Below, one piece after another: positions 1-64,000 of a stretch of DNA of 64,000 bases. The position numbers and the translations under genes were made by a program. The stretch lies in assembly GCA_963924565.1 (NCBI GenBank), contig OZ004612.1, positions 12,400,001 to 12,464,000 on the forward strand, given 5' to 3'. Origin of the DNA: Ascidiella aspersa. Its lineage: Eukaryota. How positions within the stretch are numbered: the first letter of the stretch is position 1; every line of letters starts with the position of its first letter. The notes under the pieces are model-generated. The model ran no database searches, was not told the origin of the DNA, and worked only from the letters and a program-made list of their open reading frames with translations.

Positions 1-100
1 ACGTGCTGTAACGCAGTAAACATCACGCCAGTTTTGGGGCATTGTGACGTAATACGAAAGGCTATAGTCGTAAACAACAACAACGATTTAAAACGTATAG

Positions 101-453
101 CAGGGGTAGGCAATTATTTTTAACCGCGGGCCACATGAGAAACTTGAAATGTTGTGGGGGGCCGGGTCAAAAACAATATCTCAAATACACACTATTTGTC
201 TGTAAAGATGCCAAGAAATAGCGTGGAACATAAAAGGAAGACAGAAGAGAAACAATTTTCGTTTAACTGTTTAAAACAGGCTATAAATAGAATTTGGCGG
301 GGTCATGACTAGATCCGTCCCTGAAAAGAGTGTTTGCGATACCACCAAAAATATATAAACTTTTCCTTGTTTTCTCTTAGCCCTTGCATTCCAAGGAAAA
401 TAAGCCGCGGGCCGGATTAAATTGCTCGGTGGGACGTTTGTTGCCCAGGTCTG
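101..453. mobile_element. hAT (Charlie/Buster-type) MITE
   Basis: Imperfect TIRs CAGGGGTAGGCAA / TTGCCCAGGTCTG, subterminal GCGGGCC motifs, 8-bp TSD ACGTATAG (93-100) / GCGTATAG (454-461). Confidence 0.75.
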
Positions 454-818
454 GCGTATAGGAAAGAATGTTAAATACAACCGTTAGATACTAATATGTG
501 ACAGCGTGCCTTCATTAGCCCTATTTGCGACGCTTAGTAATTGAGACAAAACGTGCCAATCTCTTATTCGCCGAAAGTGTAATGCAAAGGGGCGATCCTT
601 CGCAGATCGTTCTATCAAAACTTCGATTGACAAAGAGACAAAAGTGTTTAAGATTTTAAAAATCAATTATTGCTCCATGATGTCGTTGCTTTTCATATCA
701 ATAAGTTTTACTGGGGAGCCAGAAAATATGGAGTTAACAAGAAACACATCAAATTTGCAGGACCACCAACGTTATTATAGTAGGCCTAATATTGTTTGAA
801 CTGTTGGACAAATCCTTC

Positions 819-1170
819 TATACTTCCAATTTTTAACTCTCTTAACACAAATCATTCGACAAAATGACTATTATTTACACCGCATATTATTTTTAACATC
901 ACGAAGCAATCTTTATTTGTCAACTGTACAAAGTGTATATGCCTTAATATGTCGTAAAACACATCTGTAGGGGTGTAATCTTTCAATACTTCCAATTTTT
1001 ACCTCTTTTAAAATTAGCAAATAAAAACTAAAGGCGTATCTTTCGATCATTCGACAAAACAACATTTGTTTTAATTTCAACACCCAATTTTGTTTTTTTT
1101 AATTTCAATATCCAACCTTTATTTGTCCCATGTATATGCCTTAATATGTCATTAAAACGTCTGTAGGGGT
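819..1170. repeat. Diverged tandem duplication (about 170-190 bp unit) upstream of PRODH2
   Basis: Shared blocks TACTTCCAATTTTTA, TCATTCGACAAAA, TTTATTTGTC, TGTATATGCCTTAATATGTC, CTGTAGGGGT occur twice in the same order. Confidence 0.75.
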
Positions 1171-1253
1171 CTTGCAGCCTATTGTTAGTTAAAGTTTCCT
1201 AAACACGACTATAGTTGTTTATCAATTGGCGACGAACATCTAACGTTACGACC

Positions 1254-4200
1254 ATGAAATGGCATCTTCTTCCTCGAAATTGTGGACGACATCTTTCGCA
1301 CAAGCTACAGTTTCAGTCACAAAAAAGAACAATAGCGCACACATCAAAAGGCAGTTTGGTGACAAAACCAACAAAGGATCTCCTGTTTGCGGCAATGATC
1401 TTTAAGTTGTGCTCCTTTACTCCGCTGGTACAACACGGTGAAACGGTAAATCAAGTGTACCTATAGTTTTTACAACCATTTATTAGCAGTCATGTATTTT
1501 AAAAGAAAATAACGATGAACGTGTTAACTTCGCAGCTCTTGAGGACGAGTCGTAAAGTATTGGGAGAAAACTTTACAAATGCGTTGCTGAGAAGAACCTT
1601 TTACAAGCAGTTTTGCATTGGGGACAGCGAACGCGATCTCATGTCAAAATCAAGGGAAATGCGAAGGAACAACATACAACCGTTGTTAATAATTACCGCT
1701 GAAAAAACAAACCTGTCGGATTGGAGTTCCGGGTAAATTAGATTTATTATCCTATAAGTGGTAAAAGTATGCCGGATAAGCGGTAAAAGTAAGCCGGAAT
1801 GATCCGGAACGGCGTTTAAAAGAATTGCTGCCCTAACGTCGTTCCGGTAAAATGTTTTTTCAAGGTAGGCTAGTACACATCAGTAAAAAATGTTTTTTTA
1901 CCAGCCATATGCCTTTTACCAAGCTATTCCGCCATCTTCTTGAGTGTATTACTAAGATTTCAGTTGCATATCGGTGCACTATACATTGAACGACAACCTC
2001 CGGTTTCCATTACTTATACTCAAAATGTTTATTTATCATTATTGGTTGTATCTTTAGTCAATATTATCGTATAACTTTTATAGGTTTTGTCGGATATTAC
2101 AGTGAGTCTTACAGTGGTTCAGGGCGCACCTGTAGACATTTAAAAACGTGGCGACGCAACTGGCGATCGTAGCGTGTGCGAAATGTATTGGGTATACCAG
2201 TAATAATTTGAATTACTAGCAAGTTTTTATTACAAAGACTTCATAGTTGCATATCAGAAAAAACTGTGGATCAATGAGCTAAGCCGAAAACGAAAGTAAA
2301 AAATATATGTTTTAGGGTCATACATTAAACTATTTTTTTCTTTTTCCACAGGCGCACGGGTTAAGAAGTGCTGGTCTATTGAATAAAAATGTTGTACATG
2401 ATCTTATAAAAATTGTTCAAATTTTACAGAGAGAATTGGTTTGAAAAAAACAAACAAGACATAATGCGGTGCATTTATTTAACGGAGGTAATATCCAAAA
2501 CTTCAGTTCCGCGCTTTGCCGAAATAAAGTTGACAGCCATATTGGATGCCGATATTTGTGTAAGTATGTCAATCCAAATATTCGTTTAGCTTCAAACGTT
2601 TTACTTTAAAAAAGCCATTATGTTTATTTGATTTCTAACAATTAGGTGTACACTATTTATTCAAAAAGTATTGCGATAAACCAGTGTTTTTAACCCGTTT
2701 TTGACCTTAGGGCGCACACCTGGCGAGCTAACGCTGCGTGAAATATTTTTGGCAAACCGGTATTTTTTTCTCGGATAGCTTGTAAATGTAGGCTTTTATT
2801 ACGTAGGCTTTATAGTTGAATCTCCTAAAAGTAATGTGGCATCAATAAGCTAAGCAATGTGTGACATTAATTGCAAACTTTTTCAACTACAGGTTAAGCT
2901 TTCAGAACTAATTACAAAGGGTAAAACTTTCCAATTGGACCACTGGTTGAAATCTTATTCGGAACACAACAACAACGACGAAGTAAGATTGCAAAGAACA
3001 TGAACAACATCACATGAATTAACTGTAAACTGCATGTCTTTTCTTACAGCTAGTTGATATTCCTTCTTTAACAAAGACGGAGTTAAAGCATTTCGCGAAC
3101 TCTATAAAGCGCTTTCATGAAATCGGTGACATGGCGCTCAGTAAATCAATTCCAGTATTGATCGACGCTGAGTATTGCAACATCAATCCAATATTAAACT
3201 ACATCGCCATATACGGCATGAGATTGTACAACGCCAAGTCACCGATCATCCAATACACCTATCAATGCTATCTCAAGGTAAAGTCTTCCACAATGCAGTT
3301 TAAATGCTGCTAAAAGCATAAAAACCAGGCGCATTTTTCTACAAATCAAAATTCCTTGTCGGTGTTATTTTATGTGTTTGCAGGATTCTCACGCAACTGC
3401 CATGCGAGATATAAAGCTTTGCCTTAGTGAAAACTTGAAGTTCGGATGCAAGTTCGTTCGTGGGGCTTACATGGACACCGAAAGAAAACGTGCCATCGAG
3501 CAGCAAAATGAGTCACCAATATTCGATACTTGGTCCCAAACCAATGACAAGTATCCGTAACAAATACAAATAAACTATACAAAAGACCTACAGTAGTTAT
3601 AATTGTAAAGCAAGTTGCACAATAGCTTAACGATTTTTGAGGATTCGCACTACTGTATATGAATTGTAATACACTAAATCAATTTTCCTGCCGTGTTAAC
3701 AACCTCATTTTCGCAGCTACAACCAACTGATGGCCGAAGTCGTGCAAACAGTTGCGGACGACAAATCGAACTCTTTCCAGATCATGGCTGCAACGCACAA
3801 CGAAGAAAGCGTGCAAAACGTCGCCGAGCTAATGGAGCGTTACGGCATTTCAAAGACCAGCGGCCAAGTCGTTTTTGCCCAGATATACGGAATGGCCGAT
3901 CACCTTACCTGTTGGCTAGGTTGGTCGAAATTGCTTACTTTTCCGATTAGCTCTAGCTATCTTAGTGCAACTGTTAATTTCCACAAAACTTAGAGGTCTT
4001 CGGCCTACATAAACCTTCTATAACTAATTTTTGCTAACCCAATGTAACTTAAGCGTTGATTTGGCATAACGTTTTTTCTCCATATTGAAATGAAACGAAA
4101 AGGGGTTAGGTTTTGGAGCGAGTAATTCGTAGCCAACAAAGTTTGCCAAGGAAATTACTTTGGCAAGGTAAAAAAGAGATATCTCAAAAGGTTGTTAAAT

Positions 4201-4656
4201 CACAAGCAGCATTTGTTCATGTAAAACCCTTCACCCAAGTTATTTAATCAGCATTTTAAACTCGACTCACATCAAGGCTGTATACTTGACATTTAGGCGC
4301 ATTTCATAGGCTAAATTATTTTTTAAATTTTTCACTTCGACTTTAATCTAGTGAAAACATTGTTCAAGCAAAGTTATATTGGTAAAACCACAATTGAGGC
4401 ATGACATTACGAAATTCCGAGCCTACATTTATCCTTTCTAGCTTTGTGTTTGTTTTTAGCTGACCACGGTTTCTTGGTGTACAAGGCATCGCCGTTTGGA
4501 TCGGAATCCGATAGTATCCCGTACCTTATCAGAAGGGCGCAAGAAAACAGCAGCGTCATAGATGGGAGCAGAAAAGACAGAGATCTCATTAGGGAAGAAA
4601 TATTTCGAAGAATGCGTCGGCGATTGCGGACATGGTTTCTGCCGTTTTCAAATTAG
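1254..4656 (+). CDS. PRODH2: Hydroxyproline/proline dehydrogenase (PRODH2-like), 8 exons, about 467 aa
   Basis: Exons 1254-1445, 1536-1732, 2430-2559, 2893-2982, 3050-3277, 3384-3550, 3717-3919, 4460-4656; all GT-AG and phase-consistent (1404 nt). Motifs IDAEY, YTYQCYLKD, GCKFVRGAYM, AATHNEES, FAQIYGMADH, PYLIRRAQEN. Basic N-terminus resembles a mitochondrial presequence. ENWFEKN..MRC..EIKLTA resembles human PRODH2 more than PRODH. Confidence 0.9.
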
Positions 4657-5309
4657 TGGAATATCAAGAACTTGATTAAATTGCGAGTTGCCAATAATTT
4701 ATCGAAAATCCTATACGCTTACAAATGTGACCACTGCTTTAAAGACATGATAACGTCTATGTATGAAAATGTTTTGAATCGTTCTTGTATATGGAAAAAG
4801 CAAGCCTTGTGTTTTCACCCCAACTTTCTTTAAAAGATAAGACTAAAGTGACTTTAAAGACAATAACAAATTTGGAAAATCAAGTAAAAGAGAATGCGCA
4901 CAGTTCCTCAATTCGTATATACTTCAGCCCTGTCTAACCTTTTTAACGCAAATCATATTGTTTTTGCTAAATGCCACCTCGGGTCATGATTGTTAAAAAG
5001 ACAGATTTTATTTGTGACTTTTATTGCTTTTTTGTCAAAAAATATATTAAGTTAAATGGGTATGGCCCACATTGAATGTTTTAGAATTCGGTGTGGTAGT
5101 TGAGCTACATTCGCTATATTCACTGTTTAGTTGGTATCGTCTTGTAATAAACATAATGTACTATAGTTTCCTTTTATAAATTGCTGAATTATATTAAACT
5201 CACGGGACACCTCCCCTTACCAGACCCCAGTATTCAAGCACCACGTTTGCGTCCCCATTTAACGAAACCATAACACACCGTACGGTTTAGAAAACAGATA
5301 TATATTCAC

Positions 5310-7528
5310 CTACGATCAAGACCTGCTCGGCGCCTTTGTGCTTAGACACCAAACCGCAGAGGATCCCGATCGGGCCTGCGCCGAAGATGACCACATGGCT
5401 AGCCTTGCCGATGCCGGCTCGTCTGCAGGTATGAACGGCGACGCTGAGAGGCTCCAGCATGGCTCCCTGTTCGTCAGTCAGGTTTGGAGGCAGCCTTGAA
5501 CGTGAAACATGAAGTCAAAGTTTTTATAAACCAATCGAAATTAAGTGGTGGCATTATTGAAAGATGGTCTATTGCTGAATGAAACCTTTGACGGAAAAAC
5601 TATGAAAGTCTGACTTAAGGCACAATATTATTGTTTGACACAAGGGAAAACTCTAATGCAGAAACGCAATATAGGCCTAAATAAAAAAGAGCCAAACTTG
5701 AGACTTAATTTACAGCTGCAAGCCATTTTTTATAAGCAATGAACGTGTTTTTTTATAAGAAATGAATACTACACGAACGCTACAAAGTGCTTTTCATGCA
5801 CTAGTATGCCTAGGCCTACATTAGTATTCATTCATTGAGTTTATGCAAATGCATAAGTGTTATCTTTCCAAAGTGTAAGGAGTTGATTTTAAACAAATGT
5901 TACCGCAATAGAGGCTACGTTAAAATTAAATTTTATCCTTATCACAATAAAGAGTGAAATAGAAGTATTAGAAAATTGTTTAGGGTTATTGCTCTACATC
6001 CCATCCTCTTGGTCGGCAGTTGAAAGCAAACCGCCAGGAGAAAACATCCAAATACAATCTACCGACTCAAATAAGAAGAGACCATACACTCATAAAACGT
6101 TTAAAGCAACAACAACGAGTTGTTTCCTACGACGGTCACCTACTTAAAGCAAAACCGGGCGTCGTGCACGTAACGCTTGCACAGGTTGCCGTGAACGGGA
6201 GGCGTGGCGCAGAACCTCATGCCCTTGCACAGATTGTAGCGGCCCGACGCGCAGAGATCGCACTCGTTGCATGACACGCCCGGCTCGATGGCCACCCGAT
6301 CGCCGGGGGCGAGTTCCGTGACGTCACTGCCCACTTGCTCGATGACCCCAGCTGCCTCATGCCCAATGACCATTGGCTGGCCGTCCAGGCTGAAACGGCC
6401 GCACTTGCCGTAGGCCCAGTACTTGAGGTCGGAACCGCATATTCCAACGGCCGTAACAGCGATCAGGACGTCTAAGGATTAATAAAAGCAGGCTGTTAGG
6501 GGCGTTCACCTAAGTTTGTTAGGGGCGTTCACCTAATGTTCCGGAGCCTTAGGCAACTAATACTTACGTAAAGCAGAACCCAGTCACGCTAAAGTTACAA
6601 AACAACAATGTTTTAAACTAGCCATTAAAAATGACTTTAGGGCAATTGTAAAATAAGTCTAAGTCAAGTCTTTAAAAAGAAGTTAAAATACACTCATTCC
6701 ACGCCTTCGGTTGCCCAAAGTCGGGTCATTAATAGAGCACACCAAGTCATTGATATAAAAATTAAACGTTAAACTTTTAAAATAGGTAAACTCGTCTGAT
6801 TATATGAGCAATAACTCGAAAAAAAAAAAATGAAAAATTCAAGATATAGCAAGGTAATTATTTTAGGACCAAATATTGAGATTAAATTACACTTTAGTAT
6901 TTATAAATGTTTACACACTTAATTTCAACCAAAGTAATTTGACTAAACGACTTAAGTCAAGTCATTTAAAAACAGTGACTGATATCGTTACAACATTGCA
7001 AAACAGTTTACTTTGTTTAAAACACTGCCTGCATAAATGAAATGCCTACACGGGGTGCAGACTCGTGGTGTAATTAAGCTAATACGTTAAGGAAACCAAC
7101 GATGTGATATCCTGCATTTAATTAGGCGACCAGAAGCCTGTTGGGTGTTTGTGAACACCATAAATGAAATAGTTTAATGGTTTGTAGGCCTTGTGGTTAA
7201 GAGTATTTAATCAAAACCTAGCCTACCGTCTAGAATTAAATATGGGCCTATACCTATAGTCGCTCACCTTTGCTTCTAAGAGTTGCAACAGGCCAATCTA
7301 CCTGTAAAATACAACTTCTTTGTGAACAGAGTTAGCATCAGGGTACCGTACAAATCACGTGCCATACAAAATTACTGAAAATTCATTAACAAATTACTGA
7401 AATTCATTAACTTGCTATTCACAACTAACAGAATAAGGTTAAGGCTTTGTTACCGTACTAAAAAGCTTTCATACCAAATCTATCGACTTGTTTCCACGTA
7501 CAACAGCAGCTAAGTTAGAAGCAGCCAT
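5310..7528 (-). CDS. SORD: Sorbitol dehydrogenase (Zn-dependent MDR family), exons 1-4; 3' part not in window
   Basis: Exons 7528-7475, 7301-7268, 6471-6144, 5494-5310 translate MAASNLAAVV..GICGSDLKYW..GHEAAG..GDRVAIEPG..CNECDLCASGRYNLC..FCATPPVHGNL..GAMLEPLSVAVH..VIFGAGPIG..QVLIV. Exon 4 ends at a GT donor (gtgaat) at 5309. Confidence 0.9.
6494..6536. repeat. 23-bp tandem duplication next to SORD exon 3 acceptor
   Basis: TGTTAGGGGCGTTCACCTAA occurs twice. Confidence 0.8.
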
Positions 7529-8399
7529 CTTCGTTCGTCGGCAAACTGAACAACGCCAGGCAAGCTGTCGCTCGTGTTAGGCCAATGATTGCTTTAGCCA
7601 GGTTATACATATTTACACAAGGGTTTCATAAGTGCCTAAATATTTGGACCTGCTAAAGACAAATGTAAAATTTTTAACTAAAAATGTGGTAAACGCACTT
7701 CCGCTTTTTTAGAGCTAGAAGCATGGTTTTACAATTAGACTAAAAAATAGCCTACAAAAAGTACGGTGAAAGTTTGAAGGTAAAAGGTTGAAAACCCGCA
7801 AAATGTAACCAAGTTAACTCCACTAAGTATATAATAATTTACCTTAGGCCACTTGATTAGACATGTTTTCTTAAAAAAACGTAGGCTACATTTTCTGTGT
7901 TATTAATAAATTTCCGAAGTTTTGGATTTATTATGCTACTAAAAGACTTCTGGTGAAACTTAAAAACAATACCGATAGCCTTGTAACAACTGCTATGGCA
8001 CTTACCTTGACATCCAATACGCTACTAGGGCTAATATAAAAACTACAGAAGGATTTCCCTTGTGCCATGGGTAGGCCGTTTAATTACTACCTTCAGGGCT
8101 TGCCTCGTGGATGCAAGCGCCTTAACTGTAAATGGTTGGCACGGTTTGACCTGCGCTACTTAGCAATCATAAATTCCCGATTTTTTTTAGTCAACATGAA
8201 GACAAGTCACAACGTTGCCTCAATTTATCTTTGATTCTTGAAAAAGTAATGAGTATTCAAACATTTGGCAAGCCCATCTAATAAACAGCACACGAACTGT
8301 TTTAATTATTCTTATTTGTGTCCCATTCATAATAGAACGCACCAGAAGAAATCAAACTTGCAGTAAAAATAGATAACTGCCGATGTTCTAACTTAAAAC

Positions 8400-8743
8400 T
8401 AGGGCTGTAGAGTCAGACTATGGACTCGATTAGGTAAGACAACTCAAGACAATAGAGGAGTCCCGAGTTTGACGTACCCAGTAGCAAGTTCGGAACGGAT
8501 AACGTCGCACACTGCAAATCGTAAAAGTAAAAAGGGTGGAATAACTTCCACCCATAAATTGTGATGGGTGAGTTCCATGACGCCCCTGTAAGTGAATATA
8601 TATATCCACACTGTTTTAGTTTCGTTATTGGGTGTAAAACAGGATTATGAAGTTGCCGGCGGACTCACGAATGAGTCCGACTTGACTTTATTTTCTTGTC
8701 CGGAATCAAACTCTAGTTGTTTTAAACCAACTTCGCAGCCCTG
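8400..8743. mobile_element. Degenerate TIR element of the (C)AGGGCTG..GAGTC(G) family
   Basis: Ends TAGGGCTGTAGAGTC / CTTCGCAGCCCTG with internal GAGTC/GACTC motifs; similar to 19680-20096. Confidence 0.55.
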
Positions 8744-8992
8744 TCAAAATATCACAGTTTTTTTTTTAATAAAAGCACTGACGAAAAATCCGTTCTAAAA
8801 TGTTGTCAGCAAATAAAAAAGTAGAATAGACACAAATCGGTTAGGCGAAAAAGCCTGTAAAGATATCAATGGTAACTACATGTTACTTTCTTAGTTGCGT
8901 GCATGAAATACTACAATTTTCTTGCCAAAAGTAAATATATAGTTTATAAACGAGTGGCACGGGTTCGGCTAAAAAGATTCTTTAAAAGCGTA

Positions 8993-9963
8993 GGGGAAAG
9001 CGGGGCAAAACGGACCCCTCACTTTTCTCGTTATAACAGTGACTACCGTCGAAAACACGTGTGTGGCCAAAAATTAAGCAGATTCGATTTTGCACCAACC
9101 AGGGAGGGGAGAAAATGTGTTTGGGGGATATTGATATAAGGATAGCTCAGAAAAATGATGCCGTTTGTTACTAAAGTTCGGATAAAGGCGATATTGCTTT
9201 TTTGCTAATGCATTTGTAAGTAAGGGTCTGTTTATTAATCCGAAACAGTTTGCTTTATACGTTGAAAGATTTAAAGAAATCAGGTTTTCCTGCCCTCCCT
9301 CCCAAGTTAATCCGTTATTACTAGCGTATGACTGAATTTATAATTGCACTGTTAGTTCATGAAGACATTTGAAATTGGAATAAAATATCACTATTTTGTA
9401 AGTTTAGATCAGTTTTGCAGGAAGGCCAAACAACCGGAAATTTTACCAAGATCTGTTATAAAAAAGATCGATTGATATTTGTTTTAATACTTAGGAGTTG
9501 GTATACATAAAGAGAAATATAAGGCAGTTTACGTACGGCCTATTTATAGCCATGTAACTTATACATAGTTGCAATGGTTTTCTTGTATGTTTTAGCCTAC
9601 TATTGTAAAACATTTTCAACCTATAACACGCCATGTATACCATAACTTAAATTATGACGTCACGTTGTGACGTAACTTGCGACAATATCTCTCAAAAACT
9701 TTGTGCCTCTTAAACAAATATCCTTGATCCTCCATTTTTAAACAACAAAGGCAATTAAATTATATTTCATTAATGTGGTCCGTTTTGCCCCGTGAAAAAA
9801 GCGACAACCAATGTTCATTTGTTCAGAAGGTATGCTTCTTTCTGTTGTTGTTTTTTAGCATAAGAATAACTTTCAGTTGCTACCCAACTCATTAAAAAAT
9901 ATTTTGTGAAATTCGAAATATAGCAATTATCCCTTAAGGGGTCCGTTTTGCCCCGCCTTCCCT
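8993..9963. mobile_element. Non-autonomous TIR DNA transposon flanked by TA (Tc1/mariner-pogo-like)
   Basis: About 27-bp TIR GGGGAAAGCGGGGCAAAACGGACCCCT / AGGGGTCCGTTTTGCCCCGCCTTCCCT, TA on both outer sides, internal TIR-core copy GGTCCGTTTTGCCCC near 9777; no transposase ORF. Superfamily is inferred. Confidence 0.8.
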
Positions 9964-12561
9964 TACTACAAAATCAATTAAGATCGCATGCATTTTAATT
10001 CAAATAGACAAAAAAACAAAGAGCAAGGCTTACATTTCAAGGTATCTCTCCAATAACTATTTGAGCACAATATTTATTAGTAGGCAGACTTCAATATTGT
10101 TTTTTGTTTATTCCATTATCAACTAGGATGACAAAATTAGGTTAACGAATAACAGTTATTCGCCATACAGTTTATGTTTCCAAACACACCATTGGAACGA
10201 CGTGGCTTTCACTCATAAATTGTGACGGCACGCTCATTTGACGGGTTCGGTCGAGGTTACCAGAAAATATTCGGTTTAATGTCTTCAAACCAAGTGGTAT
10301 AATATAATAGTGGTTCACTTATTAAAATCAAGGATTCTAGAAAAATTTTAAATCAAGAAATCCTGAAATAAATATAGGCTATAAACTTCACGTCGCGACT
10401 AGCGAGAGTAATCGTATCGTTTTGTATCATAGCACAGTTTTGTATTACGACAAAAGGAGACGCAAAAACAAACAAAAGTGTTTTGAAGCATAACACAAGT
10501 ACTGTCGTCGTTCAGAAGTTGATATTGTGAAACCCAGAAATTCTATCGTTGACAATTCTGTGGGAGTTCTCTTGTGGCGAGAATTCCTTTTTCACAAAAA
10601 TATCTTCACGCATAACGCTCTGTCCTTAAAATCTGCTTGACGTGGATAAAAGTAAAAAGGTACTCTATATAGGAAACAGAGTATATCTACAGGCAAGCAC
10701 GGTGTTTTCAAGTTTCATTTGTTTTTGCGTTGCACTTTATCACATATTAATTGTAGAAATTATAAACCAACAGTTATGCCTGAATAGTGTACTATATAGG
10801 CAAGCAGAGCGTTTCATTTTGGAAAAATAGCTTTTTTCTGCTTGGCACTTTATCCGGTATTACCTGTAGAAATTATAAACTAACTTTTTTGACTATGGCC
10901 AAGACAAAGTTGGTCGAATAAGATCTTCAATTTGGCAATAACGTTACAATGTTAAAAATAAACCAAAATCTACTACATTGGAAACACGCACGGTTCTACT
11001 ACGAAATTTATGCCGCATTCTCGTGTGGAAGAAGTAATATCACTAGATTCAAAATCGGTTTAAACTGTATTACAATAACACTAGACATGATTTCGTTGTA
11101 GTATCGGATAAAATACTTAGGCTATTAAACTGATGGGCAGACGATTCGCGTAAAGCTAGACAAACAAACTATTTTTTATTGTTGTTGTTTGCAACCTAAA
11201 TCCGTAAAAATAAAAAAATCAGAATGAAACAGAAAATGACGTGTATATTTAAAGAACATTGCGACGAATAGTAAAGTGGTTACACACGGCGATCACAGCC
11301 ACAGCGGGCGTAAAGATAGGAACGGCTTGAAACTTGTCCAGTGTTTAAAACTAACTCCGTTATGTCAGTCAGTTGGAACACATTTTACAAACATTGGCAA
11401 CACTCAGCCTCATTCGAAACGCCACAAAGTTTTCACAGACGTGGTTGCAAAAATTTACCGGTAATAGAATTGAATTACGCATCCCAAACAAATGCATCGT
11501 ATCCCGGGGTCGAAATCAATACACGATATTCCGGACTATAACAGGACTCCACGTTTATTTCATCTTTAAGCTCCAATTATGTGGAATTCCGTTCCGGGAT
11601 AAAACATAAGCTAATTGGTTGTAAAAGCAGCACAAACTTGGAAGCAGCTTACAATTTTCTAAAAAAATGTTTTTTAGGCTTGAATGCTACCTTATTTCCC
11701 GCAGGACTAGCGGAAACTTAGGCAATATCCTTCCATGAAAACTGTACTCCCAAATACTAAAAAGTTATTTTTTCGTCTTATATCTAGTCTTAGTTTTGTA
11801 AGTCGATGTGACACAGTATAGTCTTGTTTTAAGACTTTCCAGAATCATGTTCAGACAACAAATTCACTATACGCGTCAGTTGCGAAAAATTTTAACGCGA
11901 GTTTAAGTAGCACAGGCCGTTACCGCGGTTCGAATCAATATTTTTACTTCACCTTACGCGTTTGAAAGCAACAAGTTATATCTACTAATAATAATTAATT
12001 AGGCGGACCTTTTTACTCTTATTTAACAGTAAAAGTGAAGACAATCTTTAGACGTTTTTCATGTTGTCCTTGCAACTTGCCGGAGCATCATTGGCAGTTT
12101 AAGAACTTGTTGACGTAGCGTTCGGGCACTAATTACCAAAACATATTTCGATACTGAATCTTGCCCGATGCGTCCCTACAATTCAATTCAGCGCTAGAAA
12201 ACCGTTACATATTATAAAATTAAAACCGCGACGCTTTTCCCAGCACTGGCTGAAATCTACACAGCTTTTGGGGGTGTACGATAACTGATCACACCGTTCG
12301 GCTGACGAGCTTGCAATTTCAAAAAATAGTTCTCCTTTGTGTTAGAAGACAAAACATGGCGAGGACAAAACACGAGCTGATCTTTCACCACCACACGTTG
12401 ACATTCTTTTTACTCAGCAGCAGCAGAAGCGGCAGTGTTCAAATACAGCGGACGGGCACGCACCACGACACGTTAATGACGTTAAATAAACCAGTAGTGA
12501 ATGTACAATAATGGCACATACAAGAATAGGGCTTATAACTCCAAGTCTATCTTTGCCGATT

Positions 12562-15500
12562 TCAAATAAACTTGGTCCTGTTGAGTGCCCTGGTGGCGTG
12601 CGTGTCATCCATCATTCGCGACCAGTCAGTCTGACCCACAACAAAGCCAACGTCCCGCATGCGCTGCTGGGTTTTTCGCTCGTGGATGTCGGCCCAACGA
12701 ACCTAAGGAAAATCAAGGAGGCGAATTAGCTTCCAACCTTGGCAGAAAGAGCTTACATGTTCTGCAGGCAATTAGACTTTTACTTGGTATTTTTTTTTAC
12801 TCAACTAATCATACGTACGGTAATTTGAGTAGTGTACTTGCCGAACGTTGGTGATTTCCGATGGTGGTATTGCTTCCATGCTGCGCGCGCAAAAACGCAA
12901 ACAAGCTAACACGTCGCCTGCTTTACGTTATCACTAGATTACGCCAAACAATGCAGCAAAATAATTGTTCCAATAGAAATTGAACTCACAGCCGTGGGCT
13001 AACAAGACCAATGTCTTTTACTCGGCCAAGCTATCGATAAACGTTCTTAAAAACGAAAGTCATATCTCAGGCTGTCTGAATCCTAATATAATACTAAATG
13101 GCTGATTGCTATTACTCACCCTCTTTTTGCCTGGCGCCGACTTTCTGCTGTCGTAGTCGTCCGGCAAACTGAGAAAGTCCTCCATGCTACGCTTGACCGA
13201 CTTCTTCGTGATGCCGTCGAGCTTGTCTGTTGCGTCACAACGAAAACATGACGTCACAGAGTTAGAAAGGTTACGATACAAACGAGCCGCTACCTTTACG
13301 GACATGTCATCGTGAAGAGTGTTTTATATTGAATGACTAAAACTGCAATCATATTCTATCTAAATTCTTTCAGAAGAGAAAATTTATAATTTAGTGGTGT
13401 GCGAACACCACAATGGTTTCAAATGTTGCAGTTTTATATAATATATCGTTAAAACTGCAATTATTGAGTTAACCAATTTACTTTCGCCAAACAATACCAT
13501 GATTCAAACGAGGCAAAAAATAGTTAACCGTTATCTATCCGCACAAAACCGCGTTAGTCGAACCGCGCGTGCCTATAGTACAACCCTAATGCTTTATCGC
13601 ATAAAACTGCAAGAAAAGGACGAATAGTTTGGGCTGTTTGGTGCCGCAAAGCAATATGAAGCGATCGAATGCATTGGGCAAGTAACACTTACCGAGTCTC
13701 GCCGCTGCCGATTCACTCTCCCACTTGCTTTTCTGCAGGTCCTGGTAACAGGAACAAGAACAAAAGGGTTGCCGGTGACTTTTAAACGACAACCTGAAAA
13801 ACTCAACGGGAAAGTTAACTCTCCAAAGCCCTTTGAAAACCTGTTCGACGTAAATTTCTCGCAGTATCCGACGTAAATAGGATATACAAAGTGAAATTTG
13901 CTGCAGCATGTTTTATGTCCAAGAAGTCCACATTTACAGCATAAAGGTGGATTTGTGGTTCATGAAGTTCAAATAAATTGTTTAGCTAGAAACTTTTTGA
14001 CAAAGCTGCACGAACAGTAAAACAAACCTTTTTAATCAATTGTAAATAACATATGTGATAATAGATTTTTTTTCAAAACACATTTTTAGTATCACTTCGC
14101 CTAAGGCAACTGACAATCTTTTTAATCGTTAGTAGTTTTAGCTATTCGAAGTGAGCACGAAGTACAAACGATTTAATTGGATGAAAATAGCATATCCGCA
14201 ATCGTCATCGATTTCTCACACTTTTTTAAAACGCGAATTGCGTTTTATATTAGCAATACTTTTTCAAGAGAATCAAAACCTTTAAACAAAAAGATTTTAA
14301 AATAGCATAACAATTTTTAATGCACCAATGATGAAATAATTAATGCTGATTTAAACCTAAAGCTATAAATATCGGTCAACTCAGATTTGCTTAAATGTTT
14401 TATTTCATTTGTTTAATAACATATCATGATTGCAAATGCGATTTCCTCATTTAACAATCACATTTTTCCCTTGGTTTAAACTTCATTTTATATCACTTGC
14501 TCATTACTTACAATAAAAACTCCAAGATAGGCAAAACAAGCTACCTAACACTAGTTCCATTTCAAAAAAATGAACTACCTATTATTCTGCCTATTTAGAG
14601 TTTTTATCTCGAATAAAAATAAAAACAAGTTTTACGGGTACGATTGCGATTTCCTGGCAGGCCTTAAAACAAAACATATTCATTGTTTTCCGTTAAACGT
14701 TATTCAAGGTTTAGTCAAGTTGCCTTGAAAAACTCTAAATACAACAAACGTTGGAAGACTCCATTGGTTCATCAATTCCAACAAATTTTATTTAAATGAG
14801 AATTCAAACTTAACTTATTTACATTAACCAGTTGGGTATGTTTTGTTTAATTGTTTTTTAAAAGGAATGGTATGACCAACAACAATTTATGCACATTCCA
14901 GTTGCAATAAACCTGTTTGGTTTTATCTTAATTGCATCCAACGAAGGGATTACCAATTATAATTTTAGGAAATCTTTGCGGTTGAAATCAATAGAACAAT
15001 TCTGTATATTTAGAAATTAACCATTCAAATATATTCCAATACACCCTAATACAATGGATGAAGTTTTTTTTATGTTTATCCCACAACAAACATAAAAAAG
15101 TATGTTTATCCAACATAAAGATAAAGACATCTGAATTTCGTCAGCATTTTACCAACACTTAAGCATCGTAAATGCTTTTTTTCTAATAAACAACATTTTT
15201 CCTTGATATTATTAGTAACAAAAATAGACAAATTCGTCCTTTTACCAGACTCAGTAAACAAGCGTGGCAGTACGACACACTGGTCTACCTCCATGTCCTC
15301 TCTCGTCCAACCACTTACTGTCTTTCCCTTTTCGGCGTCTTTCGAACTGGACTCTTCCTTGTTCACGACTTTATCTTCACCGCCTCCTTCGCCCACGCTT
15401 TCCTTTTCCTTACTCTCGTCCTCCATAACGTCGTCCATCTCTACCTGAAAACGTTCAGGAAACCAAGTTCAACGTTTGCTTAAAACGTTGCGATTATTAA

Positions 15501-18500
15501 ATTGAAGGCGTTGTGTTTAGAATCAACATCGTTATTATTGCCGACTAAGCAAGGAAATTGCTATAAACGGATTATTTACTAGCTTAAGTGAAACAGTCAA
15601 AATAACACCTTTCTTTAATACCAACCAACAGTTGTACCTTTTAAAAAAAAAAAAGGTTTGACAGCAGCTATATACAAAGGTTTAAAATTCAACTTGGAAA
15701 TAATGTTATATTTTTCATATCTCACCGGATAATGCGCAATACAATCCTATTAAAATGCGATAAAACTCGTATTCAAATCACACTGGCTTTCAAAACTGTA
15801 AGAAAGATAGCAAAGATAAAAAGTATGTCAAAATGGAAATAAAACCTCTGGTAAAATTTTAGGAAATTGTGCTTTTATTTAATTTGACCTGCAGTAGCAA
15901 AATTTTTATGAATGTTTGATTTAACCAATATATACAAGTTGCATTTCAGTCATGTCAACCTAAATAACGGAACATCATATGAAAAATACTTTTATCTCAC
16001 CTCCTGAATCTCAGAGTCTTGCACCATAAGTCGGAGGTCGAGTTTGTTCATGTGCATTGCCGTGTCCTCCCAGTCGGCAGCCAGTTGCTGGATCTCCTCC
16101 AGCGTGCGGTTGTGAACGTTACGTCTGGCGCACGTGTGCGGGTCGCACCTGATCTCGGCCACGTAAACCTGCAGCAAGAACGTTGGGTAATTTGATTCTT
16201 CCTTTATTTTATTTTGATTGCGTCTATTTGGTGAAATTTCGCAAACGACGAAACTACGCGGTGTCGATGATTAGGTTTTACCTAAAAACAGCTGGGCGGT
16301 TAAGGAAGATTACACCTTTTGATATCATAGAGAAGTTTAATGCTAGAAAAAAGGTGGACAATTTAGCCATTTTTTAGTGGGCCGAAAGCGAATTTTAAAT
16401 AGATTAGTTTTATTATGTAATTGTGTGCCGCGTGATGGTCGTACATTCATTGCACTGTATTTATTGCTAAGGATAAAAGTAAGTTGGTATGGATAAAAGT
16501 TGTTATCTTGGCTCATTAGTTCATCACAGGGCCGTTTTGCCAATGTAAAACATAGTAATACTTTTGGGCCGCGACAAAAAAAAGTTTAACGACCACTACA
16601 CTAGACTACACTTTTTAAAAGCACAGGAACACAAACAGAAACCGAGAGTATAATAGAAGCCCCGGTGGGGCGGTAAAAAATATCGAAAAAAAAAAATCCT
16701 TTTTTAGATTGCACCACACTATATACTCTTTAAAAGCACAGGCACACAAAGAAGCCTCAGGGAGGGCGGCACCTCGAATCCAGAGCTCTTTGCGCTGTCG
16801 TAGAACTCGGCGAAGTGAGCCACCTTCTGGTTGACGGCGTCGACGATGACGAAGGAGAAGTATCCGTCCTCGCACGTCTTACGGAAGGAGCGCAAGAGGT
16901 TGGAAAGGTACGATTCCTCCATCTCCGGCTCGTATTCGTATTCTAGCACCTGGGAGAGATCAGCTGAAGGTTCATTTTCCAATAACGACGTGCAAGGTAA
17001 TTACTCCTGAAGTTCTGAAGGCATCGTGTACAGTACACTATATATTAGCTGCCGTTGTTGTTGGCCAGTACCACTTCAGAAGGGTTTAATAACACAAAGC
17101 AAATAGTATATATGTAATTTTTAATTCCGAACATGACACTTTTTTAGCATAAAAATGTAAAAAATTAGAGAAATATTAACCGGAAAACAGCGAAGCGTAA
17201 AAAACAAAACAATGGTGTTTTTAACTATTTAAACTGCCACAGTTTGCTAAGTTGGAATCGCTATCTGAATATAAGTCCTAAAAATCTTTTGGCTTCTTAC
17301 GAACTCCCTTTGGGGAAATCTGATGTTAAAATAAAACAGCATATGAATAGTACGAAATCTAAAAAACGACATAGGGAAATTTGCTATTTCCTCAATTTTT
17401 GTAGACATCAGAATAAAAAAAAGAAAGAAAAAATCCGAAAAATCAATAATAAAGGAAGTCTATTGCTGTAAACGCCAAGAAAAACAAAACTCACCTTTTT
17501 CGAAACCTTTTTGCCGGTGTCCGGGTCTTTTTCGATTTTCTCCACCTCGGCCATGAAGTAGTTATCCATGCTCAGAACGCGTGGTTTCACTCCGAAGCTA
17601 GCTTCTTTATCCTTTGTGGAAATAAAGGCGTTCACAAAATCGTAAAACCAGTAAGACAAGTTTCCAAAAGGAATCCTTATAGTCTATTCAAGTGTTTCTT
17701 AATCAGGTGAATAGTTCACCTCAGAGTGAACGAAATTTTTGCAGGGGTGAACCAACCAAAAGGGGGTGAATAAGGGTAAACCGTCAGAAATGGATGATAG
17801 CTTGCGAGCAGGGCGGATGTTCTGTGTTTTTTTGTGCTTTTGTAGCTTATATCTCTGGACTCGAGAAATTGTAGATTTGCGATGGTATAACTTAGCTTGA
17901 GTTGTTCTTAACAAAAATCGAACAACGGAAGTAATTTTCTTCTGTTATATATAGACAAAATAGTTTTATAATATCATAAAACAAGGGTGAATGAAATCTG
18001 GAGAAAGATGCTAGGGGTGAACAAAACTTAAAAAGTTTAAGAAGTCCATTAAAATAAGCAGATTTTTATTACTACAAGTTATTAAATAACTAGAGACAAG
18101 ATATCTTTGCAGAAGTAATTAGCAAAATGACGAACGTGTAACATTAAAAAAAGGAATTATTGCACACTATACATTTTTATCAACACAGTTCTTACCCTGA
18201 TCAGTTTTGCGATGTGTGTTTTCCCGCTTCCAGGCAAACCACGAAGAATCACCGCAATCTAAAAGCACCAGATTTTGTGCGTTAATAATCACGTACTAAA
18301 ACAAAAACAAAAAACATATATATACATTTACAGGTGTTGTGATTTTTAAGAACTTATAAAAGTAACTTTAATTTTTGTAACTATTATATAAAATATATAT
18401 ATATATTTTTTATTATTAAATAAACTCAAACGCCACAATGGTTTTGTTTATTAAAAGTTCAAATGGTGGAAGTTGTCTTGCAGGACTTATTTAAGAAAAT

Positions 18501-21500
18501 CGTCCGCACTTTCGGTCATTTTACGAACATTATACTTTAAAAAGCACAATCACGAGAGTTACAAAAAGCGATTTCGAATCACTCTTTTGATTGGCTAAGC
18601 ATCACCTTCGTGGGTCTCCTCATTCGGCCCGGCATGTCGATCAGGTCGGCCACGTTGACGAAAGCTGGGGCCAGCAGGGCTTTGCGCATGCTCGCCGCTA
18701 GGGTCTTGCTGCTTACGCGCGTCAGAATGCTCTCCATCTTGGTCGGCGTGCCACGGCCGCTTCCGCTCGACGAACTGGAAAGGTGGAAGCGAAGGATTTA
18801 GGGCAGTGATTCCCAAACTTTGTGCCGCAGCACACTACTAGTGTTCCTCGAGAGATTGCCAAGTGTGCCGCGAAACTTCTTGTATTTTTGGAAGGTAGAG
18901 TATTTGTATTAAGTAAATGGCAAGTCGCCTGCATTAGTTTTTTTAGCAATATAATGTAGTAAACAACGTATTGTGTTAGTTTTATTTTGGATCCGACGGG
19001 TTAGCAACAAAATAATTTTTTTAATCGGATTAGTGATTACCATTATAAGATACATTTTAGCAAGCTTTTTAACGTATGAACACAATATTTTTTAATGACT
19101 ATGGAATTATAAATTATGCTAATAATAATGTAAAAGAGCCACGGCCAAAAGTAACAAAATTGGAAATTAATCTCCGAAATGACAAAGTTCCTTAAAACCT
19201 GATTATTCACTAATTTCAAGGAAAAAACCCTGACTGTTTATTTATTTCAGGGGTCAGCAAATTTGTTCAATGAAAGAATCACTTGCAAAAATCCCACAAA
19301 AACCATCAAGCCACAAAATTAGTATTGTTAAAACAAATACGGGGTTAACGGGTTAAGCTATAGAAGAGACAAAAATCATGCGGCAAGTCGCACTTCCACC
19401 ACATGCGTTATGCATATTTTAACAACTTACTGCGTAGGACTACGTTTGATGGGTGGGGGGCCGAACCCTTCTTTAGGCCGGCCCATCGGGGGCCCGCTCT
19501 CGGGTCTCGGGGACCGCGTGGGGCCGCCCCCTTCAACCTGGAGCCGGAGGTCTCGGCCGAACTGGTCTTTTCCGCCTTTCGTGTACGGCAAGTCTCTGCC
19601 GAAGCGATCTCTACCGCCTCTTTGTGGCGACCTGGCAAATGTAAAATTTCATTAGTAGAAATTTCACATCATCAATCAGCAGTGCTGCAGAGTCGGACTC
19701 GGGACTCGACGGAGTCGGTTTGTTTTGCTTGGAGTCGGACTCCGGTCTCGAGTAAGACAACCCGAGTTCTTAGTCCGACGTGCGCATTAAATTACGAATC
19801 TAATGAGGCCCAAAATTGGAAACTGTTAAGGCAAAATAGATTAATTTGGAAATTTTTCTAACCATGTATTGCGAATTGATGAAGTATATGATAGCCCTCC
19901 TTATGAGTGGATTTAGGAATATCCATAAAATTTTACTTACTTAAGTGGGTGAATTGCAGGCTGCAGAGTCGGAGCCCGACACGGGACTTAATAAAATAGC
20001 ACATTTGGCCAGTCGGACTCGTTTTTTTTGTGTTTTGGCCGGAGACGAACTCGGGTCCCTTTTTTGGCGACGGTTTTTTTTAACCCCGCAGCCCTGTTGG
20101 TCATTTACGGGTGTATTATGATTGGGCTAAACTTTTTGGTTAAACTAATCTAAAATACCAATTGCGTTTGAATACTGATTTCGGTAGAATCAAAGTGCTT
20201 TAAAATTGTTTTTATACTTTTTATGTGTCGGTTAAGTGTAACTAAATTTTGTTACGATTTTAACAGCATAATACTGCTGTACTAAAAAAAATACGGAACG
20301 GCGACGCCAGGCACTTAACAGCAACAGAATATGTACTTTACTAAAGTTACAGTACATTAAAACTTCTGGTGTTTCACAGCGGTATTATAGGAAACATACA
20401 GTAGGTTGAATTTGAAAACTGTCCGAGTATGATGGTATTAATTGGAGGTGCTACTTAATTACCGTTTATGGTTATAAGTTAATATTAAGAAGAACATTTA
20501 GGCTGTTAAATTGTAGAATATATATAATGCATTATAATAACGTTTCAGTTAATGCTTCAATCAACATCAATACTTTGCAGTTCTTACTATAGCCTTAAAG
20601 ATATATTATAGCTTTATTCTCTATCCAACAAAGCACCCTTAGTGTTCCCAATTTAGATTTTCCCAGATTTTAACAAGATAAGCAACAAATCCACCAACCT
20701 CGACCTGCTCCTGCGTAACTTGCGCGGCGGGGAGCGTCGCTCGTTTCGGCGTGGAGGCGACATGGGGCGCTCGATGCGTCGCGGCGGAGAGACGCTGCCC
20801 CCTCTGGGCGGCGAGTAACGCTCCCTGGGCCTGCCCTCGTCGCCCCTGGGGCGCATTTCCCGCCGGTCGGACTCGGGCGGCCGACGGTGGTCGTAGGGCC
20901 GCATTCTGCGATACAGATTAGAGATTTTTAAGGTGAGAATACTATAGGAAGAACTATTTAGGTAAATTTTATCAATCCGACATTTTAATCTTTCATTAAT
21001 TATGAAGCTTAGGTCCAGTGCGATTTAAAGTATCATCTTTTTATACGAGCTTTCAAATTCGGTACCTTTTCGTTTTCAAGTTAAATTGAAATATGCTTAC
21101 AACTAAAGCGAACACAGCAATAGCAAATCCGTTTTTTTTGTTTATCATGAAAATAGGACTTTTTCACACTAAACGATATTTGGGTGAACAGATTCGTGTC
21201 AAACTTGTTAAAAATACTTCCAAAAAAAGAAAACAACGATTACGAAACAATTTGTAAATGTGGTTAAACTTTCTTTTTCCCGAGCTGGAAAACCGAAAAC
21301 ATCTCCAAATGCCATTTCAAACTACATATCCTTTTAAAAAGATTTTAAAACTAATAAGAACAAAGCGCTTCGAATCAGGTGGCACTGTATAAAGACAAAT
21401 TGTGTTGAATTCTCCACAAGCTTTCGCACAACCGTCAACCGTGCTTCATCAGGTCAAAGTATAAATGAAAACAATTAAAGGGCACATAAAAGCAAAAGCG

Positions 21501-24500
21501 CGTGTAACAGGCGATAAGAGAAAATCAGCCACCTAGTTCCTCTATTTAGAATTAGACAAATAAGGCCATATACAAAGATTCGTTTAAAATAAAGTCTTAC
21601 TTCTCCATCGGCGGTGATTCCGAGCGCCGTACTCGCATGAAATCGCGCTCGCGGTCTCTTTCGCGCTCATCCATGGGTCGCGGCCGATAGCGCTCGTGAT
21701 CGTGTTCACGTTCACGCTCACGAACGTCATACCCGCCGCCGTCCGGTCGCCTCATGTCGGGGTGGTAGCCTGGCGGCGGCCGATTGTCGTGCGGCCGTTC
21801 GTCCGAGTAGCGGCGGATGCGTTCTGCCGGAAAATCGTGCCCGCGACCCGGCGAACGTCGCTCGTGATAGTCGAAGTCTGGGTGCCGGCGCATGTCGGGC
21901 GGCGGCGGGCCTCCGCGGTGGAAATCACGTGGGTCGGGAGAACGGGATCTGGAAGGCGGGTAAGATTGTTTATTCCGTTATTAGGCAAAAGGGAGAAAAC
22001 AATTAGGTTTATAACAGTCGTGGCAAAAAATAACAGTGAGAGTTGCTGTAGAACTGGAGTATAAACCTCCAAATAGTTTATTTAAACGTCAATCATATTG
22101 AAAATTTTTCCAAAATGCTGAACTATGTTTTGCTATGATTTTAAACTTGATATTTGCAATTTGACAATGCCAAATGCATAAAACATTAGATATAAAAACA
22201 CTATATTTGCAATTAAATTTTTAATAATGAACGTCACGATGATAATAAGCGTGATAAGGGATATTCGTTATATTTCTTGACAATCCCAAAATTTTTTAAA
22301 GCTGCCAAATAAAAAAAATCCAACTAATTCAAACAGCCGTCGATCACCTCCTCCTGCCCATCATGTAATCCTCCTCCCTCTTCCGCGGAGGAAAGTCTCC
22401 GCTCCTCTCGCGGAACCTGGGTCGATCCGGAGAGTAGGGACGTCGAGCCATCTGTAGCTCGCGCTCCCGCTGGAGGAGGAGCTGCTCCCGTTTGCGGAGG
22501 TCGTCCTCTATTGCTCTCAGGCGCTCCAGGCTCCTCTCCCGCTGCTCGCTTCGCTCCTCGTGCTCTTTCTCAAAGCGCTCGCGGCCCAGCATCTCCTGGA
22601 TTAAAGTGAGAAGTTTAGCTAACCGCAGGGCTGTACAACATGCGGCACCGCGACATAATACTAAATGTGTTATGCAGCCAATTGGCACAAAAATACTAAA
22701 TGTGTTATTCAGCCAATTGCCACAAACATACTAAATTTGGTATTCCTGAATTTCAATTAAACGTTCTTCATCGAGTGGCATATTGTTCCTTAAAACTAAT
22801 ATCACATATAAGCTTCGCAACAAGTGTTAGCATCTTAAAAAAGCGGCATTTGAGCCAAACTGCATGAAAGTCGAGCTGTGTCCCTTTAAATAAAAAATAA
22901 TTTAAAATTCCGGCTGGTTTTAATCCGACCACAGCGGATTTTTTCGTATGACCATTCAACTTTTTTAGAAACGCTGTCCACAACTAGTCTTCCGGCGTTT
23001 TAAACATTTAATGATAAATCCACGAAATAACCAAAAATCTAATTTTGGTTCGGAACTAGGACACAACTGTATTAAAGTTGCCCTAAAACGTTTAATAAAA
23101 TCACAGTATCCACGGCCAAGAAGTTCCAATCGCTTCGCAATTAAAAACAGTCGACCAATTAAAGTGTAATTTCAAATAGCCAGTTCAAACACGTGTACCT
23201 GTTTATATTTCAGTTTTTCTAGATCATGATGTACGGCTTGCTGCCCCCTCTCAATCGAGTCGCGACGCATTTCTTCCCTCGGATGCGGCGATTGTTCTCG
23301 AGACCTCCGATCGCCGAGCGAGTTGCGTCGCTCCGACTTGTCATCCTGACTCCCGTCTGCCGAGCTCGCTTTCGAATCACCTTTCCCCAATTCCCGCCCT
23401 TCGGTGTCAAACATCTTTTCCTCCTCAGGGGGAATTTTGGGTTTTTCTTTTTCTTGTGGTGGTGGTGGACCCGAAAACGGCGGCCTCGGGCCATGTGGGC
23501 TCCACATACGCGGCAGACCCATCGGACCTGGAGGTCCTATGAGACCGTGGGGCATCATTGGATCCATTGGCCCTCTCGGGCCCATCGGACTCATTGGGGG
23601 ACCGCGTGGGCCCATTGGGCCGCGTAACGGCATGCCAGGAGGACTGAATGGCCCACGGGGACCCATCATTACAGGTGGCCCCATTGGCCTTGGTGGAAAA
23701 GGGGGCCGTCCGAAAAATCCACCTGCAATTTGTGATGTTCGTAATTAATACTACAAAATCAATGGAAGAATTTTTTGTATTAGTTTAGTTAACTTCAGTT
23801 GATGAAATGCCGTCACCTGGCGGTCCCATGCCTAATCCTGACATCTCCAGGGCTCGTCTTTCCTCAGCAATCTTCTGCATTTCCAAAGTTTGGGCCTGAC
23901 ATGGCAAGAAATAAAGTTGTTGTCTCCAATCTACTGCATGTAGTATGTAGTATAATAGAGCCAAGCGGGCCACACAGCTTTAATTTCGCTTTATAAACAA
24001 AAAATATTCTAATATACAGAAAATACTTGAGTAAATCATTTTGATCCGCAACCTTTTTTTTAGTTAAGTTAAGGCACACTTAAAAGAGAACAAAATTTCA
24101 ACGGCCCACCCGCTAAATATCTGTAAATCGACAATAGACACAGAAAACATCAAAGGCAGCCTAAAGTGCACCAAATAACATTCCTTTATCTTTCAATTTT
24201 GGTGTATTACGGTGCTCCTAAAATATTAAAGGCCACTCAATATCGAAAGATTTTATTTTTTTGCAATAAAGGGTAGTTCTCGTTCCGCGTTTACGCAGTA
24301 TAAATACGGAAAAACAATGTTGTCTTATAAACGTGCTAATCGACTTTCGTGTTAAAAATCGACTGGAAGTACATATGACTTCAGACATCAACGTAATATA
24401 GGTTTCAAACGTTTAAAACAACAAGAAAAGTTAACAATTTTTAAATCAACCACAATAGCTCCTAACTCTAAAACCTGGTTATAATATATATTTGCTCAAC

Positions 24501-27500
24501 CAAACTAAAAGGTGTTTTAACTTACATAAAGTGGATCTAATCGCTGGGCTTCTTCAAGTAGCTCTCGTTCATGCAAAGCCCGAAGCAGTAGTTCTTTTTC
24601 CAACTGAGGATCATGCTTGAGCTAGAACATTTTTGAGAATTGCATTACAACGTGTAGTGAAGTAGATCGACAGCATCTTGATTAAGACGTTTCGATACGA
24701 ACTTGTATCATCTTCAGTTAGTGTGACGTACAAGTTCGTATCGAAACGTCTTAATCAAGATGCTGTCGAGCTACTCGAGCTTTTTGGCTTTGAAATTTAT
24801 TATTAAGCTACATTACAGATCCGTGCATAGTGTACCCAAACGTGTAGTGAAATTATCAATTACACTTGAAATAAAAAGTTCTAAAAATGCGCTAAACGAA
24901 ATCTTTGATGACGGACCACTTATGTTACAAAATAGGTTTGTTAGTCCACGAAAAAATCAGTTGAAAATGTGATTTTTTGACAAAAAAAAAATACAATAGC
25001 TGCAATATTTTCAGTTAGTTTAAATTATTAACATATGTCAGGTAAATAAAAAATCGGTAAAGGTATCCGTATCACTTGACAAAAACATAAAATTCGAACA
25101 TCAGTAGCGGTCCAAAAAACATTTAAAAAAGGTGCACACATGAAAACCTACCAGATCTAACAAAACCTAATATTTTCAACAGCGTGTGGTAATATACTAC
25201 AAGAATTTTTTCATACAACAATAAATTAGAAAACTCAATACTTCGGCTCTCAGAACAATAAACATTATTATCATTGGCGCTGTTGCGATTACAACTTATC
25301 GACTCACATATTCCTGCAGCAAGATATCGTCCTTTATCCCGGCGTAATCCTGCAAAGTGTCAAGGCCAAGAAGATCCATGAGAGGGTCGCCAGTTCCAAC
25401 CTTGGGCTTTTCCAAAGCACCAGGAGCCTTTGTAGCATTTGCCAGGGCGGGGTCCAGTCCGAGGCGCTGCAACAACGCCGCTTCTATTGCTTCCTTGTCC
25501 AGGGTTTGTTGGTCCTTTGCTGGAGGCTGATCCTTACTTCCACCTGGAGCTTGTTGGTCCGGTTGATTCTTATCAGCACCCTCTGCTATTGGCAAGTTAG
25601 CTGGCAGCTCACCGCTTTAAAATAAATTTCAGCTTTTTTTCTAATCTTCTCTTAATTGTATTTAAATATCACAAGTGAAGGTTGACTTGTTATTACGTTA
25701 TTTTCAATGCAATCAATAAACTTTGTTAAAAAAAATACTACAGAATTGAACGCTACAAATCCAATCACTTTAGGTCAGTGCTTCCGAACGGATGGCTCGC
25801 GATCTATTTCAGGTGGGTCGTAAAGCTATTTCAGGTGGGTCGCAAGGCATTTCTAAATGTTACAGATTTCTATTTGATCAGGAAATTATTGCATTATCAT
25901 TACGTAAAATAAATATGTACAATTAGAAGTGGTGTGTCGCATAACTATTTCAGTCTGTACGCCAGAAGTAAAGATGCAGGTTTTATGTAACTGTTAATCT
26001 TAGTTCCAATCAGTTCCATTTTAAATTATTGCTAAACAGGGGTTAATGTAATTTATTTGAACTCTCTAATTTTGTTGGATTCTTTTTATAGTCACAAAAT
26101 GGATATTTTTGAGCTTTATCATTCATTTGTTTTTTATTCGTTTGGTCCAATACTGGTAGCTCATTGTGGGTCACACAATAAACTTGCATTAAAAGTGGGT
26201 CGCGAACTGAACAAGGTTGGGAAGCACTGCTTTAGGTTACTTGATTTAAATTAAATACAATTGCTTTTTGATTTGGCAATACCTGGCACGAGTTTGTTTG
26301 ACTATTTTGACAGCAGACAGTATGTTCTTTAGATCGAGACTACTGAGCGATTTTGCCTTCTCCAAAACAGCACTTGTGGTAACCGATGCAGGCGACTTGT
26401 CAGCAGAAGTGATTGGCTTGGCCGAAGAATCACTCACTTCAAAAGAAAAATTGTGAAGATAAATAAATAAATAAACGTTTTGCAGAAAATTAAGCTCACT
26501 GTTATAAAAACATCATGTAGTTAGCTATCACAATGGTACATCTTTAATGTTGTGAATCGGTGGTTTGTTTTATGGCCATAAAGAGCTTAATACAATAAAC
26601 AAAATAATACATATAAGACTATTTTTAGACTTTGTTTCTTATTGCAGAACCTGTGACATGTTTTTCACACAATTCAGGACCCCTGCAGTTAAATTGTGGA
26701 AACAGAGGCAATTTTTTTATCAGGCCAGTTTAAATTCAGCGACAGGAACTGAATATTGACAGAAATTATTGGTAAACCTATATTTATTAGCCTATCTTTA
26801 TACTTTTAACCCAGTTTTATGCCGCTATTAAGCTCCTGTTGATTTTGACTTTTGTTTTATATTAAATGTACACTGTTGAATTTGTTTGGTCAAGATCGAT
26901 CCCATCAATTTTTGCAGTGTAAAGTCTTTTTAACAATTTCAGAAGCTTCAAAAGTGTGATAGTATTTAATTATATAACTAATCCTTTTTTGTGATTAATA
27001 CTTTGTGTCTAGCCTAGTTATTGTTAAGGTGAAACATTTAAATCTAACTGAGAATACTGGTATGTATGTGAGTGACTAAGAAACATGGTTTTATTGATTT
27101 ATGCCAATGTACATTATTAATGTGGCTCTTTTGAGTTCAAATTAAAAAATGTGGTTCTTGGTCTCTTACTGGTTGTTCACAACTATTTATGCCTTTGTAC
27201 TTTAGGTTATGCAAGTATATATCTTTATTGTTGGTAAGTCTATACATATATATATATATATATATATACTTATGCGTTTATCACAATAATCTACCTTTTG
27301 GTTGCTTGATAGCTTGTAGGTGTTCCTGAAGCTTCTTTAAATTGTCACCCTTAAAGAGTGGATTGTTTTGTAAAACTTCAGTCAAATTGGGTTTGCCAAA
27401 CCCAATCCCTTGTTCTCTTCCAAGTGATGGACGATCTGGCACAGATGGGCCTGCACTTCTTTCCCTGTCTCCTGAAGACACGGAGCTGCTCCGATCCAGA

Positions 27501-30500
27501 CTATGCCGATTACTCTGTAAAAACCTCGATCGCTGAAATTGTTCTGGAGCTTTAGACTGTTCATCTAAATGCGGCTGGGAATCCTGGGTTAACATCTCAT
27601 TGTCAAAATTGTCAGACGGAGCATCTTCGGGGTCATAAACACATATATTGTCAGGCATGTTGTCATGTTGATGATGGGGAACTGGAGCTCTGAAGCGTGG
27701 GTGCTGCCCCCTAAAGCGGGGTGGTGCACCTCTTGGATGGTGACCCCTGATTAATCGTTGCCCAAAGGGCCCTGGGTGTCTTGGATGGGGTCTGTTACCT
27801 GACTGAACACTTGGATACTCTTCTTCCCCTTCTTGATCCATCTCATCATAATGTTCTTCATTTGTAGGCCGAGGTCCTCGAAATCTTGGATAGGGACCTC
27901 TGGGCCTAAAAGGCATCCTGCCACGATGTTGCATCCCAGCACCAGGAAATCGTGGGCGAACATTAGGGGCAGGCAGTCTTGGCCTTGATTCAACTTCAAA
28001 TTCGGCTTCACCAAAGTCCTCCTCATCCTTTGTAAAGTCCACATCTTCGTCTCCTTCCTGTTCCTTCACTTTTAAATCGTTGTCAGTGTTGCTAGGCTCT
28101 CTCTGTTGGGCTTGAAACTGTGGCCTTTGGTGACTCTGCTGTACAGGCATTCTCGGGAATCTTGGATTGGGAAAAGGTTGATTGGGGTTGCGAAATCTGT
28201 GATTGATTTCCTGTTGTCCATGATTGCCTGGCAATTGGCCCGATTCATCTTGCCCAAAACCTGACTTATTTTGGTTGACATTTTCGCCATCCAATTCAGA
28301 ATGTTGCTCCTGTTGCCCATGAAATCGTTGCCGCATGCCGTGTTGACTAGAGAACGGCTGCTCATGTTGACCTTGAAACCGCTGACCTTGATGTGGTCCA
28401 GGAAATCTCTGCCGTTGACCATTTTGCCCTGGAAACCTTTGACGCTGGCCATTTGCACCTGGGAACCGCTGCCTTTCGTTATTTGAACCAGAAAATCTTT
28501 GTCCGTGATTATTATGGCCTGTAAATCTTTGTCCCTCGTCGTGTTGGCCTGGGAATCTTTGCCTTTGATTATTTTGATCAGGAAATCTTTGCTCCTGGAC
28601 ATTTTGGCCTCCTGGAAATCTTTGATCTTGTTCATTTTGACTTGGGAACATATGTCCATCTTTGTTTTGACCCCGACCTGTAAATCTGTTTTCTTGATCA
28701 TTTTGACCTTCCAAGCTTTTTATCTGATCATTTTGACCTGAAAATGTTTGTCCTGAGTTTAGGTTGGGAAATCGTTGTCTAGGGTTGTTTTCGCCTGAAA
28801 ATCTTTGTCCTGAGTTGTTGTGGCCCGGGAATCTGTGTCCCGGCTGTTGATCCTGTTGGGCTAGTGAATGCTGCCCTTGGTGTTGCTGTTGGCCAGAAAA
28901 GTCGTGTTGCTGACCTGCCAGCATTTCATGAGGAAACCTAGGACGTCCTTGGTAATTACTGTTGGCATTTTTCTGGGCGAAATCATTTGTCATGCCTGTC
29001 TGTTGGCCTTGGAAGTTTCCTTTATTGTGAAAATCCTGTGGTCCAGATCCAAGGTTCACCTGCCCAGCCATCCTCATGCCACCAGGCATATTTGCTTGTA
29101 GGTTACTTTGATGCTGAAATGAATTTTCAGAAACGTTGGGCCTCATTTGGGCTTGCATGTGGCCCTGGAACTGGGGGTTTGGTGGCCTGACTTTTGCATT
29201 TGCAATATGCTGCTGGATCTTTCGGATGTTGTTTTGCAGACGCTCAACGTTGGTCCGGTTTTGGGTTTTCATGTTCATCATCTGGTCTTGCCATGTTACC
29301 CACTGATGACAAAAACAATTAAATATATATTTATTTATTATATTTTGTTATAAATTTTATAAAACTTAGTTTTACATCAGATTTTTACAGTGCTTTGAGA
29401 GAAATTGTTTTTTAAAACAAAACATTGTCTCCAAACAAGCAAATAAGCCAAACTTGTAAGAACTTAAATATAATATTCTGGTTTAAATAAGAAAAAACAA
29501 CAAAATGTTTTTTTTTATTAACAATTACTGGCCCTTGCAACAAAATTTAAATGTTTTTTAGCCAGATTGTATCCTGTACACAATTATATCCCCCCACAAA
29601 AACTACCAGACCAACAGTAGCAATTTAACTAAGTTTTCATGGGAACACAATAGCAATGTGATAAGGATACCTGTTTTTCATATTGTGAAAACTGAGACTT
29701 GTTTGGATGGTTTTGATGCTTTCTCTTCCAATCGTCGAACTGCTTGTGCCAGTCATTGTACTGCTTTTCAAACACCTAAAATAAAAAGTTGATAACTTAA
29801 AAATATGAAAGCACAAATAATTAAGGCTGTCATTTGTGACTTATCTGTTTAAATTGTTAACTCTAGTGTAATTTGTATATGACTTGACTAACTTTTCAAT
29901 AAAAACAACACAGCCAGAATTTATGCAGAACGAAGACATTATAGAATGTGTAGTTTCATCATTAAACTTTGGAACTATTTATCAAGAACTTTATTTCTAA
30001 AATTTAGGACGAAACAAAAATATTAAGCAACTTAAAAAAATTACCAGAAGGCAATCAATTTTTTAAAAGTGAACAATACGATATATCTTCGAGTTGTGTT
30101 TTTTAACAGAAACTATGTATACATGAACTACTGTAAGTTAACCGTTTGCCATTTTTACCTTCTCTTGTTGTGTAAGTTTGAGAAGTTGCTGTTGATTTTG
30201 AGCGAGGTTTATAGCGGGATCTTCATTACTATTGGGGTTCCACTAAAATTAAGTAAAATATTATTAGTGAATGTAAAAAAAAAAAAAAAACAGTTGCATT
30301 TCATTAAATATATATGAAATGCATTCCCAATCACCACACACCTAGATAAACATTAAATGGAAATATACATTTATTTATATTTTACAGCTTGGACAGATGG
30401 AATCACCCACAAAGAGCATGTTTCAAACTAATTAACATTTAAAAAAAAAATCATTTTCCACAAAATCAAATGCAGGAACAAACTAGCAGTAATTTCAATT

Positions 30501-33500
30501 ATTATTATAAATTATAGATTTAATGCATTGACGACTTGTCATACAATAAATCAAATAACCCAAATAGTTATAACAAATGCTTGGTAATGTACGCACATAT
30601 TGATTTCAGCTGTGATAGCTTCAGCCATAATATAGTAATTTATTATAGTAATTTGGTCATTTGATTATTGTTGAGCAACTTTAAAGGTTGGAGTTCTAAC
30701 CAATAATTGTCAATAATTAAAATCAATAGTTTTAGCAGATCAATGATTTAAGACTGGTAGAAGGTCAGGTTAAAACAACTACTTTGTTAATGTACATGTC
30801 AATTGATGCAATGCATGTGAATTACCACTCAAAATGTGATCATATTGATGTTTTAATTTCTGTGGTAGCATTTCCCCCCAAAATAAGTTTCTGTCACAAT
30901 CTGTTATAAACAAAATTACCTCTTGGACGTTAAGTGCAGGAGTAGACATCCCTGGTACAGATGGTGTAACTTGACTGTTAGTTGTATTTCCAGCACTGCT
31001 TGATGTCGCTTGAGAGTCTGGCTCCTTTTTAATATTTCCAAATGTAGGCTCGGCCTTTATAATCACTTGTGGCTCCTTTTTTATAGTAGTTGTGGTCTCT
31101 TTAAACAGAATACACTAGGCTTCAGCACAAAAGAAAAAACACTGCCTTGATAAAGAAAACGACTAGTGGCAGTCCTTATAAAACATTGTTAGGATACCGG
31201 CAAAATTTAAGATAGTTGTTTTTTCAACCACTGTTAACAACTAAACAATGTAGCTAACTGATTTTTAAAGTTTAATGGCAACGATGAACCTTCAATTGTA
31301 ACAGCGGAATATCTCGAAAACATCAATAGCTAAATTTAAAATAAATATTTGGACCTTGCATCTAGGAAGCAACTTAAATGGATAATTTACAAACAAACTG
31401 AATTTATTGCAACTAAATGTGAATCCTTTCATGATGTGGATAACTTCAGTTAGGCTACCAAATGGATCATACAACCTGGTGTTAACAATCAAATTTTATC
31501 ACCCTAAATTTTGATTATAACAACCCCTTCGATTATAACAACCTAGTGTTGTTTAAAAAATAAGTGGCTAAATCGTGGAAAAATATATTACCAAATTTTG
31601 ATGTTGTATGAGACCGAAGTTTACTCTTAGATGTCTAACTTCAACCATCATTTCATATGTTCTTACCAGTTTTATGTTGTTTTGACACCAATTGCAACTT
31701 ATGTTGCCAGCATTCAATTTGTTGTTCTTTTTTTAGGGCAACAAACCACTTTTCCTTGGTCAGTCTTTCTAGCTTGGCCTTGTCGGGAGCATTGAGTTTG
31801 CTCAGAGCTTCCACCCACCACTATTGACAATAATAAAAATTCATATTTAGTTAAAATGTCATTTGGCATGGTACTGGCAAGTAATGTCTTGCTGTTATAT
31901 TTAGTAGCACTGTTGGATGTCTAAAAAGATAAGACAGACTAATAGATAGTATCCATTTAAAGTTTATAAAACAATGTTTTGGGGTTAGGGGGCACTCTGG
32001 CCGCCGAAATCAAAGGCATAAACCTGATAATACATTTGGGAGGAATGGTGCCTTTGATCATAAATGATGCACCACTTTTACATTTTCAGCAGACCAGTAA
32101 ATAATTTTAAACACCTGATAGCTTTCCTACCCGAAGCCGTTTTTTTAATATACATATACTTTAAAGCCTGGATACAGTGTTTAGAACTTTTTTCATGAAA
32201 TTGCTTTCTTAGAAAAAAATCATAGATTGAATTATATTATATGAAAACAACCTTGGGCGTTTTTAACTTGTTTTGTGTAAGGAGTAAAATCAATCTCACA
32301 AAAATCTAAAAAAATTGCTTTTCAAATAAAATATATATTTGAAGTTTGTTTTGCACAAATTTCTTTGGCTTTCTGGCTGATTTCTCATCCAATATGGCCG
32401 CCAAGTTGCCAGCATTGTGTCAAAATGATTGTGATGATAATATGAAGTATAAAAGCCTTTTTAATTACAAACTACAGAAAACAACTGATTGAGAAGTGTA
32501 TGTTAAGAGTCTTAAGACTAATTGTATTCATACATATAATGTTTTACCTTTTCTTCTTCGGGAAGCGGTGGTGCTGGGGGAGTGGGGTTGTCATCACTTG
32601 GGGGAGGCGGAGGGGGGACAGGGGCTGGTGGAGGCGGCTGCTTGGGTGGGGCAGTATCCGGTGGTGGAGGCACCATGCCCTGAAATTCAAATATGTCCAT
32701 TAAAAATGTGGTAAGGCTCATTTCTGCTGCTAGTCTTATTGCTATACAGTTCTGAAACAGGTTTGCATTGTGGAAGAAGAGTTAAAATAAAAATAAAGTA
32801 GAATCTAGAAAAATATCTTTTTGAAGTGAAGATTTTAGCCAACACAAACTGATATCTGTGGGTAAGGATTAGATTGGAACTATAGAATTTGCGCGGGATA
32901 GCTAATTTTGCAGCGTGAAATTGCGCGGCTGTAATAACAATTTGGCCCAAATTTGTGCGGCTGTAATAACGTTATTTGTAAAATTTGTCAGGCTGAAAAT
33001 GGAGTACTATACTGAAAATCATTACCACAACGTAAGTTTTGCACGTTTGAGCGTTTTTTTTTTGCGGCTGATCGCATTTTACGATGATTTTGGCCGAGGG
33101 CAGAACTGTGGGATATGAATGGTTAATACACAAGCAAACTCAGTAAATGTCTTATTTGTTTTACCAATACATTTATCAAAAATGCAGACGAGAAACATGC
33201 TATATGAACACAAAAGTTATTCACCTGCTGTTGATAAGCACCCATCATATGCTGCTGGTACATTGCATGTTGCTGTTGATGGGGCATATATTGCTGCGAC
33301 TGTCCGTATATATGTTGCTGCTGGTTCATCATGCCGCCACTGATTGCTGGATGTCTGCTGTGTTGTTTCTGCTGGCCGACACCCATGTTGCTATAATCAC
33401 TGCCACCAGCACCCGCCATGTTCTGCTGCTGGCTCATTTCTGACATGTTGTACCCAGCATGTTGTTGGTAGTTTCCTTGCATCCAATCTTCAGTGCCTTG

Positions 33501-33572
33501 AGTTTGCCCCCCCTGGTTTTGGGACAAATGTGGCATTCTTTGCTGGCGGATTTGATTCCAGCCAGGAAGCAT
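12562..33572 (-). CDS. YLPM1: YLP motif-containing protein 1 (ZAP3), PP1-binding nucleoside-kinase-like protein, 25 exons, about 2096 aa
   Basis: Exons (minus): 33572-33225, 32679-32548, 31820-31667, 31098-30920, 30242-30159, 29775-29671, 29302-27295, 26436-26283, 25614-25308, 24621-24526, 23895-23817, 23722-23199, 22595-22348, 21948-21601, 20905-20699, 19631-19431, 18774-18606, 18258-18196, 17611-17495, 16949-16773, 16168-16001, 15444-15319, 13741-13693, 13226-13120, 12702-12562; phases all compatible. Diagnostic segments: YNDWHKQFDDWK..HPNK..QYEKQW, P-loop VILRGLPGSGKTH, LEYEYEPEMEESY, and C-terminus MEDFLSLPDDYD..PGKKRVRWAD..GFVVGQTDW..ALNRTKFI* with the RVxW PP1 motif. Confidence 0.93.
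12970..13036 (-). repeat. Degenerate tRNA-derived SINE head or tRNA pseudogene in last YLPM1 intron
   Basis: Minus strand GATAGCTTGGCCGAGTAAAAGACATTGGTCTTGTTAGCCCACGGCTGTGAGTTCAATTTCTATTGG has A-box-like, anticodon-arm-like and B-box-like segments but does not fold as an intact cloverleaf. Confidence 0.45.
19680..20096. mobile_element. TIR element with GGAGTCGGACTC subterminal repeats in YLPM1 intron
   Basis: Ends CAGTGCTGCAGAGTCGG / CCCCGCAGCCCTG; many GAGTCGGA/GACTC repeats; no clean TSD. Confidence 0.6.
22650..22736. repeat. 35-bp minisatellite, about 2.5 copies
   Basis: ATACTAAATGTGTTAT(G/T)CAGCCAATTG(G/C)CACAAA repeated. Confidence 0.8.
24662..24838 (+). mobile_element. Foldback mini-retroelement (Penelope/retrozyme-like) in YLPM1 intron 9
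   Basis: 13-bp direct repeat AACGTGTAGTGAA at 24649-24661 and 24839-24851; 47-bp inverted arms 24661-24707 / 24729-24775 (1 mismatch); hammerhead core in the inverted segment; 3' tail ACAGATCCGTGCATAGTGTACCC. Confidence 0.8.
24683..24720 (-). ncRNA. Minimal type I hammerhead ribozyme core (HHR-1)
   Basis: Minus strand reads UAA-CUGAAGA-U-GAUAC-AAGUUC-GUAUC-GAAAC-GUC^UUA: conserved core, 5-bp helix II, palindromic ACGU helix III, GUC site, 3-bp helix I. Confidence 0.75.
25776..26229. mobile_element. hAT (Charlie/Buster-type) MITE in YLPM1 intron 8
   Basis: TIRs CAGTGCTTCCGAAC / GTTGGGAAGCACTG, repeated GGGTCGC subterminal motifs, perfect 8-bp TSD CTTTAGGT (25768-25775, 26230-26237). Confidence 0.85.
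27246..27268. repeat. (TA)n microsatellite
   Basis: Direct reading. Confidence 0.9.
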
Positions 33573-34201
33573 TTTGTCAATGTTGTTGTTGTCAGTCACT
33601 GCATTAACCGGGTCGGGTATGTTTCATGCCAAACATAGCAAAACCCTTTATTCCTGCAGTCACTCTAGATTAATTAATACAATTATTCAATTAAATGAAC
33701 AAAAAGAAACTTGCAACCATAAGGTGTGAAATATGGGCACATTTTAAAATGCCTATAAAGTGTGCATACTTTTTTTTAGAACGTGCACACTTTTTCAAAC
33801 CCAATAGAGTAAAATTAATGGTTTGTACTAACTGCCACGAAATCACTTGACAAAATCAGCAGCTATTTACTACTGTGAAAAATAGTACATCACAAGTGTT
33901 TTTCAACACAACCCATTTTTAACCAAATGTTAAACCAAGAGAGCAAAACTATAGTCAGGCTACAGTTTTCGATAATAATTCCTTTACTATCGTGCAAGTT
34001 TATCTAATAAAATGCAATACAGCAGGGAAAATGTTAATCTTTCACTCTGATACAGCCGAACAATTTTAGTCTACAAAAACTTTTATTTTAAATTAATGCA
34101 CAGTATTTGGGTGTGGGTGGTCTTGCACCCAAACCCAAATGATGTTACCAATATAAATCCCCCGACGAAAATGTGGTAGGATTCTACACCAGCGCCTTTT
34201 C

Positions 34202-34613
34202 GGCGCTGGTCTAGAATCCTACCACAACGCGCATTATTTGGGTTAGGTTGCGGGTTAGCGTTTGGGTTAAGGTGGGTCAAGTATTATTATTGGCGCTGGT
34301 CTAGAATCCTACCACTACGAAACACCATTTGGGTTAGGGTGCGGGTTAGCGTTTGGGTTAAGGTGGGTCAAGTATTATTATTAAACAAAGAATATAATAT
34401 TACTTGACCCACCCACACCCAAACGCTAACCCGCACCCTAACTCAAATTTTGTGCGTTGATTTTAGAACTGTGGTAGGATTCTAGACCAGCGCCTTATTA
34501 TTAAATAAAGAATATAATAATACTTGACCCACCCACACCCAAACGCTAACCCGCTACCTAACTCAATTTTGTGCGTTGATTTCATAACTGTGGTAGGATT
34601 CTAGACCAGCGCC
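34202..34613. mobile_element. GG-terminal MITE (Merlin-like) containing a nested copy of itself (34292-34494)
   Basis: 24-bp TIR GGCGCTGGTCTAGAATCCTACCAC starting at 34202 and 34292, inverted copies ending 34494 and 34613; inner 203-bp copy flanked by 8-bp TTATTATT duplication; an extra right-end TIR ends at 34196. Confidence 0.85.
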
Positions 34614-36549
34614 GATTTTTCTTTAGGATTATTGAATATTCGAAACTACAAAGAAATGTACTTGAGTTCCGAAAATCAATCAATTTGGCTGCACTGGACG
34701 GTGTGCTGTGCAGTAACCTTCCATTAGCGGCAAACCTGAAGTGTGAAGCAAGGACAGCTGTTCTACCAATGGTTAACGTTGAGAGCAACGGAGGACATTT
34801 TTAATTTTAGCTCTAAAACTTAATACAAAAAGAGTACAAACCGTGAAGTGTTACTATGTAAATTTGTGTAAATCAATATAAACAAAACTTTATTGGAATT
34901 CACAAAAAAAATTATAACGCATGTGTAACTTAAAAGGGCAGTGTAATCATATATAGCCAAAACATGGCCACCTACTTAAAAAACGCGTGCCGAAATACTT
35001 AACTACGTTGTTTTGTTTACCCAGAACGCATCTATGTACTTTTTTGATTAGACCAAATAGCTCAAATAAAACCAAAGAGAAATCTCTTTGTATAAAACTA
35101 TGCTTGACGTCACCCAACACTTCTGTTGTAATCCCAACGCTGGCTTCATTGTCGCTCAAAACAAATGGTTTAAAGCAAAAATAGATAATGACACAACTCT
35201 TATCATCTGAAATATTGGTTTTAATATTTGTTGAATATTTTAATGATTTGCAAAGTTGTTCGCGTGTTACAAAAAATGATGTGTTGTCCTCAACAAAGTA
35301 ATGATAAAGGGCGGAAGTTAACTGCTGTAGCCTTTCAAGAGCTTTGAAGTCTAAAACAGTTTAACAAAAGCATTGCTACTTAATTTGCATGTTTTATTTA
35401 TTCCGACGTTAGTGCGAATGGCAAAAATAGGAACAGCAGAAGCGGGAGAGAAGAAAACAGAAGCGACAAACGAAAGTGGCAAAAGTAAATCTACGATCGA
35501 TTCAGCTGAAAAAAAAATTGCACAAAGCGTAAATTTTCGAATACCGCTAGAAGTCGCGCCGCTACCGTTTTAGGTAAAACTAATCTGAAAGGCTAATAAT
35601 TATGCCAATGAAGATCGGAGATGCAGCCTTGCTTGAACAACTATCGCAAGAAAACTCCATGCTGAAATAGGTCGTTTAAGCGGCTAAATGTCTAACTAGC
35701 GGCTTAAGGTTCATGTCGTGACCGCATTAATGAAAACGTTTGTTTTGAAACACGTGTTGTCACTTGGAAGGGTGTAAAAGGCGCCTGGTGAACCGCCATT
35801 CTTGGCAAAGCTAGGCAACAATGCCATTCATACTCAACGCGGCATGAATAACAAAATGAAGCAAAAAAACGAAATTGATTTTACCACATCAGCTGCATTC
35901 TTACAAATTCGGCCAAAGCGGCTCGTTGAAAAAACAGAAAAAATGGCGTTATGCTAACGGTGTGAGTTGTATTGAATATTATTGGAGCCACGTTAGCAGT
36001 GCGATATCGTCGAAAATTAACAACAGATGATATGTTTGGTCCCGCAAGATGGAAAATGCAGTAATTTAACAGGCTTGTTTTTTTCTTGGAAAACAGAATG
36101 ATAACGGCATTTTTAATACTTTAAATTGGTTATAGAAACATCAAGAAATATCTCAAACGTTACCATAATACATTTTCGTTGCTACAAATCGGAATTGATT
36201 TCATAATAAGGACTGCGCCGAAAGGAAGAAATAAATATTGGCCGAGACATATCTTTAGCAAAACGGAATGACAAAACATGGTATGATTATAAATGCAGAA
36301 TTCAGTTTACAGAACGAAACAGAACTTAAAAGCTTAACGTAAAAAAAACAGTATTGAACGCATCAAACTCTTTGGTATCAGATAAAAGTTTTCAAATGGC
36401 GTTGAAATCACACGCCGTCGCGGTAAAATAGAGCAATTAAGGAGAACACACACACACACGACAGCAGCCAATCGTCGGCGAACTGTTGCGAAAAGGTTTC
36501 AATCTCGAAAAGATTCGGACAGCAAGTAAGGACCGCGGCCCACATACCG

Positions 36550-36572
36550 CACACACACACACACACACACAC
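36550..36572. repeat. (CA)n microsatellite in probable p190 3' UTR
   Basis: Direct reading; a second shorter tract lies near 36447-36459. Confidence 0.9.
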
Positions 36573-36807
36573 GAGCACCTTCGTTATTGCTAAACATTCA
36601 ACCGAAAAAGAAAGCGCGAAAACTCGCGAAACAGCGCGAACGTACTTCGCCGCCGTTTTTACGAAAAGGTACAGAAAAGCGCGGGCGCCTCACAAATCCG
36701 CCCCGCTGCTGTGAGGCAGCGCACTTCGTACCCTGTTGAAACATCTGAAAGACGCGGCCGAAATAAAGAGATATTCAAACTAACAAAACAAGAAGGCTGC
36801 CGAGTGA

Positions 36808-39800
36808 TCAGACCTCGGGCTGGCCGTAGAACATGAATGCGCACTGCTCGATGCATATGTGCAGCACGTCGCGGTGACACGTCTTGGTGATGGCGTTGGG
36901 AAGGTCGAGCTCGGGCCGGAAAAGGGTCGGCCACCAGCAGATGGCGATGTTTTCGAACGACATTTTGTTCTTGTTCTCGTTCTTGCCCACGCTGCAAACA
37001 AAGAGCCAGTTATATACGTAGTGTTACGGTCACGATATCATGGAATCGCATCCGATAACTGATGGCAAGTCATTATGTCGACACTTTGCCCGATACTAAG
37101 CTGGTATGAGTGCTAAAACGGCCCAAAATTATTGTAAACATTTATAACCTTTGCTAGCGATGTTGTGCGGCGTTTTTCTGCCTGCCAATATATTTTAGTT
37201 AAGTATAACTTTTTGGTATTTTTGCCAGGAAAACAAATGATCTTTAATTACTTGATTGTACTTTGTTTTATCGAACTGCCGTTCAAATTTCGTAGAAAAT
37301 ATTTGGTTTTAGGATCCGAAAAAAATATATATATAGTATCAGTAATGTCTAGTAGATGCGCCAGGCGCAGCATACCGCTTCTATCGTAGCGCCACCTTAA
37401 AATTCCGAAATATCGGATTTTGTTCGTGAATTCAGATCGCTGCATTAAGAATCGTTAACTTGTACACAAAGCGCACTTTACATAAAACGCCGTAAAGTCA
37501 AGTGTGGCAAATTAGATTAAATATCGATTGGTATATAGATGGTAAAAACCCCATATCATAGAGTGACGCCAGTATGACACAATATTTCCATAATATTTAC
37601 GGTCAATCGAGGGTACATATTTAGCCGATTGCAAAAACCTTCGAAACAAGCAAAAAGCACAAAAGTCGGCCAAATAAGGGCGGCGCAACGTCAGCGTCAG
37701 CGTTTGCGCATTTGGCTCTCTCGCTCTGCGTTAAAATAAACACAAACGACTTGTTTGGGTCGAAATTTATGGCCGTCGTGCAGTGAATTGGCCAAGGGGC
37801 TCTCGCGCCGCTTCGTGTTACGTCACAACGGAAACAATAGCTCGGTTGACCGGAAATCAAACTTGAAGGGCTTTGATTTGCCAGTAAGAATGGTGGTCGG
37901 AAAAAGGTGATTGAGGTCAAAAAGAGTTGACCACTGGCCAAGGACCAGGTAGAAAAGTGATAAGATTGAAATGGTTCGGGATTGGCGATCAAACTAATTC
38001 GCCACAATTGTAGGTAACCGTCACTTTCACCCCCCTCCCCGTCCTAAATACAATGTCATCGATAGATTTTTCAAATCGGCTGGAAACACAGTTGTACTGA
38101 AATTATGACTATGGGCCAATAACTAAGGGGGTGCGCCAGGCGTTTATGTTGACCATAGACAGAGGTTACAGGGGTTTTAAGCAAAAATGTTTCGATAGAT
38201 GTAGAAAAAAACAATGTATTAATATTTTAATCATCCACTGATTTTGCGTGGTAGTTTCAACCACATTGTATACGCCCGGGCCACGGAGGGCTTAAAGGTC
38301 TTTGCGCATCAACACGTGTAAACCTAAAAGTGGGCAAAGCAAGTGACATGTCAAACAAGTCCGTTCTACTAATAAAAAATAAATGACATGACCTTCTTGC
38401 TCATCGCATTTCTAATAAAAAAAACATGATATGGGAATAATTACCAAAACGTTAAAATAACTTTCATACTCAGGCGAGCGAGATTCTTACTCACGAAAAA
38501 CTTGCATGGTTGGTCTCGTAATATAGAATTGAAAAATGATTTGTACTGATGATGGTTTAAGTACCATTTCTAATGAACCTGCTTATCCTTGACAAGGTTT
38601 GTTGGCAAAATATAGTATAGACATGTGCACAAAAGTTTCACTAAAAACAAATAACACTAAGGTGTCAAACCCTATGTTCCGCACACCGAAAAACATTTCA
38701 ATCCCCGGTTGTTAATTCTAAATAAACCATCGCGCTTGTGGATTTTATGCAGCGTAACGCATATACTGAAGGTTGCTGCTGCAAAGCGCCTGGCAAACTT
38801 AAAAGGCAGCCAAAAAACGACTTGGGTCGTTTGGATTTCTCGCCAGACGCTGGCAAACATCGCGCCAAATCGGTTCCGGTTGTCAAAATCGGTAATATGC
38901 CCCACGCAATTGGGAGGTGGAAGAAAGGACAGTTTTAACGTTGCTATTTGCGTGTGTTTGCAACGATTAAAGTGTACGTGCGAAATGTGTGTACATACAT
39001 ATGAAACACATGGTGAGTTTTCCGTTGAATTGAAAAATAGAAAAAAAGCATATAAAATCAAACAATTTTAATTTCGCACATAAACGCGAGATTCAAAACA
39101 TGGTTTACCAACCTAGAACTATTTAGAAGAAAACACTTAGATTTTTTAATTAACCGGAATTGATTGATGTGACGTTTGTACATTTTGTTTAGAAATTCTG
39201 CGCCGAGTGTAATGCGTGAATAGAATATTTAGCAGTGTTATATTTTCGCCATTTTGACGGGCGAATTTCCATCTGTTGGTCCGAATTTACCCAGGTAGAT
39301 TTATATGCGCAAACACCATTTACATGCTGATTAATATCTATGAATTCGAAGCGAAACACATTAAGGCCGTATTTCGCCGGTTGGTGGTGTACCAGTGCAA
39401 GCCCACAAAAAATATATAGGTCGTTTGGCAGACTTACCGCTGCAAATGGGTGCAGAGGAACTTGAAGGTGGCATAGTTGGAGTAGGGCAACTTGCGGACC
39501 ACTCCACGGACCGAGCACAGGCGCAAAGTGCGGTCCGGCATGTCTGCGGACAAAAAAATTTCACGTGTTAGTCGAACGATTTCCACACAATATTGATAAA
39601 CATGTGTATTGTGTAAATAGTATTTTGTGGAATATTTCACTTATAATACAATTGTAAAGCGTTTACGCAATGAGATATACAAGCCTTTCAGATATGAAAC
39701 CATTAATGCAAGTCAAAACAAACACCAGAAACAAACAGGGCGCAACTAAAAATAGTATATACAAACACCGAGTTTGTACATAATGCAAAACCATGGGAAT

Positions 39801-42800
39801 TACACAAAACAAAACTATATCTAATTGAGCGTATAGATGAAACTATATCTGAGTGAGCGCATCTAGATGAAAGAAAGGCCACCTTTAAGAATAAATATTT
39901 GTCAAAAAGGATATTCCCCAATTTAAAATAAAGGATATTCCCCGTTTTAAAGTGTTCAGCTCATACATGGGGAAGAAATGTGTTAAAAATATGCTAAACC
40001 GGTTGTATTTATAACGCCCAGCTTCCATTAACAAATTGTAAGATTAAAAAAACGCAATTTTCGGGAAGTAACAACATAAAAAACAGGTGGTTGGTACAAC
40101 CTAACCACGTTTTCTGCCACAGCAGAAAGTTTGAAAAGCTGTGTAATCTCTCGTCGTATATATATAAATAAAGCAGCATTACTTACACATGTAGAAAAAA
40201 GTACGGTTTATTTCTGAGCAACGCACGTAATATATTATTTAGACGGGCAAAACTTACTAATGGCCTCCTCGAACTCGTCGTGCAGAGGGTAGGGGATCAA
40301 CGGATCGGGCAGGTTCTTGTGACTGAAGAACCACGTCACGCATCCGGCCACCGTTGGAACCGACACCTCGGTCGCTACAAACTCGTACGAGTTGTCTGAA
40401 AGGGAAAGAAACTTGTTACCCTTGGCTCGAGATATCAATGCCGACGAACAGAGTTGTGTAGGCACGTTACGGATAAGGTCTGTTTAAGCTGCAACAAATA
40501 TTCAACACAAAATATAAAAAAACAAAAAATAATGTATTTTATTCATATCGACAAAGATACTTTTTGCTGAAATCCAGTGCGGCTTTGTTTTATACGTAAT
40601 AAGTAGTTTTTTTCAATTATAGATCAAACAAAAATGGAAGGTAATTATGAAAACGTGTAAGAGTGGTACCAGACAAAAAGGTATTTTGGCACTTTAATGT
40701 GAAATTCAAAATACAGCCTAGATGTGGAATACTAAGTTGTATTAGGTAGAAATGAGGGCGAAGTGCGTGCAGAATGCCAGTATTTCGTGGATTAAAAAAA
40801 ATGATTGTTAAATTAGGTTTACAGGCGCATATGGCGGTCGGTCTGTGGGACTGTCGCTTTATATAACCCTGGCGGTGACAGCAAATCGATGAAACGCTGA
40901 AGGTGGTCGTCAAATGGCGCACAGACCAACGACAATCTTGAGTCTCAAACAACAACGTTAAACACACGCGTTGTTGCAATTTTGCCTGAAGATCTGACGA
41001 ATATTACTGGCGTAATATGGTGAGAGTCACACCAGGAACTTTGTGTTACGCATTCACAAAGATCATCAACGTGACGTCATATCAAAAAGATGACAATGTT
41101 CATTGGTCAAAGGCGGAAAATTAGCATATGAACCAAATAAGGCGACTGATTGCCATTTGAAGTGGCCAATGTTAAGTTGCTTTGGACATTTTTAGTGCTT
41201 ATTTGTCGACCGACTGTTTAAATTAAATTGCACGATAAAAATTTATCCTATTTGCAAAACAAAAGCAAGTATTTTTTTATCAAATTTTGAAAATGGTCAG
41301 CAGACAACAATTTTATTAGTACTTTCTGGTAGTCTATGACTATTAGCATTTTCTACCCATTGTTTTTATTTGTAAAATAGTCTTTTAATTAAGTGGTAAC
41401 AATAATGAATGTATAGCGATTCGTTTTATTTACTTGTATTTAATCAACTAATTGCGCGTGATTCTGACAAGGCGTTGACATTATTTGGTATTTTGTCAGG
41501 TCGCCAACACACAAATATACACATACAGGTCGATATAAGATTCAACAAATAAAAACAAAATACAGAAATAGGCAGGAGTGACATATAAGACCAGCCAGAT
41601 GTGCCAACGATTTGCGCACAAACACATGCACAAACACAGCCACGCGTGTGGCGTGTCCACACACAGTCATACACGCAAACAGAAAGCAACGGGATTTCCT
41701 CACGAAAAATCGCCAAGCGATCGACTTTTTCCAAGTAGGGCGCCCGAAATAGCGGAGGCGCGCGGAAGGCCAACAGAGGCGATTGTTGTAAGCGCGCGAA
41801 AAGATAGGCCACTGACTGATTGTCACAGAAACGTAGGGCGCAATATGACGATGGCGTGTTGACCGACGGTAACCTTTAGCGTCGAAACCGCGCGACTGCT
41901 TGAGACAATGAGCGAGAGGCCAACGGTAGTTAATTACCTTTTTATGACGAGAAGGCGACCGCGATTTAATCTCAGTTTTACGCGCGATCGTCAACACGTC
42001 GTCTAGTTATTTCGGCATGCTGCCTTTGCTTCGTTATATTTTTTTAACACGCGCAAATTGTTTTCCTTTCATTTTAGTAGGGAAAAGGCGGGGAAAATAT
42101 TTTCTAGCTTCGAAAACAGAGGTTGCACCTGTTCTTTAAACCACAGAAAATAGTGTGGCGAATCGCAATCTTTAAACGACCCTAGGGGTAACCATTGGAA
42201 AATATCAAAAAAATTGTAAAATATTTTTCCACCTCCGCCAATACCCGCAATTAACTTGGAAGGTTTCGAAAACAAGCGATGTGTCGGCGAAATGATTTTA
42301 TGTCTATGTTTTATCAGCAAGTTACACTAAACACTGGTTAATTCACCATCCAGTTACTCCAGTATTTAGGTGTCGAACTTTTTTCAAAATTTTCTTCACC
42401 CAAATACAGCTGCACCAGCCGATGTTCGGCGGGCAATCAGTTTAACGGGCTAAACGTTGACGAATTGTCGTTTCGAAGAAATCCTGTTTGTGCGACTGGC
42501 AACTAGACCAGTTCCATCCGATTACTGATAACTGTGCAAGTATTGGCCAAGCGTTATTTTTACATGACACTTGTTTAGTGCTTTCTCTTAGCGGTACAAC
42601 CACAGTATGACGGTATCGCTAATAATTCACTAAAACATATCGCCGGTGAGCGCTCATGCAAGTTGAAATATTAAATGTTACTTTAATAAGTCGATAAAAT
42701 AATAAGATTATTATTTTCGTTGTTTATAGTAGGATCTATGCCGGGTTGATATTTTAACGTTATCGTAAGAACCAAAAAAAACAACAAAGTATAAAATATA

Positions 42801-45800
42801 TCTAAAACAAATTTATTTTAAAATAACACAGCATTTGCTCTAAAACAACATCACCAGTCTGCTTAAAAATACTTAAAAAAAACGGTAAGCGAAATGCAAA
42901 CATAGCTAGTTAGATAAAATACCATTTTGTAAATTACTTTCGAATCCTTAAAAAAACAATGGCATAAAATGGGGCCAAACGGTGTAAAATAAAGTGTCTA
43001 GAAAAAATTTTGCCCATATTTTTATTTTAAAGTAAACAAACAATTCAACTGGTAACTTTAAAATGATGTATTAAGGATGGCTTAATATGTTATGGGCGAC
43101 TATTATTTCTACTAAAACTAACTATTTTCTTTAGATTTGCCAGCCGCTGAAAAATATGTCTTTACGTTTATAATAAAAAAGTATTTTTTAGTAAAAAATG
43201 TAGTAAAATAAATTAAGGGTTGTTTGTGGCATTATAAAGCAGTGAAAGTTTTTCAAATTCGCTAAACGGTTGTTGCTAATTAATAAGTCCAACTACAAAA
43301 AACAATTGTACAACTTAAGAAGGTACTTTTTACAAGGCTATTAGCTATATTTGATCATAAATAAAACAGTAATATTGTATGGTCGGAAAACAATAAAAGT
43401 ACTGTACACCAGTCATTCCGTTTGAGCGTTTTGTCTATTACTATTGTCTATAGATTTGCCAGCCGCTGAAAAATATATCTTTACGTTCATAAGAATTTTT
43501 TTTATTGGTGATAAATGTAGTAAAACAAATGAAGGGTTGTTTGCGGTATTATAAAGCAGTGAGAGTTTTTAAATTCGCTTTAAGTCTGTTGCTAAATCAA
43601 CAATTCTGAATAGTCCAATTAAAAAAACAATTGTGCAACTTATAAAGGGGAACTTTTTAAATGCCTATTGTATTTGGGCAGAACAATAATGTTGTAATGT
43701 CGGAGAACAATCTATGTACGCAAGTGATTCAGTTTGGGCGTTTTGTGAGGGACGTTTCATAGAATGGTATATTTTTGCGTTTAGTCGAGCCCTGATTGCA
43801 TTTGACGTACGCCGAAACTGTTCTGATGACGTATTTGTCTGGGCTAAAAAAGCCGCAGAGACAATAAACCTACCGCGGCCAACGCCGAAAATAACCAACA
43901 CAAGCACAATAGTGAACCATTTTCGGCCCGCCTGTTTCAAACGGAACAAAGACAGCGCTACGCAAAACGATTGGCCTTTATTGAAGCAACACCAATTATG
44001 GATGAGACATGATCCGACAAACAGGGCCAAATGTGAGTGTTAATGCTTTCACTGGGAGATGTTTCAGTAGCCAAAGTGGTAAATGTAAACGTCAATAAAC
44101 AAGATACTTCAATTACATACAGTGCTTACGAGTTGTTTAGTGGGGGCAACATGTAAAATGGATACAAAAATATTCGAACGAAAACGTATGTTTGCCTAAA
44201 ATACTTCAATCAGTATGACGAAAACCTCCTGGTGCTTTGTTTAAGGTCAAAGAAACAAAGATTTTGAAAAAAATTCCCCTTAAACAAACTTGTAACTCAC
44301 CTTCGTCGAATTTCCTGATGAGCATTTCTCTCTCCTTGGAGTTGGCTGGGATTCGGTAGAGGCCCTCCGTTGTGAGACCTAAAAAAAGCGTTATTTTAAT
44401 GATATGCGTGGGCGATTAAGGATGGTTACAAATGTTTACTAAATCCCTAATTTGTTATTTCCAAACAGCGGTATTGTGCATGTCAGTGCTCCGCAACCTG
44501 CGTGCCGCGAGACCATGCCGTGTGGGCCGCGATGTTCCCGATGTAGATTTACTTGCTTTTCTTACAAGGGTACATTTGTCATATCATGTAGAATGAACAC
44601 AAAAATTGCACTTCAAGTCCAGCATTTGGACTGCATGCATTAATCCAGATGTAACTTTAGGAACTTTTCCGTAGTTTTAAAGCCGAAGTTACGTTCGACC
44701 ACTGGAAGTTAAATTTAAAAGTGTTATAACAAACAAATGCCTGATAATGGCGTGTATAAGCTATAACCAACAATGGTGTTCAAACTATTTACCAAAGAGC
44801 AAACGTAGATACCCATTCCTTAAAACCCATGAAATAGCATGGTAAATTATATTAGCAGTTTTGTCCGTTTTACGTCTAATTTTTAGCGTCTTTGGCGCGT
44901 TTATCAATGAAAAGGTCATTTTGCTCTTAATTGCTTAGAATATTTGCTTAGAATATTTTCTTATGCGGTCTTATATCGCTTGACATATAGTTTGTAGGTT
45001 TGCCGCCGAATTATTTCATCTATGTTAGTGTGCCTTAACGTGAAACAAATTTGAGGACCGCTGCTACAGGTAAAACGTGGAACATTGAGTTCCTTTTTTG
45101 TAGACCCATATTAAGGCCAAATAGCATCAAAAATCGTTCTTTTTATGCATCTTTTTGTAAACAATATCGGGGTTATCACTTATGCTTATTTTAGAAACTG
45201 GCATCTTTGTTTATATATTATAGAGAAAAATACGGATTTAGGCGAACAGAAAAAGCCGATGAGCATTGCATATCTCACGCGATCTATTTTATAGTTTTAT
45301 TTTTTTAAATGTTCGTTTTTACTCGCGACTCGCAAATTGGTCAGGCATGGATCTGATGAATGTAATATAAAACAACCTAATCAGCCACATACGTCAACAA
45401 CACACGACGCGCCTAATCAGCGATGGTAATTCCAACTTAATGGCCGGCATTGCGTATTTGACGCAAACACACATGCAAAGACGGCTCATATATAGCAATA
45501 GTTGATTCACGCGTCACAAATGGCGTTTGCTTGGCGTTTGTGACGTAACAACAAGTTTTGTCGGCTCCTGTCAACATTGAATATGTACATTTCTCAGTGG
45601 CAGCAAAAAACGTGCCGACTCATGCGTAACCGCAAAGTGAAAACGTCATAACCGGAAGCGATGACGCTGCCCTCCCCCAGGGCCCGTCAATCAATCATCA
45701 GGGCGAGAATCGGTTAGGCTGCACTGTTCATCTGTTATTCGCCCTCGATGTTGGTTATTTCAAGGTGGTTCGTACAAAGTCGATTCCGCGATAAAACAGT

Positions 45801-48800
45801 TCACCGGACTCCGGCTAATTTTAGTCTCGAAATAATACACCTTTTATTTACGGCCAATACAGTTTCTTGGCTTTGCATTATAGTTTCTGTTTGCCCAACT
45901 GAAATTGTAAATCCGCACCATTTTTTCCATGTTTAATTTTGAGGTTGTTAAAAAGGATTGGGGTTATTAAAAAGTTCTATTGCTTTATAGCAGGGCGACT
46001 TAACTAGTTTTATTAAATGTCCGAAAGCAAACGCTTTTTCAGGCCAGGGCAATTCGGTAAAATACAACTGACTCTAAAGCACAAGGCGATTTAAAGTTTC
46101 TGTCACCCAGTGGAATATTCTGTTCCTTTTTCAGTTCTTTGAAAAAATCACATAGTCGTAGCGCAAAGTAGTTTTTATATATTTAAAAAAAAACTGGAAT
46201 TTGTTATTCTGGCCCACACTTGACACTTCAAAGGTGGAGTAAGCCCTGCTTTATGGTATGACAATTTTTGCATCTTGCTTCTTCAACAATAATACTGCAA
46301 GTACAGCTTGAACAATCCAATAGCCACTCACCGTTATTTTCAATAAACTTGATGCACTTTTCGACAAACAGAGGCACCATGTGGTTGAGTCCCTGGATGG
46401 TGTCGTCCAGCCGTTTGCTAAAGTAATCCGAGATCGTGTGCTTTTTGTCGATAGCAAGCGCCGGAAGAGGCCTCGCATTTTTGTTCTTGCCCTTCAAACG
46501 GATCCTCTGTTCTTTTTCCTGTAGAGTAAAAATAAAATTATTTTTAAGGTAATTATTATAAGGTTAATAAGCCTTCATCTTGCAGGAGCCTTTACACGTT
46601 ATAATCAAAAGTTTAAACCCTTATTTACATTGTCATGATTTGGCGTCTAGTTTTAGTAAAGAGTTTAGTGCTCTGTGTAACAAATAAAATTATACATAAC
46701 TAAATTTAAATAATTTTAACAGAATACTAGCTTGACTTTAAGTATTATCTTACATTTTAACAGCTGTGCAATAAATAATCCTGTATAATACAAATGTTTG
46801 CAGACCAAATTTATACTAAAATGATGATAAAATTTAAAGAAGTAGAACAAAATACCTAACAATATTGTTAAAAATTATTTGTCATAACAGTTTTTTTTTC
46901 ATAACATGTTTCGTTTACTTTGAATATTTGCAAGGCTAAACATTTGTGTTTTGTTTGTGTATGACTGAATGCTAAGGTGTTGGTATCCTCAATGAGCTGT
47001 TTTAGATATGTCAAATTGTCTAACTTATGACCCACTTTCCTGTTGAGTGTTCAGTCTTACAAACTGCCTTCTTAATTTTTAGTATTTTTTAATCAAAAAT
47101 TTTCAGGCATATTTTAGCCAGTAATTCGGTGGCACGCAACATTTACTATATGTACAACTAGTAGAAAACAAAGGATTTCCAGGTGGCATGGAGTAGCTCT
47201 CAACAAACAATGCTTAAGTTAAAAATAAAAAATAGCAGGGATTATTCAAGCTTAAATTAAGGAACAAAACAGTAAGGTTTTAATGATTGCCTTAGGGTGA
47301 CATTTTAATAGATCAAACTAATAGTAGTTGAATGCCAATAAACTGCAAAAATAAATTAGAGCTAAAACAACCTGCAAATTTACATTTTTATGTCAATGGT
47401 CATGGTTATCAAAAAATGGATGTTTTTTTTTACTTTACCTGTAGGTACACATAGTTGACTAGCATTTGCATTTTCATTTCACTTGTGTCCAACATGACCG
47501 AATGTGGTGGCATTTAAGCAAGCAAGGTATTAAGCCAATCGTAAATTTTGTCGTATACACAGGCTAAGATTTAATTTAAAAACTGCAATGAAATTAATTT
47601 TGTTTTCAAATCCTATTTATTACTATTTTGCCTCATAATATAGCAAACAAATAAGACCTCTGCTCTTAAATTGAAAGTAAGCAATATTGTAAAACTAACG
47701 AATCAAATGTTGATAAGACCACACAAAACATTCATGCCTAAACTAGCTGATATAACTCTGCCTGGACTATTAATTTGCCTGCACCAATGCAGTAAACCCA
47801 AAGGCCAGTGTGCCTTGTTCATGTGGGCTGTAAACCTTTCTCACCCAGAGCTATAAATGTCACAAGAACACAGGTACCTCCTTGCGACAAAGCCAGTTAT
47901 TACATTTCTATAGATTGCAACACTGTCCAGATGCCGTTGTATTGCAACTGGGTGTAGGCTCTTCGGTGATGTCACAGAAGAAAGCTGCCTTTGGTTAAGT
48001 GAAATGCATTCTTGCTGTTGGAGCTGACAGCCACAAACTGTCAGCCCATGCAGGATGTGGGTGCTTAAAAGTCACCTACACACAGTAACTGCCCACATTA
48101 AATCAGGTGCATAGCCAGACAGCTTGCACTGTTGTTGTTATGTCAGAGAATTGTGGGAATAAAGTATTATGTCAGAGGTAGTTTGAAAGACGCAAATTCG
48201 TTTTGTTTTTTCACCTGCGAAAAAACAGTTGCTAATTTGATAAGGCTCAGGACCTGGCTGTAACATAATCACTTCCTGATTTGAAACAAGCATATTATAT
48301 TTCTACACTTGTTACTGACAGCTCATTGGAATCACTCCATAAATATAAGTATCTCCAAGATTGGACTGCTTCAAGCTTTAAATAACAATTAGCTAACAAC
48401 TTAAATCTGAACTAAACTTGAAAAAATAATCGGAGTTAAACTTTACCATAAATCTTAATTAAATTGCAAAAAAGAAAATGAAAACAATACAGTTACCATT
48501 TTCTTTGTGTGAAGTACATTACAAGAAAACATCACTTCTAAGCAACCCTAAGAATCAAGGCAAACAAACAGAGTGTTGCTGTAATATCTGCTTAACAACC
48601 TGTCAAAAAGCACACACAACAACTTAACGCCTACTCCTTGGCAAAGCTGACAATCCTGACCTGGCCAACAACAATCCACAATGCCAGTACTGCCAGTATT
48701 TGGATACCATGGTGCTTGGATAGGAAGCAATATGTACCGACTACTTCCCAGCTAGGGTAAGCTTTGTCAAGACAGTTAATACTAGTCTGCTTTTCGAATT

Positions 48801-51800
48801 GGCACTGACTGGCTCTACAGCGCTCGAATCAGAGCTGCTGGCTTGATGGCGATGATGATGTCATTTTTTTAAACTGAGTCACTGACAGAACTATTGTTTG
48901 TGTTTGGGTGTTGGATGTAAACTGCGCATAACAGAATAGTGCATTTGTTGGGGTTTAAAATAACAGAAATGCAAAAATGAAGCTTATAAATAATTTAGGC
49001 TTAGAACATTGAAATACGGTTTAGGCGAAAAAGGAACAACAATGACTTTTGAATTGATTCAAAAAGACCTAGTTGATGTTTCCATGTATAATCTACATAT
49101 CTTTATATATTGTAAATTACCAGCAGAAATATAATCAAACAAATTGCTGATAGTTAAAACTTACAGAACTAACAAAATCTAAACAACATCCACTTTAAAG
49201 CAACTACTTGTATTACGTTGATGTCTGTAAAACTCCAGAGCAACACTAGCGGTACATTCACCACAGACTGAAAAACACTGCAGCAATTTACATTTGGGTA
49301 AAATCAGATGACTTGTCAAATGCTACATAAGTAACCTAATGCTACACCTAATTAAACCTAAAACTATATAGTAATTAGCAGCCATCCTGAATACACCTGC
49401 TAAAAATGTGAAATGTGATTGTGACAAAGTTTGTTAATTTAACGATGAGTGTTTTATTTTAGCTGAGCAATCCGGAAAAATGATGAATTCCGATTTTTGT
49501 TAAAAAACTTGAAAAAACAAATTCGATTTAGTTTGCATATTTGTAACATACCTTGCGTTTTTCTTCCTCCTTTTGCCTTTGCTTCAAGAGCTTTTCTTCC
49601 TTGGGGGTTCGAGCACCTGCCATAACATTCATGTTTGGTGCTGAAGGACTCAAGTGAAAAAGGTCCTCGTGACTCGCTGCGTGATCTCTCTTGAAGAAGC
49701 TCTACATTCAGAAAGAATTGTATTTTTTCTAAAATAGCAACACTTAATTGCGAAGCAATTGCTATAATACAGTAAAAAAACGTTGCTAAGCAGTCAACCA
49801 AGCATGCAACTAGTTTCTAGAAAGCATACTATATCATGTCATACTATTTGCACACACATGGAAATATAAGTTGTTTGGCAAAAGACAAAACTGAAAATGT
49901 GTGTAAAATTTAAATTTCTTTTTTACCCCTCAGGCAGTAAACAGTACTGAGTTTATATGTTATGCATTTTAAATACATGTAACAATTATAAAAATGACAA
50001 GCTCAAAAACAATTTTTAAAAATAAAAGACAAACATACAGTTGCAGCCCCATCTTCAACGACTTGTTTGCCGCCCAAGCTTGAAAGTAGGTCAGCAGTTG
50101 AGTGACGGGCAGGTCGGAGCGACTGACCGGTTTGCAGATTGGTTGGGGTGGAATCGATGTCGGAGCTCTTTAGCGCCTGGCGCTTTCCATTCTTGTGGGT
50201 GCCACGGCGTGTGGAAGTAAGTCCGGAAGACCGAGGCAAAGGTGACTGTTTACCTGATCTACACAAAACATTAAACAAACGCCATCAGCTTGAAAGTTAA
50301 ACCAGCATAAAGAGTAAAAAATTAGTACGAATTTTAAACACAAAAATAATGCGAAAAGTTCTATAACCGCCTAATTGTGTAAGGCAGTGGTTTTTCTAAC
50401 TTTTGGAAAAAAGACATCTTTTAAAAAAACATTTTTATGGCATTTTTTTAACCATTGGAAAGTCTGTTAAACTTACGATGGCACCAAGTGATGAATAGTT
50501 CACATAAATCCTCAAATTTTTTACTCCAAAACAATTAGTATATGTGTTGTTTCTGAAAATCCTAATTAAAAGCTGAAGCTTTCACATAAAATAGGTTAGA
50601 ATGCACATGTCAGGGGATAGTTAAATCTATAAACATTGATGCGCAAAATAAGTTAAAAATTTAAATCTAGAATACCCAGGAAGTGAAATCTTGACGCCAT
50701 TTGTTGTTGGAGTGGTGATTGGTTTCTGTGGCGCATCAGCTGGCACGGGAAGAACCTTCTGGCCAAATCGTGTCGGGTCCAAGTGCATGCTAAGGTATTC
50801 CGTATTCACAGGTGACTTGTCGTACGCAGCTGCAGTCGGCGTCAGATCCTGCAAGCTTTCCTGGTGCATCATTTTGGCATGGCGGATCTAAGTAAGCGGG
50901 GCGTGGTGTCGGCAAGTGTGTCGGGGTGTTTTTATGTGTGTGTTTATGTTTAGTTGGCAATTACCAGCTGTGAATTTTTTGTCGTGCTGTGATTTACAGT
51001 GGATTTTTTTGAGTGATTGAAATTTTAGTTTTTGATTTTGATTTGAATCGTTGAACACATGCAGTGCTACACCAACAGCCCATTATAAATCAATCTGGCT
51101 TTGATTTTAAGAATAAACAGGATTGATATAGTTTTGACTTTTCACAAACAACACAAATGAGATGTAACATTTTAAAATGTATATCATGCAAATTATAAAA
51201 AACGATTTCTTAAAAAAACTTTTTGAAATTGAACATTTAGGTATCAAATCCCAAAAGTTGTTTTATTTGAAAGCTTACATTATTTAAATTTGCTTTACAC
51301 GCAATAACATGTATGAAAGCCCAAAACCCAACTGAAAAAAGAACAAGGGTGATCAAACTATTATGCAGTTTAAAGTTTAACGGCTTTGATTTTACATACA
51401 CCTGATATGCATAATTTGAAATCAAAATTTTGGTGATATTGATTCACATAAATCACACCAAATCGAAATGCAAACTAACAAGACATATTTTTACAAGGAA
51501 TCACGCTTTGCAACATGCTAATCACTTACCGACTTCTTGCGAATGCCTGCTTGAACCACATTTATAAGTTCTGGATTGAGCCGTCCCACCGTCTTAGTTG
51601 GCAAGGCAGAGTTATTGACTGGGGGAGGTGTACGAGACGTTGAATCAAATGAAGTGTCAGTGTTGTAGTCTGGCATAACCTGAAACATCAAAAATAGTTT
51701 ATATACTGTATAAAGCATTTCAAATCTTGATCAAAAGCAAATCATGAAATGGCCTAACAAAATAATAAATAAAGCTATGAAGAACCTGACTTAGGAATCT

Positions 51801-54800
51801 ATATGTTGTATTTAAAAAAAAAAATAGTATATATAACATAATAAGTAAATATTTTTGCAAGCATTTACTGTTTTACCATAAACAAAAAAAGCCTCCTATA
51901 GTTATTAAATATGCAATAATTAAACACATTCTTTAAACAAAGGCTAGTCAAAACATTTCATTAGTAGGGTTTAATTATTCTGCAAAGAGATAAAGGTATA
52001 AAAAATTAAAAAGTTCTTAAACAGTAGCTTCTTGACATGCATGTCTATAAATTCTTACATAGCAAAAAATGTTTATCATTTGATCTCCAAAGTCTATCCT
52101 AAAAATGAAACTCACCTCATTGTCGAGAAGACCTGCAGTTGGACTTGTCCTGGGGGTTTCAGGCCTGTATTCATCGCTGCCAGCTGGAATCGAATACATC
52201 ATCATTACATCACTAGCCTTCATACTAAAGCCCTTTAGGTTTCAACCATAACAGGGATAGACAGAAGGCAATATTTAAATTGCGTTGCCATTTGGACCTT
52301 TATCAACTATGCCTATGAATAATTAGATATAGGCAAAGTTCAACAGTTAACAGTCTAATAAATAGGTGTTTTTAGTTCTAGTTTCAGGAAGTACAGCTTC
52401 AACTGTACTTCGCTCTTACAATTAAGTTAAAAAATATGATTATTGAATAACACTAGATAGTATCTTTGAAGATGGTCAAACTCAATATTGAAAAGGTCAG
52501 GCCATTGAGAATTTAACATAGATTGTACATAGATAGTAAACATGTTTCACTGCATTTTCTATATTTCAGCTCACTTTAAAAAAACTTTAAACATGGTTGT
52601 TTCAGAGCACTAGATAAACAATAAATAGTATCGTTGAAGATGGTCAAACTCAATATAAAAAAGGTCAGTCCATTGAAAATTTAACATAGATTGTACATAG
52701 ATAGTAAACATGTTTCACTGCATTTTCTATACTTCACCTCACTTAAAAGAACTTTCAACATATTTGTTTCAGAGCACTAGCTATCTACTCCTGCTTGAAA
52801 AATAAATGGGTGCTTCTGTCCCAGACTTTAGTCTTTAAAGAAAACTAGACACTTGAAAATGTAGGAGAGAACAGGGCACTTTTCAGCCGATTTGTTTAAG
52901 CTATTCTTGATGACTCAGTTCAGGAGAAGATAGCTAAACACTGCTGCCCAAACGTTGGCAGACTATTTCAGTACTCACAGCTATGGAATTCAGAAGATCC
53001 ACACACATTAATATGACATGTGAAGCAACACTTCCATTAAAAAAAGTTACAAATGTCCTAATTTGTGTCCTAACACAAATCAAGCAGTAACTTTCGATAA
53101 CAGTATTTTACCATTAGACAAACAACTAAACGAAACTAATTGCAAAAAGGAAAATGTCTGGCTGAGAATATCAACATAAAGGTAGGACTGTAAGTTACAG
53201 CCAGATTCAATATTGTCACACACAAGAATACACAATGGAAAACAAGTTTCACAATTCTCTAATACGGGATTTGTATGAAGGTATTTCACTGCTTAGTTTA
53301 ATTGATGTTTCGAAATATTATTTTTAAATCCAGTGAGAAAACGATTTGGGGTCTATTCAAAATTAAAAAAAAATATTAAAGAAATAATTGTATGTTCAGA
53401 AATCATGCGATGAGCAAAGAAATTTTTTTATCTTACATGAACAAGTGAAGTACATTACCTTCTTACATCTATAGTGTATAATCAATAATCATAGTAAAAT
53501 ACATAGCTAAGTTTCACTTTTCAACAGCTCAAAAAGCATCAGAATGAACGACAACTTAATAACTGTCTCCCTCTAACATATAAGTCCTAAGCAATAGGCA
53601 TAACTTAGACAAATTTTAGAAATTATAAAGATCAAGCAGTGGCTGTCCAGGTTTTTAATGCTAGGTACAAAAAAAATATTAAACATACAATCCCATTTCA
53701 GAAACAATACTAACTAAATTTGCATCTTTAATACTTACTTGACCATGTTGAGGCTGGTGTGGCGTGCCCAGTTTCTGACTGGCTCTCAACGTAACTGCTC
53801 TGCGAAGATACATTAAACCTGAGCGTGCTTGGTGGCGTTACAATGACACTGTTGTTGTTGTCCGGCCGCGGAACCTCGTACATGGCCTTGGCCGGCAGGT
53901 TCTCTGCGCTTCCCGTCTGTGCAAATAAAAGCCAGGGTTTTCCAATGTATGTGACATGGTTTCATCTGACTTTCCGGTTAATTATTAGCATGTGAGGTAA
54001 TACTGAAACACCATGCTTATGATCTTCCAGTTTGAAGTGTTTGCTTTTCATGTGATGTATGTTGACTTGGAAAGCCCACAGAAATTTGTCGGTGGTATAT
54101 ATGGTAACTTATGTAACTTTATATCATTCCATTCGAATAAATAAAGACTAAACAATAAATAGCTTTTATTACAACATTCCTTGGAGATATTTGGTTTGTA
54201 CTATTATGCTACCTAATTTGTCTTTATTACAGCATTTGTTTCCACAGTGAATTGAAACTCATAAAAAGAAAAAAATTGTTAGCAAAACATTAACAACATG
54301 TTCTACATGTTAATAAATTGTACTGGTGTCACTCCAGTTATTATATTTCAGTAAACTTTCATTGTTCGTCAATTTCAAAATACTAACACTAAAACATTTC
54401 AGTAGCTACAGTCTACATTTAAGATCTCAAAATGGAATAGATATTGTAGTCTTACCTTTGCCTCACTTGCTCTTGATAAGGCAGAAGTCCTGGGAGCAGG
54501 AACTGGGGGAACTGCTTCATCTATTCCATCTGTTTCAGGTTCCTCTTCTAATATGATTTGGCTGAATCTAGCAGAAATAAATATTAGACCAGAGTCAGAG
54601 TCATTATTAGAGCAGGGTTTTAAGGTAAGTGTTCAATAGTAATTTATAGAGTTTCATAATTTATATATTAAAACCAAGGCCAAAGCATGCATGTAAATGT
54701 TACATTGGGATTATACATACATGAACATCAGTTTTAAAATTAATATAATGGATAACAAATTCACTTTGTAGGCTTGAATATAAACGTAACTTTACTGACA

Positions 54801-57800
54801 TGTAAAAAGAAGATATGACAGAAAACTGTTACGTGTGTAAATACTGTTGAGAAAATTATTTTAGTTATCATAATTTGTTTTTGTATGATTTTCTGTGCAG
54901 TTTAGGTAGATACAGTGTTATGACTTCAGTCGTTTTGATAAAATGATTTGAATCAAGTCTTGTGGACAAATGACTTAGGTTGAAAATTTACTGTAAAATT
55001 AAGATATTTATCTTAAGTTTTGCACATAAAACGATTAGATTGCAACCAATTATATTGTTCATATTCAGACAAGTTTACCAGTTTCAATACTTTATTATTC
55101 TGTTATAATATCAGTTATTGACTTAGAGATGACTTGCTCGAATAGCAATATGACTTGACTGAGACTTGACTTGGCAACTAATGACTTGGGCTGGGACTTT
55201 TAGTATGACATATCATTTTAAAGATGTAAAAAAAAAGCTTTCTAAAAATCCTTACTCGTGAATTGACTCTGTGTTCTCCTTGTGCTCCCATGCGTCTTTG
55301 AAGAAAGTGCTGTAGACCTCTGCCTGGTGGCGATGACGTGATGAGGCACTCACAAACTTAGCGCTTAGCTCGTCGGCCAGGGCGTTGCCGGCGACTACAA
55401 GCCTTCGTGCACCTCCATCTTGTTGAAAGAAGGCAGTGGCCGGGGGTCGGTCCTCATTTGGCGAAACGCAGAGAATTAGCAGGGGATAGGCACTGGCTGT
55501 GTGGTTGGCAAAAACCTTGGAAGAGAATAAGTTCATTAAGTTGGTTAATTTCTCCTCTATCACAGTGAGACCAAAAGCATGGCTTTTAAAAATAGATGAA
55601 ATGATTTTTACCAACAAAAAGAACTGAATTAATTTAACAATTTAGTACAGATGTCCGATTCTTTGACATTTTATACGATACTGAGAGGCAATTTTTATCA
55701 GTAAACTATCACAATTTAATCAGATACCAAATGATGTAAGCAAATTACATTTTTCAAAAGTATTTGTTTGGGGATATAAGGCCAAAATTTGCCGCAGCGT
55801 TAAGGGATTTAGTTATCCCCAGTTGTTTATCTACTATGGTTTGATATATTACCTAAATCATAGAATACTCCCTATATTAATTTAGTATTGGATTGGCACT
55901 TATACCACACTAGTATCGGTAAAATACATGTTTAACCATTTGACATTAGGTATCAACTCCCTATTATATACCCAATAAAATTATATACCTAATACATATT
56001 AATTTAGTAAGAGTAAAGATAAATTAGCTTAGAAAAATAAGTATAAAATTACATAAAAACATATTTAGCTAACTTCAAAAATCAAGAAAAATACAAACAG
56101 TAAGATACTGACCTTCATTATTGAAAAGGAGCTATTGCGCAGATTGTCGTACACCAGCATGAACCCATGCACGGGAGTTCCCTTGCTCATAAGGTGTCGT
56201 GCCGACTGGTAAGAGGTCACAGTGACGGCGATCCTGCGTCGCTGGGTGCCAAGGTACGTAACGACGACCAGGGTGTCTTCGGTTGCCTCATCCTCTTCAA
56301 CAATGATGCCCGAGTCGTAAAAAGACGAGTGATTGAGTAATGGGGCGAGAGCCACCTCGGCAGTCAGATTGTCATCTGGAATTAGAGGAGCAATAAAATG
56401 TTAAACCGTAAAAAATTGATAACAAAACAACTTTTATGATGGAACACACACAAGCTTTGTACAAATTATTAGTAAATATCCATAAATCACTCAAAAGGAG
56501 ATTACAGTGCATTAAGCTAGCGCGGAATTTAAACTTATTTCAGGCTGAGCGGGATTAAAAGTCAAACAAAATTCAACATGCAGCGAAAAAAAAAATTTAT
56601 CCACAAAATTTTGCCTGATGACAGCCTTGTTGTAACTATTAGAACTGGCTCTTCTGATAAAGATTGTTATTATAAGGTACAACTTCTACAATAAACTCAA
56701 CTAAATAGCGTTTTGCTTAAGTTTTAATGTGCCCTTAAGTCTATTTCCCCTGGCTGGGATTTATGTAACTTCTTTTTATTCAGCTTTCAATTAAACAATT
56801 TTGCCTTGTTATAAAAATGAAGGTAAATAGATGTGCAATATTGCCTGGCAAGAACGGAAAAATTTGGCATAACCTCTACAACACTTAACTTATTTTGGGG
56901 AATAAGAACAAATAATTCCAAATACATAAAAAATCATCTCTTCTGACTGGGAACATCTTAATGCAATACCATAGCGATGAACTCACCGTGTCTTGTGCAC
57001 ATTACAATGCGAAGGTCAGGAGGTCCTTGCATTGGATCCAAACCAAGGCCTCCAGGGGCCTGTTCCGCATCGGCATAGCTGTTTCGACCGCTTCCAGCTC
57101 TTTCCTTGATCCCTTCAACCAGAGACTTCATCGCCATGCGGATTTGCGAGTCATGGAAACGGCGGTTGTAAGCGTACTCGGGTCCGAGTACATCAATAAA
57201 TGGACATCCGATTCTGGAGGCTAACCTCTCGCCAGCATCACGCAACTGGTGAGCCTAAGTAGAAAATAATATTTTACATCAACTTAACAATTACGGTGAA
57301 TTAACAGTTAAAAACTTAACAAATGTATTAATTATTTTCGATAATGTTAAATACTGCACAATACATTGTAACAATTAAAGCATAACCAAAGACTTCAAAT
57401 ATAAAGTATTAGCAATATGTACTTTAAAATATAGCGAAATATATTTGTGTGTTTTGTCTTTTTTAAGTTGCAGGTATGCCTTTACCAATATATTAAACTG
57501 CTGTTGTATTTTTTTACTTACATCCTTTTCTTTATCAGAGTAGCAAGCCAACAAAATAGAAATAGGAAGACCCTGAAACGGTGGCACCTCATTTGATTCA
57601 GGAGCAGCAACTACAAGTTTTTCTAAACTTCGCTCAATGTACCTACAAAAACAGTTCAAGTTAATGTTTAGGTCAGTGGTCGGCAAACTTTTTTGTCACG
57701 TTTTTTTTTGTCAAAGGATTCTTTTCAGAGCTATTGAAGGCCCGCTATGTACAACCAGTACGAAAACAGTGGCGGATTCAGGATATTTGTATAACACGGC

Positions 57801-60800
57801 ACCTTGATGGCCAAAACACCGACACACCATAATGTATGACATACTATAAAACGAAGAAGATAGGCGCGAAGCGCAAACAATTTTGCGTTTATATAATTAA
57901 AGTTGGCAAAAAATATAGTTCGACAGGTAGGCTAATCAGGACCACATTTGGCACGTGGGTCTGAACCACACTGAGACAATATAAAAGTTCTGAAACAACA
58001 TATAATTTTAAAACAAAGTGCAATGAATGTACATTGAACGGCTATCACGCAGACCACAACTACATGTTAACACTAAGTTATTCAAAAGTAACTCGCGACC
58101 CCTAAAAATGGCTCTGTGGCTCACATTTGGGCTGCGGCCCACAGTTTGCCGACCACTGGTTTAGGTTAAGGAATTAGGGATAGTTGTGAATAGATCACAG
58201 GTTATTTAGACAAGATTCTGAACGTTTAGGTATTCCTGATTTAGGCTTTTAAGATTATTAGGAGGCTATTAGGTTGTGTGATATTGAGGTTATTCTAATT
58301 TCAGTCTTATTGCTTGAAGTCTATTTTCCAATCTATGAAAAACGTATTGTAATCTCAAACCTCAGCGATTCCATAGATGAATAAACTGCGATGCACCCGT
58401 GTGGTGAGAAAGATGAAATTTGAAAAGTGTTAGCTGGCAGAGTGACGTCGCCGTCAATAATACGCAATCGAGGTCCGTGAATATATCCGTCTAAAGTGTA
58501 CTCATCATCTGAGGTACGAACCTGTGTCAGAATCAAAAGAGATGTTATCTTTAATTGTCAATGATTAGATTTTCTGGCTGATACAACATTGTTTTACAAT
58601 AGTTGTAATAAAATTAAAAAAACAAGGGTAATGTAAGGGTTGTCCTGATTTTATTTGTGGAGCAGTGAATCTATAAACGGTTAAAAATAGTTCATTTGAA
58701 ATGCACAAGCTAAAATTCGTTGTCAAGTATACAAAACAACCAAAGTAACTTTTTAAACAAATATCAGAGGTTACTTCAACAAAAAGTCATTACTGTTTAA
58801 AACCCGGATGGTAATATATATAAAAAGTAGTGGTGTACCTGTAGTAAGGTAAAAAAGAGTGTTGTAACTAAAGTAAGAGTAATTGCAGATTAAACTTATC
58901 AAAGAAAAACAGATCTAATGACCGTAATTTCATTAGCAAGGTCATTTGATAGTCCATCAGCACCGAGTACAACAATGTTCAAAGTGTCAGAATCAGGTTT
59001 GAGCTGCCAGCGAAGACCGGGAGCAAATGGCTTGCCACTCTCGTCTTGGCAGCAGGGCTTGGCAACCCGGTGAGCGGCAACTGCTTTGGCAAGACACTTG
59101 GCACCCCAGTTGTCGGTCGGTGGATACCGTGCCTCAGTCACATGGCGTGTAAGAATGTCGTCTCGTTCTTTTTGCAGTCTCGCCATAGCTATGTATCTGG
59201 AGTATTGAAACAATTTTTTTTTACACAGGTCACTTCAATGCATTTTGTTGGTGCAAGTCAAAATATCAGACATTGGTGTAACTAATTTCAGCTATAACCT
59301 TACTTTATTGTAATTGTTTGATTTAAATAATTTCATATATAAAACCACCAATTCAAAACTATTCATATGTTCAACTGATATATTCTCAGTATATTGAGTG
59401 CATACCACACTCAATTTACAGCTAAACAGGTCATGTCAAGAAACTCACAGGCTTAAAAAATTCCTATATACAGTAGATAACTTACCTGGAATCATTCTTC
59501 AGAGCATCGTTAATTCCCATAAGGGTATTATCAACATTTGGGGCAAATATCTCAGATTTTTCGTATAACAGTTCTTGAAAATCCTCCTTTGCCTTTTCAA
59601 CGATTTCAGCCTAAGCAAAGCCAGGGAATTTAACCAGCAGAAAATAAACTTATACAGGAGAAAATTCAAACAGAAGAAAATAAACTTAAAAAAGGTTTGG
59701 AGTAAATATTGCAAACAATAGTATCAATTTAACGCTTACTTGAAACTGTTCGTAAATTGTTGACAGTTCCGATTCAGTAATCTCAGAAAGAAACTCGTAT
59801 TGCTTGAAAAACTTGAACACGTCTCCCCATTCTCGCCCTGGAGTCACCTATATGTGTCACAAAAATATTCAGAGATACTCAAGCAGCCGCTTTATTTAGA
59901 AAAAATGCCTATAGTAAACTAATTAGAATGGATCAACACTTGTACAGATGTCATTGGGACTAGAGCAGAGACTTTAAATGCTATTCAGGGCTTCATTTAA
60001 CATTTATTTTTGACACATATATCCAATACAAATAGAAAAATGTAATTGTCCTATACAAGAACTATATATATGTAGTAATATTTGAATTATATATAAGATG
60101 CAAAATCAATACAGTTATTAATAACAAAGAAGGCTTAATAATAACATTTATCTTGCTTCTTCATAAATAAAAAAAAGTCAGAATGTAGAAAACATTTTTA
60201 TCAAAGAAACATTTCAAAATGTTGTTGTAATGTTTTACATTCTTGGGAGTGTAACAAAAAAAATGCAATTATGAAAGACAACATTTGACCTTTCAACAAG
60301 TTCAACTTAAAATATCAAAAAAAAAAAAATAACTTGCATCAAAAAAAAAAAACAAGGAACAAAAAATGTAAACAAAAATGAAATTTGAAAATAACTGAAA
60401 GTGAAACTCTTCTTGGACTTACCTTCAACCTTCAAAAACATATAACGAATGAATGAAATCGCTGCAATTCGCTGCTGACATTGTAAAGAGCAAATTATAT
60501 TTCATTTTCTTTAGTGTAAATTTCTATCCAATCCAAATGTAATGATGTTTAGCGTTTGTCACAAATACCATATTACGCAAAAAATACTTTTTCAGAAGTT
60601 AAACTTTTTGTCCCCAGCTATTCAATTTAAGTGGTTAATATTGAAGTTTTAATATCTCTAGATTTGATAACACAAAGTTCAAGTTAGCACACACACACTT
60701 GCAACTGTCAGTTACAACAATCAAAATGCCGCTTTGATTGCACATAGAATTGGCTCTTAACATAATGATTGCAAAGCAAACGCAAAAAGCTAATCAGTAA

Positions 60801-63487
60801 ATTCAGCAGTATAAAGGTATCAATAACATGGTTTTCTATTAAAATATTTTTTATTGATAAACTTATGTTAAAGTTTATGTTGGTAACAAAATTGACTTAC
60901 AGAGGTATGTTTCTTATACTATACTCTCATAACACTATGCAACATTTTTGGCTAAACTTTTGACCATCCAATCAGATACTAAGTATCTTTTTACTCAGTT
61001 AAATAATACCTGATCACAGCTATAGGTTCTAATCTAATACTTCTAATGAAGTATATTGGCATTGCGAGTATCATGCAGGAATTAAAGCTCTGAACAACAC
61101 TTTGATAATTTTTTTAACTACTGACGAAATTGAACATGGAAAAGAATCGGTGAGTAATGATTTGTAAAAGTGTAGCATGTGTTTTGCATTTCAGTTCTAT
61201 CAAAGGTAGGTGTTTCAATGCTTTAAATGCCTGTGCCAAAATGAATGTGTGCTTAAAATGCAGTATATACTTAACACAGTCTAAACTGCAGATCTAAACA
61301 TTGTAGCGAAATAAGTACACACCTGTTGCGACTCCATTAACAATTCCTTGAACTGTGTTTTCAGTTCAAAGCGCCGCTGCTTGGCCTCCAGCTCCATCCG
61401 GTGGTTCTGGAAAATCAATTCGGCCTCTGCAGTTTGCAGAAGCTCAAAGGGAATCCTACGATCCTCCATTGACTTCATGTGCTCAGATTCATACCAGGGT
61501 GGATTGTGGTCTTTTCTCTCCAGCATTATTATCCAACTAAAAGCAAAATGGCTCGTTATGGTTTCAACAATTTGCTAATACAGTAATATTAATACCATGT
61601 CTTATTGGAAGGAATAAAAAAACTTTTATAAAGTTACACAAGGTAATGGTAAATTTTGTTTTATCGTTGAGAAGCTGTGTTGCAGTAAAATAAATGTAAC
61701 TGGCAAACTTGGTATGTTTTTGAATTTTACCCTGTACTCTGTATTTCAACTAATAACGTGCGTCTGGTGGTCTATATTATCTCACCTAATTACAAAAAGG
61801 CATAACATTTCTATGCAGTAGTGCAAGCGGAATGTTAAAACTGATTTCAGAGACAGCCAGACATAAATGCCAATAATTAAACATTTCTAATGAGTAAATA
61901 TTCAACCAATATATACATAATTGATTTTTCAACAGAGGTAAAGTCGTTAAAATAAATTTACCATTTCCATGTGTCACTGAAATCACCGGAGGACAAAAAT
62001 AGACAGAAAAAACACTAGCTGTCATATTTTGCCCCCAGGGCAAGGTGTCATAAAATAAAGATGTAACAGCAACGATAATAAGAACATTATCACTGTATAC
62101 CACACTTCTCACTGTTATGGAATAGAAACATTCAAACAAAACTTAATGCATGCAATGCAACCTGTGGAGTGATTGCAAAACATAAAAAAGCACAGCGATT
62201 AAAAAAGAGGGCTAATAGTCAGAAAAATGCAAACAGAACATAACTAACTAATCTGTCAAACAATTTAGCCACTTTGTAAACCTGTTTTTATTGTTTTGTA
62301 TATTAAAAAAATAAACTAACATAAGTTTAATGGTGAAAATAACGACCCAAATAGACGTAAAAAGCGACGTGCTTTATTGTTCAAACGTTTCGGCAAATGC
62401 TCATGCCATCATCAGTGATTAAACAATAAAGCATGTCGCTTTTTACGTCTATTTGGGCCATTATTTTCACCATTAAACTTATGAACAGATCTGTATAAAA
62501 ATAGTGTTCCAAACTGACATACTTTTTAAACTTTGGACTTTCAGTCATGATTGTGCGGGTTTCATTCCATGTAGGTCTTATGCATCGAGCATCAGGCAGA
62601 ATAATTTTTAGTGCTCTTGGAAGGTAGCGAAGGTATTCGCCTTGCAGTTTTAGGCGGTATTCATCTTTCAGCCGAATGACATGCTTGCGGAAAATCTTTG
62701 AAGCTGCATTTGTGCCTGCATCGCCAAAAAACTCAATTTTAGGTGTTGAACTAGAAACAGTATGTCTACCAACTGCTTAAATTTAACAAAAAAAATAATT
62801 CATACTGTCAAGTTTTTGTAAGGTTTGGAATCACTGTTATGATTAACTTTTCTGTTTGAGATCAACTTTTCATCATACAATCCTACCTTCCAGCTCAATA
62901 TATCGGATATACTGTGGCTCATCTTCAAGAGTTTTGCGAGCCACCTGCCAAGACTCTTTGTAATTGGCCACTTTGTTTTCAAGAAGCTTCTCCAGCTGCT
63001 CTTTGGCGTCCTTAAGAATGTCTCTCCTAACCAGGGCAGCATCCTCGAATGATATAATCTAGTTGGGTTGAAAAGAAAAACAAATGAAGAGAAATAATAG
63101 TTAACATTCATATATTCATTTTATTGTATATATTTTTTAGAGCACATGTTTTCCAGCAAATAAGGAAGTTGCAGCCCCAATTTGATTAAGGCAATTAAAT
63201 GCAAGACACAGCAAAATTCAGTTCACTAAGCAAACCTTTGATTTGGACCGAGTTGTCTTGTCAATTAGCTGGGCAAGATAGAGGAATGCAAGGGTGACAT
63301 TAATATTCTCTGATGCAGAGGTTTCAATGACAGCAAGTCCACTGCCCTTCTTTCCAACAGCAGTTGCCGCAAACTTCTCCACTTCATGTATAAAAGCGGG
63401 AACTGCTTCATCGCATTTCGTCAGGGCAACGACGATTGGTTTTTTGGTCTTGGCAATGTAATGGTAGCAGTTTTGCACGAATTTTAC
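36808..63487 (-). CDS. ARHGAP35: p190 Rho GTPase-activating protein (ARHGAP35/ARHGAP5-like), 5'-partial, 24 exons in window
   Basis: Exons (minus): 63487-63236, 63058-62887, 62715-62523, 61536-61323, 59847-59740, 59610-59486, 59196-58923, 58521-58361, 57642-57522, 57254-56987, 56375-56113, 55515-55256, 54567-54456, 53916-53739, 52183-52116, 51679-51530, 50887-50676, 50258-50039, 49701-49552, 46518-46332, 44378-44301, 40395-40258, 39543-39438, 36991-36808. N-terminal GTPase motifs ([22 protein letters not shown]), FF domains ([18 protein letters not shown]), pseudoGTPase segments, RhoGAP domain ([44 protein letters not shown]). Cannot be assigned to A or B paralogue. Confidence 0.92.
43132..43660. 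repeat. Diverged tandem duplication (about 320-bp period) in p190 intron
   Basis: TAGATTTGCCAGCCGCTGAAAAATAT..TGTAGTAAAA..AAGGGTTGTTTG..ATTATAAAGCAGTGA..AAAAAACAATTGT occurs at about 43132 and 43451. Confidence 0.8.
52458..52780. repeat. Tandem duplication (about 168-bp period) in p190 intron
   Basis: TAGTATC.TTGAAGATGGTCAAACTCAATAT..AATTTAACATAGATTGTACATAGATAGTAAACATGTTTCACTGCATTTTCTATA..TTGTTTCAGAGCACTAG twice. Confidence 0.85.
57674..58158. mobile_element. hAT (Charlie/Buster-type) MITE in p190 intron
   Basis: Perfect 16-bp TIR CAGTGGTCGGCAAACT / AGTTTGCCGACCACTG, perfect 8-bp TSD GTTTAGGT (57666-57673, 58159-58166). Confidence 0.9.
62324..62510 (+). mobile_element. Foldback mini-retroelement (Penelope/retrozyme-like) in p190 RhoGAP intron
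   Basis: 11-bp direct repeat AAACTAACATA (62313-62323) / AAACTGACATA (62511-62521); 62-bp inverted arms 62320-62381 / 62422-62483 (3 mismatches); hammerhead core in the 40-nt loop; 3' tail ACAGATCTGTATAAAAATAGTGTTCC. Confidence 0.8.
62381..62418 (-). ncRNA. Minimal type I hammerhead ribozyme core (HHR-2)
   Basis: Minus strand reads UCA-CUGAUGA-U-GGCA-UGAGCAUU-UGCC-GAAAC-GUU^UGA: conserved core, 4-bp helix II, palindromic AACGUU helix III, NUH site GUU, 3-bp helix I. Confidence 0.75.
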
Positions 63488-64000
63488 CTGAAAATCAAAC
63501 ATATTTTACTTGAAATATATATTTACTAGCATTTAGTTAATGGTATAAAGCCCTGTATTGCAGCTACAACTGCCAAATCTTAATATACAATGTATTATGT
63601 ATGATATTTATACAACTCAAAAGTACAATGTTCCAGGATATTTTAGACAAACTGGGTATTCAGTATTTCAATTTATAAGGAGGAAAAGTTAATAATTAAA
63701 GAGAGCAAACAGTCCAAGGCGACTGCAAATCTGTTATTGCCAGGTTTACACCATTATACCACTTTTATAATGCAACAGAAGCAAATTACTTTTATTTGTT
63801 TATTTGTCTGTTACATACTTAAAGTGGACAAGTTGCATGATAGATTATTTCTATATTATCGCACAGTTTATCATATACAAATATCTAATTGATATTTTTG
63901 GACTATACAGTTTTAAAATCATATTTAAACTTTAAAGATTTGTATTTAATGAAACAAAATCTGGTTAAACTGAAAGCAAAATCTGATTAAGCAAACTGTT

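Follow-up and report, generated by a model that had tools for sequence, protein, structure and literature searches.

The 180-nt insertion at positions 24661-24840 of the window, the 64,000-nt stretch of DNA analysed as a whole, is ordinary mobile DNA, one more stub of a Penelope-like element (PLE) of a known kind. We hold it to be very probable that it is the remnant of two PLE pseudo-LTRs (pLTRs) lying head to head between copies of a target-site duplication within a spliced intron, that its hairpin probably arose as a side effect of integration, and that the minimal hammerhead (min-HHR) motif covered by this hairpin is likely inert singly. An intronic hammerhead in the sense orientation with a hairpin beside it needs no adaptive story. 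The insertion consists of two pLTR ends facing each other and bracketed by a 13-nt direct repeat, with the following parts:

24649..24661, no strand: first copy of the target-site duplication, an exact 13-nt repeat of which 1-2 end bases are common to the element ends
24661..24727, minus strand: inverted, truncated pLTR arm that contains the hammerhead and matches family copy L050 at all 67 nt (100%)
24729..24840, plus strand: 5'-truncated pLTR copy without CUGAAGA that reaches the fixed 3' end, 97% identical to L050
24809..24840, plus strand: PLE tail of about 32 nt, found on just one arm in most two-arm copies
24839..24851, no strand: second copy of the target-site duplication, equal to 24649-24661

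The repeat family is present in high copy number, with 2582 candidates in the genome search, of which 40 were scored, and DNA depth is about 600-1070 on the element compared with about 3-7 on its flanks. Runs X1 and X4 were left out of the evidence for presence of the insertion, as their records reach just 22-29 letters into the element. When the palindrome served as query, 30 loci were fetched and all 28 distinct copies were head-to-head pairs of one unit, although a palindromic query biases the set toward such copies. Every one of these 28 copies has one arm that reaches reference position 208-216 and another that stops at 150-199, mostly about 30 nt short, which is the signature of the PLE tail as described in PMC8557442, PMC11167929 and PMC3846280. 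Flanking repeats of at least 8 nt accompany 17 of the 28 copies (13 nt in 8 of the 28) versus 2.8% among 756 mismatched flank pairs. A further search, restricted to the core side of the element, returned 30 loci, reduced to 27 after the duplicates L032, L034 and L049 were dropped, the window copy included. Judged from these sequences, an antisense arm upstream of the core is the ordinary head-to-head PLE layout, an inverted partner being present in 19 of the 27 copies; the partner covers GAAAC-GUC in 12 of the 27, and none lies within 700 nt in 8. RNA reads of run X8 over the tail arm (24738-24854) favour the pLTR-sense direction by about 3:1 (depth 40 versus 12.9) and are family-derived.

The unit also forms the repeats that flank a PLE-type RT at the loci L061 and L064. 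The order at L061 is an inverted pLTR (539-669), an RT frame with an RVT_1 match (E 6e-5), a hAT-like insertion, further coding frames and a direct pLTR with tail, and the last, C-terminal frame shares 52% identity with the C-terminus of the intact 848-codon sister element L066. Pfam gave no match on the C-terminal frame of L061 or on L066, and the related L071 matches PF01541 (GIY-YIG) weakly (E 7e-4), short of the curated cut-off. RT sequence is linked to parts of the unit's 3' region in L063, L064, L065, L067 and L087 as well, and motifs of the DKG and YVDD types, named as in the available text of PMC8557442, are visible in the L063 and L066 translations. The layout of L061 and the RT links at other loci together identify the unit as a PLE pLTR. 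In a set of 30 loci, no uninterrupted ORF belonging to the window copy's exact family was found. It is extremely improbable that the insertion is instead a foldback DNA transposon or MITE, or an assembly artefact, with an incidental likeness to a hammerhead; such an origin would suit a short, palindromic, high-copy element with no Rfam match at the gathering score, but the arms differ from each other and end at variable positions, flanking duplications are of various lengths, palindromic junction variants occur in independent reads and contigs, and the occurrence of the unit as the pLTRs of RT-bearing elements at L061 and L064 largely refutes it.

Several related elements were also seen. The insertion interrupting the parent PLE (L061:3228-5147) carries a 640-codon hAT-like transposase frame with weak hAT matches. 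In the sister PLE (L066:589-3132 and L069:589-3228, both minus strand), an uninterrupted frame of 848-880 codons starts inside the hammerhead, and both pLTRs carry HHRs. A further PLE family with long frames (L071-L077; C9:23484684-23496551 and others) includes four tandem copies about 2.7 kb apart on C9; the min-HHR descriptor has no match in the L071-L077 loci. Longer copies of the window family have a stretch of pyrimidines that ends in CAG immediately 5' of the hammerhead, for instance L209 near 5000 (minus strand), which resembles the PLE intron acceptor reported for D. virilis in PMC4209133; this stretch with its CAG is gone from the window copy and is kept in the sense orientation by L209 in a predicted INTS4 intron.

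The closest known systems are the head-to-head inverted pLTRs of C-terminal EN+ PLEs, represented by Pen2/Pen2a of Adineta vaga (PMC3846280) and by the general scheme of PMC8557442, whose accessible sections both describe an inverted pLTR with a one-sided tail, with target-site duplications of 8-10 bp in PMC3846280. As in EN+ PLEs, the pLTRs here are inverted with a 30-40-nt tail on one arm, and the target-site duplication is short and variable, being 13 nt at the window copy, where no empty site was seen. Unlike Pen2/Pen2a, the window copy comprises two pLTR fragments without an ORF, and its family consists mostly of short stubs. The Anolis element Poseidon PAc, as far as its description in PMC11167929 goes, shares an AUG where stem II begins, a tail produced by two preferred 3' ends, and an A/C-rich end; the AUG frame, however, stops after 9 codons in the window family, and opens the 848-codon frame in the sister L066. 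With the min-HHRs in the available part of PMC4209133 the window motif shares the lack of loop III and the extra nucleotide in the core. It differs from the S. mansoni min-HHR in a helix II of 5 bp (7-8 in S. mansoni) and a helix I of only 3 bp, and in being single rather than tandem and placed beside its own antisense copy. Non-LTR retrozymes, in the accessible text of preprint 10.64898/2026.07.22.740005, are likewise non-coding, HHR-bearing, PLE-related and dispersed, but are built of head-to-tail tandem units, each with an HHR, whereas the units here are head to head with one intact core.

Such a structure could arise during integration. The endonuclease of the element would make cuts in the two target strands about 10-13 nt from each other, and each cut end would prime cDNA synthesis on pLTR RNA, starting at the tail end in one case and further inside in the other; both cDNA copies would stop near the hammerhead and would then be joined head to head. 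We infer the joining of two cDNAs from the published PLE layout, the tails, cleavage of both strands and two RT starts. The relevant passages of PMC11167929 report cleavage and extension on both strands with two RT start sites, and those of PMC3846280 prefer self-priming on the antisense template for head-to-head junctions. In transcripts of either strand, head-to-head geometry would always put an antisense arm upstream of any core.

In the window copy, this arrangement leads to a strong hairpin in the pre-mRNA, and the elements concerned are:

24686..24717, minus strand: minimal type-I hammerhead core, with an architecture as in the accessible part of PMC4209133
24729..24775, minus strand: 5' part of the opposite pLTR copy, which forms the antisense arm of the pre-mRNA and pairs with 24707-24661

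The arms 24661-24707 and 24729-24775 form an inverted repeat of 47 nt each, 98% complementary, with a 21-nt spacer. Folded on the minus strand, 24600-24850 reaches -99.7 kcal/mol compared with a shuffle mean of -49.7 (z -11.2; 0 of 200 shuffles equally stable), which bears out the foldback of 24775-24729 onto 24707-24661 claimed in the original prediction. Its estimate of about 40 nt between the hairpin base and the exon acceptor was also accurate, as 40 nt separate the base from the AG at 24623-24622. The claim that only CUGAAGA is left in a 21-nt loop holds for the length of the spacer but not for the MFE fold, in which the hairpin loop is 12 nt and G8 and A9 of CUGAAGA are also paired. The 13-nt direct repeat around the insertion and its high copy number go unmentioned in the original prediction.

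The core reads 24717-24686 on the minus strand, with CUGAAGA at 24717-24711, an extra U at 24710 after A9, a 5-bp helix II (24709-24705 with 24698-24694), GAAA at 24693-24690 and C17 at 24686; the predicted cut site lies 64 intron bases upstream of the 96-nt exon. Helix III is a palindromic AC/GU without a loop, and since GAAAC directly abuts GUC, a single copy would be unable to close it. Most hallmarks of PLE min-HHRs are present, namely CUGANGA, the extra nucleotide, a G10.1-C11.1 helix II, GAAA, the palindromic helix III and UH; helix I falls short of the usual 4-5 bp, with just 3 bp (24720-24718 with 24685-24683) here and in most family copies, and 5-7 bp in a few. The motif departs from canonical monomer-active hammerheads in lacking loop III, and an Rfam scan of the window gave no match at the gathering score. 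The bare pattern CTGANGA..GAAA occurs five times in the window versus 3.1 expected, which is not above chance, and the full min-HHR descriptor has 7 matches in a contiguous 864 kb versus 0, 0 and 0 in three Markov controls.

Folding indicates what the arm would do to this core. With the arm present, helix II has a pair probability of 0.0; the value is 0.39 when the arm is removed and 0.99 in the intact pLTR, and helix I is at 0.0 in each case. A forced hammerhead-like fold costs 41 kcal/mol with the arm, 11 without it and 10.5 in the intact pLTR, and the forced two-copy active fold lies 10.5 kcal/mol above the cofold minimum. The hairpin is thus predicted to sequester helix II, GAAAC and GUC, and folding (helix II 0.0 versus 0.39) supports the proposal that the upstream arm physically masks them. 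Nevertheless a lone copy of the hammerhead probably has no activity whether or not the arm is present, because of its architecture and the behaviour of the motifs of other species: in the accessible results of PMC4209133 a single PLE min-HHR motif showed no detectable cleavage in vitro and multimers had low activity, and in those of PMC11167929 the Anolis PLE HHR cleaved only with the element's protein. The window hammerhead would need a second copy of the same family to complete helix III, or the element's protein, so the host probably tolerates it regardless of the arm. The helix III partner, we infer, would have to be another transcript, as the other core in the gene region (at 21452) has an AGCU palindrome that would be incompatible with the ACGU found here. 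No pile-up of read ends was found at the predicted cut site, a weak test at this low depth.

The original prediction went on to suggest that the foldback neutralises the ribozyme and could thereby explain why a sense-strand motif is tolerated. Masking is supported by folding as above, but its role as the cause of tolerance is not, given the unmasked sense cores in other introns, the min-HHR type of the motif and the ordinary PLE layout. A control is available in the same gene region:

21372..21519, minus strand: copy of a second high-copy min-HHR repeat family, sense to the host transcript, with its intact core from 21452, in the spliced intron 20906-21600

This second family has 1473 candidates, an AGCU palindrome and a helix I of 6 bp in most copies, and no antisense arm for the 21452 core was found in the window. 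Compared with its family, the 21452 copy has a loop II 7 nt longer and one mismatch in helix I, and its helix II is not predicted in context, so this control core may be disabled in another way (damaged helix I). The introns 20906-21600 and 24622-25308 lie on the same strand in the same gene region and belong to separate X3 contigs. A palindromic stub elsewhere in the window (62320-62483) has a min-HHR core from 62415 (minus strand) wholly in its loop, with a helix II probability of 1.0, and this core resembles the pLTR HHR of L091.

The orientation of family cores relative to host genes was assessed with an exon-chain caller trained on the same 60 10-kb loci. At a score of at least 35, which was required for a call to be kept, 11 of the 60 real loci were called versus none of the 60 reversed loci, leaving 49 of the 60 without a call; calls at scores of 20-34 (L231, L241, L257 and L260) were dropped, as the null gave 3 of 60 in that range. 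A first orientation test on loci of 3-6 kb was uninformative, with just four cores called, two of them in the window. The called loci were:

L209, L211, L234, sense: unmasked cores in predicted introns
L220, sense: partly masked core
L207, L217, L227, L229, L242, antisense: unmasked cores
L249 (sense), L253 (antisense): masked cores

Pfam matches back the gene and its strand clearly for L209, L211, L217, L227, L229 and L242 and weakly for L207 and L253, and are not useful for L220, L234 and L249. Downstream exons alone carry the matches at L209 (INTS4, E 2e-10; helix II probability 0.8) and L211 (WD40, E 1e-6; helix II probability 0.9). Together with two cores from the 864 kb and two in the window, the 11 called loci make up a tally of 15 cases. 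Unmasked cores are 4 sense versus 6 antisense (p 0.75), a small sample compatible with a moderate depletion of unmasked sense copies, and masked cores are 3 sense versus 2 antisense, with a Fisher p of 0.61 for masking versus orientation over the 15 cases. That unmasked cores of the same family lie in predicted INTS4 and WD40 introns speaks against a need for the arm. The lack of in vitro cleavage by lone min-HHR motifs in the part of PMC4209133 cited above also implies that masking is probably not needed.

Selection for masking would require the core to cleave in vivo, either as a trans-dimer or with a PLE protein, and sense intronic copies to persist mainly when an arm blocks them. This is quite unlikely, even though helix II is lost in the presence of the arm, which pairs with the whole of GAAACGUC, family RNA with the sense core is present in X8 (16 sense versus 22 antisense reads at 24721), and PLE HHRs are activatable by protein according to the available sections of PMC11167929. 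It is at odds with the unmasked sense cores in L209, L211, L234 and at 21452, the lack of a masking-orientation association and the emergence of the arm with the insertion geometry, and to a lesser degree with the missing read-end pile-up. Selection on genic HHR elements does occur, as tandem HHR repeats are under-represented in introns of Xenopus in the accessible part of preprint 10.64898/2026.07.22.740005. Selected masking would indirectly indicate that PLE min-HHRs cleave host pre-mRNAs in vivo, which the cited papers leave open in the sections considered. We likewise give only slight credence to a broader scheme in which head-to-head integration of PLEs muzzles their own ribozyme and, wherever a protein or partner RNAs activate min-HHRs, self-masked stubs are favoured in sense introns, their hairpins tuning exons or feeding small-RNA silencing. 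No title on antisense masking or on hairpin siRNA from inverted pLTRs was found among those listed in literature searches, which does not imply an absence of publication. The genome suits a test of masking, with many near-identical masked and unmasked copies.

For the host gene, the intron and the exon next to the insertion were defined by spliced contigs:

24622..25308, minus strand: host GT-AG intron containing the insertion, with the joint 24621-25308 in an X3 contig of depth 16
24526..24621, minus strand: host exon of 96 nt, open in frame, present in spliced contigs, with the acceptor AG at 24623-24622

None of the runs containing the stretch is recorded as RNA; run X8 was included on the basis of its species label, and X3 behaves as spliced contigs. 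The 96-nt in-frame exon that had been placed near the hairpin is real, both of its junctions being GT-AG joints in X3 contigs; one junction is also seen in two X8 reads. The X3 and X8 individuals may or may not carry the insertion. The host protein may be YLPM1, whose C-terminal P-loop region it fits. A homologue search returned no named homologue, the atlas gave P-loop kinase look-alikes or nothing useful, and Pfam gave weak P-loop matches on one of five exons.

It is quite unlikely that the hairpin affects this gene, whether by making the pyrimidine-poor acceptor in front of the 96-nt exon less used or as a target of ADAR or Dicer. A 47-bp stem does lie 40 nt from an acceptor with few pyrimidines, and skipping of the exon would keep the frame. 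The spliced X3 contig does, however, contain the exon, and none of the joints listed (15 of 25) skips it; the shallow RNA data offer nothing for the suggested exon skipping. The idea of a dsRNA substrate for ADAR or Dicer found no RNA support, with editing neither shown nor excluded by shallow data and multi-copy reads (RNA depth on the gene is 1-4, and reads over the element come from many copies). All seven RNA differences listed inside the element are also present in DNA run X7, and editing could not be assigned to the window copy. In addition, the window copy is young by its identity to L050, and its co-option is therefore unlikely.

Other repeats are found elsewhere in the window. The next intron upstream (about 25800-26230) contains other multi-copy repeats with raised DNA depth, and positions 34200-34615 hold a complex nest of direct and inverted repeats of 90-120 nt.

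What the first reader, a model, noticed from the sequence alone, without database searches (positions are those of the whole stretch)
24649..62521. A family of hammerhead-ribozyme foldback mini-retroelements in introns of two neighbouring genes
Seen: two insertions 38 kb apart (24662-24838 and 62324-62510) share one architecture: TSD (13 and 11 bp, both starting AAC/AAAC), an inverted segment carrying CUGA(A/U)GA-U-helixII-GAAAC-GUH, a direct segment duplicating it, 88 vs 91 nt from the predicted cleavage site to the 3' end, and a common terminus ACAGATCyGT..ATAGTGTwCC. Their middles and helix II differ in sequence while helix II pairing is kept (GAUAC/GUAUC vs GGCA/UGCC). Known: minimal type I hammerheads with a palindromic helix III and an extra base before G10.1 occur in Penelope-like element pseudo-LTRs and retrozymes, and PLE insertions often carry inverted 5' ends. 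Inference: these are two divergent subfamilies of non-coding ribozyme-carrying retroelements mobilised in trans. In both the ribozyme lies on the host sense strand, so it is transcribed inside the pre-mRNA.
Basis: partly seen in the sequence, partly recalled or inferred. Interest (0 to 1): 0.9.

Follow-up and report, generated by a model that had tools for sequence, protein, structure and literature searches.

The report
Penelope-type hammerhead retroelement copies in introns
The two "foldback" repeats are real, dead copies of abundant short retroelements that carry the minimal hammerhead ribozyme motif and insert the way Penelope-like retrotransposons do. This kind was described in 2014, and nothing here shows that they cut the host genes' RNA.

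Summary
Both insertions sit at the stated coordinates with target-site duplications. Each has one complete minimal hammerhead motif on the minus strand. They share a 22-nt 3' box that occurs 875 times in the genome.

The reading is largely right: these are multi-copy retroelement families, with at least 2501 (F1) and 694 (F2) first-look candidates.

Three corrections:
- The foldback is not the element's own design. It is the known Penelope-like-element (PLE) insertion signature: an inverted, truncated second arm, a tail on one side only, and variable duplications of 6-14 bp. The genome's own RT/GIY-YIG elements show the same tail-outward pairs.
- Family 1 is not a mini-element. Its copies are truncations of a unit of at least 331 nt. 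Family 2 has a 136-nt unit among the copies I could read.
- A third family shares the hammerhead, the 86-87 nt spacing and the 3' box.

No PLE coding sequence adjoins any copy, and the mobilising element was not identified.

Both copies lie in introns on the host sense strand. One is 40 nt from a confirmed 3' splice site. The other is 12 nt from a predicted 5' splice site. No RNA ends mark the cleavage sites.

This scan reached the same verdict on other windows of this genome. I rate it a new member of a known kind, of modest interest.

The parts
24649..24661 (.). Left copy of the 13-bp target-site duplication of element 1
   Evidence: Exact direct repeat with 24839-24851.
24662..24727 (-). 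Element 1, inverted tail-less arm. It matches family-1 unit positions 206-269 on the minus strand.
   Evidence: BLAST against the long natural copy L087:1193-1523 gives 90% identity. It is the inverted-repeat arm with 24729-24775.
24686..24717 (-). Complete minimal hammerhead motif of element 1. The predicted cut lies between 24686 and 24685 on the minus strand.
   Evidence: Descriptor hit and direct reading of the sequence. The direct arm on the plus strand lacks the CUGANGA box.
24729..24838 (+). Element 1, direct arm with the full 3' end (unit positions 223-331, ending ...GCATAGTGTACCCA)
   Evidence: BLAST gives 94% identity. The 3' box matches the 875-hit pattern.
24839..24851 (.). Right copy of the target-site duplication of element 1
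24525..24621 (-). Host exon immediately downstream (in transcript sense) of element 1. The acceptor AG is at 24623-24622, 40 nt from the element.
   Evidence: Spliced contig X3 record 18 joins 25308-25614 to 24525-24621. Donor GTGAGT and acceptor TTCTAG were read directly.
62313..62323 (.). Left copy of the 11-bp target-site duplication of element 2 (one mismatch)
   Evidence: Direct reading. The last 4 nt also pair with the element.
62324..62423 (-). Element 2, inverted tail-less arm (family-2 unit positions 10-113), including the centre
   Evidence: BLAST against the natural 136-nt copy L083:1387-1522 gives 92% identity.
62384..62415 (-). Complete minimal hammerhead motif of element 2. The predicted cut lies between 62384 and 62383 on the minus strand.
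   Evidence: Descriptor hit and direct reading.
62425..62510 (+). Element 2, direct arm with the 3' tail (unit positions 55-136)
   Evidence: BLAST gives 92% identity. The 3' box carries a 4-nt insertion.
62511..62521 (.). Right copy of the target-site duplication of element 2. It overlaps intron positions +2 to +12 of the host gene.
   Evidence: Direct reading. The predicted donor GTATGT is at 62522-62517 on the minus strand.
62525..62776 (-). Open frame holding the host exon with the C-terminal part of the p190RhoGAP FF1 domain, upstream (in transcript sense) of element 2. The Pfam match lies at about 62633-62734. The 5' edge of the exon was not determined, and the 3' edge at 62523 is predicted only.
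   Evidence: Pfam PF16512 positions 47-80, E 2.6e-7. The neighbouring exons match FF1 and the ARHGAP35 GTPase domain.

Best explanation
What they are. Both sequences are inactive copies of short non-coding retroelements that carry the minimal, PLE-type hammerhead. They were inserted by target-primed reverse transcription by a Penelope-like-element RT/GIY-YIG enzyme.

How the insertion forms (inferred from anatomy plus published biochemistry). Both strands of the staggered target cut prime cDNA synthesis on element RNA.
- One cDNA starts at the main start site (...GTGTACCC or ...GTGTTCC, usually followed by AA).
- The other starts about 21-35 nt further in.
- Both run toward the RNA 5' end, stop at variable points, and are joined head to head.

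This gives a tail-outward inverted repeat with a variable centre, a 'tail' on one side only and a 6-14 bp duplication.

Shown here: copy number, anatomy, shared 3' box, conserved hammerhead core with compensated helix II, intron location and strand, and sense-biased family transcripts.

Inferred: the enzyme, priming on both strands, and that the source elements are non-autonomous.

The hammerhead belongs to the element's own RNA biology, whose role is unknown even for PLEs. In these solitary truncated copies it is most likely inert, because the motif has no helix III and needs a second copy to fold.
For: Copy number and shared box:
- First-look candidates number 2501 (F1) and 694 (F2), at 84-97% identity.
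- The shared 3' box has 875 exact hits and 0 in the control.

Insertion anatomy:
- The 3' end is sharp, the centres vary, and the inverted arms are truncated.
- The outer end of the inverted arm clusters 24-35 nt (F1) or 21-29 nt (F2) short of the 3' end.
- Exact duplications of 6-14 bp occur in 26 of 49 F1 and 31 of 38 F2 copies. AA follows the 3' end in 37 of 49 and 28 of 38.
- Genomic copies carry templated 3' extensions of 6-13 nt or more (AAGTAT...) before the duplication.

Transcripts:
- 60 of 84 loose-end RNA reads listed at the F1 3' boundary continue into that same extension. Only 7 genomic copies match it exactly.

PLEs in this genome:
- There are at least 668 PLE ORF candidates, and RT plus GIY-YIG domains were confirmed by Pfam.
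- Their ORFs form the same tail-outward inverted pairs and tandems.
- Their 3' UTRs carry their own minimal hammerheads.

Hammerhead motif:
- The descriptor gives 2 hits in the window against 0.02 expected, and 58 hits in 287 kb of loci against 0 reversed.
- The core is invariant and helix II is compensated across F1, F2 and F3.

Literature:
- The min-HHR architecture, with thousands of mostly solitary copies and pairs on opposite strands, is in PMC4209133.
- Inverted 5'-truncated copies and a one-sided 30-40 bp tail are in PMC8557442.
- A PLE protein that cleaves and extends both strands and starts reverse transcription internally is in PMC11167929.
Against: - No autonomous PLE with this 3' box was found. 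The tails of the two PLE families I could read share only the hammerhead core with F1 and F2.
- Self-cleavage is untested. No RNA read ends pile up at the predicted sites, though depth was low.
- Rfam hammerhead models do not match, even at E up to 10.
- The hammerhead fold is not the thermodynamic optimum for F1.
- No tandem (pseudo-LTR) arrangement of F1 or F2 was seen among the 86 loci in hand.
- The full length of F1 is only bounded from below, at 331 nt.
Confidence: 0.8

Rival explanations
1. They are simply 5'-truncated tails of an autonomous Penelope-like element that I did not sample, not separate non-autonomous families.
For: - F1 shows a continuum of 5' truncation, and its upper length is only bounded at 331 nt or more.
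- The 2014 paper attributes most solitary min-HHRs to truncated PLEs.
- Only 55 of 668 PLE ORF candidates were scored.
Against: - No PLE ORF fragment lies within 1.5 kb of any of 86 loci or anywhere in the window.
- None of the 40 longest F1 copies lies near any of 59 PLE ORF matches.
- None of about 100 exact termini on contig 1 lies within 2 kb of a GIY-YIG or ORF hit.
- Three of three F2 copies that reach the 5' leader end at the same nucleotide, each with a different flank or junction.
Confidence: 0.13
2. They are MITE or foldback DNA transposons whose hammerhead-like motif is incidental.
For: - They form long inverted repeats flanked by duplications.
- Rfam sees only hairpin or miRNA-like matches.
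Against: - The arms are asymmetric, with one sharp end and one variable end.
- Duplication length varies from 6 to 14 bp.
- Plain direct copies without any inverted arm exist, for example L081 and L083.
- Some copies carry templated 3' extensions.
- A genuine hAT-type MITE in the next intron shows the contrasting anatomy: symmetric terminal repeats and an 8-bp duplication.
Confidence: 0.02
3. The sense-strand hammerheads are co-opted host elements that cut or regulate the pre-mRNAs of the two genes.
For: - Both complete motifs are on the host sense strand.
- They lie 40 nt from a 3' splice site and 12 nt from a predicted 5' splice site.
Against: - Two same-strand insertions are expected by chance one time in four.
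- Each copy has a single motif without helix III, so a monomer cannot form the active fold (PMC4209133).
- The intron holding element 1 is spliced normally in the transcript contig.
- No read ends occur at the predicted sites.
- The copies are ordinary decaying family members. Their arms differ by 2% and 6%.
Confidence: 0.03

Closest known systems
Minimal hammerhead ribozymes (min-HHR) of Penelope-like elements (Cervera and de la Pena 2014, PMC4209133)
   Same: - The CUGANGA and GAAA cores are present.
- There is an unpaired base at the 5' end of stem II.
- Helix I is short.
- There is no helix III hairpin, only a palindrome (ACGU) that could pair in a dimer.
- Thousands of mostly solitary copies fall into consensus families, with frequent pairs on opposite strands 100-700 bp apart.
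   Different: - Helix II here is 4-5 bp, not the 7-8 bp reported for Schistosoma.
- These particular families and their shared 22-nt 3' box were not matched to any described element.
- Cleavage was not tested.
Penelope-like element insertion architecture (Craig et al. 2021, PMC8557442; Frangieh et al. 2024, PMC11167929)
   Same: - Copies are 5'-truncated.
- An inverted truncated copy abuts the 5' end.
- A tail extension of about 20-40 nt is present on one side only.
- Reverse transcription starts internally on a longer RNA.
- Both target strands serve as primers.
- The genome's own RT/GIY-YIG copies show the same inverted pairs.
   Different: - The copies carry no ORF.
- No pseudo-LTR tandem was seen for these families.
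- The 3' end is not shared with the two autonomous families I could read.
Animal (non-LTR) retrozymes (Cervera and de la Pena 2020; Li et al. 2026 preprint, 10.64898/2026.07.22.740005)
   Same: They are short, non-coding, carry a type I hammerhead, and are proposed to be non-autonomous PLE derivatives.
   Different: - Retrozymes are defined by tandem repeats and circular RNA. These copies are dispersed, single or head-to-head.
- No back-joined RNA reads were seen.
- The preprint reports exclusion from introns in vertebrates, whereas these two copies are intronic.
Schistosoma Sm-alpha hammerhead SINE
   Same: It is an abundant short retroelement with a type I hammerhead.
   Different: - Sm-alpha has a tRNA-like pol III head and a canonical hammerhead with loops.
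- No tRNA or other Rfam head was found here.
- The motif here is the minimal type.

Membership tests
PLE-type minimal hammerhead (min-HHR) | Conserved core C3-U4-G5-A6-N7-G8-A9 ... G12-A13-A14, A15.1, U16.1-H17 | tested here: met
   Both window copies have the full core. The core columns are invariant across F1, F2 and F3.
PLE-type minimal hammerhead (min-HHR) | Helix II hairpin with an unpaired nucleotide at its 5' end | tested here: met
   A bulged U precedes GAUAC/GUAUC (F1) or GGCA/UGCC (F2). Two pairs are compensated between the families.
PLE-type minimal hammerhead (min-HHR) | No helix III hairpin; a short palindrome that allows a dimeric helix III | tested here: met
   GAA-ACGU-C/U in all three families.
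PLE-type minimal hammerhead (min-HHR) | Short helix I (4-5 bp) | tested here: inconclusive
   - The common F1 variant gives 5 bp (AUUAA/UUAAU), but window copy 1 gives only 3 bp plus a mismatch.
- F2 gives 3 bp, an internal loop and then 6 bp, but only when its 5' leader is present.
PLE-type minimal hammerhead (min-HHR) | Self-cleavage at H17 (as a dimer) | not testable with these tools
   No read-end pile-up was seen at low depth. Published min-HHRs cleave poorly in vitro.
Rfam hammerhead families (types I, II, III, HH9, HH10) | Match to a curated covariance model | tested here: not met
   There was no hit at gathering score or at E up to 10. This is expected, because those models include helix III.
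Penelope-like element insertions | Variable 5' truncation with a sharp 3' end and variable-length duplications | tested here: met
Penelope-like element insertions | Inverted 5'-truncated copy abutting the insertion, with the tail extension at one end only | tested here: met
   The inverted arm ends 21-35 nt short of the 3' end in both families. Tail-outward ORF pairs of the genome's own PLEs are seen.
Penelope-like element insertions | Partial tandems forming pseudo-LTRs | tested here: not met
   None was seen among the 86 F1/F2 loci. The apparent tandem in L065 is a second insertion with its own duplication. Tandems do exist for the coding PLE-A.
Penelope-like element insertions | RT plus GIY-YIG ORF in the element, or a 3' end shared with an element that has one | tested here: not met
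   No ORF fragment lies near any copy. The PLE-A and PLE-B tails share only the hammerhead core. The copies are therefore filed as PLE-type by insertion anatomy, not as proven PLE derivatives.
Non-LTR retrozymes | Tandem genomic repeats and circular RNA | tested here: not met
   The copies are dispersed. No RNA joints of any kind were listed on the element, although a truncated copy is a poor reference for circles.
MITE / foldback DNA transposon | Symmetric terminal inverted repeats and a fixed-length duplication | tested here: not met
   Contrast the hAT-like MITE at 25776-26229.
SINE with a pol III head | tRNA-, 5S- or 7SL-derived 5' head | tested here: not met
   ARAGORN found none in six loci. 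Rfam found nothing in the 331-nt F1 copy.

The most novel reading that the evidence does not exclude
The sense-strand minimal hammerheads, and the 47-65 bp hairpins that carry them, act on host pre-mRNA. They sit 12 nt inside a 5' splice site and 40 nt upstream of a 3' splice site. They might cut the intron when two copies pair, or modulate splicing.

A milder and likelier novelty is this. The module shared by three otherwise diverged families may define the cis-requirements for trans-mobilisation by a PLE enzyme. The module is a hammerhead, an 86-87 nt spacer and a 22-nt 3' box with a possible WACA/UGUW stem. On this reading a handful of 3'-extended source loci supply most transcripts.
Probability: 0.04. 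Interest if true: 0.7.

Novelty: new member of a known kind. Interest (0 to 1): 0.25.

Why it matters
It adds clean, well-delimited examples of how PLE-type elements insert: priming on both strands, internal initiation and a one-sided tail, seen in very short non-coding elements. It also points to a compact shared 3' box that may be what the enzyme recognises. It does not open a new class. For genome annotation it matters because these copies mimic miRNA hairpins and MITEs and sit right beside splice sites.

Tried and rejected
- Rfam. No hammerhead family matched at gathering score or at E up to 10. Only hairpin or miRNA-like noise matched.
- Autonomous partner. The 3' UTRs of PLE-A and PLE-B share only the hammerhead core with F1 and F2. 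A resemblance I saw by eye between the PLE-A 3' end and the extended F1 3' end did not beat shuffles: 926 of 2000 shuffles scored as well.
The F2 5' leader GATGTGGCCTTYAT has 156 genomic hits, and 118 of them are joined exactly to the F2 hammerhead. It is therefore part of the element, not a general leader.
- tRNA or pol III head: none found.
- Cleaved RNA as template. The 5' ends of the F2 tail arms scatter over unit positions 38-58. Only about 2 of 30 start exactly after GUU.
- Thermodynamic folding. Z-scores were -0.8 to -1.4, and the hammerhead fold is not the optimum for F1.
- Conserved structure in the 3' 87 nt. Only two weak 4-bp stems appeared. Three pairs were compensated, but these amount to one or two independent events.
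- Protein Atlas and PDB searches of two ORFs beside element 2 were uninformative.
- Empty-site allele. DNA contigs of two runs bridge both junctions of element 1, and no empty allele was seen.
- Fetching more loci. I did not try to read them another way.
- Host genes. They were searched exon by exon by reference.
Full report
OBSERVATION

Element 1 (24662-24838):
- It is flanked by an exact 13-bp duplication.
- It has 47-nt inverted arms that are 98% complementary.

Element 2 (62324-62510):
- It is flanked by an 11-bp duplication with one mismatch.
- It has 65-nt arms that are 94% complementary.
- Four bases (CATA) belong both to the duplication and to the inverted repeat, which is a microhomology.

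Each element holds one complete minimal hammerhead motif on the minus strand, at 24686-24717 and 62384-62415. My descriptor asked for CUGANGA, an optional bulge, a helix II of at least 4 bp, GAAA, a palindromic helix III and H17. It finds exactly these two in the 64-kb window. Block shuffles give 0.02 hits per window and the reversed sequence gives none.

Rfam's hammerhead models do not match, even at E up to 10. This is expected for a motif that lacks helix III.

COPY NUMBER AND FAMILIES

Both are multi-copy in the window's own 308.6-Mb genome.
- First-look candidates number 2501 for family 1 (F1) and 694 for family 2 (F2).
- The 40 candidates scored for each family are 84-97% identical to the window copies.
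- The shared terminus ACAGATCYGTNNATAGTGTWCC has 875 exact hits and none for the reversed pattern.

An alignment of natural copies shows that F1 and F2 are collinear from the hammerhead to the 3' end.
- The conserved blocks are the hammerhead core, a few short motifs and the 22-nt box.
- Helix II differs by two compensated pairs.
- A third family (F3, seen in L005 and L065) has the same core, a further helix II/loop variant and the same box.
- The distance from the predicted cut to the terminal CC is 86-87 nt in all three families.
- RNAalifold finds only two weak 4-bp stems in this region. One closes the 3' box (WACA...UGUW) with a compensated pair between families. This rests on one or two independent events.

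ANATOMY OF INSERTIONS

Alignments of 28 F1 copies and 30 F2 copies, plus a sample of 30 loci chosen only by the 3' box, show one pattern: [reverse complement of unit, truncated] [variable centre] [unit to its sharp 3' end].

- Centres. They differ from copy to copy, so the foldback is made anew at each insertion and is not inherited.
- Plain direct copies. Some copies have no inverted arm, for example L081 and L083. In the sample chosen only by the 3' box, BLAST finds an inverted arm in 8 of 21 F1 and 6 of 9 F2 copies. By eye several more F1 copies have short ones.
- One-sided tail. The outer end of the inverted arm clusters 24-35 nt (F1) or 21-29 nt (F2) short of the true 3' end.
- Duplications. 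Exact duplications of 6-14 bp were found in 26 of 49 F1 and 31 of 38 F2 insertions. AA follows the 3' end in 37 of 49 and 28 of 38.
- 3' extensions. Some F1 copies carry 6 to 13 or more extra templated bases (AAGTATATTGG...) between ...ACCC and the duplication.

F1 is not a mini-element. Copies extend upstream of the hammerhead (L085, L087, L074, L063, L073). At least 25 of the 40 best genomic matches cover nearly all of the 331-nt copy L087:1193-1523, so the unit is at least 331 nt. Window copy 1 is truncated on both arms. Its inverted arm ends 62 nt short of the 3' end, which is atypical.

F2 has a 136-nt unit starting GATGTGGCCTTYAT-ATCACUGAUGA.
- Three of three copies in hand that reach this leader stop at the same base, each with a different flank or junction.
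- The leader has 156 genomic hits, and 118 of them are joined exactly to the hammerhead.
- With the leader present, helix I becomes 3 bp, an internal loop and 6 bp.
- Head-to-head pairs of the leader 41-258 nt apart leave open whether longer F2 forms exist.

LINK TO PENELOPE-LIKE ELEMENTS

The genome encodes many PLEs.
- There are 62 GIY-YIG matches and at least 668 ORF candidates. One intact 816-aa ORF has RT and GIY-YIG domains.
- Their ORF copies form the same tail-outward inverted pairs, for example contig 1 at 15.301-15.305 Mb and contig 7 at 20.919-20.922 Mb. They also form a 3.4-kb tandem array.
- Their 3' UTRs carry their own minimal hammerhead, about 150 nt from the 3' end.

The literature describes each feature.
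- The min-HHR has a bulged base before stem II, a short helix I and no helix III. It occurs in thousands of mostly solitary copies, with pairs on opposite strands 100-700 bp apart (PMC4209133).
- PLE insertions show inverted 5'-truncated copies and a 30-40 bp tail at one end (PMC8557442).
- A purified PLE protein cleaves and extends both target strands and starts reverse transcription at two internal sites. Hammerhead cleavage is not needed in vitro (PMC11167929).
- A 2026 preprint argues that animal retrozymes are non-autonomous PLE derivatives.

I could not show the mobilising element.
- The tails of the two PLE families I could read share only the hammerhead core with F1 and F2.
- No PLE ORF fragment lies within 1.5 kb of any of 86 loci or anywhere in the window.
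- None of the 40 longest F1 copies lies near any of 59 ORF matches, and none of about 100 termini on contig 1 lies near a GIY-YIG or ORF match.
- This favours non-autonomous families but does not prove it.

HOST CONTEXT

Gene 1 is on the minus strand.
- A spliced contig (run X3) gives exons 27295-28299, 26283-26436, 25308-25614, 24525-24621, 23814-23894 and 23234-23719. Stranded RNA reads (X4) agree.
- The intron 25307-24622 has donor GTGAGT and acceptor TTCTAG.
- Element 1 lies in this intron, 40 nt upstream of the acceptor. The intron is spliced in the contig.

Gene 2 is a p190RhoGAP-like gene on the minus strand. It extends from beyond 63505 to below 55252. Its matches are:
- the ARHGAP35 GTPase domain at 63221-63505 (E 4e-21);
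- FF1 at 62876-63058 and within 62525-62776;
- the fourth FF domain at 59689-59847;
- pG1/pG2 at 58899-55252.

The FF1 exon most likely ends at 62523, with donor GTATGT at 62522-62517. On that reading element 2 begins 12 nt into the intron, and its duplication overlaps intron positions +2 to +12. This donor is predicted, not confirmed by reads.

Exons were searched one by one by reference. Whether the two genes are immediate neighbours was not established.

RNA

- Strand. On the tail part of F1, about three quarters of the reads come from the element's sense strand.
- 3' extension. Of the loose-end RNA reads listed at the 3' boundary, 60 of 84 continue into GTATATTGGTATCC.... Only 7 genomic copies carry that extension exactly. 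A small subset of copies therefore supplies much of the RNA, and that RNA extends past the usual cDNA start, as internal initiation predicts.
- Ends and joints. No place where many molecules begin or end was found, and no RNA joints were listed. Depth was low, and the reference is a truncated copy.
- Presence of the insertion. DNA contigs bridge both junctions of element 1, and no empty allele was seen.

VERDICT

- The foldback is an insertion by-product.
- F1 is a truncated copy of a longer unit.
- No action on host RNA is shown, and a single motif without helix III should not fold on its own.

The rival MITE reading fails on asymmetry, variable duplication length and the existence of plain direct copies. 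A real hAT-type MITE in the next intron (25776-26229, 8-bp duplication) shows the contrast.

This scan reached the same verdict for other windows of this genome. I tested the shared claims independently here. I rate this a new member of a known kind, with interest 0.25.

Noticed in passing
window 25776-26229: A hAT-like MITE sits in the intron next to element 1. It has 14-nt terminal inverted repeats (CAGTGCTTCCGAAC / GTTGGGAAGCACTG), an 8-bp duplication CTTTAGGT and internal 22-nt repeats. Its contig depth is up to about 200 times single-copy depth.
   Followed up: partly
L005:2604-2690(-), L005:2770-2880(+), L065:1900-2045(+): A third hammerhead family (F3) has helix II GGCAA/UUGCC or GGCA/UGCC and a different middle. 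It keeps the same 86-87 nt spacing and the same ACAGATCCGT...AGTGTTCC box.
   Followed up: partly
G000 contig 1: 9067756, 18598921; contig 3: 1114110, 21103238; contig 6: 21638936; contig 7: 27990283, 28290605: Only seven genomic F1 copies carry the exact 3' extension AAGTATATTGG, yet 60 of 84 loose-end RNA reads listed at the F1 3' boundary show it. These loci are candidate source copies. They could not be fetched, except the contig 6 copy, which is L010.
   Followed up: no
G000 contig 2: 30628713-30640542; contig 1: 15301472-15305490; contig 7: 20919010-20922268: A coding Penelope-like element occurs in a 3.4-kb tandem array and in tail-outward inverted ORF pairs. An intact 816-aa RT plus GIY-YIG ORF lies at contig 1: 40946940-40949387 (L091).
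   Followed up: partly
G000 contig 1: 37575544-37726134: Six F2 5' leaders on one strand are spaced about 20 kb apart, after a first gap of about 70 kb. This suggests a segmental tandem duplication that carries an F2 copy.
   Followed up: no
window 27281-29281 (-): A 666-aa open exon of host gene 1 has no Pfam match. The gene's identity is unknown.
   Followed up: no
L006:2114, L028:649, L046:2906, L058:517: Four more unrelated minimal hammerhead motifs turned up by chance in the flanks of fetched loci, with helix II GCCA/UGGC, GGCGAUUU/AGGUUGCC, GACGU/AUGUC and GCCU/AGGC. With the F3-type copies in L005 and L065, that is about one per 45 kb of flank.
   Followed up: no
L061:2400-2540(-): A diverged F1 copy has G10.1-C11.1 replaced by A-U (AAUAC/GUAUU). 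This is a compensated change at the base of helix II in a single copy.
   Followed up: no

What the first reader, a model, noticed from the sequence alone, without database searches (positions are those of the whole stretch)
62313..62523. HHR-2 element inserted into a splice donor, with its direct copy starting at the ribozyme cleavage site
Seen: the right TSD copy (62511-62521) is intron positions +2 to +12 of the p190 donor (GTATGTCAGTTT on minus), so the element landed at the 5' splice site. The ribozyme sits in the 40-nt loop of a 62-bp hairpin and its predicted cut is about 139 nt into the intron. The plus-strand copy begins at 62420 with TAAACAATAAA, matching the post-cleavage sequence TGAACAATAAA with one mismatch. 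Inference: the reverse-transcribed template was the ribozyme 3' cleavage product, a footprint of ribozyme processing in the retrotransposition cycle. The hairpin arms could also extend the weak 3-bp helix I and allow co-transcriptional intron cleavage.
Basis: partly seen in the sequence, partly recalled or inferred. Interest (0 to 1): 0.8.

Follow-up and report, generated by a model that had tools for sequence, protein, structure and literature searches.

The report
Penelope-type hammerhead hairpin insertion in intron
This is an ordinary, dead copy of a very abundant sea-squirt mini-retroelement of the Penelope type that carries a minimal hammerhead ribozyme motif. It landed 12 bases inside an intron of the p190 RhoGAP gene without harming splicing, and the match between its inner junction and the ribozyme cut site is a coincidence.

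Summary
There is a 65-nt-arm hairpin. A minimal type-I hammerhead (HHR) motif sits on the minus strand, with its predicted cut at 62384|62383. An 11-nt target-site duplication (TSD, 10/11) has its right copy at intron positions +2 to +12, and RNA reads confirm that splice donor.

The element is one of at least 466 copies of a non-autonomous element of about 335 nt with the insertion architecture of Penelope-like elements (PLEs). Each insertion has a 5'-truncated copy carrying a roughly 27-nt 3' tail (copy A). It is usually joined 5'-to-5' to an inverted, tail-less, 5'-truncated copy (copy B).

In 95 unbiased insertions (166 inner 5' ends), none ends at the cut site (+1). Seven lie within -3 to +3, against 7.9 expected. 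Ends pile up at -38 and -36, an initiator-like site 31 nt downstream of a TATA box, so templates kept the ribozyme uncleaved. A second family (HHR-1) shows the same pattern.

The motif meets the published criteria for PLE minimal hammerheads, which are nearly inactive as monomers. Earlier follow-ups in this scan reached the same PLE reading on other DNA of this genome. It is a known kind and of low interest.

The parts
62313..62323 (.). Left copy of the target-site duplication, AAACTAACATA
   Evidence: Read. It matches 62511-62521 in 10 of 11 positions. The family-wide TSD pattern is shown.
62324..62419 (-). Copy B: an inverted, tail-less, 5'-truncated copy of the element, spanning unit positions -36 to +64 relative to the cut site. 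It contains the complete minimal hammerhead and ends 23 nt short of the unit's 3' end.
   Evidence: BLAST to the 335-nt reference unit gives ref 213-312 at 97% identity on the minus strand. The class with the HHR only in the tail-less copy is the commonest composite class, 33 of 71.
62384..62415 (-). Minimal type-I hammerhead core: CUGAUGA, an unpaired U, helix II GGCA/UGCC with an 8-nt loop, GAAA, a palindromic ACGU in place of helix III, and U17. The predicted cut is at 62384|62383.
   Evidence: Read directly. It fits the min-HHR criteria of PMC4209133. No Rfam hammerhead hit. The monomer fold is unremarkable, z = -0.97.
62420..62510 (+). Copy A: a tail-bearing, 5'-truncated copy, starting at unit position +3 (or +1 with one mismatch) and running to the 3' end.
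   Evidence: BLAST to the reference unit gives ref 251-326 on the plus strand. The alignment then breaks at a 4-5-nt A insertion in the tail.
62484..62510 (+). The 3' tail, AACAGATCTGTATAAAAATAGTGTTCC, a decayed form of the family tail. It is present at only one end of the insertion.
   Evidence: The generic tail pattern occurs 903 times in the genome (control 0) in two main variants. The family-specific tail occurs 466 times. B copies lack the last 20-33 nt.
62511..62521 (.). Right copy of the TSD, AAACTGACATA, which is intron positions +2 to +12 on the minus strand
   Evidence: Read. The splice joint 61536|62523 places G+1 at 62522.
61537..62522 (-). Host intron of 986 nt in the p190 RhoGAP gene. 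It is spliced with GT..AG despite the insertion.
   Evidence: Seven RNA reads with 6 start positions, plus a transcript contig, join 61536 to 62523. Read depth is zero in the unique parts of the intron.
62523..62714 (-). Upstream exon of p190 RhoGAP (end of the RhoGAP-FF1 domain)
   Evidence: Transcript contig piece 62523-62714. PF16512 match, E = 2.6e-7, on this exon alone.

Best explanation
The 187-bp element (62324-62510) is a dead-on-arrival insertion of a non-autonomous retroelement, presumably mobilised in trans by the reverse transcriptase and GIY-YIG endonuclease of a Penelope-like element (PLE).

The source unit is about 335 nt long. It carries a TATA box and an initiator-like start 4-6 nt upstream of a minimal hammerhead. 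The predicted cut site lies 87 nt from the 3' end, and the last 27 nt or so form a tail.

How the insertion formed (inferred):
1. The endonuclease made staggered nicks, which explains the 11-nt TSD.
2. One nick primed cDNA from the tail end of the RNA, giving copy A.
3. The other nick primed a second cDNA about 23-30 nt inside the 3' end, giving copy B.
4. Both cDNAs stopped short, and the two were joined 5'-to-5'.

Here B ran to -36, the usual 5' end of the RNA, and so kept the ribozyme. A stopped at +1 to +3. The joined product is therefore a hairpin whose arms are the shared +3 to +64 region and whose loop is the ribozyme core.

The coincidence with the cut site has no mechanistic meaning. 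The ribozyme was uncleaved in the templates that were copied, and the copy is inert in the intron.

Shown: the family, its architecture, the junction statistics, the TSDs and the splicing. Inferred: the double-priming order, the promoter and start-site reading, and the identity of the PLE partner.
For: Family size:
- At least 695 BLAST candidates.
- 327 hits to the HHR 3' half and 466 hits to the tail, with controls of 0.

Architecture:
- Canonical copies have the HHR about 97 nt upstream of the tail on the same strand.
- Long copies define a 335-nt unit.
- Of 95 unbiased tail-anchored insertions, 71 are back-to-back pairs. Inner junctions range from -248 to +52, with 1-8 nt overlaps or fillers, and the B outer ends lack 20-33 nt.
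- TSD mode is 12-13 nt.
- This matches the published PLE layout: an inverted 5'-truncated copy plus a 30-40-bp tail at one end (PMC8557442) and the 34-37-bp 3' repeat of Penelope (PMC2377424).

Ribozyme motif:
- Autonomous GIY-YIG PLEs of this genome carry their own min-HHRs. In the L045 family the cut site is about 60 nt from the 3' end, or about 90 nt with its optional 30-nt tail. In L154 the 3' end was not mapped.

Junction census:
- No pile-up at the cut site in two families.
- Pile-ups at -38 and -36 lie in TCATATC, 31 nt downstream of TATATAAA.
- In the HHR-1 family the pile-up is at (C)ACATTAA, 30 nt downstream of TTATAAG.

Host gene: normal splicing across the insertion.
Against: - No autonomous PLE with the matching tail was found. 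The two PLE 3' ends examined (L045 family, L154) have different tails.
- The start-site reading rests on motif spacing and junction statistics only, with no cap or RACE data.
- The RNA-seq depth, about 45x from 6% of one run, cannot exclude rare cleavage.
- A minor junction cluster at +6 and +7 (11 of 166 ends) is unexplained.
- No Rfam hammerhead model recognises the motif.
Confidence: 0.88

Rival explanations
1. One reading: copy A (62420-62510) was reverse-transcribed from the ribozyme's 3' cleavage product, so its 5' end marks self-cleavage in the retrotransposition cycle.
For: In this copy the arm can be read as starting at +1 (TAAACAATAAA against TGAACAATAAA). One further copy starts exactly at +1 (C4:32000940). 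A minor cluster of ends lies 5-6 nt downstream of the site.
Against: No end lies at +1 among 166 in the unbiased sample, and -3 to +3 is at background level. In the HHR-1 family, with a better GUC site, 1 of about 95 ends is at +1. The dominant 5' ends at -38 and -36 retain the whole ribozyme. The strict alignment of the window copy starts at +3. Minimal hammerheads are nearly inactive, even as dimers, in vitro (PMC4209133).
Confidence: 0.06
2. The hairpin arose by snap-back: a single cDNA folded back on itself and primed its own copying. Two independently primed cDNAs were not involved.
For: A few copies are perfect palindromes centred on the self-complementary AAACGTTT (L080, with an 8-nt overlap). 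Some fillers are templated from the element's own 3' region (L037/L153).
Against: Snap-back predicts that both arms share the same outer end. In fact the B arm nearly always lacks the last 20-33 nt. A and B inner ends vary independently, and one arm often extends far beyond the other. Each end of the pair abuts a TSD copy.
Confidence: 0.08
3. The element is a functional intronic ribozyme or hairpin that cleaves the p190 RhoGAP pre-mRNA or tunes use of the adjacent donor. The 62-bp arms would stabilise the 3-bp helix I.
For: The pre-mRNA strand is the ribozyme-sense strand. The arms do extend helix I, and the core is not masked in this copy.
Against: Helix III cannot form in a monomer, because it would be an A-U pair closing a 2-nt loop. 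The donor is used normally, and no RNA ends or loose ends map to 62383/62384. The copy is one of hundreds of decaying insertions (94% arm identity, a mutated TSD and an insertion in the tail), with no sign of selection. Element reads come from other copies on both strands.
Confidence: 0.03
4. The element is a foldback or MITE-type DNA transposon, for example Mutator-like with 9-11-bp TSDs and long terminal inverted repeats.
For: Long inverted arms and a TSD of about 11 bp.
Against: The termini are not inverted repeats of each other, because one end has the 27-nt tail and the other does not. 24 of 95 insertions are single 5'-truncated copies with no inverted arm. Inner junctions differ from copy to copy, and TSD length varies.
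Confidence: 0.01

Closest known systems
Minimal hammerhead ribozymes of Penelope-like elements (Cervera & de la Pena 2014, PMC4209133)
   Same: Type-I topology with CUGANGA and GAAA boxes. [quoted passage not shown] Hundreds to thousands of mostly single, truncated copies per genome, some as pairs on opposite strands.
   Different: Tunicates are not mentioned in that paper's main text. Here the motif sits in a short non-autonomous unit with its own TATA and initiator-like motifs. Helix II is only 4 bp, against the 7-8 bp described for Schistosoma.
Penelope-like element insertion architecture (Evgen'ev & Arkhipova 2005; Craig et al. 2021, PMC8557442; Schostak et al. 2008, PMC2377424)
   Same: Heavy 5' truncation, an inverted 5'-truncated copy abutting the 5' end, a roughly 30-nt tail at one end only, TSDs, and the HHR near the 3' end.
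   Different: The unit has no RT or GIY-YIG ORF, so it is non-autonomous, and the partner PLE was not identified. D. virilis Penelope has a TATA-less internal promoter, whereas these families have a TATA box 30-31 nt upstream of the inferred start.
Metazoan non-LTR retrozymes (Cervera & de la Pena 2020, PMC7229834)
   Same: Small (170-400 nt), AT-rich, non-coding elements with a type-I HHR. They are retro-mobilised in trans and have TSDs longer than 4 bp.
   Different: Retrozymes are tandem arrays with canonical HHRs that have loop-loop contacts, and they give abundant circular RNAs. These copies are dispersed singles or back-to-back pairs with the minimal HHR. Circular RNA was not tested.
HDV-like ribozymes at the 5' end of R2 and other non-LTR retrotransposons (Eickbush & Eickbush 2010; cited in PMC4209133; details from memory)
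   Different: An HDV-like ribozyme cuts upstream of itself and stays on the RNA. A type-I hammerhead cuts downstream of its core and would remove itself. Here the junctions do not coincide with the cut site.
Conserved intronic hammerheads of amniotes (HH9/HH10; de la Pena & Garcia-Robles 2010; from memory and Rfam family names)
   Same: A hammerhead motif lying in the sense orientation in an intron of a host gene.
   Different: Those are single-copy, ultraconserved, canonical and active ribozymes recognised by Rfam models. This is a decaying repeat copy with no Rfam hit.

Membership tests
PLE-type minimal hammerhead (min-HHR) | Conserved core boxes C3-U-G-A-N-G-A9 and G12-A-A14, with A15.1-U16.1 and H17 not G | tested here: met
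   CUGAUGA at 62415-62409, GAAA at 62391-62388, U16.1 at 62385 and U17 at 62384. The cores are kept in most family copies.
PLE-type minimal hammerhead (min-HHR) | An unpaired nucleotide between A9 and G10.1, and a G10.1-C11.1 pair closing helix II | tested here: met
   U at 62408, with G 62407 pairing to C 62392. The same arrangement occurs with different helix sequences in HHR-1, the L045 PLE family, L154 and the L042 family.
PLE-type minimal hammerhead (min-HHR) | Helix III reduced to a palindromic 15.2-16.2 / loop 3, implying action as a dimer | tested here: met
   A-CG-U (ACGU) here. The palindrome is AGCU in the L045 family and AUGCAU in L154.
PLE-type minimal hammerhead (min-HHR) | Self-cleavage at the predicted site | not testable with these tools
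   There is no pile of RNA ends at 62383/62384 in RNA-seq, and junction statistics argue that templates were uncleaved. No biochemical assay was possible.
Rfam hammerhead families (Hammerhead_1, _3, _II, HH9, HH10) | A covariance-model score at or above the gathering threshold | tested here: not met
   No hammerhead hit at E<=1 on 9 kb or at E<=10 on 121 nt. The only matches were generic hairpin (miRNA-precursor) models below threshold.
Penelope-like element (autonomous) | A single ORF with telomerase-like RT and GIY-YIG endonuclease | tested here: not met
   The full unit is about 335 nt with no ORF. The 2857-bp-spaced copies have no long ORF. GIY-YIG PLEs do exist elsewhere in the genome.
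Penelope-like element (insertion signature; non-autonomous derivative) | 5' truncation, an inverted 5'-truncated copy at the 5' end, a 30-40-bp tail at one end, TSDs, and the HHR near the 3' end | tested here: met
   71 of 95 insertions are back-to-back pairs. The tail-less arm lacks 20-33 nt. TSD mode is 12-13 nt. The cut site lies 87 nt from the 3' end.
Penelope-like element (insertion signature; non-autonomous derivative) | A 3' end shared with an autonomous partner | tested here: inconclusive
   The two PLE 3' ends examined have different tails.
Metazoan retrozyme | Head-to-tail tandem repeats, each with an HHR, giving unit-length linear and circular RNA | tested here: not met
   Copies are dispersed singles or inverted pairs. 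The only regular spacings (2857 bp) are segmental repeats. Circular RNA was not tested.
Foldback / MITE DNA transposon | Identical terminal inverted repeats at both ends and a TSD of fixed length | tested here: not met
   The ends are asymmetric (tail at one end only), TSD length varies and solo copies exist.

The most novel reading that the evidence does not exclude
The minimal hammerhead is not a processing ribozyme here. Instead it is the 5'-terminal module of a roughly 125-nt RNA that starts at the TATA/initiator-driven site. Its palindromic helix III (ACGU) would hold two template RNAs together as a dimer. That would explain why about three quarters of insertions are back-to-back double copies and why the tail-less partner so often runs exactly to the RNA 5' end. 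A weaker variant is that the minor junction cluster at +5 to +7 is a trace of a minority of ribozyme-cleaved templates. Both are speculative. The data only show that templates were uncleaved, that 5' ends cluster at the inferred start, and that paired insertions dominate.
Probability: 0.08. Interest if true: 0.6.

Novelty: new member of a known kind. Interest (0 to 1): 0.15.

Why it matters
For the finding as given, very little. It is one decaying copy of an abundant repeat in an intron that is spliced normally.

The family-level by-product has modest value. The role of hammerheads in endonuclease-bearing Penelope-like elements is still called unclear (PMC8557442). Here, the junction record of two sea-squirt families gives a natural experiment. 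Retrotransposed RNAs began just upstream of the ribozyme and were not cut by it. This argues against 5'-end processing as the motif's job in these families. It also points to a compact mobile unit made of a promoter, the hammerhead and the tail.

Tried and rejected
- Rfam scans on 9 kb at E<=1 and on 121 nt at E<=10 gave no hammerhead hit, only sub-threshold miRNA-hairpin matches that reflect the long stem.
- The first 30 BLAST hits looked as if all copies shared the window's layout, and as if two copies (L013, L017) were "flip/flop" inversions of the loop. This was a selection bias of the query. The tail-anchored sample showed independent junctions in every copy, so flip/flop inversion was dropped.
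- Copies spaced 2857 bp apart on contig 5 were suspected to be the repeats flanking a full PLE. No ORF longer than 175 aa was found, so they are segmental repeats.
- The partner PLE was sought through GIY-YIG (PF01541) hits. The L045-L054 family and L154 have their own min-HHRs but different tails.
35-position patterns were used instead.
- Some +6 junction calls proved to be internal deletions or subfamily indels (for example L111 and L132). The +6/+7 cluster shrinks but does not vanish.
- The exons of p190 RhoGAP were searched one by one.
Full report
**1. What is in the window**

Positions 62320-62384 and 62419-62483 are inverted repeats of 65 nt, 94% complementary, separated by 34 nt. As RNA, the minus strand folds at -103.5 kcal/mol, z = -19.6 against shuffles.

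The loop of the minus strand reads as follows:
- CUGAUGA (62415-62409)
- U (62408)
- GGCA (62407-62404)
- an 8-nt loop
- UGCC (62395-62392)
- GAAA (62391-62388)
- CG, then U (62385) and U (62384)
- then UGAAC...

Helix I is 3 bp, followed by a small internal loop and then the long arms.

AAACTAACATA (62313-62323) and AAACTGACATA (62511-62521) flank the element.

**2. The host gene and the donor**

Four minus-strand exon pieces were searched separately in Pfam. Two of them match PF16512, the FF domain of p190 RhoGAPs (E = 1.1e-12 and 2.6e-7). A third weakly matches Ras-type GTPases.

Raw RNA-seq reads of the same species join 61536 to 62523 with GT..AG on the minus strand (7 reads, 6 start positions). 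A transcript contig shows the same exon chain. This fixes four things:
- the intron is 61537-62522;
- G+1 is 62522;
- the right TSD copy is exactly +2 to +12;
- the element starts at +13, and the predicted cut lies after +139.

The unique parts of the intron have zero RNA depth, and the donor is used normally.

RNA over the element (about 20-27x on each strand) carries the family-consensus letters at 62345, 62369 and 62460. It runs on into unrelated flanks in 84% of reads, so it comes from other copies. No place where many molecules begin or end was reported.

**3. The family**

The element has at least 695 BLAST candidates in its own 308-Mb genome. An earlier scan note says the genome is from a sea squirt.

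The 3' half of the ribozyme occurs 327 times (up to 2 mismatches) and the 3' tail 466 times (up to 3 mismatches). Reversed-pattern controls gave 0.

A generic tail pattern occurs 903 times in two main variants. One belongs to this family. The other belongs to the family of the window's second element, HHR-1 (24622-24851). HHR-1 has the same layout, a 13-nt TSD and a GUC cut site.

In canonical copies the ribozyme lies about 97 nt upstream of the tail on the same strand. The longest copies define a unit of about 335 nt with no ORF.

**4. Architecture of insertions**

I fetched 99 copies anchored only on an exact tail match, so the sample is unbiased with respect to everything upstream. Segmental duplicates were removed, leaving 95. 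Each was aligned to the 335-nt unit.
- 71 are back-to-back pairs: a tail-bearing, 5'-truncated copy A joined 5'-to-5' to an inverted, 5'-truncated copy B.
- 24 are single truncated copies.
- B nearly always lacks the last 20-33 nt (mode 29), which is the tail.
- The A/B junctions differ from copy to copy, with 1-8 nt overlaps or fillers of 1 to about 100 nt. Some fillers are templated from the element itself.
- 57 of 95 insertions have an exact flanking repeat of 9 nt or more (mode 12-13). The maximum is 8 when flanks are paired at random.

This is the insertion structure published for Penelope-like elements: strong 5' truncation, an inverted 5'-truncated copy at the 5' end, and a 30-40-bp tail at one end only (PMC8557442; also the 34-37-bp 3' repeat of Penelope, PMC2377424).

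The window copy has B from -36 to +64 and A from +3 (or +1 with one mismatch) to the tail. Its class, with the ribozyme complete only in B, is the commonest (33 of 71).

**5. The ribozyme motif**

Rfam models do not see the motif, and the monomer fold is unremarkable. It nevertheless meets every sequence criterion given for PLE minimal hammerheads:
- both core boxes;
- a G10.1-C11.1 pair;
- a palindromic 15.2-16.2 instead of a helix III (PMC4209133).

The same plan recurs with different helix sequences elsewhere in the genome:
- HHR-1: GAUAC/GUAUC with ACGU.
- A 98-99% identical, probably young GIY-YIG PLE family: GCAC/GUGC with AGCU. Its cut site lies about 60 nt from the 3' end, with an optional 30-nt tail.
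- A second PLE: GCC/GGC with AUGCAU.
- A further family in L042.

That paper found no single-motif cleavage and only weak dimer cleavage in vitro.

**6.

They do not.
- Of 166 inner 5' ends in the unbiased sample, none is at +1. Seven lie within -3 to +3, against 7.9 expected from the local density.
- A second sample, anchored at +12 to +25, has one end at +1 among about 65 non-redundant copies.
- In the HHR-1 family, about 95 non-redundant copies anchored at +6 to +19 give one end at +1.

The significant peaks are at -38 and -36 (11 ends each, P about 1e-7). Smaller ones are at -13, +6 and +7.

Position -38 is the A of TCATATC, which fits the initiator consensus YYANWYY. It lies 31 nt downstream of the first T of TATATAAA.

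In HHR-1, about a quarter of 100 listed copies begin at (C)ACATTAA, 7-8 nt upstream of CUGAAGA. That lies inside TCACATT, and a TTATAAG box sits 30 nt upstream.

Two unrelated sequences with the same geometry make it likely that these peaks are full-length cDNA ends at a Pol II start site. This is an inference, since no cap data exist. On that reading the copied RNAs carried an intact, uncleaved ribozyme at their extreme 5' end.

The window's A junction at +1 to +3 is one ordinary draw from a broad distribution. The hairpin arms "starting at the cut site" follow from B ending at the usual -36 and A happening to end there.

**7. Function in the intron**

The pre-mRNA strand is ribozyme-sense, and the arms do prolong helix I. 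Three points argue against any activity:
- Helix III would be one A-U pair closing a 2-nt loop, which cannot form. Cleavage would need a second RNA to pair through ACGU.
- Splicing is normal, and no RNA ends map to the site.
- The copy is decaying: arm identity is 94%, the TSD has a mismatch, and the tail carries an insertion of several A residues.

I rate co-transcriptional cleavage as very unlikely.

**8. Verdict**

The retroelement reading is right. The cleavage-product reading is refuted by its own criterion, and the splice-site placement is incidental.

This is a new member (sea squirt, non-autonomous) of a known kind. Earlier follow-ups of this scan reached the same PLE reading on four other stretches of this genome. 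I consulted them only after my own analysis.

The unexplained remainder is the small +5 to +7 junction cluster. It lies next to an AAUAAA and just 3' of helix I, so it could be a reverse-transcriptase pause before the folded motif, a microhomology preference, or a trace of cleaved templates.

Noticed in passing
window 24622-24851: The second element of the window (HHR-1) has the same back-to-back PLE layout. It has a 13-nt TSD (AACGTGTAGTGAA), a min-HHR on the minus strand (CUGAAGA-U-GAUAC..GUAUC-GAAA-CG-UC|) and a tail related to the HHR-2 tail. Its family has at least 1036 ribozyme cores in the genome.
   Followed up: partly
L045-L054 (e.g. L045:1120-1560, minus strand): A GIY-YIG PLE family whose copies are 97-99% identical, so probably recently active. 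It has its own min-HHR about 60 nt from the 3' end. A 30-nt tail is present in some copies (L046, L050, L051, L054) and absent in others (L045, L048). Inverted partial copies lie next to each other.
   Followed up: partly
L154:462-520: A second PLE lineage (816-aa open frame with GIY-YIG) carries a min-HHR with a 5-bp helix I, GCC/GGC as helix II and a palindromic AUGCAU helix III.
   Followed up: no
L042:135-200 (+) and L042:4288-4350 (-): A further min-HHR family (CUGAAGA/CUGACGA-A-GG(C/G)GGC..GUUGCC-GAAA-CG-UU|GGUUAAC), found as two copies about 4 kb apart on opposite strands.
   Followed up: no
G000:C5:2657805-2675381 and 2725635-2728519 (L031, L032): HHR-2 copies recur at 2857-bp spacing with no ORF longer than 175 aa between them. 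This looks like a segmental tandem repeat that captured a copy, not a full PLE.
   Followed up: partly
unit positions +6 to +11 (window 62378-62373, minus strand): A canonical AAUAAA lies just after the predicted cut site on the sense strand. The minor cluster of 5' junctions at +5 to +7 sits at its edge. The cause of that cluster is unknown.
   Followed up: partly
L080 (G000:C1:35231696-35232486): This insertion is a perfect palindrome whose centre is the self-complementary AAACGTTT of the ribozyme (8-nt overlap of the two arms). It is the one clear candidate for snap-back priming.
   Followed up: no
L037 / L153 junction (G000:C4:32509150-32509900): The filler between the two arms (AATGGTGAAAATAAT) is a piece of the element's own 3' region, which suggests template switching during joining.
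   Followed up: no
window 62253-62576: The repeat family is represented in RNA-seq on both strands at similar depth, mostly as read-through from unrelated flanks. One particular copy (L040, G000:C4:22221500-22222350) contributes a distinct set of 10 reads.
   Followed up: no
window 61320-63490 (run X3): Run X3, with no library type on record, behaves like a transcriptome. One 1382-nt contig holds four spliced p190 RhoGAP exons.
   Followed up: no
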